Assembly: GCA_047495785.1 (NCBI GenBank)
Contig: JBLDXI010000074.1
Location: forward strand, 1,178,001 to 1,242,000
Origin: Lepidodermella squamata
Lineage: Eukaryota > Animalia > Gastrotricha
Direction of reading: 5' to 3'
Length of the DNA: 64,000 bases
Notes under the pieces: generated by a model
Database searches by the model: none
What the model was told of the DNA's origin: nothing
The model's input: the letters and a program-made list of their open reading frames with translations, nothing else
Shown: positions 1 to 64,000 of the stretch, one piece after another
Position numbering within the stretch: the first letter of the stretch is position 1
How the letters are laid out: the number at the start of each line of letters is the position of its first letter
Translations under genes and position numbers: made by a program

Positions 1-78
1 CTGGCATTGAAAGAAAACCGCGACTAATTCCCAAGATCTGCTCCCCAGACTTGCGACTGAAGATTTTTCGATTCCCGA

Positions 79-239
79 AGTCCGATACGAAGATAGGTGA
101 TCATTGGAGTGAAATCGTGTTGATCCTAGTTGTTCACCAAATAATCTAATCCATCAACTGTGAACATCAAAGTCTTCAAGTTGGAGACTAAGGGTGAACA
201 CATTTTCACTTCATTGTTCACCTATCTTCGTGCGGGACT
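79..239. repeat. Imperfect inverted repeat / hairpin element
   Basis: 79-128 is the approximate reverse complement of 191-239 (cgaagataggtga.. / ..tcacctatcttcg). Its core is related to the hairpin at 2850-2899. Confidence 0.6.
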
Positions 240-401
240 GGGGCAAGGATCCGATTTGGGTGTCATCGACGCTATATTGCTCACGTTCTTGTTTCTCTCT
301 TTTCAGAAGGTCAGCAAAGGTTATTCTTGCTCATTTATATCGCAAGATCTCGGGTTCATCCGCCATTGCTACCATTATATCATTTTACCTTTTCTTTCCA
401 G

Positions 402-868
402 TATTGTGGTGAGCGAGATATGACGTATCTTCAACGTCTCTACCCGAACTTGGCTTGCTGCCGGGGTCGCATCGTTTACGACATTCGAGTCTGGGACTGC
501 GATAGAGATGCAACAGTGGCCACTCGATCAATCCCATCGCCAGCAACCGACGCTCCCATGCAACGGCTTACTTGCCTCAGTCAGAACTACAACATCGAGC
601 TAAGATTCAGGCCGTATTACCGCTGCTGCGGAACGACAACTTACGACCAAAGATACGAGAGCTGCAGAACGGTTCGTTCCCATTATCATTGTGGAAAATG
701 TTAAAATTGAGGGCTCTTCTTATTCAGGCGATCGGACGGGACGGCTCTCGATTCGATAAGGTGGAGCTTATACAAAACTTGGCTCCACCTCGTACGCTGA
801 TCAGCTGCAAGAACGGTGATATCAATGTTGTCTACAAAACCTACGACACGTGGAAGTACTCGTGCTAA
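402..868 (+). CDS. Double-Cys (galaxin-like) secreted protein, 3' exons only (modules B-C-D)
   Basis: Exons 402-671 and 728-868, separated by a GT..AG intron at 672-727. Translation YCGERDM..LACCRGRIVYDIR..C ..C-x16-CCGTTTYDQRYESC ..WKYSC*. Same motifs as the paralogues at 1329, 2114 and 10781. The 5' exons could not be resolved. Confidence 0.8.
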
Positions 869-1328
869 CTATGCGCCGCTATAGCTATATAGCTCTACCT
901 AGTTTCAAGTGCTATTTTTTCGAAAGTTTCTAAATACAAATAAAGCTGGACGTTATTCCTCAAGAGCTTCAATCGATCTCGCGATGAAAATGAATAGGTA
1001 TCACAACAGAATGCGACGTATAAAACTAAGAAAAACTCCGAGGAATCAACTAAATTTCGTGCTAACGCAGGATGTTGTTCGCTTATAGGTTGCTGGTAAA
1101 TCGAAAAATTAGACAAAAAATGGATTAAAACCAATTAAAACATGCCTGTTTTTTTTCTAATTTACAGCAGTCATTTTCTGTAATACATGCATTGACACGT
1201 GGAAACGTGTTAAATCTGTACGTCAATAGCTTAACTAGCCAGCAGAAAAAAAATCGCCCGGTCAAAGGTGTCAGGTAGTAGAGCCAAAACCTGCAGTTTA
1301 ATTTTTAATACAATTATTTTACTGCAAA

Positions 1329-1796
1329 ATGCTGAAATTATCTTTCATAACAGCTTTATTCATCCTTTTCGACCTTCAGATCGCAAACAGCCAGGCGCCA
1401 TCGTGGCCTGCATCAAGTGGTATGTCTCGCATGGAAATTTCTTGGAATCAACAATGATTTCAAAATATCAGGATTCCCCGGTTTCCAACTGTTTACATGC
1501 CAGACAAAAGATTTTTACATCGACCCTGCCATTTTGTCTTATTACGATTGCTGCGGAACAGTCCCTTACGACTTCCGGGCTGAAAAGTGTTTCACAGTAC
1601 GGATAACTTTAATGAATTGCGACTGAGAAAATTTCCGAACTCTTTTTTTCAGCGAAAAACAGCTGCTGGACCGGTTTTGTACAGAACCGAAAATATGAAA
1701 GTTGACCAATTTGCCAATCGATTTGTCAAAGTTTGCGCTGATGGGGCTGTTTTGATTTTCGGGACCTTCTCGCAATTTTGGCCTTATAACTGTTAA
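1329..1796 (+). CDS. Small secreted double-Cys protein (modules C-D)
   Basis: Exons 1329-1419, 1472-1596 and 1653-1796. Signal peptide MLKLSFITALFILFDLQIANS. Motif C-x16-CCGTVPYDFRAEKC. Ends WPYNC*. AATAAA follows the stop. Confidence 0.85.
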
Positions 1797-2113
1797 ATCC
1801 ACGATACCTACTATTTGAAAATACCTCAATAAAACTATGAATTTGCATATTATTCTTATTATTGTCAGTATCTAGTACCCGCAGTTTGTAGGTTGAGCAT
1901 TTTGGCTAATAAATCAACCATAATAAATAAAAATGTCGCTCGCCTGTTATTTCAGGTGCGATCGTGTAAACAAAAGGTCACGCCTTTTATCAACTTGGCT
2001 TCACTCGCACCTTTCTGAAGTTGGTTGACCAAAAAAAGATGCGGTTTTTAATGACAGTTTCACGTAAGATGCAGTTATGCGTAAAGGGTGAAGTTCTCCG
2101 TCGAGATACTTAA

Positions 2114-2526
2114 ATGAGTAGTTTTTTGAAGCTATCACTATTGGCATCTGCTGCCTTTTCACTTCAAGCTACCGCATCGCATGTTTTCTTCTTCCAACCG
2201 ATGCCAAGCTTCGTTTTCAGCCCGTTTATTTGTCAAGGAAACAGATTTTTCATCGACACGCAAATCCACCGATTCTACAAATGTTGCGGCCCGTCGCCAT
2301 ACGACAGCCGAGCTGAAAACTGCCGAAGCGTAAGATTTGCCATATATTTTTGGAAGCCCGCTGAATATTTTGCGATGATTAGAGATATAAGGCTGGACAG
2401 CGCGTTTATCAGCCCCAGACGATCAACAAGAAGCAACGAGTCGTAAGAACGATCGTCGCGTGTAGTGCTACCCGGCGGTTTTTCATTTTCAAGGATTATT
2501 CAGCTGCCCGTGGATTCGAGTGCTAA
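2114..2526 (+). CDS. Small secreted double-Cys protein (modules C-D)
   Basis: Exons 2114-2329 and 2383-2526. Signal MSSFLKLSLLASAAFSLQATAS. Motif C-x16-CCGPSPYDSRAENC. The phase-0 intron sits at the same position as in the 402 and 1329 genes. Ends GFEC*. Confidence 0.85.
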
Positions 2527-3851
2527 CATCTTCATCTTTTCATTCATTCACTCTCTTCAATAACATCTCTCATTCAAATTTACCACAATTGAAGGCCTAT
2601 ACTTGACTATACTAATACCACTACCTACAATAAAGCTAAGCACTTATTAGCACTTAAATCTACACGAGAGCGGCTTTCATGTGTAAATGGAGACCATAAT
2701 TTGCCTGTTAAAAGAATGACTGATGTAAAATACGGTTTTCTTTCAATTTTCATTTTCAACGAGTTGAAATGACAAATATCGCCGAGTGAATCATTTGAAG
2801 CGGGAAACAGTTGAAACAGTGATCATGCATTTTTGCCTGACCCGGACCAGCATCATACCGATGAACAATGAGGTGAAATCGTGTTCATCGGCATGATGCC
2901 GATCTGGGGAATTACCCCTGTGGAGATCTCGAAGATCTCGAAGATCTCCACGCCGAAGATCTCCATGCCGAAAAACCACTGGGAAAACCTGGGAAAACAG
3001 AATAGTGCGCTGTCTGCAGGTGCTACGTCTCAGGGTCCTGTTGGATTTCGGCACCTCGAAAGATTCGCAGGTTCAATAGGTCATTATTATCTGACCATTA
3101 TTATCTGACCAGAGTTTTCACTCCAGATGGTTTTCCCTGTGGTTCTTTTGATGCGACGAACTCGAATTAAGGGAATACTCCCATTACCACCATGAGACCT
3201 ACTGTAAGTCTCAAGATTACCACCTGTATTTTGAGTTGCCTGACTTGTGGAACCAGCGAACCAAACTCGCTGTTCAATACCGGCAGAACACAGAAAAAGC
3301 TTTACGTAACAACGACCGAGTGGTCTTCTGGAATCTGGCGTCTCTCGGACCATATCTGCGGTCATTAGTGGAAAATGGGAAAGATTCCGTAAAATCGAAA
3401 TCAGGCCCTTCTGAAGACTTTCTGAAACTAGGGTCCAGTATATCCTGAGACCGGTTGGTCCAAAGTGACTGAACTTTATCGGCCGCAGTCAGACTTTGTC
3501 ATCGAAATTCCGAAGCCGGCATGGAGTTGCATTGCCGGTTGGCCTGTGCCGAAAACTGCGCCATTGCAGCGGAAGAGGGGCCCCGCGAATAACTGGTAGC
3601 TTGTCAGAAAGTAGCCAAGCTCTTTATTTGAGGGGAAATAGCCTAACGCCTAACTGTTTGATGGATGGTCGCTGCTGGTAACTGCAGCGTCAAAAACTTC
3701 TCAAATTCGTGTACACTATGGTTATAATATAACTGCTCATCAGTGCTTTGATCATCATGTTTTTGTTTCAATAAAGAAATTCGCGAAGTTACAAAATGGG
3801 TGATGTCCCATATTTTTCTTTTCGCGGCGCATCGATCAGTATAATATATGT

Positions 3852-4003
3852 CTACGTCATATCATTTACTTCATCTGAACGCCTGAAACCATGCCAAGAA
3901 GAACGGACCGCAGTGCATAACACGGCTGATCCAACAATTGGAAGTTGCCAACACATTCACGCGATTTTCACGTGAAATAATGCACGTCATGGAGGCTATA
4001 AAA
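3852..4003 (+). promoter_or_regulatory. Promoter of Lys/Ala-rich gene (TACGTCA, CACGTG E-box, CACGTCA, TATA)
   Basis: CACGTG at 3969-3974 and TATAAAA at 3997-4003. The block cggctgatccaacaa..ttttcacgtga..ctataaaa recurs at 56214-56308 and 63318-63397. Confidence 0.7.
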
Positions 4004-4080
4004 CAATGCAGGTTTTTCTGCTGAATTATTACTTTCGACTTCTCTTCTATCATTAACCTTTTACTTTCTCTTATTAGAAA

Positions 4081-4617
4081 ATGAACAAGTTCCTCGTTAG
4101 CGCCGTCGTTGTGGTAAGCATTTTACTGATTCTTTGTAAATGCTTACATTCGTTTCATTGCGTTTTACAGGCCGCTTTTATCGTTGTGGTATCGTCTGCT
4201 GCGGCCCCCGCGAAGGCCCCGGCTGCCGCGGCTGCCAAACCAAAGACTCCCAATACATCCGCGCAGAAGTCTCAGAAGTCTGCTCAAAAGAAGCCGAACC
4301 AGACCGACGCTCAGCGGAAAGCTTTCGTCAAGAATGTTGGCGGTGCCGCGAAGAGGAGTCAAGCTGCCTTTGTCAAGAAGATCCAAGCCATGATCAAGGC
4401 CAAATCGCTGCGCAAGTTCGTCGGGAGGTACTACTCGGGCAATGCGGCTGCGATCACCAACGGGATTACTAAGATAGCCAAGGATGAGAAGAAGCTTAAG
4501 TCTTTCGTCGCTGTGCTCGCCAAGAACCCCGAATTGATTGCCAAAAAACTTGCCGCAGTCAAGCCTCACGTGAAGCCAAACGCTAACAGCAAGGCTCCAG
4601 CAGCCAAGAAGCCGTGA
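4081..4617 (+). CDS. Secreted Lys/Ala-rich cationic helical protein (family member 1)
   Basis: Exons 4081-4113 and 4171-4617. The 57-nt in-frame intron is confirmed by frame-breaking introns at the same site in the paralogues. Signal MNKFLVSAVVV|AAFIVVVSSA. Mature region has no Cys and contains QRKAFVK..RYYSGN..IAKDEKKLKSFVAVLAKNP. Confidence 0.9.
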   Translation: MNKFLVSAVVVVSILLILCKCLHSFHCVLQAAFIVVVSSAAAPAKAPAAAAAKPKTPNTSAQKSQKSAQKKPNQTDAQRKAFVKNVGGAAKRSQAAFVKKIQAMIKAKSLRKFVGRYYSGNAAAITNGITKIAKDEKKLKSFVAVLAKNPELIAKKLAAVKPHVKPNANSKAPAAKKP

Positions 4618-4877
4618 GTAGCTGCTGCTGGCCGTGAGTTGCAAACATCTTGCGAGCATCTATCATTTTAACAGCATACTTGGCTTTAACCTGATACTCA
4701 TTTCGTGGAAGATTGCCCAATTTATAGAGGCTAGTGAAACGTTTTGAAGACGCGTAATTTATATTGCTGTTTATCTATTGCATTGTTTGAGGTGTGGGTC
4801 GATTGGTGATATCTCATTAAAATGTGTGGTTGTTCTGGCATCACTCGAATGTTTTTAGCTTTAATCCCGCGCTAATA

Positions 4878-5270
4878 CCGTCATTTGGGGCAAAATGAAC
4901 CTTTGGGGCTAATTGGCCAAAAATTGAGGTTTTCACATTTTTATCAAATTATTTGGCTCGAAAAATACCAGGCCAAACTTTAAAAAGATTTACGGGGACG
5001 ATTATATCAACAAGCCCCTACAAACCTGCAAATTTTCAGCCAGGTATGTCCCGAAATGAGGTCACAGCATGTTGTCGCACAGAGGCGCAAATCTAATCCA
5101 ATGAGCGACGGTTCGATTCCTCATAAAGTACCATTTTGTTTTCTCCGCGTTTAATTTTTTTAATTGTTTTGTTAATTTCCCATTCAAATTATTCCACTAG
5201 CACCACGTATCCCGGGCAATTTTTTGTTCGGGTCATTTTTTCCCCGTGGCCATTTTGCCCCAATTTACGG
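4878..5270. mobile_element. Tc1/mariner-pogo-type MITE
   Basis: TIRs CCGTcATTTGGGGCAAAATG / CATTTTGCCCCAATTTACGG, flanked by TA on both sides. Subterminal repeats; no ORF. Confidence 0.8.
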
Positions 5271-6784
5271 TAGTTGACGGCGCAGAGATCACACAACATT
5301 TAGTTATCTGCGGCCCGGTCATAGGGCTCAGTCATGAGTCGGATCTAGGCGAGCTTAATGCCAAGTTCATCCTGTCTATTCCTCCAAGCATAGAGCGAAG
5401 TAGGACCGCGGAACTGGTAGGGATAACAAAAATCGCAGTAAGGGTCCCCCTTTGGTCCTTGAATGGGCTCACCGTACGGACCGATGGAACTGGTAGGGAT
5501 GATCCATACCATCCCTGGCGGTACTTCGCTCTCTGCCTCCAAGATTTTCATGCATCGTGATCCTTGATGCGCCTATGCTAATCAAATAACATTGCCCAGC
5601 TATTTAAAGCAATTTTTTTCAAATAGAGATACAAATTCCGTGGAATCACAACCTAATAAAACATTCAATCATACCAATCAATCGAGAAAAAAGATAGGCA
5701 TTTTCCGAATCATTAATAAATTTCAATATTTTCTTTACTACGATCTGTTGCGAATCTTTCTGAATCGGCAATGTTTATTGCCATTCACTTTTGAAGGCAT
5801 AACATGTTCTCATTTTTGCGGTTTTCGCCATGTGGCCACTGTGCCACCGGGTGTCGTTATTAATGAACACACATTCACTGATGACAAAAAAACCCTCACC
5901 TTTCGACAGTGTCGTAATAGATGAAATATAACGACATGTCCTTGTATAAAAAACATATAACGACATGTCTAGTGAAGCGCGTTAATACGATAAAATTCCG
6001 GTGGTGTAGCTAATTATCCGGCACTTAGTTGCGGCTGATGAAATCGGTGATGAATTCTCGGCGCCGCCCTTTAATTTCCGCACTCAATATCGTCTCTTCC
6101 AGCACTTTTTAGAGACAAAGAAGTGGAGATATGTTGAACGATGTTGAAACCTACTTTTCAATATTTATGCAAATGAGATTTCCCGCTCTTCAACCTCTCA
6201 AAAGGCGTGCGACATCGTCGCGAAACGCGAAACGCACGCATTTTGCTTGAGAACTTTTGCAAATTTTATCACTTATCATGATCATACATCGTTTTTTGAT
6301 TCATCGTAGGTATTGTGTCAATTTCCCTGTTTGTCCCCAATTTTTTGAAATAAAGTATGTATTGATTTGCCTGGATCCTATAAATAACTGTGTTAGTTTA
6401 TTTTAAATCCTGTTTTCGGCTATGTCTCTGTGAATTCGTGAATGCTGGCGTCTGGCCTGGAAGTCATCGCGCGTCACCTGTGTCAATTCAGCACATTGTT
6501 GGCATTTGTTTTCAACCTTGAGACACGCGTCTCGCCAAGTCTTGCAGAATGAGTGACTTCGCGAGTGTCCCGAAAACTGAATAAATTAAGCATTACCGGA
6601 ATTCCAAATATGTTGTTGGTTTCGTTAGAAAGTAGAGTTAAAGTGGCCACTTGATTTAAAATGGCGGGTATAATTGAAATGGTCTCACATGCTTTTATTT
6701 ATAAAATCTAAATTGTTTGAAACTATAATATTAATTATCAAGGCTAATTGTAATTAGAAACAAGAAATAGCATCACGGCTCTTG

Positions 6785-7064
6785 TTAAAGTCTATCACTT
6801 GTCGGCCTTCCGAAGTACTCTTCGCGATCAATCGATCTCGCAGTGCTCAGAATCCTGGGATAATCAGTGCGATAGTTCGCTATCGTCTCAAAGTTTTCTT
6901 CAGTCGAATGAAGGTCATCGTCGCTAAAAGGTTGGTTTTCTTGTGCTGTATCAGCTGATACCGAAGAAATCTGTTAAAATATGATTAAAATATGATATCA
7001 TTAACACGAGCATAAATTCTAAACTAACCAATGCAGCAATGACGATGAGAAGTAGATAGTTCAT
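6785..7064 (-). CDS. Small secreted peptide precursor, 73 aa (HSTEE family, copy A)
   Basis: Exons 7064-7029 and 6970-6785 (58-nt intron). MNYLLLIVIAAL|ISSVSADTAQENQPFSDDDLHSTEENFETIANYRTDYPRILSTARSIDREEYFGRPTSDRL*. Clear paralogue of the 7745 gene. Absent from the ORF track. Confidence 0.8.
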
Positions 7065-7220
7065 CTTTTGACGAGTTTTCCGTGAAAAATTGTGTTATTG
7101 CAATATGCGATTGTAGTCGAACTAATGCATCCGATCTCGCAGTCTTATTATTAAATAGGCGCTATCACCTGCTCTTACGAGTTCACGCAGAGTAGGGACC
7201 GGCGCGGTGTTATACGCTCT

Positions 7221-7590
7221 TGACGTCATTACATGTGGATTGTGGTCCTTCTTGTTCCTTCATATGAAGCTGTCAGATGTATTTCAAGGCGCATGTCAAG
7301 ACTATGACGTCATCGACCTTGTGTTTGCCCATTGCGTCAAAAATTAAATACTAATACATTAAATAATACCAACGAAAAATGATTCATAATGATGCGAGAA
7401 AACGGAGGTGGAAATTAAAGCACCCAAGGCTTGACGTACGTAACGAACGATATGTCCCAAACAAAGGCTTCAAGAATTCCGATGATGCCATCAGATCAGA
7501 TCAGATTAGATACTGGCAACGTGACCTCCTCAAGCGTCATTGTAGTGCAAATGAAATGGACAACAGTCAGTTTTGCAAGAAGTGACGTCA
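7221..7590. promoter_or_regulatory. Bidirectional promoter with three perfect CRE palindromes
   Basis: TGACGTCA at 7221-7228, 7305-7312 and 7583-7590, between the head-to-head genes 7064(-) and 7745(+). Confidence 0.6.
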
Positions 7591-7744
7591 TTGCTGCATC
7601 ATTGGAAATTGATGCCCACGATTGTTGAGCATCAATTTCTTTGATATATCTACTGAATGACTGGGACACACGCAGTGCATAGTTTAACGAAAACTGAATA
7701 TTACAATCATAAGGCATCAGACTTCACGGCAAACTCATCACGAA

Positions 7745-8039
7745 ATGAAAAGCTTAACCCCCGTCATTATTTTGGTTCGTTCAATAGTTTATCTTGAATA
7801 CTGGCAGCTTTGACTGATTTGGTATATTTTCTTGACAGATGTTCACTGTAGCATCAGAGGCAGCATTGATAATGCGACCTTTCAGCAACATCCGTCATTC
7901 CACGGAGGAAGATTTCGAGAGGCTACCCGATTATCGCACGAACTCGCCTAGCATCCTGAGCACATCGACGCAGATGGGTCGCGAGGAGGACTTCGAAAGG
8001 CCAGCATGGGAGATACTGCCACATCGCCAGTATATTTAA
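7745..8039 (+). CDS. Small secreted peptide precursor, 76 aa (HSTEE family, copy B)
   Basis: Exons 7745-7774 and 7839-8039. MKSLTPVIIL|MFTVASEAALIMRPFSNIRHSTEEDFERLPDYRTNSPSILSTSTQMGREEDFERPAWEILPHRQYI*. AATAAA at about 8104. Confidence 0.8.
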
Positions 8040-10780
8040 ATTTCCATATACTTTTTCTATACCTAGGGGATTTAGTTTATTTGAAATAATTTATTTTTAA
8101 CCAAATAAAAGCGACACGCGTGACTTCGCCGCTTTTCTCATAGAAATTGACACCCCCTTAATCTCGGATTTCTTTCAAAGCAGGCTATCATTTTTTGTGG
8201 AATAACGGAGTGACCAGTCGCCAGCTTACCAACCATCCCCGCCTTAAATCCTAGCTCCTAGCTAGTATATTTCACGTCACGACTGTAATATGGATCCAAT
8301 CTAACAATCTAGCAATCTGATCCAGCCAATTGTTCAAACTAAATCTCGCCAGCGGAAGGATCGCTTTCAGGTGTATGGATAAGAATTCTCCTCCAGTAAA
8401 TATTGTATAAGACATTGATTCCCCACTTTGATTCCGGACGCTTTGTATACGCTTTAACACAGCCATACCGAAAAATGGCTGCAATATTAATATGCAGAAT
8501 TGGCTCTGAGTTGTTTCTCACGCGCGGTGTGTTATTGTTTACAAATTACTGGCTATATGCCAGTCATGGAAACCTGTTTTCCACTGGCCGTTTTTTGTTC
8601 GCAACAATTGAGTGCACGCACGGAATAAGTTGATGACCGTAATTTCTTGCATTTTGAATTGCGTAGTTTATCAGCGCTGCGCAATCTTCGACGGCGGCGT
8701 CGTGAAGATCGACACTCGAGGAAAAAACACGCCGCACGTGTCGAGGTTCCTATACTAATTTTCGGCTCAACAAGTTTTTTTCTCGGTTGGTGCTAAACAA
8801 ACTTTTATTGCCTGTGTCGGGCAGTAAAAGCTGACTGGCAATTTAATTCCTATTTTCACTGCCATTTCTTCAAAATGAATCTCTTGAATTACCTGCATCT
8901 CTAAAAAATGTTCAAGTTTAGTTATGAGATTAGCTCAGCCCCAGAGAATATTTGTGTAATATCATTTCTCGGTTCGGTTCATTACAGTTTCTAAAGTTTC
9001 CGCATCGCAAACTGACTTGAATTAAGAAGAGCCTCCGAATTTGTTTATAGAACTTATATAACTTATGACGACCCAAGATCATTACCATCTCAATTTCTCT
9101 GATCTTGAGTAAGGACTGATTACGATTACGGAGGTGATTTTCTGGTCATTTTAGAAGCATTTTTAAACAAGTTCTACATGGAACGATTACTTGACGATTA
9201 CTCTTCTTTAACTTCTTTTTCTGAGTTTTCTCCCGCCCGATCACTTTTTCTTCATCAACCTTGAAACGCAAATGCCTCGAATAAGCTGTCTAAGCAGATT
9301 CAGAATTACGAGATTAACCTTTAAATATGCTTAGTTAATTCCTTTCGTTAATTTTGCTCGTAAACGATACCGTGGCGATTCATAAGCAGATCTCAAACGA
9401 AAGAATAATCTCAGCTTTCATCCAATAAATTATCGGTTAAGCCAATTAAATCGCGTTTCAAAACGCATAGTCTGGCCACTTGACACTTGTATAACAAAGG
9501 GAAGAAAAAAATACGCAGCTCGTGCCTACGATTATCATTAAATTTCATCCCGTGGCGACATGTATTTGTCGACCAGGTGTGAGGCGGCTTTTATTACTGC
9601 GTGGGGCTATAGCGCGCTGGGCTCAGGCGATAACTCGAGTTTTTTGTTGTGTTTCTGAGGCTTGAGGCGGCACGCGTGGCCGATTATTAGCAATAAATAA
9701 TAACATAAAAACTTAACTTTTTTTCCTACCATGCGCAAACTCTCACCTACGGGTTGTAAAGATTGGTTTTAGATTCTGCGTTTAGAAAAGTTTTCACGCA
9801 CGTGAAATTGGTGAGTTCATCAGCGTCATTTTTTTTCATATGCTCACACTCTGTCGTTCACTGTCATTTCGAGCAGCAAAAAATAATCATCATCATTTTT
9901 TATTGTATAATTTTTTAACGGCTTGTTAGTGGCGCGCGCGTCAAATAAAAGTCTCCATGCCGCCGAGTCGAGTGGTTAAGAGGGATGGCTCCGTTGTTGC
10001 GCCTAAAAGGTGGTGTTTGTCAACGAGTGATAATAATAATAATAACCATGACACCACTTGCTATCATCATAACAATGCGTGACGTAAAATGATGTGTGGA
10101 TGGATGGATGTAAGTGAGTGAGTGAGTGAGTGTGGTATTCCTGTTATTATACTATGCCCCTTATGTGCGACGATTAAGGTGGCATGCTTTAAACACCCTG
10201 CATTTTCAAGGGTGTGATTTAATCCACCACGCGCGTCTCATATTAACTCGCTACTACTTCGTGTAATGGCTTTGGAAACTGATAACAGAGGTCAAATTAC
10301 GGAAAAAGCCATTAGCCTAATGGCATCACCAAGATCAGGCGTCAATCTCTATGATACCAATCAAAGCCTGATTACAGACATTGTTGAGCCCATCGAATAG
10401 TTGGATTGGATTGCCTTCATATTCTTACCGGTTTTAAGTTTCGAGCATCTCACTTGTGATACCTTCGATCTTCAGTCTGTTCATCCCATGCTCAGTATAA
10501 TCGTAGTTTCTAGCTCAATATAATCGTATGAATTCCTTATTTGTTACCTCTTCGCCATACCGTTTCCCTGGCACTTCCTTTTCTACGGGTACTAGTTGGT
10601 TTCATCTACTACATCCTGTTTTAGCTTCTCACAGAGAAGCTTGAGGTCATAAATGTAAGGCACTTCGATTCATTCGTGTATCAGAACATGTGCCTTTATG
10701 CCAAACTCTTCTTCTTAGTGACTGCAAAGTGAATTTAATACTGATTTTAGGAATTTTAGGTGGTAAAAGACATTTTCGCC

Positions 10781-12246
10781 ATGTCGCTATACACGACGCT
10801 CGCCCTGGCGATGCTTGTTGGCCTGGCAGCCGCTGCGGACCCAGCCTGCGACGGCATCCGCCCGTCTAGCCGTCAGCAGTTCTGCTGCGGTGGCATCATC
10901 TATTTTGACCCCAATTTCTTGTACACATGCTGCGACGGCAAAGTCTGCGAAGTCGACCCAGGAAGCGTAAGTCGTAACACCAATTAGCTCCATAATGCTA
11001 TGAAAGCTTGCATCCAGTTACTTCAATTAGGAAAAATATAATTGTTCAGAAAGTGAAACTTGCCAAATTATTGAAAATTTGTGTTAAATTGTTCTTGCAG
11101 AATGTTGTTGTCCAACCGACCCAGCCCCCGCAAACTACGCCTCCGCCACCTCGCCCGGTTCTCCCAGTCATTGTTCAGCCCCAGAACCAACAGCCAGTGC
11201 CAATTCAGGGCCAGACAGCCCCGAATGGTCAGCAGTGGTTCCCATGGAGCCCATTCATGTTCAATCCATTCAACCCATCATCTCAAGACGTAAGTTGAAG
11301 CAAAGCATGTCAATTATTGCATTTCAACCCTATTTTTGCAGAACCTCGCAATCGTTCCAAGGCCAGCTGTTACGACTACTCAGCCTCCAAGTGTCGTAAG
11401 TTTCGAGAAAAATTAGCAAATGCACGAAGCAACTATAGCAACTTGTGATTATCGTTTTCCTAATTCACTTCAAATTATAGAGAACGGTCAGTCGAAGAGC
11501 ATTAATCATATTATAAACATACATTAGTTAACACATTCAGAGTTCAGAGCTTTATAAAATTATAGCTTACTGTAGCATTTCTGTTTTTCTATCTGTTTCT
11601 CTTAACTGTAGACCTTTCCTTTTCACAAGCATGCTCCTCGTTAATTTTTATAAGTTCAACACTTTTCGTTTATCGTCTTCAAAATCATAATTTCCTTACC
11701 TTCCTTTCTTAGTTCTGCGATGGCGTCGATCTGACGCAACTGCAGAAGGTTCAACCTAGCCTGGCCTGCTGCGGCAATCAGGTCGTCTATGACACTCGCT
11801 ACTACACCTGCGGCAGCCAGGCCGGCGCCCAGCCCCAGGTCACGAGCACTCAGTCACCCAGCGCAGTCACCCTGCCGACCGCCTTCCAGCCTATCCCGTG
11901 TGACCAGAACTTGTACTACGTCGATCCGCGCATCGCCAGCTTTTACAAGTGCTGCGCCTCGACTGCCTACGACAGCCGTACTGAAACCTGCCAACAGGCC
12001 TATCGCCTCATGTACCAGCCGACCAACACTTACCGCGTCCAGCCCCTCGGTTTGTTCACTTTTTCAAAATAGGAGGGAGGGGGAAATATAATTTTTCCCA
12101 TAGCAGATTTAATTTATCTCATTTAATTTTCAATTGTTTGTTTCTTTGTAGACCCGGCCGTTGCGCCTCAGCGATCAATGCTTAGCTGCGGAGCGACCAA
12201 GTACATTTTTGCCACCCCGGATCTTGCGTCCCAGTACACGTGCTAA
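10781..12246 (+). CDS. Secreted double-Cys (galaxin-like) protein, modules A-B-C-D with Pro/Gln/Thr linkers
   Basis: Exons 10781-10966, 11101-11289, 11342-11395, 11713-12049 and 12152-12246, all GT..AG and frame-consistent. Signal MSLYTTLALAMLVGLAAA. Motifs CCGGIIYFDPNFLYTCC, LACCGNQVVYDTR and CCASTAYDSRTETC. Ends QYTC*. Confidence 0.9.
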
Positions 12247-13332
12247 ATCAGGCCAACGCCGAGTCGCCGTCAAACCGCCACTCTCAAGCCACTATCACCG
12301 ATGTACCGATGTTCTTACATAGCCATTGGAACGCATTTAATTTTGAATATGAGATTATTATACCAACATATTTCTACCCCGCTATATTTCCGCTTCACAA
12401 GCAATACTGCCAGTTTTTTCAACCATAACTTAGTTAATATGTAAGAAATCATTTTTTGATCGAAGTGAAAAAACTCAAGATTAAACAAAGATGCTGAAGC
12501 TGCCAATTTTTTTACACACCGAGAGTAGTTTTTTCAAATTAGCCAGCAAAAAATACAGCTTGGTAATTGTCTAGAAGCATGAGAATTTTTTCGCTCTTTT
12601 TCAGTTTTCTTGTCTGTATGTGTGATATTTCGTTACATAAATTATACAAAAAACATTATTACAGTTTTATTCATGCTTCACGCTAGCACGTGCATATTTT
12701 TCTTATTCCAGAGCTAATTAAAAAGGAATTATTACAAAATTTGTGAAGAAAACGTGTTGCTAATAAACTTCGATTTTTGACTCCTCTCGTCAAAGACCAG
12801 AAAGTTGGTTTAATTGAACAGCTAGAGAAAGTTAATCTTCACTTGTAATTAACAGACCCAGTTGAGGAAATTGGAAAAATAAGGATTGGAAATCTGGGAA
12901 GAGTTATATCGATAATGTAATTAACGGAAAGGAGAAAATATAGCGTTGTAAAAGCCCTAATCAAACTCCAAACTGCAGATTTGCCAACGCGGAGTCTCAA
13001 ACTAGGTATAGCAACAGAACAATCACGGCCCGCTGTTAACTCTTTAAGGGGTTTCCATTTAGGCAACATTGGGCAATTTGTAGGAAATTTGTCATTTAAA
13101 TGTATGCCTGCTGATAATCCGGATGAATACAATTTTATAGCGAAAGTAGACGAAAAAACAAGAAGCGCGATGTAATGTGCGTATGCAGCGTTGCAATAAG
13201 GAATAGCAAAAAAGTGTGTTGAGTTGTCGCGAGCCATCGCAAAAAGCCGTGGCAATAAAAGTTTAATACGCGATAGCATGCGGCCTGTCAACAAGGTCAA
13301 GTCAATTATTCAACACAGCACATCATAAAAAG

Positions 13333-14743
13333 ATGAGCCCTACTATGATTTTGCAAAACCACTCATTCAAGCCTTTCGTTGTTATCCTAAGTCTGCTGCA
13401 TATCGTCGAATCTGTTCCGATTTTCAGCCCAGTTATCGAGGATTACGCCGCTGCGGACTCACCGTTTGAATTTTATCCCGCGGCCGACCTCGAGACTACC
13501 TCAATAGCTAATGACATCGTTGACATTTCTGAGGATAAACCTGCGGACCATGCCGAGGGTGTCAACATTAGCAACGATGACATAGAAATTTGTCAGAAGC
13601 TACAATTCCAGAAATTTCGATGCTGCAATGGTATGCTGTACAATGACCCCAACAGGAATACTTTCTGCTTCAATGGCACCATCTACCGCATCTCAACTGG
13701 ACTCCCTCTCAATGTAGGTATTTCTTTGAAATTTCCTGTTGACTGAAGGATGAACGCTGATTCATGTCTCAGAAGTGGTGGGAAAATGCATTCGAAGTTG
13801 CTTCGTTAAATTTCCCATTGAAATTGCAATCTCTTGAGCTTTGGAACTCGCAATAATCTGAATGTTTTATTTTTAGATTTCACAACAAAGCGATCGGCTG
13901 GTTCCTGTGAGCACTATTCTATACCAAGCTATTACGTCACTAACTGGAAAGCGCGTCAAAGCAGCCCCTCGTAGCCTAACTGATTTGCTCCAATCTCTGA
14001 TGCGATCACCGGCTATGGCTCGTATGATGGAAGATGCGATGTCATCGCAAATTAGAGCCCTTGCTCCGATATCATTTACTGACAACTTCAATCAGCCGTA
14101 TTTCAATCAGAATCCGCAGAGACCACAACAGCCGGTTCATATCGAGACTACCTCTATTCCAGTGCCCGCGAAACAAATTAATCGGGTTGATTCGGCTCTT
14201 AATTCGCCCAGGGAAATGCCATTAAATTGGGGAAGCAACATCGCCGTTCAAAATGTCCCACAGCCTTTCATCGCTCAAGATTTTGATCCTGAGGCTGGTC
14301 CAAGGCGAAGGCCTCTTGTGCGCCCAGGGCCTGTTTACAGCCAAAGACCTCAGTCTCAACCATATTACGGTTACAACGGGTATTACTCCAGACCGGCGAT
14401 GGTGAATGTCCAAAATCAACAGGCATATTTTAATAGCAATCCTAACTTCCAAGGCAGTGGTCGTATGATGGGGAATTATGGCTATGCTGATGGGATTCAA
14501 AGATATCCTCAGCAGTTCAATCCCGGCCCACAAAATCGGATCGTTTACGAACAGCGACCTCAACAGGCCTACTATCCGTATCAGGCCGGGAGAAGGCCGT
14601 TCACTGATCAGCCTCGGCGGAGAATTTTCAGACAACCTAACGGAAATAGGAATCCGTATCGCCGTGGTTTCAGTCCGCAGAGTAATCGTTCCATGAAAAG
14701 CTTAAACCCGCGGCCTCATTTCGGAATATCTTACATCGGATAG
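13333..14743 (+). CDS. Secreted protein with acidic region, divergent Cys module A and long Q/P/N/R/Y/G low-complexity tail
   Basis: Exons 13333-13713 and 13877-14743. Hydrophobic N-terminus (FVVILSLLHIVES). CCNGMLYNDPNRNTFCFNG resembles CCGGIIYFDPNFLYTCCDG. AATAAA at about 14768. Confidence 0.8.
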
Positions 14744-16717
14744 CTCCTTGAACTAATATTCAAACCCAATAAAATCTCTGAAGCTATTTCGGTGGTGAAT
14801 GATTTTTGATTACTATAGTTCGAAAAATTCTCCGTGGTGCTCAAGAGGTGCTCAACTGGTGCTCGAAATTGTGCCGAACGATATTGAACACTCGACTCAA
14901 CCTGTGATCAGTGTTATAAACAAGGGCTCCTAAAAGATCTAAAATTGTCCTTGCCAGTATGTAGTCCTTTCTTTATATTGACTGAATCAATTCAAACATT
15001 TTATTATTGCTTTCATATTCGCTATTTGCTCCTCAGCGCAGCAGCCAAGAATTCAAATGAATAGCTTTCTTTATTAGCCTCAATTAATTTCCCTGTGTTA
15101 AGCTAAATCATGCGAAAGGCGAAGCTTACCACGGTATAGAGGAAAAGTTAGCGTCTGATAAAACAAATTGAAAGTTTGTAATTGAACATGAAATTTCTCG
15201 AAAGATGCACTCAATGTTTGCATAGAAGTTTTTCATTGCCTGCAACCCCGGTGAATATTAAAGGACACTTTTTGACGGTATCAACTCAGACGAATCATAC
15301 AATAAACGTCGTTCGTGTTGCGACGTAAGTGACCTCGCTAGGCAGTACTTTCATGCTGTTTGCAATAAAATACTTGGTACTGGTATAAGCTACTTTTTAT
15401 TCGTCGGTAATAGCATCATTATTGCGGCGCATCCGATGCCGAGCGGTTACAACGCCTACCAGAATGCGTACTATGCACAAACGCTTCAGACTATTTCTCC
15501 GTTATCATGGCTAAATTCTAAATATCAACCAAGTTTATCCTCTTCTTCCTTATTTCATGTTCGTTCCTTCATTCTCAAGTTCATTCTCAAGTGATACTTT
15601 TCTGTCTCTCTGTATAGTCTTGTTGAACCATGAGAGCATCACCACTTGTTGAAACATGACAGAGTTTGCGTTCGAAAGGGCACACTTTTTTATTGATTTT
15701 TCATTATTCCCGGAGCAACGTTTCATGCAACCCATGCAGTAATCATCACGAAAAATGCATATTATGGAATTATGACTAGATGAGCCAATTTTTCTACTAT
15801 TCAGCATTCAGCCCCTAAATCCTGAAAATGCCAAGAAAGCACTTATTACGCTATTATTTATAATCTATCTTGTGGTTTCCTTCTCCATTATCTCGCAGAT
15901 ATCCTTCTATGTCCTTCTTAAGTTTTAACACGACAAGCGATCACATTTATATTTCTCTGTTTCGATCATAGAATCAATCGCCTTCAATGTTTTATCAACT
16001 CTTTATGAGCCGTTGCGCTGTTGCACCAAACTGAACTAGAAACTTGCGCCAAGCTCGCGAAATCGCTTGAAGTAGAAAGTAGATTCGCAGCCACATGAGG
16101 TCAATAGTAGAATCGCACAAAATTTACGAAGTTGCTAGCATTCGAGAATTGCTAGGAACGAAACTCTTTTTTATTGTCCTTATTCGGCATGTTCAGTTCG
16201 TAAATTTAAAATAAAAGCAAGACCAACAGAAAAATGCATGACAGACAAGGCGCCGGAACAACGGGGACACGCGCTTGTCTTAGACAGTGCACGGTCTTAG
16301 ATGACTTGCATCCCTGCATCCTAAGAAAGATAGCGGGTGGTCTTGGTATAATGTCATCTGGTTAGCGATTTAGCGATCGAGTTGATTAGCAATAAACAAC
16401 GATTCCGCCGTATTCGAGTAATGCTTGACATGCAACTCGATTGGCTTGATTCGTAAAAGACAAAACATGACCCACCATTCAAGTTTGGGTTTCACGAGCT
16501 TTGCGCGGATGAAATGCTACGTCAAGAGCAAAATGCCACGGACTAATATTTATCAATGAAAACAATCATGCGCAGGAGTATAATTTACAAAGCGCATCCA
16601 CTCGGTCATTTGACTGGAATCCTATCTATAAATTAGGGCTATCAGGAATTATTACGGCACTTCAAACGGATCTATTGGCGAGAATGTGCTGATTGATTGT
16701 AAGTCTAATGTGCTCTA

Positions 16718-18341
16718 GGGTAAAGTCGCTCAATGCGGGGACAAGTTAAGGTTTATTTATATTCGTATCATTTCTGTGAATCGCATTTAGATGAGGATGG
16801 TGTCAATAGCGGCAGCATATGGCGGCGCGCTCGCTCCTTTTGTGTGGGCTTCCCATAGACATAATTTAGGATAGACTGCCTACTCACGAGAAAAGGGTGG
16901 AACACCATGGGTCGCAGATGTTCAGCTGAATCATGAAAAACGCTCAAAATTTCGGTGGGAAAGTAAACAAAGCCTTTGATTTTCTTTTCTTCGATCGATT
17001 TCGTTAAATCAGCGCTGGTTCCCTCAATTTTGTTGATGGAACCGGGAAGAGAATTTCGAGAGGAACAAGATGGTTATTTTTTCGTGAAATTATGATTTTT
17101 TTAAATTAGACAAAATGCATTTTATAGTTTTTGAGCCAGCAAATAAAATGGGAAATCGACAAGAATAAAAGTGAAATTGAATCAATTATCGATGGATCTA
17201 AACGCGGCTTGGCATGAGCTCTCTTTTAAGCCCAAGTTTGACCTTCGACGATTTTTTACTGAATTATAACAATTTTTTGAAGTTTTTCGGTGGGAAACAC
17301 CATTAATTTTTGCTTGTTAGCAAAACAGACACAAACAAACACGTGATTCATGCGCATGAATCTAAACCAGAACACAGCGCGAACCTTGCGCGTGAATCAC
17401 ATGTTTTGCTAAGATGTCCAATCCAAAAGTAATGGTTTTTTCCACCGAGAATCCTTCGAAAAATTTCTAAAATTCTGTAAAAAATCGTTGAAGGTCAAGC
17501 TTGGGCTCAAAAGACAGCTCACGCCAAGCCGCGTTTGGAACTGTCGGCAACTGCTTCAATTTCGCTTTTATTCCTGTCGATTTTGGATTTTATTTGCAAC
17601 CTCAAAAACTTTGAAATGAATTTTGACCCGTTTAAAAAAATCCTAAAATTACGAAAAAATAACCATCGTGTCTGTCGTGAAATTCTCTTCCAGGTTCCAT
17701 CAACAAACTCGAGAGAACCAGCTCTGACTCCAAAAGATCGATCGAAGAAAAATCAAAGGCTTTGTTTACTTTCCCACCGAAATTTTGAGCGTTTTTCATG
17801 ATTCAGCTGAACATCTGCGACCCATGGTGTTCCACCCTTTTCTCGTGAGTAGGCAGTCTATCCTAAATTATGTCTATGGGGCTTCCGGTTCGACATTTGG
17901 GATAGCGTGCAGTTCATGATCACTGTGTCCGTTTTCGATGCAGTTTTTGCAGAAATAAAAAAATTTTCGCTCTATTAATTCATCTTTTTAACCACGTCAA
18001 ATTTATGGAGCGCGCGATTGTTTATTGAGGTATTCTGAAAAAGCATATTCGACAGTGTTTTCTGCCAACATTTCAAATTATTATCGATTATAATGAGCAA
18101 ACCGCAGCTTGTCCCAAATAAGCATCCACAATTACCGCTCTTGTCCGGAATGGCAAACCTGGCACGCATGTGGGACGGGCTGTTTTTATTGTTTCGGGCG
18201 CGCGCGCAAGGTGTCAAATTATAGCGGACTCATCTGTCTATAATGTCCACAAAAATTGTCTATGCAACGCTCTACTTGGATGATCTGAATTAATTTTACG
18301 AAAACGCATCGAATTTTGTCCCAAATTGTGCGACTTTACCC
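16718..18341. mobile_element. Older TA-target MITE (about 590 bp), split by a nested foldback element
   Basis: TIRs GGGTAAAGTCGC(t/a)CAAT..GGGACAA at both ends, flanked by TA (16716-16717 and 18342-18343). Confidence 0.7.
16854..17878. mobile_element. 1025-bp foldback (fully palindromic) non-autonomous DNA transposon, P- or hAT-like
   Basis: Termini CATAGAC..GTCTATG. The outer ~130 bp of the arms are perfectly complementary and the inner arms are imperfectly complementary to the centre. 8-bp TSD GGGCTTCC at 16846-16853 and 17879-17886. Confidence 0.92.
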
Positions 18342-18456
18342 TAGATATTCAAATTTAACACTTAATTAGTGTCCAATACATATTGACATTCTTTGTTTTG
18401 AAATGGAAGAAACAGCTAAACCAAAGCAGGATGAATCGCCATCACTGCTCCGTAGT

Positions 18457-18641
18457 CGTTAGCGTCGTTGAATAACTCGGATTCGGGCTTGTTCGCGTCA
18501 GTTACTGACAGTTGACGGGCGATAACAAGTTTGCTTCCCCTCTTCACTCACATAAAAACTCCCCTTTTGCCTTCTTTTCTCACTATTCATCTTTTACTGA
18601 CGTAAATAAGCCCAAATCTGAGTTATTCAACGACGCTAACG
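18457..18641. mobile_element. Small MITE with ~46-bp TIRs
   Basis: cgttagcgtcgttgaataactcgg..gtcagt and its reverse complement actgac..gagttattcaacgacgctaacg. No convincing TSD. Confidence 0.6.
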
Positions 18642-19769
18642 CTCCCATTTCTGTGGCTTGTTATGTTAGTTATCGTTAATTAGTTAGCTATAGATACCCA
18701 ATGGAGTATCGCCGTCATCTATTCTTGAAAATTGTTACTTCATTTCAGTTTCAAGTAATACATTTTCAGAAAACTTAAAATACCGCTTGTTTCCTAATTG
18801 CGACACTTTAAAAACTATCCGCTAACTTCCAGAGTGTGGAGATTCTATAATTTTTCCTAGAACTTTCTATTTAGAACGGGTCTTTTCTAAAATAGTCAGT
18901 AATGATTCATTAAATTCTGAATGCGATATCTCTCGAAGCTATTAAAGTATAGTAATAGTGCATCCTATTAGCTGCTGTATTAAATTTCAAATTCTGCATT
19001 GTTGATAGGATTATTTTACTTCAACATTTACTCGAAGTCACCTCTTTAGTAATAACTGTTTGGACATCGGATACTGATTGGGAATCGGAGATGTTAAATT
19101 GGCGAAATTCCGGCAACAGGTCGCTACTATACTATTTGCTGAGTGCTGGCTATTTCGATATATTCAACCTGTTATCGCCATTTTTGTTGAAAAAAATGTG
19201 ATGAATTATTCTCTTGGTTTTACTTCCTTTGTTCATTTTCGATTATTTCGGTGCGTTGAAAATAAAGATGCACGGCAACGGGTCACGGCAGCTCGTTTTT
19301 GCTAACTGTGAAATCTTCAATATATCGAAGAATTACACAAAAGCGCGAGAGAACTTATTAAAATTCGCGAGAAAGAATTATAGAAAGGATAGACGAAGAA
19401 GCTGAATTCCTCTTTTCTCTTCAAGAGTCCAAGAACGCAAGATAGCAATTGCAGCTAATGGCAATTTTATAGCCCTTGAACCGAAGATAGTAATTTTGGA
19501 TGCAACCGCTCCGCAATTGTAAACACCGCAATATAGCGGTATAATGATATATAGAAATATGCGCTAGCACTGGCGGTCCCTTACGTCGCAACACGAACGA
19601 CGTTCAATTTAAGCAACCGCATTTGGTTATCGCAAATCAGCTCATATAGCTTCTCGAGATAACATGTTGCTCCTTATCATGACATCCCCCGGCTTATCTC
19701 ATTCCCATCGAAGTTTAGCCGAGATTAGCGAACGAGTCGAGAAAGCATTATTTGCCACGAGTCAATAAT

Positions 19770-20730
19770 ATGACTGAAGCAAACGCTAGGCCTAACTTCA
19801 ACGCTTGGGACTCGTTGGGAGAACCAGAAGATGGCAGGCCATTGGCGACTATTCGCGGCTACAACCTACCAGTAAACATTCCGATATTCTGGCCGGAGGC
19901 GTACAACTTCGAATTTGACCCTCAAGACGTGTTCATATCATCCTTCCCAAAAAGCGGCAACCACTGGCTGACTTACATTGTCTATTTATTGAAAACGCGA
20001 GATTTCGGACCTGTTCCCGAGGTCTTACAGCGGCCTTTGATCGAACTACCTGTGCCTCGGGATCAGTTGCAAAAAATCGCAGCCTTGCCTCCGCCCCGAG
20101 TTTTGGACACCCACTGCTCGCACCCAATATTGCCGAAAAATTGCTTCACTGCAAAGGTCATCTACTTGTACCGAAATCCGAAAGAAGTTGTCGTCTCAAC
20201 GTATCACCATTATAAGGCCCTAGCAGCATGGTCGTATGAGAAATCATTCGAAGGATTGGTCGATCAGTTCATTGCCGGCAAAACGTTCTGGGGACCTTAT
20301 CCCAAGCATCTGAGTGAAATGTGGAAGCTGAAAGACGAAGGCAAGCCGATACTTTTCGTCCGTTATGATGATTTGAAAAAAGACACGCGCAACATGATTC
20401 GGAAAATAGCTGAATTTATTGAAGTTTCTCTGGATGATGACTTGCTAGAGAAGATTTTGAATGCAACCTCGGTCGACGCAATGCGAGGGCGGAAAGATGT
20501 CACAGGAGCTCATTGGCAAGCGGTAATTTCCTGCTTTATTCCATTTTAACATATAATGATGTTGCTATCTCTAATTACAGAACGGTTATTGGAATCCCGA
20601 AGCTGCATTCGTGCGAAAAGGCGAAGTTGGCGGCTGGAAGGGCATGTTTTCCGACCCAGCTTTGCTTGCACGATTCGATGAGTATATCAAAAGTAACGTG
20701 CCCCTGGAAATGCAATTTAATGATGCGTAG
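19770..20730 (+). CDS. Cytosolic sulfotransferase (Sulfotransfer_1 family), about 300 aa
   Basis: Exons 19770-20522 and 20581-20730. 5'-PSB loop DVFISSFPKSGNHW, catalytic-His region PRVLDTH, 3'-PB motif YLYRNPKEVVVS, and C-terminal FVRKGEVGGWK encoded in exon 2. Confidence 0.93.
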
Positions 20731-21880
20731 CTACTCAGCTGAATAGCTAAGGAAACACTCGCATGTTTTGTTCATTCACAAGCATTTGAAGATGGAATGC
20801 ACTCTTCGATCTTCGATTTTGATTAATAAATTTAACTGATTTCTCGAGTTTCATCTTCAATTGGGTAGCATCAGGGCGCGAAGTTCGGGGGAGGGGAGGG
20901 GGATGAGGCTTTCGGGATCGGAGAATTAGTGGGTCGGACGCAAAATGCATCGCAAAATGAAGATGTTGGGTCGCCAGGGCGAATAATTTGGTTAATCGGT
21001 TCCTCCGGGCCTCCCCAGCAGCCTTCGAATACCTTCAGTCCTTATGCTCCGAGAACAAGCACGGGTCCACCTTCTACGAAGGATGCTGACATACTTAGTA
21101 CGCTGGTTGTGGCGGTGACACCACCTGGCGAAGAGACACGCGCCGGTCGCACGCGCCGTTTTACACGCGCCCGTTTTCTCCCCCCACTACGGGTATATGT
21201 ACTGTACGGGTATTCAGTATTTTAGTATTTACGCATCCTCCATTCACTAGATCGTCTAAACTGCCAGCCACCTAACGAACTCCATCTATTTTGTATCTCA
21301 TTTCTTCATCTCGACTGATTTCTCATTCTTGTTAATAGAACATTCCGTTATTTGCTATTTTATTTGCCTGGTTTCTGATGGCGCTCTCCTCCACCCCTTC
21401 TACAACCGCGTCGGTAATTTTACGCCTTAATTTTGTATAAAAGTCGCCCTGACCCCGCGATTGCTCACAGGTCGACTACCGCATTTTATCCGTTGTTTCA
21501 GTTACTGCATGGCTTTGCCGTTCTGTCCTCTGACGGACCCGGTATGCGTTCTCGCCGCTATTTTGTGACATCAAGTACTTACTACGTATATTCCTATCAG
21601 GGCCTTTTCTTTTGGTGAATAAAACAAGACCGGCTTTGAAGGACGCCTTTTCTTATTTTCTTATTTTATTATTATTATTATTTTACCGGGCTGGTATCAT
21701 TTTAATTGGGAATCGAGAGTTCTCCAGGGTTATGGCGTTTTAGCCGCAATGTTTGATCAGGCACACGGGCGGCATGCGACTAGCGCTTGATTCATACCCG
21801 AAATGAATGAAAGCTCAAAAATTATTAAACTATTCAATTCTTAGAATTATTTCTTTTTATTAAGCGTATTGGATCAAGAT

Positions 21881-22140
21881 ATGAACAGAGCTATCTATTT
21901 CGCTCTTATGATGGTTTGTATCTTATTATTTGTTATAATTAAATAGCTACCGATATGCGCACCTAAAATGAATTATACTCACAGATTTGCGTTACTGCAG
22001 CATTTGCCAAGGACGTCCTAGCTTCAGTGGTAACAATTATACAAGGGAATCCTCCGCCACCGCCACCATGTCCGAGTGGAGTAATCGCTTCAAATTGCGT
22101 TCCAGGCATCACGGACTTCTTACAAAACTACCGCGAATGA
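21881..22140 (+). CDS. Small secreted Pro-rich two-Cys peptide, 62 aa
   Basis: Exons 21881-21913 and 21985-22140. MNRAIYFALMM|ICVTAAFAKDVLASVVTIIQGNPPPPPPCPSGVIASNCVPGITDFLQNYRE*. Upstream region and exon 1 are homologous to the 23274 gene. Confidence 0.72.
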
Positions 22141-23273
22141 TGACAGCCCGATCTGCCATGCGTGAACATTACGCTAGTGAGAGAGTGAGTGAGTGGGAGA
22201 GCTTTTGTTTGGCAACTGATCGCTTCAGCTTTCTAATTACTAATTCGCTATCCTATTAATGCAAAAATTAGAAAAATCACTAAAAAAGTTCAAATAATAA
22301 TTAATAATTGGGCCACCAACAATAATGCACTTCGCTGTACATATAATAATATCGGGTCGCCATATTAAGAATAAAATAATAAATAAACAAATACAGTATT
22401 TTACAGTATTACGGGTCGCATACAACAAAATTTCGTGCGTTGGGCTCTGAGACGAATTGTAATCATTCAACATCTCTGATCATCGGGCCAGGTACCAATC
22501 TTGAAGCTGTAGATTCCAGACGAGGTTCGAAGCTTGAACCAACTTGGCATAAGACGATGGACCAAAATAGGCACGCATCACGCACTGCTAATCTATAGTT
22601 TTCATCTTGAAGTTGAGTGAGAAGAACTTGAAGTGAGAAAATCGGATATGATTCGGACCTAATCTTAATTAAAGGGCTTTATCAGGGCTTGGCAATGTTT
22701 GGCAGTCCTGACAAACAGATGCTTCAATTCAGTGAAATCAAACATGAAAGAGTGCTTATCATTCAAGCCATTTTCGTGCCATTTTTTCATTTTCATTTTC
22801 GCTGGGCATATTTCATCTGGGAAAAGGACACAATAAAAAAAGCTTTTCGTTTCGTTTCGTTCAAGTCGGCCCAATTGTTGAGAAATTTTTCGGTGGTTAG
22901 TTTAAAAATCATTATCGACGCTGCTAACCACAATTTTTGTGGTGAAAAAGGTTCGGCAGCCAAGTCTGCTGACTAAAACATAACTTGCTTCAAAGCTAGT
23001 CATGATTCAGCCACCGGGAAAGACTTCAATTATTCCGAGCAGCAAAATATTCCTTGGTCCCTAAGTTTCACCTATTCTCGGTCGCGCCCAGGGCAATTTA
23101 TTATAGTTGGGAAGAATTCATCCGTTCTTTGGGGTTTGCATTATCGCGGCGATGTTTGATCAGGTACACGAGCGGCATGTGCTTCGGTCGTTTACGATGT
23201 GGATGAAAGCTCACAAATTATTTTAATATTAAGCGAGTCTTGACATAACTTTTTGCCGCATTAAAATTTCAAA

Positions 23274-23514
23274 ATGAGCAGGGCTATCTTCTGTGCTCTT
23301 ATGATGGTTTGTACCTTATCAATTGTTATATAAATGTTTGCGGACATCAATTTATTTCACACAGTTGATGTGCGTTACTGCATCTACAGCGATCGAGTCC
23401 ACGAACATCACGAGTGTCACAAATCTAATATCGATAACCGTTGGGGGATTGCGCCGCCGCCGTTGGAAATTGCCGACACCAAGCTTGATGGACTTGATTC
23501 GCAAACTCAATTAA
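23274..23514 (+). CDS. Small secreted peptide precursor with RRRR site, 60 aa
   Basis: Exons 23274-23306 and 23365-23514. MSRAIFCALMM|LMCVTASTAIESTNITSVTNLISITVGGLRRRRWKLPTPSLMDLIRKLN*. AATAAA at about 23690. Confidence 0.72.
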
Positions 23515-25583
23515 TCTCCGCGAAGAAAGACAGCCAGATCTGAATTTGCGCGTACTTGAATGTTACGAGCTTCGAAAGAGAATAATGCATTGTTCGGAGT
23601 TTTATTTCACTTCATCATTTCAGCTTCCTTTAATGATCAGTGAATCCTCAATACTGCGTTATTGGTCGGTTTTTATGTATTGTATTTTCAATAAAGGCTC
23701 ATTTCCGGGCTTACAAATAGTTGCCGCTACTTCCCGTTTCGCATCTTCATGTTTTGCGTCAGCTAAGAAACCACGTCTGATGGTACCTTATTGAAAGACA
23801 CAGGCATGATAAATAAAAACAATTCTAGAGCCAACATGGTGCATTTGTGTGTCATAAACCCAGCACTCGCTTTGCTCCCTCAAAGAGTAGCCGCGCCGGG
23901 CCAGTCTAATGCGTTCGCGCGAAAAAATAAAATATTACCTCAGCAGCTACGACGCCTTAATTTCCTTTCGATTTTTTCTCAATTCTCATTCGGCAAATTG
24001 CAGGTGTTAATTTTAATTAGGCAAGGTGTTTTACATAAAAATCGTGGCGGATTATGTTAACACGGCCTCTACATTGTTGAACATTAGCCGGTCACGCGGC
24101 GTTAAACCACAGCGGCGTACTTGAGATTTGTTTATAAGCTATTAGCTATTAGCATTAGTTTTTTTATTAGCCGCTCCCTTAACAAGCGAGCAGATAGGCG
24201 ACAAGTGAAAAAACTCACTCGAGAAGATAAATGCATGCGCTTGAAAAAAAAGTGGCAGCAATTTGATACTATGATGGCCACCCAACAATTACACGCATGA
24301 AAAGGTGAGCTCAGTGATGCCGCCCTTATATACATAAACACCTCTAGTTATTACGCGTTGTATTCACGTCTCTTATAATCAAAAATATTGGCGTCATCAT
24401 TAAACGCGCTTTTTGTGCAGCAACGAGAACTGGCGCCTTTGAAGAATTTGGCGTACCGTAAAATTACGCCCCGCTGAAGAGCGAAATTATCTTAACTGAG
24501 ATCCGCATCGCAAAAATGTCCTGGCTTCGTCGCCACTCGAATTTTCTGTGCCAACTTTCATCAGTTCAAAGTTGTTTTGTTTATTTAAATATTTGTATGC
24601 ATAAAGTAATGTTATTGTTGTATGTCAACTTTTCTGTTAATTTTTATGCCGCAAGCTTTTGTTGTGGATTGCACCTGCTGAGTACTCTACGTCTCTTTCA
24701 GCCACTTGTTGTGAACGTTCTGATATATTTTGGAACATTTTGCTTTTGCTATACGCGGTGGATATTTTTTCATACGTAATTAGGCGTCCAGCTCTAGAAA
24801 GATTGTCGCTTTTATACTTATTCCGGATGAAACACGAGTTCTACGTGGTTTCTCTAAATTCCCAAGATTTCCCTCTATCTATGTATCTTCTACACTATCT
24901 ATGAAGAAAGATAGAATGACCTCTGACGTTGAGGGCGCTAAAAAATCATCGCCAAGGGTGTTAGATCTAATCCCATGCCACGCTGCTCAACTTTAAACTA
25001 GAATATCAGCTGCATTTTTGAACCTCTCGTTTCAATAGAAGCATGAGTATCAGAGCTATTGAAAATTGCATCGCACTTGTGTTAATAATGTTATTGAGCA
25101 TTGAGCATTCCAATGTCTCCTGAACACGAAAAAATAGTATTAAGCTAGAATCTAGAACAGCGTCATTCATTATTAATATGCAATCAACATTTGACTTTCT
25201 ATGAGGGCTTTCGCGAAGTATAAAATTGAAATATCCGCAGAAACCTTTCTTTCTTTAGAGCAAACAAATTCCTTCTCGATTTCCTCACTATTTTTTCAAA
25301 TTTTGCGCATTAAAAGTTTCGAATTTTTAATTTTAACTCTGGTTCCCCCGAGTTGGTCCTGTGGTTTATCCCCTCGACCTAAGGGTCCCCTTGTGCTTTT
25401 TCGAGCTTGCATTCGGGGATTAAATATGTATTTGCTCCATTTTAGCTCAACCTCGGCTGAATAAAATGGAATTAGGGGTTAGGGAATTGAGCTGACAACA
25501 AGCTCGTAGCGAGCCAACTAACAGATATATCTTGTATGTATTCGCAATGATTTGTTTAATAGATTTCTATTTCATGTGAAAAG

Positions 25584-26306
25584 ATGAAGCTACATTTTGT
25601 ATTTGTTCAATTTTTCTGCCTTGCAATCGGATCTTCTGCCGATGTAAGTTTTGAAAATCTCCCTATTTTGAATATTAACACAATTCAATTCTTCGTTGTT
25701 CAGGATCAGCAATTCCTCCGCTACCTCATGCCTCCAAATGCAAACCAAAGATACGCCGAAAATCCGACGGTCTACCTCGCACCAGCTCCTTACAATAACC
25801 AACCTGTTTACAAAACCCCCATTCAGTATGTCAATGAGCAGCCTGCTGCCGTCTACAACAACAACGAGCAGCCCTATGTGACTCTACGCCAAGCCATCCC
25901 GCGGCCTGCCTACACGCAAAACCAAGGCCTAATTCTCCAGCCCAATCCTAACTATCAAAACCAGCCACTCATTAACGGCGCCGCTTCGTCCTATTGGCAA
26001 AATGTGGTTAAGAACAGTAGGGTTGGATCCGCTGGACACGCTTACCAGCCCCAGGCACCGATTGTCGACCTCAGGCAATGGCAGCCGGCTGATTCTCCGG
26101 CGGAAACTCCGGATTCACCTCAATTTCCATCGCTACCTCAAGCTCCAATCATGCTACCTCCTGCAGCTGGGAACACTCTGCATTACGTGAATGATGACTT
26201 CAGACGTGCAAGTGCTGCAGCTCAGTCGAGACCTCAAAACCAGGGTGGTTACTACGCCAGGCCGCTCCAGAACCCTGGCTATCAACAATGGGGCAACAGG
26301 TGGTAG
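25584..26306 (+). CDS. Secreted Q/P/N/Y/A-rich low-complexity protein
   Basis: Exons 25584-25643 and 25704-26306 (60-nt in-frame GTAAGT..CAG intron). Signal MKLHFVFVQFFCLAIGSSA. Mature region has no Cys and is rich in Tyr, Gln and Pro. Confidence 0.8.
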   Translation: MKLHFVFVQFFCLAIGSSADVSFENLPILNINTIQFFVVQDQQFLRYLMPPNANQRYAENPTVYLAPAPYNNQPVYKTPIQYVNEQPAAVYNNNEQPYVTLRQAIPRPAYTQNQGLILQPNPNYQNQPLINGAASSYWQNVVKNSRVGSAGHAYQPQAPIVDLRQWQPADSPAETPDSPQFPSLPQAPIMLPPAAGNTLHYVNDDFRRASAAAQSRPQNQGGYYARPLQNPGYQQWGNRW

Positions 26307-26700
26307 AGACTATTAGGTTCGAGTGATTAGACTGGTCATGATAGATGAACGTTTAGTTTTAGATGATGTGTCTGCATATATTCAACGAGAAATCGTAGTT
26401 TTACCCTGTGTTGATCACTTTTAGCAGATCTCCTACGCTAGAAGTGAAGTTTACGTGTTAGAAGCGAGATGTTACTTGTAACATATATTCTTGTTATGAA
26501 ATGTGAATTTTTCGAATTTGGAACAGTCTCTGCTTCCCTATGATGAGCAACATTTATTGGCACGAATAAAAGATCGATATTTGGCCTCTTATTTGACTGT
26601 GTTGTTAACTTTAGGGCTGATTCTTAGGAAACGGACAATCGCGGGACCCCATCGTGGCAAGAAGTGCCTGGGCCGGCGTGGTCCAAATGGGCCCACGTGG

Positions 26701-27240
26701 TACCGTATTGTATGGAATAGTATCCTACTTTAAATAATAACCCCCTCGAAATATAGCCCTAAAAATTACGTGAAAGTCACTGGGATTAAAGATTAAAAAT
26801 AGCTCGCCTCGAATAATAGCCATCATCAAAGCTGTCATCAAAGCTTTAGATTTTCATCATCATTCGAATTTTTTCTCTTGCTACTCGGCTGCTTTCAAGC
26901 TGCAGGTGGTCCATGGGCGAAAGAAATAAACAACGCTGATGCGGCACGCGGCTACAGCGTGCTTAGGCAGCAGGCCCGATTGCGAAACGACGAGGCTAAG
27001 CTGCTGTCGTCGCCGAAAAGGATTGAAGGTGGTGGACGAAAGCCGCCGTTCGCTGTTATCGAGGAGAAGTTTGTCACGTGGGTTGGGATGCAGAGAAGCT
27101 ATAATCGCAAAAGACGATTAACACTCAGGTAAATGTAATTAAATGCAACTGAAATTACGTCTTTAGTGTGGTACTGATTCGCCATTCAGGGTTGGTTAGT
27201 TCAGGATCGCTTTCGGTACGGCTGCATTGTCCGAAATTTT
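26701..27240 (+). mobile_element. Decayed pogo/Tigger-type DNA transposon (left end plus N-terminal transposase relic)
   Basis: TACCGTA terminus with ctcgaa..tagcc subterminal motifs. Relic peptide AARGYSV..QQAR..GGGRKP..IEEKFVTWV..QR, followed by GWL, resembles the HTH / CENP-B-type DNA-binding region of pogo transposases. Confidence 0.65.
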
Positions 27241-27571
27241 TGCAACCGGCTGATTTTTCCTGAAACAAATACTAATAACAACATTGCAAATACCTCGCCT
27301 GATTAGATTCGAGAAGATTTTTCCGATTTGAGAAACAATTCTCCATAACAGTTCGATTGTTCAACCTGGCAGACCTTCGGAAGCGGTGCTTTTCGGCTTC
27401 TGAAAAGAATGAGCTCGCTTGTCATGCCGCCAGGAGAAGTTAAGCGAGTTTGCCAGTGAGTTTGACTTTCATCAGGAAAATATTTAAGCGAATGACTAAA
27501 TTACGGCGACGCTGATCATTGCCGCTTCGGAATTGACAATTGCCTGCTTTGAATAAAAGCCCTCGCAAATA

Positions 27572-27844
27572 AAATAATAATAATAATGGCTTTATTTATA
27601 CTCCTTACGACTAAACGTCTCTAACGGTTTCCCGTTTTGAAGGAGTGGGCATTTTACTGCCTAACACAGACACACAGGGAATCATGCGCACACATAGGCT
27701 TTGCATGTCCAGGTCTGGGAGCTGAGGCGAAGCGACTTGCTCAAGGCCACAACACTTTTTGGTGTTGCTGTGTGGGCAGCTGGAATCGAACGCACGACCT
27801 TCATGATGATGAGGGGGCGCTCGATCCACTGCGCCACTGTGTTC
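27572..27844 (-). mobile_element. tRNA-derived SINE, full length
   Basis: On the minus strand: A box TGGCGCAGTGG, B box GTTCGATTCC, body gtggccttgagcaag and tail tataaataaagcc(att)n. 12-bp TSD ccctcgcaaata at 27560-27571 and 27845-27856. Confidence 0.88.
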
Positions 27845-28284
27845 CCCTCGCAAATAGTTGCCCATAATTATATTTTCGAGTTCGGAAAAAATAACAGAAT
27901 AGGTATTCCATATATTATAGCGTTATTTTGTTTCCCGATCACATTCTGGAATATTCGGTATTCGGATCGCAGTTTGATGAAGGTTTTTCCTGATCGGCAT
28001 CACATTTTAGTCGAATGCTCCATTGGGTTAGAAAGCTGAATTCGGCCATTATCAGCACATTTTAACGAAAATTCGACTCTCTGACATCGGCTCTTATCGG
28101 ATCAAATACAAACGACACGAAATTTACGATAAAATGCATCGTCAAGAACCAAAAAAACCAAATTTGTATATTCAGCGGACACGAATAAAATAGAAAACAA
28201 AATGATTAAACTTTCGAGGAGATTACCTTCGCCATCCCTACGGCTAATGCATAAAAATTTTCGCAATTTTATTTCTCTCTTGAA

Positions 28285-29609
28285 TCAATATAAAACAGCT
28301 GACATCATGAAAATCACCATCATTATTAACAATGTTCTGCTTGTATGTTTTGAGCTCGCCGCTGAAGATTCCTCGTAATCTGAAGGCGTCGTCCTTCGCC
28401 GAGAGGATGCCAGTGTAGTTCTGACTTTGTAAGGCCGAAATGTTACCGTCGAGGTACTCGACATTTGCCTCCGATTTCCTGATTGAGTATTAGGCGGAGT
28501 TGGTCTTGGCGTAGTCGTTTTTGGGCGATAATTTGCAAATGCAAGCATCACGAGATCGATGTCATCTCCTGATGGCATCAAACAAGTCTTACTGCCACTA
28601 GAACCCTTTTGGGCGTGGTTCAGCGATTCAACAAAGAATTGAGCCGCAGCCCTGGCAATAGTCGCGTTCTTGACCGCGCCGTTGAAACCGCATTTTTGCG
28701 TCAACTGATGCGTTTTACAGCCGACGTAGGCTCTAAATTTGGCGCATTCATCCGTGTCCATGTCGTCGGTGATATTGGCATTGCGGAAGTCGAAATCAAT
28801 GACTCGGGCGTATTTAACGCAATCTGCGTAAAAAGTGGCTTCTTCATCTGGGGTTCGGATGTCTTTAACGCAGTTGTAGTACGAAACGAGGGCGAAGGCG
28901 CCTTCTTGGTAGCAGATGTATGAAAATTGATCGATCCAAATCGATAAGCCGTATTCTCTGTTTGAGCAAAACAAGAAATGTTATGAAAAGGCCCCGTAGG
29001 AAGCAGGAACGGCAACTTTAATAAACATGTTCAGCATTAACTTAGGGATTGGCAACTGAATCATGGTTACCACTCGCGATGATAACAATTTTTTTGAATT
29101 AGTAAATCGAGTTTTTGAGTAGGTAATAGTTATGAATAACGTGGAGTGATAACTTACTCGTATGCCCCTGCGCATTGGCCGTTGTAGCTTTCCAAGCAGC
29201 GTTGAGTATCGCGGAACAGCGGGCAGGAAGTCTGCAACTCGCGCCGAACCGCATCTGAATTCCAATCATCGCCCTTGGCCTTCAACAAATCCAAAATTCT
29301 AGACTCCTGGTTACAGCCCTCGCGATTTGCTCGACCATTCGTAATCACGCGCGGGGTGTTGGCAGTAAAGCCACAAAGCTGGCGAGAATTGCCGTTATCG
29401 CGCCCGAAACACTCGGCAAAAACTGTAGATTGGCAGTAGGCCCATTTAGGAGTTGTTGTTGATCTGGAGGGAGCTCGGTAAGTTATATCAGGAAATGTGA
29501 AACCGTCATCGGGAGGCATTGTCGGTGTGGTTATAACTGAGTCCACCGTATCTCCAATGACCTTGGCAAATGTCGTAGCTATCCATAGCGAGGTTGATAG
29601 CCAAACCAT
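28285..29609 (-). CDS. Cys-rich helical extracellular protein with S/T/P stalk and probable GPI signal (DUF19-like)
   Basis: Exons 29609-29158 and 28957-28285 (phase-2 intron). N-terminal signal-like MVWLSTSLWIATTFAKVIG, many spaced Cys, and C-terminal SSAASS..LLIMMVIFMMSAVLY with no cytoplasmic tail. The family call is tentative. Confidence 0.75.
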
Positions 29610-30340
29610 ATCTCTTGAAAATCAACAGCAAATAGAACGCATTTTCAGATTTTTTGAAAAATTTAGTTTCCTAAAAATTGCGAGCACCATGAAAAGGTAT
29701 CCAGGTAATACTTAGGCTCGCAGTTTGCAAAATGCAAAATGAAATATGGTATCGGATTAACAGCTGACACGGGTTCTAGTTAAATGCGCAAACACGCGAG
29801 CGGACGCAGATTAATTGCCGTAGTCACCGTTTTTGACATTCATTTCGCGCACGCACTCATGGTTGTAGTTTTTTGTGTTTTTGTGTGAAAGCATGACTGT
29901 GAGCGTATTTTATTCACGCGTCTATGTTTCAGCAGGCGCAACGCGAACAACAATGCGCTACAATTTTTTCGTATGCGCGTATTGCTGTTACAGAGTTACA
30001 GCTACAGCGTAGCCTGAGAAAGTTGCCGACGCCCGCACGACACGAGCTGCTGGAAGAGGTGGGATGCTGCCGTTTATATAGTATAAAACATTCCCACTGC
30101 CTAATTCTGAATGGCGATTTGTGTAAAGAAGTAGAAGTAGAAGTAGAAGATGAACGAGTTCCGGTTGCGACCGCAAGTATTCAGCTTTGTACGGGTAATT
30201 TCGTATCACGGCTGATGTTCGGCCCTTCTATACAATTTGAGGCGTTATAAGTTAAATTATAGCCTTCTCGAATTTGCGTTTATTTGGCCGTTCAAATTTC
30301 AAGAAATCATGTGTTATAAGAGACTAGATTCAGCGTAACT

Positions 30341-35115
<4,775 letters not shown>

Positions 35116-35533
35116 TGATTGATTTTTGAATGTGGCGTGGCTCTATGACTGCATGAAAGGATAGCTACTATGCCGGCTTATCTATTACAGTATAGTGTTT
35201 CGTAAAGATAAGCTTGAAGTGTAAATAGGAAGCTGTTACATTGACGTTATAAAGCATAGGGTGAGATAAGAGATCAACATTTGACCTATTTTAGCTATTT
35301 AAAGATATAAAACGTTGCGAATTCTCCAAGACTGTCCAGGACTAGGTCATTTTCGATATTTATAACTGAATGCAATGTCTGGATGTAATGAATCACAAAA
35401 AATTACAATTTTTATTCAATTTCACGCACAACATAAGAAACAACAGGTACTATCAGCTTTGGATGTTCGAAAAATTGTCGCATTGTGAAGTAATGGCCCA
35501 ACTCTGTTATTGCATTTTTTAATATCTATTTTT

Positions 35534-38500
35534 TTAGAATTTTCTATCCAAATCGAAGTCGTTGTTAACTGTGATTACAAAATTATGTAATTAGTTTATT
35601 TGAATAGTTTAATTTATCTTACTTTCATTTGAGCTGATCTCGATAGGTCTACTTTGTGACTGCCTATTGCTGCGATCAGGTGGCTTGGATTCGATAAATC
35701 TCTGAAAAAAAATCGCTGTCCAGAAAATAGTCAGACAATAAGAAGAAAGGGAATTACGGAGTGGTCTCTAGGTCGGTTTTCGCACGTGTCGTAGCGGGTG
35801 TCGTATAATTTCGACATGCAACACCTATAATTGCCGTAGCCAGCTCTCGCGACCATATAAGTTTTATTCTAAAAATAAAATAAAAATTGATGAAAAATTA
35901 GGGTAGCTAAAAATTTATATTAATGTGCTGAAAATATCATGTAATATAGAAAAAAAAATAATTTTTTAAATAATTCAATTTGAAATTTGAATTTTGAAAT
36001 TTGTCATTTGAAAGTTTGAAAACCAATTTTAAATTATGAAAAAATATCGATAAAAAATTGGAATTTCAATTAATAAATTACCAAGCATCTCAGGGTTATT
36101 GTTTCACCTTCCTCCTCCTCTTCCTCATCTGCCTCTTCAGATTCCGGTTTCGGTGTTTTCGTCCTCGCCGGCAGCCTAGTTGTTGATCTGCTGGCAGCGG
36201 GTTTCTTCAACTGCGACTGGGATGGTTGCTGATGGCTGATTTTTCCATGATCCTGTTCCTGCTGGCGATAGGACTGCAGCAGATGTTGGTACAGCAACTG
36301 CTGCAGGTATCTTTCATCATTCTCTGGCACAGATGATTGCGATTTTGAAGATTGCAATACCGCTCCTAGTTGCGACGAAGAGTCGCCCTGAGAAGGCTGT
36401 TCTTGAATTGCTGGAGCCTTTTTAGGGCCCGATGAAATGTTTCGAAGTGGCACGACGCGTTGCTCGCGAATCAGCTGGATGATTTGGCCCTCGGGTGTTT
36501 GAATTCGGGTCTGAACCAGACCGGCCGGGTCTTCATCGAATTTTTTGTTAGCGGGCCGTTTTGTACTCTGGTGAACCATGATCACCGGCTTTCCGCTTCC
36601 TCCGCTTGAAAACTATCAAAAATATCCAACATCAAAACATATTTCCCAACTCAAGAATTTAAGAATTCAAAATTTAATCCATTGAAACGGAATGGAAAAT
36701 TTTCCATGAATTTTACATTTTTGCATCTTTGGCTGAAAAATTGGCAGTTGAACACAAGAAATTGAAAGGCTAATGCTTAATTTATATCGCCAAAATCATG
36801 ATTTTATACTCGAATTTTTCAAGAAATATCGAAGGGCCAATATCTTCATCCAGATTTAAATTTGATCCTCCCTATAATTCGATCAATCAAATAAAATTTG
36901 AAAAAAAAACGAAAAATATTGAAATATGCTTTGACGGGCTCGTATTCGAAACTTGGCACCAAATAGAACCACAAGAAGCATAGCTTTTCGAAGAATTTTT
37001 CCTATCCCTGCTGAAAAAACGAGGATAATTGGATTTTTTTGGATGAATCATAAAATTTCCAAAAAACATGGAAAAGCATTTGCGGGCGAATTAGATTGTT
37101 CGGTGTTCGAAATGTGGTTCGGCTAAGAGAAAGAGACCCTAAAAATAGATGGATATATTTACCGAAAATTCCGGCGGCTTGAGGAACTGCAGTTTTTCCT
37201 CCGGCGATTGGTCATCCGGCGAGACGATGATAGTCGGCGCATTATTCTCCCGAGACGCCTCATCCGGCAAATTATTGTCCACCGGCCTCAGCATCGACGC
37301 GCCCCCGCCCCGGTTCAGCAGCGTCAGAAAATCTTTCAGCGACAGCGTATCACCTACAACAGGGCTCAACGCAGGTGCTGACGACGTTTTTGCCTCCAAA
37401 ACCGGCCGAGTGGTTAGCAGGTTGAATCTAGGCTGCGTCGCCGCAGGTTTTTGCTGCTTGAAAAACTCTAAAATCTCCGACATTTCCGCGCTGTTGCTGC
37501 CCTCGGGTAATAACCGGGTCGGTTCCAGCGTGGTACTGGTCCTGGAAATCAACGGCCGCCGGGTCGTAATCGGAATCAGCCGTCGCCTTCGTGTTGTCGT
37601 CGTAGTCGCCTCCTCAGTTGTAGTCGCCCAGTAATTTTGGTCATTCTCATCCTCGCTGATTGTCACGAAAAACGGATCCACCGTGGTACCGGGCGTTGTA
37701 GTCGCGCGGCCTCGGATGCGGTTGGGGCAGTCGAAAAATCGCGGGTCGTAAACAGCCTGGCCGCAGCATTCAAGGTGAGGCGAGATCGCCCGAACCTTCG
37801 CCAGGTCAACGTCGCCGCAATACCGGCTTTGGCTCTGTGCCAAGTGAGGCGTGGACGCCGACCGTGACGCAGCCGGGGCCGTGGGTATGACAGGTATCCG
37901 ATTCAGCGTGTTTCCTTGGTTTTCTTGGCGCTGTTTCAGCGGCGTTTGGTCTTCTGGCATTCCTGAGAGTCGGAAGTTGAGCGTCGCCCATACTGACGGG
38001 GCGACGTTGGCGAGGTCGGCGGGGGTGGTGGTCAGGGGGAGGGCGGTGGTGCGGCTTGTTGATGAGTACGTTGTCGCACACACTCGGCCGTTGCAGCAGG
38101 TGTAAAGAAAATTTGGATCTATGAAAATAAGAAAATAAGTCAATGATTTTGGAACCGAATTGAAAACCACAACACGAAGATAATTTTGAAAAATTGAGAA
38201 AATCAGAAAATTTCATTTTGACCGGAACCAAATTTAAATAATATTCATTGTTTCAGAAAAAATCCAACATGTAAATAAGTTTAAAACAAATTTCTATATT
38301 TCTAAATTATTTCAAATTTTAATTCCGAAATCCCAACAGGATGACTACAACCCCAGGATGCCTAAAAGTTATACCACCACCGCTTCGAGAATTCGTATAG
38401 ACTTGTAATCTTAGGACTATCGCCAGACTGCGATTGTCATCAGAAATTCCGTTCAAGTATGAATTTTTCTCCATCTTAGTGCATAAAGCTGCATTTGGAT

Positions 38501-39425
38501 AGGTATATCTCGTCGGTCTTTGAATCAATCCATAAATTTCTTCAAGCGAATTTGGAAACTTCGAGGTTCAGCTTAGGGGCTTTAGAGGATTCCCAAGTTC
38601 CGTTAAATGTGAGGTTTGTCAAAAAAAGATTTACCAAAGTTCCTGACACAAAGATCCGATGGAAATGGAAGCTGGAATTTCATTAGAAATCAAGGAAAGG
38701 AATTTTGACGAATTTTCAAATGGGTCCTCCTGTTAGCAGAACCAAATTTACCGTGAGCGGAACCAAATATGCTGTAGCGGAACCAAATTTTATACTTTTC
38801 TAGTGGCCTGAAATCGCTTTTCTAATATTTATTGCAGGTCAATATTGGCCACAATAATTCTAGAAAATTCACCGGTGAATTCAGCGTAACATTCTCTATC
38901 ACTGATTGTTTAATTCAGAATTCATGCTTTGCCTAAAATTCGTATAATTATCCCAACAACGACTCTTGGCATATTTCGACTTTGGTTCCGATAAAGCAAA
39001 TTTGGTTCCGCTTACCGTAAATTTGGCTCCGCTAAAAGATATTCCGTTTTCAAATCCTGATTTCCTAATTATTTCCTATTATTTCCTAATTTCCTAAGCT
39101 GATATAGCGGAAAATTCCAAGCAGCCCAACGATTTTTTCCCACATTCCTGGAAAAAGCTATCACTTACCATAGTACATATTTCCACCGCAGCAGAACTGA
39201 TATCGCATAGTTGGCCGTATGCCAACGCATAAGGCATCTACATCGACTGAAATTCAAGAATAAAAAGCTCGTAATTCAATTCGGAATTAAAAAATGGCCG
39301 ACATTACATGAATTTGTCGCTAAAATACGCGATAAATTTTGCAGCGCCAGTAGCGTGAAGAGGCGCGCAATCGACGCAGTGAGGCGAGACGGCACGCCCA
39401 ATAAAGGCGGCGCATCGATGGCCAT
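35534..39425 (-). CDS. Large secreted double-Cys protein (modules A-B-C) with mucin-like Thr/Ser/Pro and Gln/Glu spacers
   Basis: Exons 39425-39308, 39246-39169, 38118-37163, 36612-36082, 35868-35758, 35701-35623 and 35568-35534. The last intron is uncertain; without it the stop falls at about 35609. Motifs CVGIRP..QFCCGGNMYY|DPNFLYTCCNGRVC, LECCGQAVYDPR and YRCCMSKLYDTRYDTC match the 10781 gene. Confidence 0.85.
38721..39045. mobile_element. Intronic MITE-like element with ggaaccaaat subrepeats
   Basis: Left end gggtcctcc..accaaatttaccgtgagcggaacc; inverted arm tttggttccgcttaccgtaaatttgg. A related end lies at 59130-59173. Confidence 0.55.
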
Positions 39426-41677
39426 TCGGCGGCGCCGCTTTGATGAAAGGTTAAACTTATCTACAAAGCAAAAAAGGATTAACAGTCTATTTTCAAGCCG
39501 AAATTTCAAAAGGTTTTGTCGCATTAAGAAAAAATGTGAAGACATTCTCACTGTATATCATTGTATTTTTGTTCCGGGCAGCTTTTCAACGGCGCAATTT
39601 CATCAGTAACCAAATGGACATGTGCGCTATTATAATATTGTGAGCGCGCAATAATTATGCGAAAAAAGTGTGCGCGCTTTGAAACAAAAAATGGCAATTA
39701 TCTTTTGAAGTGAGGCAATTTAAAGTTGTGAACACACTCTATAGGTGTCACGGGTGCCAAAACGGAACCGCTTTTTTCACCCGGCTGCAGCCAGTGCCTC
39801 GAAAATGCCAATCTCGAGTATTTGTTTGTTTATTCGCTGGTATCTAATCGCGGCTAAATAAAAAGATGTCCAACTCATGCCGCTCGGGGCGAAGATTAAT
39901 TTTTTCAACTTACACTCAAAAAAATTGAAAAATTTATTAGAGAAAATCAAAACATTTCAGCGTTGAAGCTAAACCTGCTTAGATTAAAGTTTTTCTTATT
40001 GATATAATTTAATTAGGCGTTGGCAATTTTGTTAATGAAATTTTTCGCATTCACGTAAATTTTCTATATTATTTATTTGAAATATAATGAAATTTACCTG
40101 AAGTTGCGTTATTTAACCGGTGAGATTATAAAGCGGCCCATCTTTAAGATCGCGAGCGCGCGCGCATGTATAATTAATAAGAGCAGAAAAATAATGATAT
40201 AATATTATTAGTGAAAAGTTTGAAAGCGGCCAAAAGTCGCATGGAAATAATTGCGTTATATTGGGCCTGAGCGTGTTAATGCGTATCAACAATGCGACTC
40301 GAGCATTGTTTACTGTCCTAACACGAGGCACAGCCTTGTTTGATGATAATAATAATAATAGTAATGATGGCAGGTTACTTGTCTTAGCTTTAGCTTGCAG
40401 CTTGAAAAGTTTTCATTATAGGTAAAAAGCTAATTCACATCATTTTTACGCCCATTAATTTTTCATGTGCGGTGGGGGTCAAATAAAGCGTAAAGATGTT
40501 TATCAAGATTATTAAAAACTAATATGCAATTCATTATCAAAAATTATTACTGCAGTTAGGATTATGCTGGCGATATTTTATAGTAATCATCACAAATTTG
40601 ATTTGAAGGAGACGTAGCGGTGTCGAGGAACGGCGTGGAAAGTGGCAGGCAGAGTTAACATTCCGCAGCCGCAATTTTTTAACACATGCCCCTGAACAAG
40701 ATTTCAAACCGAAGTTTAACAGCCGAATAAGAATTGAATTGAAGTGACCCCTTTGATCGGGATCATTATTATCATTTTCTAAAACATTCACCTGGCGTGT
40801 AAAGTTGGTATAACAGTGTCTCAAAAGTCGCGCAACTATTTTTTTCATTTAGCAACGTTTTCTAAGAAATTCAAATAATGTTTTCTAATTAAACATACCG
40901 ACAGAAGTTCAATCTTTTGTCCGCGATTTAACCGAAGAAATCACATATTTACCGGAGATAGCCCGGAAAATCTCGATGGTAAAACTAGTTCTGAAATAAT
41001 TACCGGGTTGGACCTCATTTCTCCGGACTTGTTATAGTCCCTATAACAAGTGACAATTCTCGTGATTTTTTTTATTTTTTTAAATAATTTTTGGCGATGA
41101 GTTGTGTCTCTCATTTTAATTAATTAACCTTTTCCGTGTAAATTTTTTGCTTAAATTATTTGCGACCCGCTATGTAGTAACCTAGGACGTGCTGCTCTAA
41201 TGCCCATGATAGTATTTTCTTTTTGAAGAATACCTTTGTTCATACTGTACGGGACAAGGTTACCTTCTCTTACATCGCTGAAAACTATGGGAAATATTGG
41301 GATGCGGACGGGATTCGAATCAATCCAAAAGTTTCCAGAAGCGTTTTAGTTTAGCAAAAGTCCTGATCGGTTTAATATTTTGTCAATATTTATTTGAATT
41401 TTTTCTTTCATATCCGTTTTTGAGAATAAATCACACATTTTACATTTTTGATACATTTACAGCATATCATTATCATGAAGCGCACTGTGAAAGGCAATGA
41501 ATTGGCGCATCCAACAATTTTTTACCGCAGTCAACGAGGTCAACCAATCAATCAACAATGAAAATAATTCATACGGGTCGAACATTTTACACGATACAAA
41601 TTTACATGATACAAAAGACGCGCGCGAATTAACAACAACAAAAATACTTGAAATTTCTGATTCGCGATCTATGAATT

Positions 41678-44404
41678 TCAAACAACAAAATGGCGATGTT
41701 GATGATAGTGACGGTGAACCTGAGCGTGACCGAACGGGCATGGCGCCAACGCCTCGCCGGCACCTGTCGCCACAACTTGCTGCTGGTTGTTCGACTCGTC
41801 GACGGTTGCGAGGCGGTGGTGTTGCGACTTCTTAACGACCTTCTGCTGGCCGCCTCGGTTCGGCGACGCGCCGATTTCCTGCTCACCCAACTGTGACATC
41901 CAGTTCATGCACTTGGCAATCGAGCAGACGCGTTCTTCGTACGTGCCGATGATCGACGTCTCGCTGAACAGATCGTCCTTGTCGTAGTGGTAGAAGTGAG
42001 TCGCCGGCTGGTTGAGCGAAATCACACGGGCACGGTTGATTTGAGCAGGTTCGGCCAGGTTTGGCTTGGGCGCGGCATATTGATGATGGCGGCGCGTTTC
42101 GTTACGCTTGAGGATTTGCTGCTGGTAATACGCCGGGGTCACGTCGGCGGTCGAATCATCGTACAACGAGGTAGTCAACAGAGCAGGCCTTAAATGAATA
42201 AAAAAATTTATTTAAAAAAATTTCTCAATATTAAATATTTTAATAAATTTCAGAAAATGCGAAAGTTTTAGAGAATACGAATTTAATGCAATTTTTAAAT
42301 TAATTTGAAAAATGAAGACTTACGGTGAAATAGAGTCGATTTTGGCGACACTTGGCTGCGACTCGGCCGGGCACAATTTTTGAAGGCCAGCGTGGCGGCG
42401 GAGACGGCGGTCACGCTTCGCTTGAGCGCGCACGTCGAACAACTCGGCCGGCATCGACTGCATCATTTGCTCGTCGATATGTTGCAACGACTTGAACTGC
42501 GAATTATTCTCAGCTTTCTGCTTGTTAACGTCTTGCGTTGACTGGGCGCGAACGGCCGCTTCAACCGGGTGATCACTTGAGAGCGCGGCAGGCACGACAG
42601 CTGGCGGCGAGACGGACGTCATAGTTCGCGCATCGTCGCTCGAGCTGATCGTCGCCGAGACGCGAACGAGGCACTCATCGTCCTGCGACGACGACGTCTT
42701 GTTCACCTCCGGCTTCATTGTTATGTGCAAGTGAAGAGCGCCTTGCTGCGCGCCTTCCGACGACGCGCTCTCGCCGCCTGGCACCGTGGTGGGCGCCGCC
42801 ATTTGGCGCAGTTGAGACGTTGTTTCGACGAGAAGAGGTGTCAGCGATGACACAAGCGTCTTGCGGATCGACTTGGCAACTTCGCTCATGTTCTAAAAAA
42901 AATTAGAAAAATGTTTCAAAATATATTTAAAATATTCGAAAAATTCGAAAAATTATTAGGTCAAATTCAAAAATATTAATATTCGAAATATTGCAGAATA
43001 ATTTATAAAAAATTTAAAAAATAATATTTAAATAGCTTTGAAATAAATTAATATTAATTACCTTTTCATTGTTTGATTCTGAGCCGGGCAAATCGTACAA
43101 CTTGAACTTCCATTCGGCCTCTTTCGAGTTGTTTTGTCGCCTCATCGCCGTGATGTTTCGCCTCGCGTAATTAGCGCGTCGTTCAGCCACGGCTTTCGCG
43201 TCATATTCTGCATCGTCGGACAGCGACAAATCAGCCAAGGCCGGGGCGGCAGAGGTCGGCACCAACTGGTCATGGTCACACATGCTGAACAGCGACAGTA
43301 ACTGCTGATCGTCGGTCTATATTATTAACGCAAAAATTCGGAGTTGAATATAAGCTTGATTGGTATTTTCTCACGGTTTTATATATAGGCATCTCGAGTG
43401 GGGGAATAAAGAAGCAATTTACGCATCATTTAGCGCGCCCTGGATGCCGAAGAACGGCTGTAAGCTATCTGAGAGCACGGCCTGTCTAAGGCTGTAAATC
43501 GCATCTAGTGCGCGCGATGAAAAACGATCGCTAATTCCTTAGCACTACTAATAGGGATGAACGATGAGCGGTGGTAGGCAAATCGAGGGCAGGTGTGTCA
43601 GTCGAGTGGAGCGCGCATGGTGCGTCAAGAGCACTCGAACGGGATGAGCGCGGAATAGGATCAGATAACAAGCAGCTACTGGTGGTGCGGGTGTGGTAGA
43701 GCTACTTGTTAACCATTCCGATACTACGATAAGCCTCTTTAAGGCATGAACGATTATCGCGTTAGAAATTACGATTTTAGAACCCAAGAATTTAGTGATG
43801 CAAAAAATACTCAATAATTACGAAAAATTAAGTAATTTAGGAATATTCAAATTTGTATTGAAAAAATACAAATAAATTCTAGGTCATTTATAATATTTTT
43901 TCAAAAATCTGCAAAATTATCTACAAATTTCTAGTACTAAGGGACAATTTAGAAACCATTCTAGTTTAGAGGCTACCCTCGAAAAAAACTATATGCGAAA
44001 ATAATAGAAATTAGCATATTTAATTCGAGAAGCGCGCGATGCTAATAATTGCGTGTAATAAAAAAGTAGGTCACAAAACCACAAACCGTAGCATCAGCGC
44101 GGCAATCGACGACGGCTGCTGGCAGTGGGGAGACAGCCCCCAGGAGGCCTGACTGCCGGCCGCTGTTGTGAAGCAGCTCCTTGCGAACTAATTCGATCGA
44201 TGAACAAGTCGAAACGTTGTCATCGTCGTCGTTTAGATTGACCGCGGCGTTGCTGCTGGCTTCCATTGATTTTGAACGGCGATTCGCCCGCTTGTTACGC
44301 ATCAGCGACAACGATCGAGTCAGCCGGCTGACAATTGTCATCGGCTCGGGTTTCGCCTCGTCGTGTGGTTGTTTACGAGTCAAAAACGGAATCTTAAACA
44401 ACAT
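41678..44404 (-). CDS. Uncharacterised, largely disordered intracellular protein (about 550 aa)
   Basis: Exons 44404-44087, 43316-43062, 42892-42324 and 42188-41678 splice in frame with GT..AG. GC-rich exons lie among AT-rich introns. TATA at about 44490. No signal peptide. Confidence 0.75.
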
Positions 44405-47091
44405 TCTTTCTAACAACGGTTGAATTATTGATGAATGAATGCAAATTATTTGTGGTTGATCAGGATGGCTAAAGACTGGTGTTTTATATAGCAATAATAA
44501 TGAATCCTATTAAGTGAAGCGGTGGGGGTGGTGTCAAAGTGAGTGGGCGCTATAATCCTTGACTCAGGTAAGTAGGGTGGCTGCGACAAAGCGCGGTGGC
44601 GGAAGTGGGTGCAGTTAATGCCGTGTGAGCCGTGTGATTTTTAAGCGATGTTTTACACGTGAGATTAACCTCGCGTTATCGCGCGCACGGATTTCGGCTT
44701 TCGCTGTGTGTGTCAGTGAGTGGAATGCCGCGCTTTTGTCGCGCCGCTGGAGATAGATCCGTACGTCGAGATACATGCGCAGGGTGTCTTGTAACATAGC
44801 GTGACACAGGACGTCAGCTATATCTGCGCAAAAAATCAAGCGCGCGCGCACGGCAATATGTGACTCTGTGTTGAGTGACGTGACCTAATTTGACTGAAAT
44901 GTGCGCGCATCAGGGTGATCAAATAGCTATGATAAAAATCTTAGCTGCGTGTTTGACTTCGCGTTAGCGCGTCAGGTGTTGTGCGGGTGGCGCCCGATGG
45001 TACGTTACCAACCCGCAACATAGCTAAGACAGCAAAACATGACGCCGTTGTACTATTATCTGTTTACTTTATCTATGAAGACCCTGGCGCACAAAATCGT
45101 TCGAAATTGGAAAATGATTTGAAAACGAAATACTTAACCAAATTAACCAAAAATGATAAAGCGCACCGTGGCTAAGCTTATCATAAAAAAGTTAAAAAGT
45201 GTATTGAATAAAATAGGTATAAGGAAAAATAGTCACATGCGATGATTAAACTTTAAATTACGATATTCGGAAAATTTGCAATAGGTAATAAATTTTGGAA
45301 TAATGGAGTCGCTGAGAATTATTTGGGTTATGGAAATTTTCAAATATCCAACTGAAATTTCGTGAATTTCAAAAGAATTCGGGATATAACGATGTTAAAC
45401 CTTGAACATTGTAGGAATAGCCCGGAAATTTTGATTTATTGCTGAAATATTGCCCCGCAGCAAAATTTTTACGAATTTATTCCAAATAGAAGAGTGGAAG
45501 ATTTGCGAAAGAAGGAAATCGCGGATCGATCATTCCTTTTTTTACCGAAAAATAAAAAATAAAAAATACCTGGTGCTAAATACAAATTTTGAGCCATTTT
45601 TGAGACATAGCGATGGTTGACACAGGTGGAAAATAGGGATAAGTGGCGTTGTTATTATAATATAAGATTGACTGATTGACTTGGGGCCGAGCAGGAGGTG
45701 ATGTAATGCCAAATTCGTACTATCGATCGTCATGGAAATACCCAAGTAACGGTTTGATATTGATGATATAATTGATGACACTGAGTCATACTGGTCACTC
45801 AATTAAGGCAAAAGTAATAATTTAACCATTACTTAAAAGGTAACCGTTTCGCGTTGCGATTCGCTTCCGAAGCGTGTAACACTCATCGAGTGGATCGCAA
45901 AATATGACAAGAAGCGCGCGGCTGGTGGCTGGGTACACTGCGACGTGGGCCGTCGTATTTTTGCGGAATTCCTTTACCTGCGCGTTTTATTTGCCCTGGT
46001 GCTAAATCACGTTCCGCCGCCGCCGCCGCAGGCGGGGCCGCGCCAGGGCACGTGCTATAGCAAGAACCTGAACACGTGTAATGTAAACACCACTGAAATG
46101 TAACAACAAGCCCGGCGCCGGGAATTAATGCGCGGTGTGAATAATAAAACTTGATTAATTACACGCCTGATTGAGGTAATAAATAAATGCCCGAAAAACC
46201 GAAAATTACCGAAACATCGGGTATTTTTCGGCTTTTACCGGGTATATTCGGCATTTTCTGGATTTATGTTTAAAATTTTCAACGAGAGGTAGCTTTATTC
46301 TACCAGGTTTTTACCGATCGGAAATGTAAGCGGAATTTTCGAGATAAGGCGCCGATCTCTTGCCGATCTGTCGTGTCTCAAGATTAAGTGGTTAACTCTC
46401 AAGTGATGCGTGAAGTGGGTCGTTACGCTTGTTTGAGCCGCGCATTTTAAACATCGAATAGATCGGTAGAGTAAACAGATAAGCCGATAATTGATAATAG
46501 GAGATAAATTTGTTATTAATTTACCTTTATTATCTCGAATTCTTCACAATTTTCATATTTATCGATTTTCAATATCGATTTTCGGTCTTACCGTTTTTTT
46601 CACGGAATGTTTGGCGCAATCTTAATAACTTGATTTGATAATTGATAATTCATGGCATTTATTCTTATTTATTTTCGGTTTATTTTGTCGATTTCGATTT
46701 TGAAGTGAGCTTGCGTGGCCTTGGAATCGAGGCGTTTATTGTTTGCGTGCGCATAGCGGCGCCAGCGGGGAAGCGAGCGCGGCGGCACTAGGTCAAACGG
46801 TGGATTATTACAAGCCATTATCACAACATCGCGTGATTTTATTGTTTTAATTGACTACTGGCTATTTCGCGAACCTGCTGCTGCTGCTGCTGCCTTGTAA
46901 GGAACAGTACTACTATTCTACTATTCCTTACAAGGCTGCTGCTGGAACAACACGACAACAACATTTTGATGTCTGAAATTATTTGAACAAAAGGAATTAT
47001 GAAACGAATGTGTCCTATATGAAAATTTCGCAAACTTTACTGCGGAAGCTGGATGAATGATTCACCGCGGTCGATTTTGAATACCGGGGAC

Positions 47092-47588
47092 GGTACAATT
47101 TTGACAACAAAAGGTAAAACTTTGTAAAAAAAATTCCAGAAAATCAATTCAGGTGAATTCTTTGCAAATTGTTACACTGTTGGAATTCCCTTACCCTGGG
47201 CAAAATTGTTGAATTTTTTCAACGGCCTGATTCAGGTAATTTACCTGAGAAAATAGGGTCGAAAGAAAGGTACAATTGTGACAACTCTACGACAATGCCG
47301 TTTTCAACTTGATCATCTAGCGTCGGCAGTGATTCATCGTGCGCGTGGTGAAAATTGAGATGTTTTTATTTTATTTCGGAATTTTTGTATCAAAACGATG
47401 TTTTCAAAGTACCTATTGCTTCGAAACTTCACCACAAATATACGAACGGTGCTAGAATCTGGGGAAACAATTCTAGAATTTTATCTACATGAAACAGTCC
47501 TCATCTTAAAATCGATTTGATCACCTACCATTTGAAAATCGATCAAGTAGTCTTTCAAAGTAGTTTTTTGAGTTGTCAAAATTGTACC
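47092..47588. mobile_element. Degenerate MITE
   Basis: GGTACAATTTTGACAAC at 47092, its reverse complement at about 47572-47588, and an internal copy at about 47269. Confidence 0.5.
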
Positions 47589-48666
47589 TCCAAAATCGCT
47601 ACTTTACAGTCAAATTTGACAGCACTCACACCGTTACTACTACTACTACTACCCGAAACTACGGCACTGCTACGGCTACCGCTACGGCGAGCCATTTTGT
47701 CGTCGTAGCATTTTTAAAATTCGCCCAGACTTGAAATTTGCGAAATCTAACAAAACAGCATAGCATAAATCAACGACTCGCATTGGCAAATTACCTAAAT
47801 ATGAGCGGGACATGAAAGGTCACCTGAACGGTGATAAAAAACCAGGTATAACTGCAACAGATAGCAGTTTTCGTGTAGATCACAACACGAAATAATGTAG
47901 TGCTCCCTGGGATCCCAGCTGTTAGTTGCATACCCTGGAACCGGCCCGCCTTTCACCACCCGGTCACCCTCGGTACCCAAAGTTCCCCATAAAATAGCAT
48001 TCTGGCTGATTTTAGAGTTTAGTTTCCAGCCCGATTTCACGGGTTCCGGAGACTCAATTTCCCGAGTCACGTTGTCAATAATTTTCTATGAGACTTTTTC
48101 TTTGTATGAATATCATTGCAATTAGTATTTAGCGCACCTACTACTTGGGAAACATCCGATATACATTCAGCCGATGATACTCAGCTGGATACTTGCTGAA
48201 TTTTCGAAATTTTTCTAGCCTCACTGTGTTTTCCAGTTTTTGACTTTTTTTCAGGTAGCCTACCTCTTATGAAGATATCCAACGGAATTTCTTGAAAATC
48301 CAGTTTTTTCAACATGCAACATGCCCGAACTTTGCTTGTTCCCGACAGTGATCAATTTTTCGGGCATCCACGCAACAAAATACTAACAATCAACTAATTT
48401 ACCGGTTCATGCCCGAGGTCGAGTGGGGTGCAGCTAAGACATATCACCCTCCGACTTGATGAGATTTAAGCCTCGACAAAACGTGGTCCGACTCCGACAA
48501 ACTCGTCTGACCGTGGGCATGTTGAAAAACGAACTTCAACAACCGCATCAACAGAAGAAATCGCTTCGCTTCTGAGCTTAATTTAGCCATGATAACTATT
48601 TTCAAATACCGTTAAGTGCGGCTTTCTGCATAAAAGCAAGATGTAAGCAAAATGTAGAATTTTGTA

Positions 48667-49600
48667 GAGGACCTCGCCCTAATTTCGGCCACTTCCTAAT
48701 TTCGGCCGCTGCGTCCTAACTTCGGCCAGCGGCCGAAATTTGGACACGAAGTGCTGTGCAGCAGTTTTATTTGCACGCAATTCAAGAAATTTGCATTGTT
48801 GAGCCCATCTGTTTCACGATTTTTCAAGCACGTGATCGCAAAAAAAAAAAATTCTAAATGCGAGCGAGCCGGCTTATGCCGCTTCTCGAGTGCTCTGTTA
48901 CCGCTACTTTGCAGGTATAATTTAGCTGAAACTGGCTCTTTAAAATTTGCTGATTTCACCTCAATAATTACCAGCTAAACGCCAGCTTCATTTTGGTATA
49001 AAATATTCTATCTAAAACCGCCCAGGTGAAGAGATCGAGAGGGCCAATTTTACGGTTTTCGAGGGTTCGATTCCAAAAATTAGCAGTCAATAGTGGAATC
49101 GAATTCGGGAAAACAAAATCGATACTCTCATTCTACAGAAGCAAAGGAATTTTTTAGATATTTTTCCAGAATTTTAGAAAGTCAAACGCAGTTGGGCTAT
49201 TGGGTAGAAAACAAGTTATCAAACTTGTACCTGTCAAAACAAGTTTGAGTTTCAGGCATCACATCGTCAAGGAAAAGTTCACAGGTGGAACAACAATGGC
49301 GGTTTTTATAGTCATCTTTTTGAGGCAAATCTAACGATACCAAACTTATGGTATTGGTGGTATTGGTATGAGGTGGCCGAAATTAGGGCCCCCCGCTTCC
49401 TAATTCCGGCTGGGTGTCTGGGTGACTACAAAATTAGCCATAAATCAAGGTAAAATCGTCCGGACTTGCAGAAAGCGGCATTCTATACCCTAAGAGCTCC
49501 TCTTTAATTCTGCTTTTGCCGAATATTTTCACCTAAAAATTCACCTGGCTGGCAAAGTAGGAAAAACCTGAAAAGCGGCCGAAATTAGGGCGGGGTGCTC
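48667..49600. mobile_element. TA-target MITE (934 bp)
   Basis: TIRs GAG(g/c)ACC(t/c)CGCCCTAATTTCGGCC flanked by TA. Multiple internal cctaatttcggcc motifs. Confidence 0.8.
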
Positions 49601-51780
49601 TATTTTGTCCATCGTCCATCCATTCCGGTGGTTCTCGCCTATTTCTTGTTAGTTTCGAGATGGGAGACTGCTGCTCCTGATTAAGCCTGTAAACGCCTTG
49701 CGCACCAGGCACCACAGGTTGTGATGAATAAGAATCGCGGTTGGAAAAAATAACTGGACTTTTGAACGCCGATATCTGTCGACACCATTAACACAAGCAA
49801 TTCTATGTAGCTCTTCACATGATAGGGTGAAAATGACGATTTTCTTTTGCATTTTTTATTAATTTTGTATCAAGTGGCAAATTGCATAAAATTAAAATTA
49901 ATCTCTAAATAAAATACGACAAAAGCGCCAATATGAAAGCGAAATCGTAGAATATTTTCAACAGGCCCGAAGCTTGGGCTAAGAATGGGGGAACAACTTT
50001 TTTCATGTCTTATTTCATCCGACAACCTAAAATGTGGCTTAAAATAACCGACATGAAATCTGCCTAAATCCAAACTTCGCCGATAATCGTTGCCCCCTAT
50101 CGCCAAGCCCAGGAATCTGAGAACTCAGTTCATTACATTCGATGCGTTGCTCCAGTCGATTCCAGAACCAGACGTTTTTTCGAGGAACCCATCAGCTGGC
50201 GGAATCGGGACTTCAAGCATAGGTTCAAAAAATCAACGATCAATAATCGAAATCGGTAAATCAAAATCTGTGTTCAGAGGTTTCTAATTGACTGTTCGCA
50301 AATGTTGCATTTTATTCACGCTCAGTTTAAAGTTCATAGCTCATAGTTGCCTAATTAAGCTCAAGCTAGCATTCTTTGATGTATTATATAATGCTATATC
50401 AAAAAAGAAGAAAAAAGAACTGCATAAAGAAGTTATGTCAGCGAAATAGCTTTGAAAGGCTCTGTCATTAATGTTATATTTCTCTACCGCGATATTTGAA
50501 GCCCACTATGGCTGATTCAACATAAACAAGCAAGTTTTCTTTAAAGTTAAGCTTACTATATGAATACCTGAGCCCCCCACAAATAGTGATGCGCAACGAT
50601 TTTTTTGTATGAAACGATTAAATGGGGCAATGAATCGTAATCGAATCGAATTAATCCCGATTATTGGCCCACTGAATCAGGCCGATTAATTGTGAAAATA
50701 AGGAAAAAATAGTGTAAGTGAAAATCAATCCGATTATTTAGATTCGTAGATTTTTCGAATCTATGCTTGGCTTTACATAGTGAGATGGAAGTGGATACCA
50801 CGGACTTCGTCCATCGATTTCATCAGCCGATTTATTGCAGCCAAGACAATATGATGGAAAAGCAAACAACACAGCAAACAGAAACAATTTTAGCATAGTT
50901 TCATCAAATTACTTGAAATAGCTCCATTTATCCGGATCATAGTGGAAAATACGCCGTAAAACAGCCCGGAATATTTTCTGCTATTCCGGGCTGTTTGAGC
51001 CAGGATATCATGCTATCCGGGCTGATTTAAACTCAGGTCATGGCTTGAAATTTTGGCAGCATTTACCCCTATTTTCGATTTCTTTGAGCACAGATACAAA
51101 AGTCACAAAAAATACTGAGGCGCCAAAACCCCCGCGACACCCAAAATTTTATTATTCCGCAATTACGAGAAAATTAACTAAGTTGAAGGATTTGCCGCAA
51201 AGACACGGGGACAAGCGGGCCAAGCCATTTTTGCCGTTGGATCAGGTTGAATCCGGCAGAAAATCCAGCGGAGTCGAGAATCATCGCCGATTGCCGAGGC
51301 TTGAGCCAGCCAAAACTTGCGCCTGATATTGCTCCAGAGCGGGGCCAGATCTACTCGAGAACCGTTGTGGCGCCAAGAGAAGATGTTACAGCAAACAAGT
51401 CGCCATAGCCGACACCGTTTCGTTGCCTTTGCTGGGTGACTGGCTGGTCGCCTGGAGATTCTTCAAGCGTATTAGCAGCCTGGCTTCTAGAATTGAACGG
51501 CCAATTCGCAATTCGAGAGATAGGCTTGACGTTTTGCCCGAATCGATGCCACCCATGTTGATGCGGACGGGCGTGAAAAAAGCATGTTCAAATCGCGGCG
51601 AAAAAGTGAAAAATGATTAGCTTTTGAAAATCATTCGCTTTTGCAACTTTGATGCAAAATTTTAAGTTGGATTTTTTATTTTCGTTATTTTCACTTAATT
51701 CGACTGAGGTGATACCTGTATTGTAGCGATAATTTGGTATTTCGGGAGGATAGTCGGGGATAGTGATCCGGATAACAACT

Positions 51781-51916
51781 ATATCTGGAAGCTTTTAGCG
51801 GATAGGTCAAATATTCGCCTTCAGGCCGCTATTCCGACCTTCGGCTGCGCCTCAGGTCTCCATAGCTGGCCTTCAGGCGAATATTTTCCGCTATCCGCTA
51901 CAAAGCTCCCAGATAT
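51781..51916. repeat. ~136-bp imperfect palindrome
   Basis: atatctggaagcttttagcggatag..aatattcgcc pairs with ggcgaatatt..ctatccgctacaaagctcccagatat. Confidence 0.7.
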
Positions 51917-52035
51917 TGTATAAAATGTAAATAATAAAATAAAGTAATAAAATAAATATATAATAAGTCCTTATTATATAAATCAGCTGAGCCTTAACCC
52001 CAGACACATCAAACCGAAAGCAATGCTCAGATATC

Positions 52036-52763
52036 TTAAGATTCGTCCGGGCTCGCCTCGCGACCAGCAGCAGCGGTGGTTGAGTGGCGACGACGTCCAC
52101 CGTAGGGAGAACGAGCTGACTCGTCTGGGCTCGCCTCGCGGCCAGCAGCAGCGGTGGTGGAGTGGCGACGACGTCCACCGTAGGGAGAACGAGCTGACTC
52201 GTCTGGGCTCGCCTCGCGGCCAGCAGCAGCGGTGGTGGAGTGGCGACGACGTCCACCGTAGGGAGAACGAGCTGACTCGTCTGGGCTCGCCTCGCGGCCA
52301 GCAGCAGCGGTGGTGGAGTGGCGACGACGTCCACCGTAGGGAGAACGAGCTGACTCGTCTGGGCTCGCCTCGCGGCCAGCAGCAGCGGTGGTAGAGTGGC
52401 GACGACGTCCACCGTAGGGAGAACGAGCTGACTCGTCTAAACTGTCTTCACGGCCAGCAGCAGCGGCGGCGGTGGTGCTGTGATTCTTGTGCTTCTTGCC
52501 GCCCTTCCCGTTTTTGCCTCCGCGAGGATGATGGTTGCCATCGGCAGCTCGAGCAGTCTCGTCCAAGTTAGCCTCTCGTCCCCCGGCGCAATGACCGTCG
52601 ACATAATGACGACAACGATAACGAGCTGCCTCTGCGTCAGCTTCGACTTCAGCCGATGCAGTCCAAACAGCGACAGATACCTAACAAAAGAAAAACTCAG
52701 TTTACGGGCTAATTATAAGATTGCACTTACACCAAAAAGGATGAGAGCAAGTAGTTTGTTCAT
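52036..52763 (-). CDS. Secreted multi-peptide precursor (prepropolypeptide) with five 26-aa tandem units
   Basis: Exons 52763-52731 and 52680-52036 (50-nt intron). MNKLLALILFG|VSVAVWTASAEVEADAEAAR-YRCRHYVDGHCAG-GREANLDETAR-AADGNHHPRGGKNGKGGKKHKNHSTTAAAAA-GREDSLDESAR-(SPYGGRRRHSTTAAA-GREASPDESAR)x5, with the last linker ending DES*. Confidence 0.88.
52041..52437. repeat. 78-bp coding tandem repeat, 5 near-identical copies
   Basis: Unit gactcgtctgggctcgcctcgcggccagcagcagcggtggtggagtggcgacgacgtccaccgtagggagaacgagct. Confidence 0.95.
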
Positions 52764-53045
52764 TCCGAAAGAATGTTTTGTAAAATGAAGTCAGCAATGA
52801 AAGCTTCTGAACGTTATTCTTACACGCCATATAATATAGGCACTAACCAGATCCGCTCCGACAACTGTGCAAACCCGGGTTCACTTGGTAAATTATTGGC
52901 ATTTGGCGATGGATAATTATATCGCGCGCGAACAACTTATTCATGTGTGGTATATTTTAATTTAAAAAGTCGTTCGTTTTGTTGACACTGCGGTCCGTTA
53001 TCCATCTAAGTACGTTAGAAATAACGGACAAGATTACTTTGCCTT

Positions 53046-53415
53046 TGACGAGAAGAATGACAAAAAGAAGATCGACGCTTTCGTCGCTGAACTCGCAAAG
53101 GACCTCGCCGAAGAGCTCGCCAAAGAAAATCGTCACAACAAGTCAAAGGCTAACACCAAGCCAACAGCCAACACCAAATCGTGGGGGGGGGGGGTAATAC
53201 GAGGATGCCGTTTAATGCCGCGAGGAGTAGTGCGATCTGTCACCATGAAAATTATAACTTAGTAGTTGGTTTTTTAATGTGATATTCTTTTCGTGGAAGA
53301 TCGCCCATTTTGTAGAGGCTGGTGAGACGTTTTGGAGTTCGTAACAGCTGTTTTATTATATAATTTAACTGGCGTGGGTTGAGTTTCATTAAAATGTGTG
53401 GATTTTCTGGCATCA
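53046..53415 (+). pseudogene. 5'-truncated relic of the Lys/Ala-rich family (C-terminus plus 3'UTR)
   Basis: aagaagatcgacgctttcgtcgctgaactcgcaaaggac matches 63875-63913. The 3'UTR motifs tcgtggaagatcgccc..tagaggct and tcattaaaatgtgtgg match 4700-4840. Confidence 0.75.
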
Positions 53416-55218
53416 TTCGGATTTTTTTTAGTTGACATGGCCCATGGCCCATAGGAAGAATTTGTAACTAAACGATTACGCATCATTCAATGTATTGATT
53501 GGTTGAAATCTGACTTAGGACCGGCCAAGGAAGAATACTGTTTGTTTGATTAAAGATAACTAACCAGTAGCACCTATTGCAAACACGTTGAACTAAAACA
53601 TTTACGCAGATGGCACTTATACTTGATACTTCTCCCGCTTTTGAACCCTTCAAATAGACTTGAAATCGGCACCTAATATATTTAATTTATAAAACTCTCA
53701 AATCAAGTTAAGAGCTGACATTGGGAAACATGCATTCCCACATACGCATGGTTAAATTTTGCCATGGAGAAACAGATGTTTCTCTATGGTTAAAAATATT
53801 TCTCTATGGCAACCAATAATTTGTCTTTGGCTTGAAACTGCCACAAATTTGGGCAGCATTTTGCTAGAAATTTGCTCAAAACCCCCAGAAAAGGCATTTT
53901 CTCGAGAATCTTAGGAAAGTCACTAGAACAGTGACCCCAACCCCAATTTTATTTAAAAGCAATTTTACGTCCAAAAATAAAAAGTTGACCAAATGAGGCG
54001 AAAAGCGAGGTCGTCGAAATCTCTTGCTGGCAGCTGTCGCGATGCAGATCCGGTTTTCCCTCGGGAATCGCGGTTTTGACCAGCAACAGAAATTCAGCGA
54101 CTAGCCATAGCAACGTTAGAGGCGACAATGACTGCTTTCTCGGCGAGTCTTCGACCGGCAAAATTGACCCATATCCTCCACGATTAATTTCCGCCGCGAC
54201 CTGAATACCATCGGATACCATGCAGCGAGCGGGTGGCTTTTATAGTTGCCAGTCTCCCAAACGGCGCGATGTAGATGCATTGATTTCTGTGCGCAACCGG
54301 CTGGCTGGCGATCGATTCGAGAGGATTCTTCGAGGCAATGATTTGTTCGTTTCCAGAATCCATCGAACCAAGGCAACTGATGATCGGGGCTTGATATCGA
54401 CGCTCTGTTCCATGAATCTTGACTACTGATGCTTCGGCCAGCCGGAGAGCATGACGATTTCGACGACGAATGAGGGTTGACCAAAAATCAAGTTGCAAAC
54501 AAGAAAAAATTCGCCGGAATGAAAAATGATTTTCTTTTACAAACGCAGAATCATTTTCGTGAAATTTTAAGTTGGATGTTTTATTTTCTCAAAATGGTTA
54601 CTGTGAATTCACCCCTGTGTACCTATTACACCCTTTTAGGGAGCCTACAGGTGTCGTGCGCATGTGGGAATAGGATTACTCTATGGCAAACCATGAAGAA
54701 ATATAATTTCCCCCCGATCTCCCCCCGAGTGAGTTTGGCGCAGCCAAACGAATCGAGGGGTTCCAGATAGAGTATTCCCTTATTCCTAGTCTAAACTAGC
54801 AGATTTTTTGACATATACGGTGAATGAACTGTAAGTGAAATGCTTCAAGCCAGAACCATTTAGTTTGGGACCGCGATAGTACTACAACATTGACCGAAAA
54901 CGTCAATAGCAATGTAGTGACCGACTGTGAATTCCAGGTTTTTCACCCCTAGTACATTTAATTTCTCCATTGACGATTCCATTGATTCTCCATTGACGAT
55001 TCCATTTTAACCCGACTCGAGGTGAGAGTCTTCCTGGACACGGGCAGTATCTGGTGATACGAGAGGAATGATTACTATTATGATTTTCTAAAACACTTCA
55101 AATGACAAATATTCACATGACAAAAATGACGGCAGGGAGCATCATACAGCTGATTCCACAATCATTTTTAGCTGTTTTTTGGATGCGAAAATCGAGTGAA
55201 ATATCTCGAAATCGAGAC

Positions 55219-55790
55219 TATAAAATCGCCGCAAGACGGACGAAGCGCATCATCCTTTGAAGGAACTTCTTTCATGCTGTTATTTCGGTCAAATCAGTCT
55301 CCATTATTTCTAATCATTTCGGCTTCATTCGATTTGATGGCATAAATTTTTCAATGCCTAGGTCGCTTTTGTTGCATCAACAAAATCGCAACGTAGCAAG
55401 TAAGATGCCATCGTCAACGACGTTATGAGTACAAATAAGTTGGGTTTATCTTATAGAGATTGCTCATTGCTCCATCCAATACGCCGCGAGAGCTGGAGAC
55501 TAAACACTAAACACTTCGTGGGCCACAATTAATCAGCGGCCAGCGGCTTCGCCAAAGCGCAAAATGGAAAAAGCCTTGAAACTGATCGCAAACCAGCAGG
55601 TCGCTGCTACGTTGACGCTGCAAGCTGCAAGTATATTGTTGAGCCAGCCCCTGTTGATCATTTTACACCAACACTTTAACAAATGAATTCAGTTGCTGCT
55701 TCTCGTAGATGAATCAATCGGAAAACTGAATTTAGATGCACCCCATTTAAACCGTTGATTGTAGATTACACAGACAATAATACAATAAAA
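55219..55790 (+). pseudogene. Possible decayed small secreted-protein gene
   Basis: TATAAAA at 55219, a 57-nt GTAAG..TAG intron at 55400-55456, a signal-like VAFVASTKS segment and AATAAA at about 55784. There is no intact start and every frame has stops. Confidence 0.3.
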
Positions 55791-56379
55791 ATATATTCAG
55801 ATTCACAAGATTCAGTCGAATGTTTTATAGCAGTAGAACCGGTCATTACGGTCAAATGGGCTGAAGTGCGGCATTTTCAAAATGATTATTACGGAATAAA
55901 TCTCAGTTGAAGAAAATGGTTTTAGGAGGGTTACGATTTCTGTCTTAAATTTAATATTGGCGTCGCTATAGTGAGAATATATGTGAGTATATGTATAGGA
56001 ACGGTCTTCCTTCTAACTTCCGCCAATTTTAATGTTGGCTGTATGAAGCTTTATGTTCTCCCTCGCCGCTTTACCCCCCCCCCCCCCCCCCCTTCACATC
56101 ACCCAACTCTCTCATCCTCCTCTTCCCTTCCGTTCTCTTTCTCGCGGTCTCGTCCGTTAAACAACTTTTACCATACTTTTACCAAAACCAAGAAAACGCA
56201 TCCCAGCGCATAACGCGGCTGATCCAACAATAGGAAGCTCACTATGTTTGTTTTCGCAACGTTTTTTACAATTTTCACGTGAGAATTCACGCCAGGGAGC
56301 CTATAAAACTGCGGTTTGTCGAGTGAAATTTCACTTTCGACTTCTCTTGCATCAAACTTTTATTTTCTCTCAATAGAAA

Positions 56380-57217
56380 ATGAACAAGTTCCTGACTTGC
56401 GCCGTCATCGTGGTAGGCATTTTGCTGAATCTTAGATGATTGATGCATAGCGCCGTTGCATTTTTAGGCCGCTTTCGTCGTTGTGGTATCGTCTGCCGCC
56501 CAGAAGGCTCCTGCTGCTTCGACTGGCCAGAAGCCTAAGACTGCCAACGCGGGCCACAGCGCCGCGCCAGCTAAAAAAAATCAGAATTCGCATCAAACTG
56601 AAGCTCAGCAGAAAGCTTTCGTCGCGTTTATCAAGAAGGAAGCAGCAAACCAAGCCGCATTCGCCAAGAAAATCAAGGAGCTAGTCAAGTCCAAGAAGCT
56701 GCGCGGCCTCATCCGCAAGTACTACCGTGGCAATGACGGGGCCCTCACCAAGAAGATCCAAAAGATAGCCAAGGACGACAAGAAGCTCAAGAGTTTGGTC
56801 GCTTACCTCGCCAAGAATCCTGAAGCTGCCGCCAAGAAGCTCGCGGCGGTCAAGCCCAACATTGCCACTGCTGCCCACCCGGCACCTGCTGCCGCCAAGC
56901 CAGCACCTTCTGGCCGCGCTGCCCCAGCTAGGAAGACGTCGTACCAATCTGCCGCTCAGCAGAAGGCTTTCGTTAAGTATTTCGGCGGTCTCGCGAAAAA
57001 CCAAGCCGCACTCGCCAAGAAACTTAAGACCCTCAAGACCACGCAGCTGCACGACATCGTCAAAAAGTACTACGGTGGCAATTCCAACGCTGTCACCAAG
57101 AATATCCAAGAGATAGCCAAGAACGACAAGAAGCTCAATGATTTCGTCGCTAGGCTCGCCAAGGACCCTAAAGCAGTAGCTATCGAGCTCGCAGCAGTCA
57201 AGCCCCGTTCCGGTTGA
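56380..57217 (+). CDS. Secreted Lys/Ala-rich cationic protein with two tandem domains (family member 2)
   Basis: Exons 56380-56412 and 56468-57217. The ~85-aa module (AQQKAFV..NQAA..KYY.GN...TK.IQ.IAK.DKKL...VA.LAK.P.A.A..LAAVKP) occurs twice. Promoter and 3'UTR motifs are conserved. Confidence 0.9.
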
Positions 57218-57778
57218 ACCAACCCGGTACCTGCAGCCAACCGAGCAGCTTCTGGCCGTGATTATTTAAAATCTTGCAAGCATCAATCATCATTACTATC
57301 ATAACTCTATAGTTTTGGCTTCAAAATATTATGTACTGTGTGAAAGATTGCCCTATTCGTAGAGGCTGGATGAAACGCTTTGTAGAGGAGCAAAAAGCGA
57401 TACCTTAATAGCCGGTGGTGCGAATTTCATTAAAATGTGTGGATTTTCGGCATCACATACCAACCTTTTATTGCGCGAGCCCAATGTTCAAACAATTCGG
57501 TGATTGGTGTTAAACACATGACCAATGCAGTTGGCAATGTATGGGTTCATTGAATATTAAAATCACTAAATAGTCAATTGGAGCCTTCTCTATTCGACTA
57601 TGCATTTTGCAAATTATGTATGCATTTGTTTTGTTGCGTTGGAACAGAAAGCAAATCCTCTGGTTTCTTGCTTCGACAAAGAATTTGCGAATTGAATGTA
57701 AAGATGTGATCAGATCTACGTGGCAGCTACATGTTGTTAAGATGAGGACACCTTTGAGATGAGGCTGAAGTATACTTT

Positions 57779-58171
57779 GCCGCCCGGAGATCTCCTGGTT
57801 CCCCTACTGGCCGCAAGAACCAACCGATTTCTGCTGGACAGAACGGCCACGCCGCCTCAAAGAGATTGCGCCAGACTGACGCTCAGCGGAAAGATTTTCA
57901 AGGATCAAGGATATCGGCGGTGCGGCGAAGAACGACCAAGCTGCCTTTGCCGAGTAGATCCAAGCCATGATCAAGGCCAAATCACTCCGCAAGTTTGTTA
58001 AAAGAAGTACTACTCGAGCAAAAAGGCCGGCCTCGCCATCTTAGTGATCGCTAAGATAACGACGAGGACGAGAAGATGCTGAACGCATTCGTTGGTTACC
58101 TCGCCAAGAACCCCGAATTTGTCGCCAAAAAGCTAACCACGATCAAGTGTCACAATAAGCCGACGGCATAA
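57779..58171 (+). pseudogene. Lys/Ala-rich family pseudogene
   Basis: Homologous to exon 2 of the 4081 and 63471 genes. In-frame TAG at 57955-57957, a tcaagga duplication causing a frameshift, further indels, and no exon 1. Confidence 0.85.
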
Positions 58172-59870
58172 TAGGTCTATGACCTAAGGTTAACAACAAG
58201 AGAAATAAGGCTGCGGCACCAAACCGGTCGCTGGTGATCGTGTGGAAGGCTGGTTGCCCATTTTGCCTTGATTGTCGTGGCTAGTGAAACTCCTTGAAGA
58301 CGTGCTTTTAGAATTACTAATTGATTTTATTTTAACTTAGTGAAGTATGCGGCATATTTTTTTTTAAGTTTTCAAGCTATATTTTTTGAACCGAAGCTGA
58401 TACGAAGGCATTTTTGCAAAATGAAGCTTTGCGGTTCCCGTTGCGATTGAATGCGATTAGTCAACCCATTATGGGCTAAAAAACAAAGTTTTAAGTGCCG
58501 TAAGCGTCCCTGATAGCCCAAATCTTTGCAAATCTGTGCAAGATCGTGCACGGATCTTTGATGGATCTTGGCAAGCTCAGCTAAGATCTTGCCAAGATTT
58601 GATCCCTAGGGATATGAGCTGTGTGACGCTTTCATATTCAGTTTGGGCTTCTATTCTCTTCTTGACCCAACTCACAACGCAGTGTTCAATATCCACAAAC
58701 AAAACAGAAGCTGTGAATTATCGACCGGCTGCTATTCCATGTGGGATATTATTGGTTATTGAATGCCACAAGGACAAGTTGCGTTTCCCATCGGCTGCAG
58801 CCGTTCTGGCACCCCACTGTCAGCCAGTTGTCACAGTAGGAAAAAATGATGTTAATTTGTTGATATTTTATATCTTGTATTGTACGCAGAATTTCGGAAT
58901 TGTGAGCATCCTTCACCCAACACTATAAACGATATAACGATAGAAAATTGACATTTTTTTCTAGGGGTCGCAGCCGTATACGAATTTTAGGCGAAGCATT
59001 AGTTCTGAATTGAACACTCTTTCTTACAGAGAATGTTACGCTGAATTTAATGGTGATTCTTTTATAATTACTTTCATCAAGATACTTTCACCCGCAAGAA
59101 ATATCGGAAAAGTGAAAATAGCAAAATTAGGTTCCGCTCACCGTAAATTTGGTTCCGGTGAAAGGAGGACCCAATAACTTGTTCACATGATGCGTTTTGT
59201 TGACACTATGGTCCGTTATCCATCTAAGTACGTTAGAAATAACGGACAATGACGTACGTTCGATTCACGTACATGATACATGCAATTTAATAATTATCAA
59301 CTTCAATCTTTCTATTCAGCGAGGGAATAAAACGTCGAAAGATAACTAATTTAAAAACATCGCTCGTCTGCGCAATCAGGAGATCGATCATTATTATCGG
59401 TAAATTTCGAACTCGAGACGTTTTACTATATCACCTGAATAGTGAGGCTCTTTTCTCCCATTCGGGTATTACCATTATTCGGGTTTTTCGGGGTTTTTTT
59501 CCAATTTTTCGGATATTCTGTTCTAGTTACAGTGAGCCATTCGGTAATAATATTATGGTGCTTTCACAAATGCGTCCGATGGTGAAAACTTCGGCTAGCA
59601 ACTCGCAAACTTCGGTAGATGGAAGCGAAACGTCGGAGAGCGTTATCAGTGGCTCTTCGGACGCGCGCCCGAAGTCTCTATTGTTTAGCTGCCGAAGTTG
59701 CTCATTGTCACGCATTTGAGCGCGCGCGCAAGCGAGTGGCAGGCTAGGTACCGGGGTCAGGCAAAAAAATGTCTATTTAAGCGTAAATGCTGAATTCAAC
59801 TAAATAATGAGACGTGAAATGCGATGCGGATCATAAAAATCTAAATTTCATCGAAAAATTATGTGATTAA

Positions 59871-59940
59871 CACTGTGTTGAGCGCGAGAATGTGGAGCGC
59901 GAGAATGTGACCAGCGAGAATGTGTGTGCTCAACACAGTG
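59871..59940. repeat. Mini inverted-repeat element with internal gcgagaatgtg repeats
   Basis: cactgtgttgagc .. gctcaacacagtg enclosing three copies of gcgagaatgtg. Confidence 0.6.
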
Positions 59941-60899
59941 ACCAGCGAGCGTTAAAAGAAGCGTGAAAGAAGCGTGACAGAGGATAGCATGTTATTCGGG
60001 ATGCAGGAATGTCAATTGAATGATTGGTTGATGAGGGCGCTGGCTCTATCATACGTCGAGATCTAGTCAACATGCCTCATCGATGAATCGGTAAGAATTT
60101 GCTTATTTTTACCTGATGGGCAAAATTATCAGCCGATTAATTAAATATCATTTGTCATCGAAAAAATGTGCGGGATCTTTGAGTTACCATTTGCCAAACA
60201 TTTGCATCGTAAAGACTCATAATTTGTCTAATTTGCATGCATGCCCTAAATTTCAGAATTTATTCGTTGATAGCTTTAATGAAAATTCTGCAAAATTCGG
60301 TATTTTATTTTTAAATTTCCAGGGTTACTGAAAAATTTCTCGGACTTTTCTCCCATATATTCCCGAAATTTTCATATGGATTGCCGAAGTCCGCCCCGGC
60401 ATTTTTGGCAGGAACAATCTGATGAATCCAGATTAACTTCACTTAAGTTGAATATACCGATAATTCCCGATTAATTCCGATCGAGCTTTAGTCGTGGTTT
60501 CCTCGCAGTGAACTTATTTGTTTCCCCGGTAAATCGGTGAGAATAGGTACTGAAGTCTATAATGCGCCAAAATGAGGATAATGCATTATTCAGAATTTAT
60601 AAATTGAGAAATTGCCGCTGTCTTAGATAGGAATTTTCACATTTTTCCGCCGGCCCAAAAATTGTATCTAACCGGTATCAAAAATTCGTGGACGAAGGCA
60701 TCCCATTCCGCTTGCTTCGTTACCCATGTTCGTTACATTGCAGCCATTTAATCTATGGCTGCAATGATGTGCGCATTGAGCGTGACGGCGTGATTTCACG
60801 ATAGACGGCTCCAATCCATGACCGCAATCGTGTCGCAGCATCATTATATAATTTGCATGCATGCCCTAAATTTCTTAATTTATTTCAGAAAAATGGGGA

Positions 60900-61264
60900 A
60901 AAGTAGGCTTCTATTCAAGACTAGGCTTCTATTTGAGATAGGCTTGTGCAACGGAGACCTGACTTTACTTTCTGTCTTTCAATCTCAAAACTCATTATTA
61001 GTTATTAGCTAGGTCGTCTAATAGCTGAAAATTAGGAATAATAAGGAATGCTTTAACTAAAATCATCGTAAATCGCAGATTATTACATATCTTCACGAAT
61101 TTTTCGGTTTTAAATAGCGTTCAGCGCAACAGAGCACACGCGCCGTAGTAGCATAGGCTACTATTCGAGATAAGACTATGCATCGTCGAATTTCAATTTA
61201 CCTAGGCTTCTAATCGAGACAGGCTTCTAAACGAGTGGGGGCTTATATTTCGGTAACTACGGTA
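60900..61264. mobile_element. Right end of a pogo-type MITE
   Basis: Repeated aggcttcta(t/a)tcgaga motifs ending in ..TACGGTA. Related to the terminus at 26701. Confidence 0.55.
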
Positions 61265-61745
61265 TATTTTTGGAAAAAAAATTTGAAATTGTAATGAGAA
61301 CTACGAAATCAGACGACGTAACCCCATTTTAAATGTTGAAAAGAGGGTGCAAATTATCTGCTGAAATTTGGCAGGCAATGACCTTCGAATCATAATACCG
61401 ATTTAGGAACGCGAAGGAAATTGCTATTAATGAGTCAAGAAATCGGAGGGCGGCCTTCGTCAAAGAATTGAACCTCGATTCAAGGCATCTATTCCTGTTT
61501 ATAGCGCGGCATTGAATTTTAAGAAACACCTTGGAATCCTAGAATCGTCCTTATTCAAGTCAACACACCTTTCGCCATTTGCTGGAAAATATAGAAAATA
61601 CACCAAACCCTATTTTTTACTTGCTACCGGTCAAATAAAAATTAAGTCTATTTTCTTCGATGCATCAATCAAAAAGGGAATCGGCTGATATTTTTGCCAA
61701 TCAGATGAAAGAGGAATAAGAAAATTATTACCGATGGCTGGGACA

Positions 61746-62410
61746 CAGCGCTGAAAGTAGTGCCAGGTACGCAAGGGACGCCGAGTATAGCGCCAGGTAC
61801 GCGTACCTGGCAGGTTTGGTCTCCAGTTGTACCTGCCAGGTACGCTGAAATCCCTGGCGGGTTAGGGGTTTCTTGGTGCGAAATTCCCTTTTTAGTGGTT
61901 TCCGTTACTTTTTCAATCGAAAATCTTCACTTGGACAGATGAATTCTCAAAAATTTCTCGCTTCGCTCGCATACCATCATAATTCTTATATTAAACTGTA
62001 TTCGATCGTCGCAAAATCTGGTTGTCTTAGCCCAGCACGAAAACTTTTTCGATAATCGATATTGCATATAAGGAATCCTAGTAAGTTTTACAGTGATTTG
62101 AGTGATTCCATAAGCAACAATACCATAAGAGCCTCCTGCAATTAGCGTGTACCATTCGAAAATGCGATCCAGGTCAGCTAACATTTGAAGCATTTTTTGC
62201 AAACTGAGCTCAAAATGTAAGATAAAAATAGCGTCAGCTAAAGCTCGCTACGCTCGCCTGTAATACGAAAGAGAGATTGGCATAAAACGCAGAAATATGG
62301 TAGCCAAATCATAAGTGGAAGGTTCGCGAGCGAGCGTAGCGAGCGAGCGCAATTTTTTTTGCTCAGTTACATGCGTACCTGGCAGGTCAAATGTCCTACT
62401 TTCAGCGCTG
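61746..62410. mobile_element. hAT-type MITE (665 bp)
   Basis: 15-bp TIR CAGCGCTGAAAGTAG / CTACTTTCAGCGCTG. 8-bp TSD CTGGGACA at 61738-61745 and 62411-62418. Subterminal ccaggtacgc repeats. Confidence 0.9.
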
Positions 62411-63470
62411 CTGGGACATGCTGACTGTATCTTGACGCTTGATATGGGAGCCAGTTCACTCGTCAACCTGTTATTCGATTAGCAATCCTTGTTACCCGCC
62501 TCACGCCTCAAGTTGCTAAGGCTGGTGGTGGTGCCGGTTGTGGTCGACGCTGGTGTCGCTTTGTCACGCTCGCCGTGTTGACGCATACTACGATGGCTAC
62601 GCTCGCTGGTCATGGTGCTGAGCGCGAGAATGTCCCACTTTCCAATTGACTCGACAATTTGAAAAATCATCTGAAAATAAGAAAATAGCTTTAATGACTT
62701 GGCTTTTTCGCGATGTAATGTGAAGGTGGAGGCCCATACGAAAATTTTCATAAATATCTCGCAAAGAAGCTGGAATTTCGTTCAACGTTGTGGACATTGT
62801 AAAATTTGAGACCACTCATGTTAGCCGAAAAATTATGATCGGTCTTTTATTCAATTTTCGTCGATCATAATTCATCACTTGAATGGGAATATCAATTGTT
62901 AGGTAACTTGTGCAAATGAAAGTCAACCGATCAAACCAAAATACCCGGAAAAAAATATTCATGGGTCTGAATTATTTAATTGCGGCGAGATTATTTTTTC
63001 GACGTTCATCAATTCTTAAAAAACGACAAAATATTAGAAATGCTGTGTCATTGCTAGTCGCGGCTGGTAACTTGCTCGAATAGCTCAAATTCAGGTTCGA
63101 TTATCGTTAAATCTGTTCATCAGTGTTTTGACCTGCTTGTTCTCGTTTCGACATTGAAATTTGCAGAATTAATTTTACGAAATAAATTGGGCGCATCGGA
63201 TGTGTCCCCTAACCCATTTCCATCATGTTATCTTCCTACGTCATTTCATTTGCGTCATTAGAACGCCTAAAACCATATCGAATGCACCGAAAACGCAAAA
63301 TACACCGTAGCCCAGACGCGGCTGATCCAACAATTGGAAGGTGCCAACTCATTCACGCGATTTTCACGTGAAAATTCACGTAATGGAGGCTATAAAATGC
63401 AGGTTTTTCTACTGAATTTTCACTTTCAACTTCTCTCTCCCATCAACATTTTATTTTCTCTCCTTAGAAA

Positions 63471-64000
63471 ATGAACAAGTTCCTCGTTGGCACCGTCGTT
63501 TTGGTAAGCATTGTGTCTTTACTTTTGATGCGTTCTAATGTATTTTGCAGGCCGCTTGCATCGCCGTTGTGTCGTCTGCCGCACGCGCTGCGAAGGCCCC
63601 ATCTGCCGCCGTTGGCAAACCGAAGTCTCCCAGTACTTCCGCCCAGAAGCCCCACGCTGCCTCGGGTGTTCAAAAGAAGCTGCATCAGAGCAAAGCTCAG
63701 CGGAAAGCTTTCGTCAAGGATGTCGGCGGTGCCGCGAAGAGCAACCAAGCTGCCTTTGCCAAGAAGATCCAAGCCATGATCAAGGCCAAATCGCTGCGCA
63801 AGTTCGTCGGGAGGTACTACTCGGGCAATGCGGCTGCGATCACCAACGGGATTACTAAGATCGCTAAGGACGAGAAGAAGTTGAAGGCTTTCGTCGCTAA
63901 ACTCGCAAAGGACCCCAAATCGGTCGCCAAAAAGCTGACCAAGATCAAGCGAGCCAATAAGACGAAGGGCAACGCCAAGCCAAAGGCATCGACTGCCAAG
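63471..64000 (+). CDS. Secreted Lys/Ala-rich cationic protein (family member 3), running off the window end
   Basis: Exons 63471-63503 and 63551 to beyond 64000 (47-nt intron). MNKFLVGTVVL|AACIAVVSSA..QRKAFVKDVGGAAKSNQAAFAKKIQAMIKAKSLRKFVGRYYSGN. TATA at 63391. Confidence 0.9.

Follow-up and report, generated by a model that had tools for sequence, protein, structure and literature searches.

Eight small genes, physically clustered and tandemly duplicated within 60 kb of the Lepidodermella squamata genome, raise the question of why genes from unrelated families should all begin with a coding mini-exon of almost the same length. The preliminary description of this DNA had offered two answers, namely that the genes form one ancient superfamily or that they carry a reusable promoter-plus-signal cassette. 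To re-derive the genes, we ran a script over every ATG, splice donor, splice acceptor and open frame in the window (the whole stretch of 64,000 nucleotides analyzed here). All eight were reproduced where they had been placed, each with a first coding exon of 10-12 codons and a phase-0 intron; the strand wording had to be mended, the B gene and D1 lying on the minus strand (Table 1).

The first coding exon comprised 11 codons in 6 of the 8 genes, and all introns were 47-71 nt long. The second exon was single in every gene and carried the remainder of the signal peptide and the entire mature protein, which agrees with the earlier placement of the whole mature product on exon 2. The name signal-peptide mini-exon holds in part: exon 1 codes for only the first half of the signal peptide, consisting of Met and one or two polar residues ahead of about 8 hydrophobic ones. 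Beyond the end of exon 1 at residue 10-12, exon 2 contributes 6-12 more hydrophobic or small residues, completing the hydrophobic core, followed by the predicted cleavage site (SSAAA, TASA, AFA, VSA or SEA). Secretion of the products and cleavage of their signals are predicted from these features. The mature A1 protein has 136 aa, is basic and Ala/Lys-rich, and contains one A-domain unit.

Table 1. Coordinates of the eight two-exon genes in the window (position 1 is the first nucleotide of the window)
Feature	Position	Strand	Remarks
A1 promoter and 5'UTR, with conserved A-type blocks GCGGCTGATCCAACAAT, TTCACGTGAA, TATAAAA (-84 from ATG)	3925..4080	+	9-copy A-type alignment, four contigs; motif positions
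A1 exon 1 coding, 11 codons, MNKFLVSAVVV	4081..4113	+	
A1 intron, 57 nt, phase 0, GTAAGC...TTTTACAG, in frame, stop-free	4114..4170	+	
A1 exon 2, 148 aa + stop: second half of signal peptide, then mature protein	4171..4617	+	
D1 exon 2, 61 aa + stop	6785..6970	-	
D1 intron, 58 nt, phase 0, GTTAGT...TTAACAG	6971..7028	-	
D1 exon 1 coding, 12 codons, MNYLLLIVIAAL	7029..7064	-	ATG 7064
D2 exon 1 coding, 10 codons, MKSLTPVIIL	7745..7774	+	divergent from D1
D2 intron, 64 nt, phase 0, GTTCGT...TTGACAG	7775..7838	+	
D2 exon 2, 66 aa + stop; AATAAA 64 nt 3' of stop	7839..8039	+	
C1 exon 1 coding, 11 codons, MNRAIYFALMM	21881..21913	+	
C1 intron, 71 nt, phase 0, GTTTGT...CTCACAG	21914..21984	+	
C1 exon 2, 51 aa + stop	21985..22140	+	
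C2 exon 1 coding, 11 codons, MSRAIFCALMM	23274..23306	+	
C2 intron, 58 nt, phase 0	23307..23364	+	
C2 exon 2, 49 aa + stop	23365..23514	+	
B exon 2, 214 aa + stop: rest of signal peptide, then tandem units ...SARSPYGGRRRHSTTAAAGREASPDE	52036..52680	-	
B intron, 50 nt, phase 0, GTAAGT...TTGTTAG	52681..52730	-	
B exon 1 coding, 11 codons, MNKLLALILFG	52731..52763	-	ATG 52763
A2 exon 1 coding, 11 codons, MNKFLTCAVIV	56380..56412	+	
A2 intron, 55 nt, phase 0, GTAGGC...TTTTTAG	56413..56467	+	
A2 exon 2, 249 aa + stop, two A-domain units	56468..57217	+	
A3 exon 1 coding, 11 codons, MNKFLVGTVVL	63471..63503	+	
A3 intron, 47 nt, phase 0	63504..63550	+	
A3 exon 2, continues past window end; full 156 aa taken from locus L002	63551..64000	+	

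The introns differed from the second exons in G+C content (0.22-0.40 versus 0.44-0.64 across the eight genes), and reading through them unspliced led to a stop codon after 16-37 residues in 6 of the 8 genes. The exceptions were A1, with an open, in-frame intron, and A3, in which the unspliced reading runs for 102 residues in another frame. The two introns mapped by homology in the ABCC1-like gene of the window are about 55 nt each, so the introns of the eight genes are of ordinary size for this genome.

By sequence, the genes fall into four families: A (three genes, A1-A3), B (one), C (two) and D (two). In agreement with the view that these are unrelated by sequence, hhalign found no similarity between the mature parts of A, B, C and D, and no Pfam family was matched by any of them. 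The divergent pair D1/D2 is duplicated on contig C16, where the first exons of 12 and 10 codons are retained. Within family A, identity was 81-90% in exon 1, 63-77% in the upstream DNA, 63-83% in the intron and 51-79% in exon 2. Synonymous divergence of the signal and mature parts, which for the signal part is calculated over only about 18 synonymous sites, was equal in the closest pair, A1/A3 (0.425 versus 0.417), and was about 3-fold lower in the signal part in the three more diverged pairs.

To assess the distribution of this layout, we counted sequence patterns defined on the mini-exon and its donor across the 121-Mb assembly, with first-exon lengths tallied by hand from the match coordinates. 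A few expanded families (MNKI[IL]LLTLVV, with some 20 members) and duplicate contigs left uncollapsed (C13/C74, C30/C50 and C25/C26) make the resulting counts too high. The pattern ATGAAYAARYTN + N{12,30} + GTRRGY gave 45 matches versus 29 in the control. An exon of exactly 11 codons was present in 24 of the 45, on 12 contigs, and all 24 encode Met-Asn-Lys-Leu/Phe and a hydrophobic run; conversely, every hydrophobic Met-Asn-Lys-Leu/Phe exon was exactly 11 codons long, and the matches of other lengths mostly contained stop codons or were non-hydrophobic. A second pattern (ATGAA, a gap, six NYN codons and GTRRGY) was tallied by first-exon length, yielding 12 matches at 27 nt, 7 at 28, 5 at 29, 26 at 30, 7 at 31, 14 at 32, 48 at 33, 11 at 34, 7 at 35, 13 at 36, 4 at 37, 10 at 38 and 19 at 39 nt, with controls of about 3-8 per length (3 at 33 nt). 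The distribution thus has a sharp peak at 33 nt and smaller in-phase peaks at 27, 30, 36 and 39 nt; most exons of 33 nt read MN[KR] followed by 8 hydrophobic residues, and most of 30 nt read MK followed by 8. For the independent donor class GTTNGT, the mode was also 33 nt (17 versus about 4.6 per length in the control). When we required, behind a Met-Asn-Lys/Arg mini-exon, an intron of 47-70 nt and then four in-frame codons with a second-position pyrimidine, 34 matches were obtained versus 4 in the control.

The 11-codon phase-0 mini-exon, mostly with a Met-Asn-Lys start, is thus present in dozens of genes on many contigs, and many matches occur in pairs or runs 1-10 kb apart (contigs C4, C6, C9, C56 and C74). 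As to whether the layout is simply common among secreted genes, it proved widespread and not universal, since the signal peptide is unsplit in three other genes of the window (ATG at 1329, 10781 and 25584). A random 200 kb of the genome contained no split-signal gene, whereas unspliced signal-like ORFs numbered 13 there and 2 in the reversed control.

These data show how the eight genes are built, to which family each belongs and how the layout is distributed over the genome. The reading we favor, at a probability of roughly 0.55, is that all eight are members of a large class of two-exon genes that encode small secreted proteins throughout the genome and descend from one or a few ancestors. 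The ancient superfamily of the preliminary description thus stands as the best reading, and it is far larger than four families: as counted by mini-exon and donor patterns, dozens to about a hundred genes in the genome have the same layout. In such a class, the 5'UTR and an opening stretch of 9-13 codons (11 being the commonest number) would lie on exon 1, the codons specifying Met, then one or two residues that are polar or basic (usually Asn-Lys), then about 8 that are hydrophobic; the 47-71-nt phase-0 intron would divide the signal peptide within its hydrophobic core, and the second half of that core would come from exon 2 together with the signal-peptidase site and all of the mature protein. 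Splicing would then restore an ordinary signal peptide of 18-23 residues, and the product would be exported and its signal cut off. The class may have arisen as one or a few ancestral two-exon genes were duplicated again and again, both in tandem and to dispersed sites, with mature parts diverging beyond recognition, intron phase and position staying fixed, and whole-codon gains or losses in exon 1 giving the 27, 30, 36 and 39-nt variants. We infer common descent because phase and position are fixed and the Met-Asn-Lys start recurs. As no similarity joins the families in promoter, exon 1, intron or mature part, the argument is confined to gene structure and this three-residue start.

Because signal peptides are short and limited in composition, a Met-Asn-Lys start with hydrophobic residues behind it could arise repeatedly in genes that are not kin, and the apparent spacing of about 8 hydrophobic residues ahead of the intron may also stem from a constraint on function or on splicing. 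Unrelated genes may accordingly have reached the same layout independently, an explanation that we consider possible and clearly less probable than common descent. Under it, short, highly expressed secreted genes of this genome would tend to keep or gain a 5'-proximal intron (for instance through intron-dependent expression or mRNA export), and constraints on splicing or translation would place it after about 8 hydrophobic codons. The absence of detectable homology between families in any part is consistent with this, as are the occurrence of the layout with many signal-peptide sequences and two donor types and the position of the intron after about 8 hydrophobic residues for both MNK and MK starts. 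However, under a distance constraint neither a strict periodicity in phase 0 nor a peak as narrow as a single codon (48 versus 3) would be expected, the 24 hydrophobic MNK[LF] exons are without exception 11 codons long, and other secreted genes of the window do without the intron. The general eukaryotic pattern is, moreover, an excess of phase-1 introns at signal-peptide cleavage sites (PMC1626468), whereas the introns described here are in phase 0 in mid-core, 6-12 residues before the predicted cleavage site.

Less probable still, and in our judgment doubtful, is that a promoter and mini-exon, or a whole signal peptide, was copied in front of unrelated ORFs to generate new secreted peptides, which parallels the presequence insertion hypothesized for Plasmodium (PMC1431722). 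The evidence that points this way comes from the A group, to which cassette-like reuse is confined. The A-type cassette (from the promoter and 5'UTR through exon 1 and the intron to the end of the signal peptide) is kept at 10 places on four contigs, three of them without an A domain behind it; in one of these, L009 on contig C42, a Pro/Ala-rich reading frame of 68 aa is intact, ends in a stop codon and has a polyadenylation signal, and a phase-0 boundary would permit such joins. Yet the L009 product resembles the Ala/Pro/Lys-rich linker at the start of A proteins, and the other two domain-less copies (L004 and L006), with reading frames of 22-27 aa, look truncated or dead. In the 9-copy alignment, conservation spans the intron and the first 40 or so nt of exon 2, so the break falls after the signal peptide and not at the intron. 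Across families the cassette proposal failed: in genome searches the promoter and exon-1 DNA of B, C and D each retrieved its own family only, A cassette DNA retrieved A-type copies only, and the 300 nt upstream contained no real motif common to different families. The promoter is particular to each family, and a mobile promoter-plus-signal cassette common to all four was rejected on this ground.

That the mini-exons and introns are chance ATG...GT...AG combinations upstream of open frames, a view with which the lack of any match for A or D in a word-index search of a large protein collection would agree, is extremely improbable, as paralogues keep exon 1 (81-93%), frame and promoter while their intron lengths drift by non-multiples of three, the mature parts of A and D have dN/dS below 1 (0.37-0.63 and 0.19-0.26, respectively) and hence belong to real proteins under purifying selection, and reversed-sequence controls gave nothing comparable (the identical scan of the reversed window found no candidate with a 30-36-nt first exon).

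Conserved signal regions joined to very different mature peptides, with many gene duplications, are also found in conotoxin and frog-skin (dermaseptin-type) genes, in which the whole signal peptide lies on exon 1 and is nucleotide-conserved across the superfamily. In the window genes, exon 1 stops at residue 10-12 and holds only half of the signal peptide, and nucleotide conservation is absent across A, B, C and D and present only within the A group. The likeness drawn earlier to these systems is therefore a loose one, the signal peptide extending beyond exon 1.

A shared intron inside the signal peptide has been used to infer a common origin for Drosophila glue genes (10.1101/359190) and for the P. 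falciparum exportome (PMC1431722). The glue genes (Sgs1, Sgs3, Sgs7, Sgs8 and Eig71Ee) are likewise clustered, encode small or repeat-rich secreted proteins with mature parts that align barely or not at all, and show slight shifts of intron position through codon gains or losses before the intron (10.1101/359190). All eight window genes similarly combine one intron phase and position (phase 0, codon 10-12) with non-aligning mature parts. The glue intron is in phase 1, however, and the glue genes number five, in one tissue-specific set, whereas the present class is spread over many contigs with dozens to about a hundred genes. The P. falciparum exportome comprises hundreds of clustered, lineage-specific secreted or exported genes, mostly with two exons and with a first intron in phase 0 in 93%, for which the same two hypotheses were put forward: radiation from one ancestor, or recombination adding a first exon or presequence (PMC1431722). 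Two exons and phase 0 are shared by the window genes. Their intron lies in mid-core, with about half of the signal in exon 1, whereas in Plasmodium, a protist and not an animal like L. squamata, the intron falls after or late in the signal (>75% of it in exon 1) and exon 2 starts with a PEXEL motif (PMC1431722); the exon-2 sequences read here start with hydrophobic residues, and no PEXEL motif was evident in them.

Hessian-fly SSSGP/SSGP genes also form tandem clusters encoding small secreted proteins, with the first or only intron at the boundary of or within the signal-peptide region, conserved promoter, UTRs, signal-peptide region and intron, diversified mature regions, and no similarity between groups (PMC2955719). 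This unusual conservation appears much weaker here: the A1/A3 intron is less similar than exon 2 (63% versus 79%), and purifying selection acts on the mature parts. Nor is the organism itself a gall midge, its ABCC1 being only about 41-42% identical to fly proteins. Aphid bicycle genes (PMC9168663; 10.1101/2021.09.24.461719) and pea-aphid cassette effectors (PMC7495047) are fast-evolving secreted families that, as here, are recognized by exon-intron structure or signal-peptide conservation rather than by mature sequence, although they consist of many micro-exons, in contrast to the two exons and single-exon payload of the present genes. The layout marks a gene class that is large, fast-evolving and similar in kind to classes known from other organisms, and that on our best reading is now recognizable in L. 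squamata mainly by gene structure.

All eight split-signal gene models of the preliminary description were reproduced by a script that enumerates ATG codons, in-frame GT donors, AG acceptors and open frames. All eight introns are in phase 0, and in all eight genes the reading frame closes on exon 2. The predicted introns are credible. Intron length differences between paralogues are not divisible by three, intron G+C content is 0.22-0.40 versus 0.44-0.64 in exon 2, and without splicing six of the eight genes, all but A1 and A3, run into a stop after 16-37 residues. Close paralogues share 81-93% identity in exon 1. A1 is the one modelled A copy whose intron stays in frame and carries no stop codon, and retention of this intron would add 19 residues to the signal peptide rather than truncate the protein.

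Coordinates of the eight two-exon genes and of other features (positions are those of the window unless a contig, C, is named; a slash marks the exon junction within the predicted signal peptide)
Feature	Position	Strand	Exon 1 (codons)	Intron (nt)	Exon 2 (aa)	Remarks
A1	ATG 4081	+	11	57	148	MNKFLVSAVVV / AAFIVVVSSAAA; intron at 4114-4170
A2	ATG 56380	+	11	55	249	
A3	ATG 63471	+	11	47	156	end, beyond the window, read in locus L002
B	ATG 52763	-	11	50	214	MNKLLALILFG / VSVAVWTASA
C1	ATG 21881	+	11	71	51	MNRAIYFALMM / ICVTAAFA
C2	ATG 23274	+	11	58	49	
D1	ATG 7064	-	12	58	61	MNYLLLIVIAAL / ISSVSA
D2	ATG 7745	+	10	64	66	
Copy of D pair (locus L017)	C16:258972-259013	-				
Copy of D pair (locus L017)	C16:259617-259652	+				
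A-type 3' fragment	53020-53200	+				reads ...KKIDAFVAELAKDLAEELAKENRHNKSKANTKPTANTK, ends in G run
Unsplit signal-peptide gene	ATG 1329	+				
Unsplit signal-peptide gene	ATG 10781	+				small Cys-rich protein, MSLYTTLALAMLVGLAAAA then DPACDG...; intron after signal
Unsplit signal-peptide gene	25584-26306	+				ATG 25584; 240-aa ORF; no Pfam match
Sulfotransferase domain, cytosolic type	19752-20549	+				PF00685, E = 1e-45; single open frame
ABCC1/MRP-type ABC transporter gene	30380-35029	-				three homology blocks
Three shared mini-exons	C13:4646330-4706907; C74:75167-130524					order kept, spacing similar
Repeated elements, example matches	C4:69383; C7:3734662; C30:1410811; C1:3180166; C3:247527; C7:2213184					

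The three A genes are plain paralogues, promoter included, and their products contain a basic, Ala/Lys-rich domain of ~100 residues, present as one unit or two. Gene B encodes a tandem-repeat precursor with Gly followed by Arg-Arg-Arg in each unit, C1 and C2 form a diverged pair, and D1 and D2 are transcribed divergently. The D pair has been duplicated as a unit, a third member with a fourth mini-exon adjoining it on contig C16, where the first exons still have 12 and 10 codons. Profile comparisons of the mature parts between families found no similarity, Pfam gave no family for A, B, C, D or L009 (an A-type locus on contig C42), and a word-index protein search returned nothing for A exon 2 or the D alignment, the window's own proteins included. 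Since not even self-matches appeared for A and D, these genes are unannotated in that collection. The absence of matches linking A-D bears out the description of four unrelated families at the level of sequence, and all four would be classed as orphans by Pfam and, for A and D, by the word-index search. Purifying selection acts on the mature parts of A and D, where dN/dS is 0.19-0.63; the value is near 0.9 for C1/C2. Just upstream of gene B lies the A-type 3' fragment, which has neither promoter nor exon 1 and is probably a dead partial duplicate.

The surrounding window, C74:1178001-1242000, has a G+C content of ~42% within a eukaryotic assembly of 121 Mb and 151 contigs. The two homology-mapped introns of the ABCC1-like gene are ~55 nt each. 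For an exon of this gene the best named proteins, which belong equally to molluscs, arthropods and vertebrates, reach only ~42% identity, which means that the animal lacks close annotated relatives; a closer relative, at 57% identity, was found on metagenome contigs only. Mitochondrial COX1 was not found in the assembly.

The mini-exon had been proposed to be the signal exon, which holds in part: it supplies the initial Met, one or two polar residues and then about eight hydrophobic ones, and exon 2 completes the signal peptide with the other half of the hydrophobic core and a predicted small-x-small cleavage site of textbook type. This layout is not universal, as three secreted-looking genes in the window have unsplit signal peptides. 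One of these, at 10781, had been scored as a candidate family "E" and was rejected as a false positive of the scan, its signal peptide being unspliced and its supposed intron having a G+C content of 73%. In a random genome sample of 200 kb, no split-signal gene was found, and 13 unspliced signal-like ORFs were counted versus 2 in the reversed control.

The genome-wide count proposed in the preliminary description gave a clear answer, a sharp peak at 33 nt. Each pattern was counted across the entire assembly beside its reversed form as control, and most patterns span exon 1 plus the donor. Met-Asn-Lys-Leu/Phe followed by GTRRGY within 12-30 nt had 45 matches versus 29 in the control; 24 of the 45, on 12 contigs, give a coding exon 1 of exactly 33 nt, all 24 hydrophobic, and most matches of other lengths contain stop codons. 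A second pattern, in which a gap separates ATGAA from six codons with a second-position pyrimidine that lead into GTRRGY, had 337 matches over 27-54 nt versus 196 in the control. The GTTNGT donor, the class used by C and D, defines an independent gene set, in which the mode among the first 100 of 109 matches is again 33 nt. A further pattern, a Met-Asn-Lys/Arg mini-exon followed by an intron of 47-70 nt and four in-frame pyrimidine-type codons, had 34 matches versus 4 in the control.

First-exon lengths of mini-exon matches, tallied from the coordinates listed (R donor, GTRRGY, control 3-8 per length and 3 at 33 nt, with 5 of the 14 matches at 32 nt being one repeated element; T donor, GTTNGT, first 100 of 109 matches, control ~4.6 per length)
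Exon 1 (nt)	R donor	T donor
27	12	9
28	7	4
29	5	2
30	26	6
31	7	3
32	14	7
33	48	17
34	11	11
35	7	6
36	13	12
37	4	7
38	10	6
39	19	10

These counts are dominated by a few expanded families (MNKI[IL]LLTLVV alone has ~20 members), the pyrimidine filter misses family A, and gene numbers are inflated by contig pairs. The mini-exons MNKHLVAMLFV, MNKFLVAILLL and MNKRLVSMLLV are identical near the end of C13 and near the start of C74, the contig of the window, and the pairs C30/C50, C25/C26 and C23/C54 have identical matches of the same kind; all four pairs are probably uncollapsed haplotypes or recent segmental duplications. Two repeated elements, beginning ATGAATTATTTATGCCGTCTCC and ATGAATCATCTGACCATCTGGCGCCC, gave identical pattern matches on many contigs and are probably transposon copies. 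C74 alone accounts for about one third of the 33-nt mini-exon matches, between 75 kb and 1.32 Mb, and looks like an island of secreted-protein genes; it was followed over ~1.3 Mb, roughly 1% of the genome.

Judged from these sequence patterns, the eight genes are local members of a predicted genome-wide class of two-exon secreted-protein genes. The reading we prefer, with a probability of roughly 55%, is descent from one or a few two-exon ancestors whose mature parts have since diverged. Divergence of the mature parts would leave the fixed phase-0 mini-exon as the trace of this ancestry, and the in-phase side peaks could arise through codon gains or losses in exon 1. Descent is supported because the duplicate of the D pair keeps both first-exon lengths. 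A functional or splicing constraint that sets the intron after about eight core residues is a rather unlikely alternative. Approximately 85% of the 33-nt class reads Met-Asn-(Lys/Arg/Gln/Asn) plus eight hydrophobic residues and the 30-nt class is mostly Met-Lys plus eight hydrophobic residues, so a longer or shorter polar start leaves the intron after about eight core residues. However, the peak is one codon wide, in phase 0 and tied to a Met-Asn-Lys start, which makes a distance rule, or independent intron gains, hard to accept.

A reusable promoter-plus-signal cassette common to the four families, as had been suggested earlier, was not supported when the genome was searched with promoter plus exon-1 DNA, family by family, because matches stayed inside each family and the 300 nt upstream held no meaningful words in common across families. 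The sole match of B was B itself; C matched C1 and C2 only, D2 matched itself and the C16 copy, and A matched ten A-type places on four contigs. Two upstream matches considered as shared cis-elements, of 14 nt between A1 and B (AACGGACCGCAGTG) and of 11 nt between A1 and D2, are not conserved among the A copies and were taken as chance. Within the A group, the 5'UTR, exon 1, the intron and the remainder of the signal peptide form a conserved block together with three motifs, GCGGCTGATCCAACAAT, the palindrome TTCACGTGAA and TATAAAA. Most copies have the A domain behind this block and three are without it; of these, L004 and L006 look truncated and L009 has an intact 68-residue Pro/Ala-rich frame and a polyadenylation signal. 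In A-type copies without the domain, conservation runs on through the intron into exon 2, which places the break behind the signal peptide rather than at the intron. In the closest A pair, A1/A3, signal and mature parts have equal synonymous divergence, and in the three more diverged pairs the value for the signal part is about three-fold lower; few sites enter either comparison. Capture of a cassette, seen at most inside the A group, is left as an improbable origin. The identical scan of the reversed window returned no candidate with a 30-36-nt first exon, and we find it very hard to believe that the pattern is an artefact.

The biology is not surprising, since its logic is established in Drosophila glue genes, gall-midge salivary proteins, aphid effectors and the malaria exportome. 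Drosophila Sgs1, Sgs3, Sgs7, Sgs8 and Eig71Ee have in common a phase-1 intron interrupting the signal peptide, by which the glue genes were grouped as one family though not all of them align (10.1101/359190). In Hessian-fly salivary protein families, promoter, UTRs, signal region and intron are conserved as the mature parts diversify, and the first intron falls inside the signal-coding region or at its boundary (PMC2955719). Most genes of the P. falciparum exportome have two exons, and the first intron is phase 0 in 93%; the authors of that study weighed the hypotheses weighed here, radiation or presequence insertion (PMC1431722). The window genes are unlike the general eukaryotic intron excess near signal peptides, which is of phase 1 and at the cleavage site (PMC1626468); what sets the present class apart is phase 0, an intron that divides the hydrophobic core in its middle and the unusually sharp mode at 11 codons, here in an animal.

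A split signal peptide hides genes from simple ORF-based or signal-peptide-based gene finding. A rule on gene structure (first coding exon of 9-13 codons, usually 11, phase 0, intron of roughly 55 nt) offers a practical means of cataloguing much of the secreted peptides and proteins of this little-sampled animal, and lets one ask whether its secreted genes arose by one radiation. We offer tentatively, at less than even odds, that a hundred or so or more secreted-protein genes may stem from one lineage-specific radiation of a single two-exon ancestor, with the Met-Asn-Lys, 11-codon, phase-0 mini-exon, which divides the hydrophobic core of the signal peptide, as the only recognisable mark. Were this true, gene structure would be a search key for a fast-evolving, unannotated secretome, in parallel with the two-exon, phase-0 rule of the malaria exportome, and C74 would mark a hot spot for the origin of new secreted proteins.

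Follow-up and report, generated by a model that had tools for sequence, protein, structure and literature searches.

The minus strand of the 64,000-nt stretch analysed here (the window) carries a two-exon gene for a precursor of seven cationic segments alternating with acidic linkers. We consider it slightly better than an even bet (about 0.55) that processing at single arginines would release from this protein seven amidated, non-lytic peptides, most likely serving in antimicrobial or other chemical defence. The defensive role is the weakest step of this explanation: even if the single-Arg processing is granted, its chances fall somewhat short of even, with neuroactive or pheromonal roles as the alternatives. 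The gene works like a spider latarcin or cupiennin precursor and is not a member of that group, as its cargo is not amphipathic and the searches gave no sequence homology. Maturation through the processing quadruplet motif (PQM) and its inverted form (iPQM) has been described as close to a spider speciality; a clean case outside spiders, if true, would mean that the processing code is convergent or older than thought, and that in small invertebrates screens based on dibasic sites overlook one class of precursors for peptides. Testing the claim would cost little, since the three predicted peptides have calculable masses and no detected relatives.

The precursor gene and its predicted peptides

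The gene occupies positions 52763-52036 and encodes 225 aa once spliced. Its unspliced frame meets a stop at codon 17, and the 50-nt intron is required because the frame is open only when spliced. The splice is supported indirectly by three neighbouring genes of the same exon build, in which the length, start and intron phase of the first exon are those of precursor exon 1. The two-exon model with its splice, put forward in the earlier note, therefore stands as far as sequence can carry it, on the open 225-aa frame and the neighbours' matching build. A 21-aa signal peptide was predicted from hydropathy (2.81 across the best 10 residues) and from the small residues at -3 and -1, and the spacing rule between TATA box and initiator was the basis for the putative core promoter. 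The parts of the gene are the following.

52808..52838, minus strand: putative core promoter; TATA-like box at 52838 and initiator-like TCAG, its A 30 nt downstream (52808)
52731..52763 (33 nt), minus strand: exon 1; ATG at 52763, codons 1-11, first half of the predicted signal peptide
52681..52730 (50 nt), minus strand: intron predicted from sequence; GT..AG, phase 0
52680-52036, minus strand: exon 2; ends in TAA
52651..52680, minus strand: signal peptide residues 12-21; predicted cut after Ala21
52621..52650, minus strand: acidic propeptide, 10 aa; PQM at its end, X-Ala dipeptides inside
52579..52620, minus strand: peptide 1, a 13-mer plus Gly amide donor; two Cys seven residues apart
52549..52578, minus strand: linker 1, 10 aa from Arg to Arg; iPQM and PQM
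52453..52548, minus strand: peptide 2, a Gly/Lys/His-rich 31-mer plus Gly donor; predicted amide mass 3044.56 Da
52423..52452, minus strand: linker 2, 10 aa; iPQM and PQM
52063..52422, minus strand: peptide 3 array, five copies of a 15-mer with internal GG-RRR, plus Gly donor
52036..52062, minus strand: truncated terminal linker and stop codon; iPQM present, PQM absent

The five copies of peptide 3 (52375-52422, 52297-52344, 52219-52266, 52141-52188 and 52063-52110) are joined by four identical 10-aa linkers, and a 78-bp tandem array of 5.4 copies with 96% matches extends over 52043-52466; the C-terminal end of peptide 2 is homologous to peptide 3. The predicted amide masses of peptides 1 and 3 are 1534.67 Da (reduced; 1532.65 Da with the disulfide) and 1585.82 Da. 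Each of the seven cationic segments (one of 13, one of 31 and five of 15 residues) has E-x-A-R directly before it and G-R-E after it, so that both the motif grammar and the number and lengths of the peptides agree with what had been proposed before, and each of the seven predicted peptides would carry a Gly amide donor at its C-terminus. Every one of the six internal linkers starts with an iPQM and ends with a PQM; the seventh, truncated, has an iPQM without a PQM, which would fit a place where amidation alone is required. The motifs take up 14 of the 32 Arg of the precursor, the other 18 lying inside the cationic segments and matching neither motif, and all 16 Glu fall in the propeptide or the linkers.

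AlphaFold2, run on the single precursor sequence, gave no fold (mean pLDDT 43, pTM 0.12). Peptides 1, 2 and 3 contain 1, 0 and 0 bulky hydrophobic residues, and their best hydrophobic moments are 0.31, 0.52 and 0.15, as against 0.69-0.81 for the helical proteins encoded nearby. Cargo so poor in bulky hydrophobic residues cannot form lytic amphipathic helices of the latarcin or cupiennin type, and any antimicrobial action would thus be non-lytic; its composition and the neighbouring cationic proteins lead us to infer that it might work through, for example, binding to cell wall, nucleic acid or metal.

None of 200,000 shuffles of the 100-residue non-redundant chain contained three ordered units of PQM, cationic segment and Gly-iPQM, a count that overstates independence because the linkers are duplicates of one another and come close to a single observation. 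Three Gly-iPQM sites appeared in 841 of the shuffles, and the plain PQM and iPQM counts were reached by 104,191 (52%) and 121,220 (61%) of them; either motif alone is common by chance. Codons give stronger evidence. In all three linker types G-R-E and D-E-x-A-R stay constant while the codons for these Gly, Arg and Glu residues vary and the intervening residues differ, and one linker is common to three unrelated cargo starts. The five repeat copies differ by six substitutions at 5 sites, all six synonymous in the gene frame and none of them in the other two frames of the strand; with 28% of possible changes synonymous in the gene frame, p is about 0.002, and the antisense mirror frame gives the same synonymous-only pattern since third positions are common to both. 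Prohormone convertases call for a basic residue at -2, -4, -6 or -8. Not one of the 14 motif arginines has such a partner, and convertase rules therefore do not account for them.

One public sequencing run (run X1) matches this region; as its source and that of the window may be related, it gives no independent support for presence, and it looks like DNA, as its contigs retain the intron. Its repeat contig has a depth of 267 compared with 63-66 for single-copy sequence (about 4 times), which argues that the repeat array is no assembly artefact. A 613-nt contig of the run shows 11 differences; 2 of them fall within 305 coding bases and 9 within 308 non-coding ones (Fisher p 0.063). The coding ones, read by hand, are one synonymous change and one Ser to Leu in the signal peptide, and the non-coding ones lie upstream (6) or in the intron off the splice dinucleotides (3). 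Two further differences both alter a Pro codon in the terminal linker; over the covered parts the reading frame and the splice dinucleotides are unchanged. In a 3,344-nt contig of single-copy depth only 51 nt of one repeat unit were matched (window 52384-52434), and a second contig breaks away from the array at this very position. Translation by hand of both 30-letter loose ends in the gene frame shows no stops; the PQM and a G-R-E are retained, with the spacer lost. Taken as a pair, which is an assumption made on little visible sequence, they hint weakly at a second locus with one peptide module; the upstream junction is also readable as a splice donor.

Neighbouring genes with the same first-exon build

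New beyond the earlier note is a first-exon build common to the precursor and three neighbouring genes for Lys/Ala-rich secreted proteins.

4081..4617, plus strand: Lys/Ala-rich secreted-protein gene; same first-exon build, probable family member
56380..57217, plus strand: Lys/Ala-rich secreted-protein gene with two helical domains; same first-exon build
63471..64000, plus strand: Lys/Ala-rich secreted-protein gene, cut by the window end; same first-exon build

All three open with Met-Asn-Lys in a 33-nt exon 1, followed by a phase-0 intron of 47-57 nt, and continue with ten further signal-like residues and Ala at position 21, as in the precursor gene. A hydrophobic 33-nt exon with a GTA or GTG donor follows 5 of the 2,101 ATGs of the window, and 4 of the 5 are the precursor and the Lys/Ala-rich genes. 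The DNA score of the precursor signal region against the three genes was reached by 6, 5 and 0 of 500 shuffles, and the introns and upstream DNA were no more alike than shuffles. We infer that the four genes may belong to one family with a common signal exon and unrelated cargo; the shared build suggests a gland gene family, and the precursor is likely to be secreted from a gland. That this link is carried by the exon build and a modest signal-DNA score counts against our preferred explanation. A further link at the 3' end, through an Ala-Gly-Arg-coding stretch past the stops, was rejected: the score of one gene was reached by 86 of 500 shuffles, and that of another by 2 of 500 but in an alignment running largely through AT-rich DNA. 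Past the TGA stops of two of the genes (4615-4660 and 57215-57290, plus strand) the frame stays open for at least 18 codons, with an Ala/Ser-Gly-Arg-Glu/Asp stretch resembling the precursor amidation junction.

The Lys/Ala-rich proteins are Cys-free, strongly cationic and amphipathic, contain neither PQM nor iPQM, and carry a helical domain of 85 residues, which the middle gene encodes twice. Their mature domain is predicted to form a six-helix bundle (pLDDT 80-87 over residues 51-120). The domain had no match in the ESM Atlas, none of 592 metagenome matches was confirmed, and Foldseek matched the fold to nothing at E<=0.001. The highest VIA-align Z was 4.4, with saposin B (Z 3.6) and amoebapore (Z 3.3) lying within noise. 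From their sequence these are candidate membrane-active defence proteins. Broken fragments of the family lie at 53053-53178 and 57779-58168 on the plus strand; the first, 290 nt upstream of the precursor start codon, occurs in run X1 as two indel-bearing alleles. A pyrimidine-rich tract ending in TAG stands three bases upstream of each ATG at 4081, 56380 and 63471, with no obvious donor after the TATA box, and these tracts may be putative trans-splice acceptors.

Processing, known precursors and rival readings

In the single-Arg reading, splicing would be followed by secretion through the 21-aa signal peptide, as the sequence and the three neighbours of the same build suggest, and in storage the acidic parts, propeptide and linkers, would keep the cationic cargo neutral, by analogy with the spider literature. 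An endoprotease would then cut after the Arg of E-x-A-R and of G-R-E, a carboxypeptidase would remove the Arg, and the exposed Gly would be turned into an amide by PAM, the last two steps being an established pathway. Expected from this are a 13-mer with a disulfide loop, a single 31-mer and five identical 15-mers. The propeptide may be trimmed by a dipeptidyl peptidase; for the linkers such trimming alone was discarded, as two of the three linker types lack X-Ala or X-Pro at the first or second step. Two properties of the cargo speak against this reading: GG-RRR is a textbook convertase and amidation site, and the intact 15-mers, in all five of which it occurs, may not survive, while a poly-Ala C-terminal amide offers no obvious pharmacophore.

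In spiders a PQM has Arg at -1 and Glu at -2 to -4 (PQM and iPQM are defined in PMC8290080 and PMC6832493); a protease cuts after the Arg of PQM or iPQM, a carboxypeptidase strips this Arg and PAM amidates the Gly, and the acidic spacers presumably offset the charge of the cargo (PMC6832493). With the complex precursors of spiders (cupiennins of Cupiennius salei, latarcins, oxyopinins and lycosid peptides) our gene shares a 21-aa signal (PMC7889660, PMC8290080), an acidic propeptide ending in a PQM (PMC8290080), Gly amide donors and identical repeats mixed with different peptides. It also shares anionic Arg-to-Arg linkers with iPQM and PQM, of 11-13 aa in Cupiennius and 10 here, and its truncated terminal linker resembles the cupiennin 't-linker' (PMC7889660). 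The propeptide has 10 aa as against 25-49 in Cupiennius, 10 being the published minimum. In contrast, spider cargo alternates cationic with hydrophobic residues and is amphipathic and helix-prone (PMC8290080), whereas the segments here hold 0-1 bulky hydrophobic residues; in addition, no sequence similarity was found with the exon 2 query, and the host genome is compact and intron-poor. The likeness to spider precursors is thus confined to the processing grammar: the amphipathic kind of cargo is lacking, the searches gave no homologous sequence, and the host genome is probably unlike that of a spider. The review PMC6832493 calls unambiguous PQMs rare outside spiders, which also weighs against the reading we prefer.

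We propose tentatively, and with the odds against it, that the full grammar of PQM, iPQM and truncated linker, probably with its own single-Arg protease, may have evolved independently in a small non-spider invertebrate, in a cargo-swapping gland superfamily sharing a signal exon, one branch of which would yield a new cocktail of non-lytic amidated peptides and the other Cys-free cationic helical bundles. Release of several mature peptides from one secreted defence precursor is described for Bombina maxima skin, the sea anemone Urticina grebelnyi, some centipedes and the honey bee; those precursors mostly use dibasic or spaced-basic motifs (PMC6832493), unlike the single-Arg sites here.

Homology searches were made with exon 2 of the precursor only. 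Among 7,998 scored candidates (lengths 117-375) none reached E<=1; Pfam gave no match, the ESM Atlas no usable one and the PDB sequences none at E<=10, and none of 528 pattern matches in JGI metagenomes was confirmed. A profile search of 1.84 billion representatives returned 8 matches of 26-42% identity, which were judged to reflect periodicity only and were not accepted as homologues. Three are neuropeptide-like precursors with a Pro/Tyr-Gly-Gly-basic patch (E 1e-7 to 1e-5), two of them with PWGG-KR repeats (one from a tick) and one a hagfish protein with YGGF repeats, which we take to be kinin-like and opioid-like; of the rest, two look like translated CRISPR arrays and three are other repeats. 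No spider peptide was among the matches to exon 2, the lone spider record in the profile search being a 935-aa hypothetical repeat protein at 26% identity. The earlier reader had not recognised the peptides, and the searches likewise gave no homologue; this says little about novelty, since the collections are weak in small invertebrates. Literature searches, which leave out most subscription journals, brought up neither a description of this protein nor a PQM/iPQM precursor from another small invertebrate; in the literature covered, the biological papers with the term iPQM all deal with spider venom.

The rival that survives best is a neuropeptide or pheromone precursor. A convertase would cut at GG-RRR, and perhaps at the GG-KK of peptide 2 and at G-R, and the products would end in Pro-Tyr-Gly-amide; with the PQM cut as well this would be a tetrapeptide, and otherwise a 22-mer spanning the linker. 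Short amides in many copies are typical of neuropeptide precursors; tandem copies, Gly-Arg signals and acidic flanks are all present here, GG followed by three Arg makes a dibasic site in 5 of 5 copies, and Pro-Tyr-Gly-amide ends look more like receptor ligands. Peptide 1, however, has no dibasic site and yet is flanked by the same linkers, and peptide 2 has Lys-Lys-His-Lys at the homologous position, which makes a less good site. The three neuropeptide-like sequences among the eight profile matches favour this rival, but at 27-31% identity they share with the precursor periodicity and the Pro/Tyr-Gly-Gly-basic patch only. The kinin core is F-x-x-W-G-amide and the opioid core an N-terminal Y-G-G-F/M/L, between dibasic sites; compared by eye with the three matches, the precursor segments lack the Phe and Trp of the former and the Phe4 of the latter and have a dibasic site on one side only. 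In the PQM reading the peptides also have no aromatic C-terminal core, and a second single-Arg motif stands at each peptide N-terminus, unlike in neuropeptide precursors. In cnidarian preprohormones G-R, GKR or GKK is the C-terminal signal after each copy, and G-R follows 7 of 7 here; the N-terminus there is usually set by Gln after acidic residues (PMC6402141), whereas our protein contains no Gln, leaving none for pyroglutamate, and starts every cationic segment after Arg. Finally, the first-exon build is held in common with a locally expanding cationic helical family, broken copies included. On balance we regard a neuropeptide or pheromone precursor as unlikely.

Two further rivals explain less than either the single-Arg defence reading or the neuropeptide one. 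The protein might remain uncleaved, as a disordered secreted repeat protein of mucus, glue, cuticle or eggshell whose acid and base blocks self-assemble, the motifs being a by-product of block boundaries. The lack of a predicted fold agrees with this, although a peptide precursor is also expected to be disordered, and so do the repeat unit rich in Ser, Thr and Ala, the alternating charge and the many lineage-specific secreted proteins in the window, one with a weak galaxin-like match. It leaves unexplained, however, why Gly-Arg is invariant ahead of every acidic block, why one linker surrounds three different segments and why the stop comes immediately ahead of the last PQM. A known structural repeat protein, the match named in the earlier note as the finding that would speak against it, did not appear in the sequence searches; we consider this possibility quite improbable. 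The gene might also be silent or in decay, or its frame might have arisen by chance within a GC-rich minisatellite. The broken neighbour-family fragments at 53053-53178 and 57779-58168 would agree with this, but it is very improbable indeed given intact promoter-like elements, signal peptide, splice sites and stop, only synonymous changes among the copies, and the fact that run X1, where it covers the gene, alters neither the frame nor the splice dinucleotides.

The host genome and other features of the window

The window has about 42% GC. On the minus strand at about 30340-35115 it contains a gene for an ABCC (MRP1-like) transporter with three short coding introns, one exon of >3.2 kb and an open stretch of 1,093 codons. 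Set against the features of spider genomes as a yardstick, the GC content, the introns of 47-57 nt and those of the ABCC gene point to an animal with a compact, intron-poor genome, probably no spider. The host may still be a mite or another small arachnid, and the grammar could then be an inheritance rather than a convergence. A fragment of the transporter is 48-58% identical to the 120 matches listed, from insects, molluscs, annelids, a flatworm, crustaceans, a mite and vertebrates. A FastTree built from these 120 listed matches puts it on a branch of 0.6 within a group of 10 (local support 0.89), of which those named are a clam, a tubeworm and a flatworm, and this tree places nothing, as the set has no named spider, nematode, tardigrade or rotifer.

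A sulfotransferase domain gene lies at 19719-20549 on the plus strand (Pfam Sulfotransfer_1, E 1.5e-45); none of 419 candidate relatives reached E<=1e-20. Rfam and tRNA searches gave 0 each. Proteins with predicted secretion, paired-Cys galaxin-like motifs and Gln/Pro/Thr-rich tails are encoded at 2114-2443, 10760-12069 and 13267-14743 on the plus strand and at 37139-38212 on the minus strand, and one such protein has a weak Pfam galaxin-repeat match (E 4.6e-5, below the curated cut-off). An imperfect palindrome of 142 nt at 51778-51919, 120 nt past the precursor stop codon, reaches a depth of up to 4,600 in run X1 as against 63 and is likely a MITE-like mobile element. A 57-nt segment is duplicated at 96% identity at 52975-53031 and 59193-59249.
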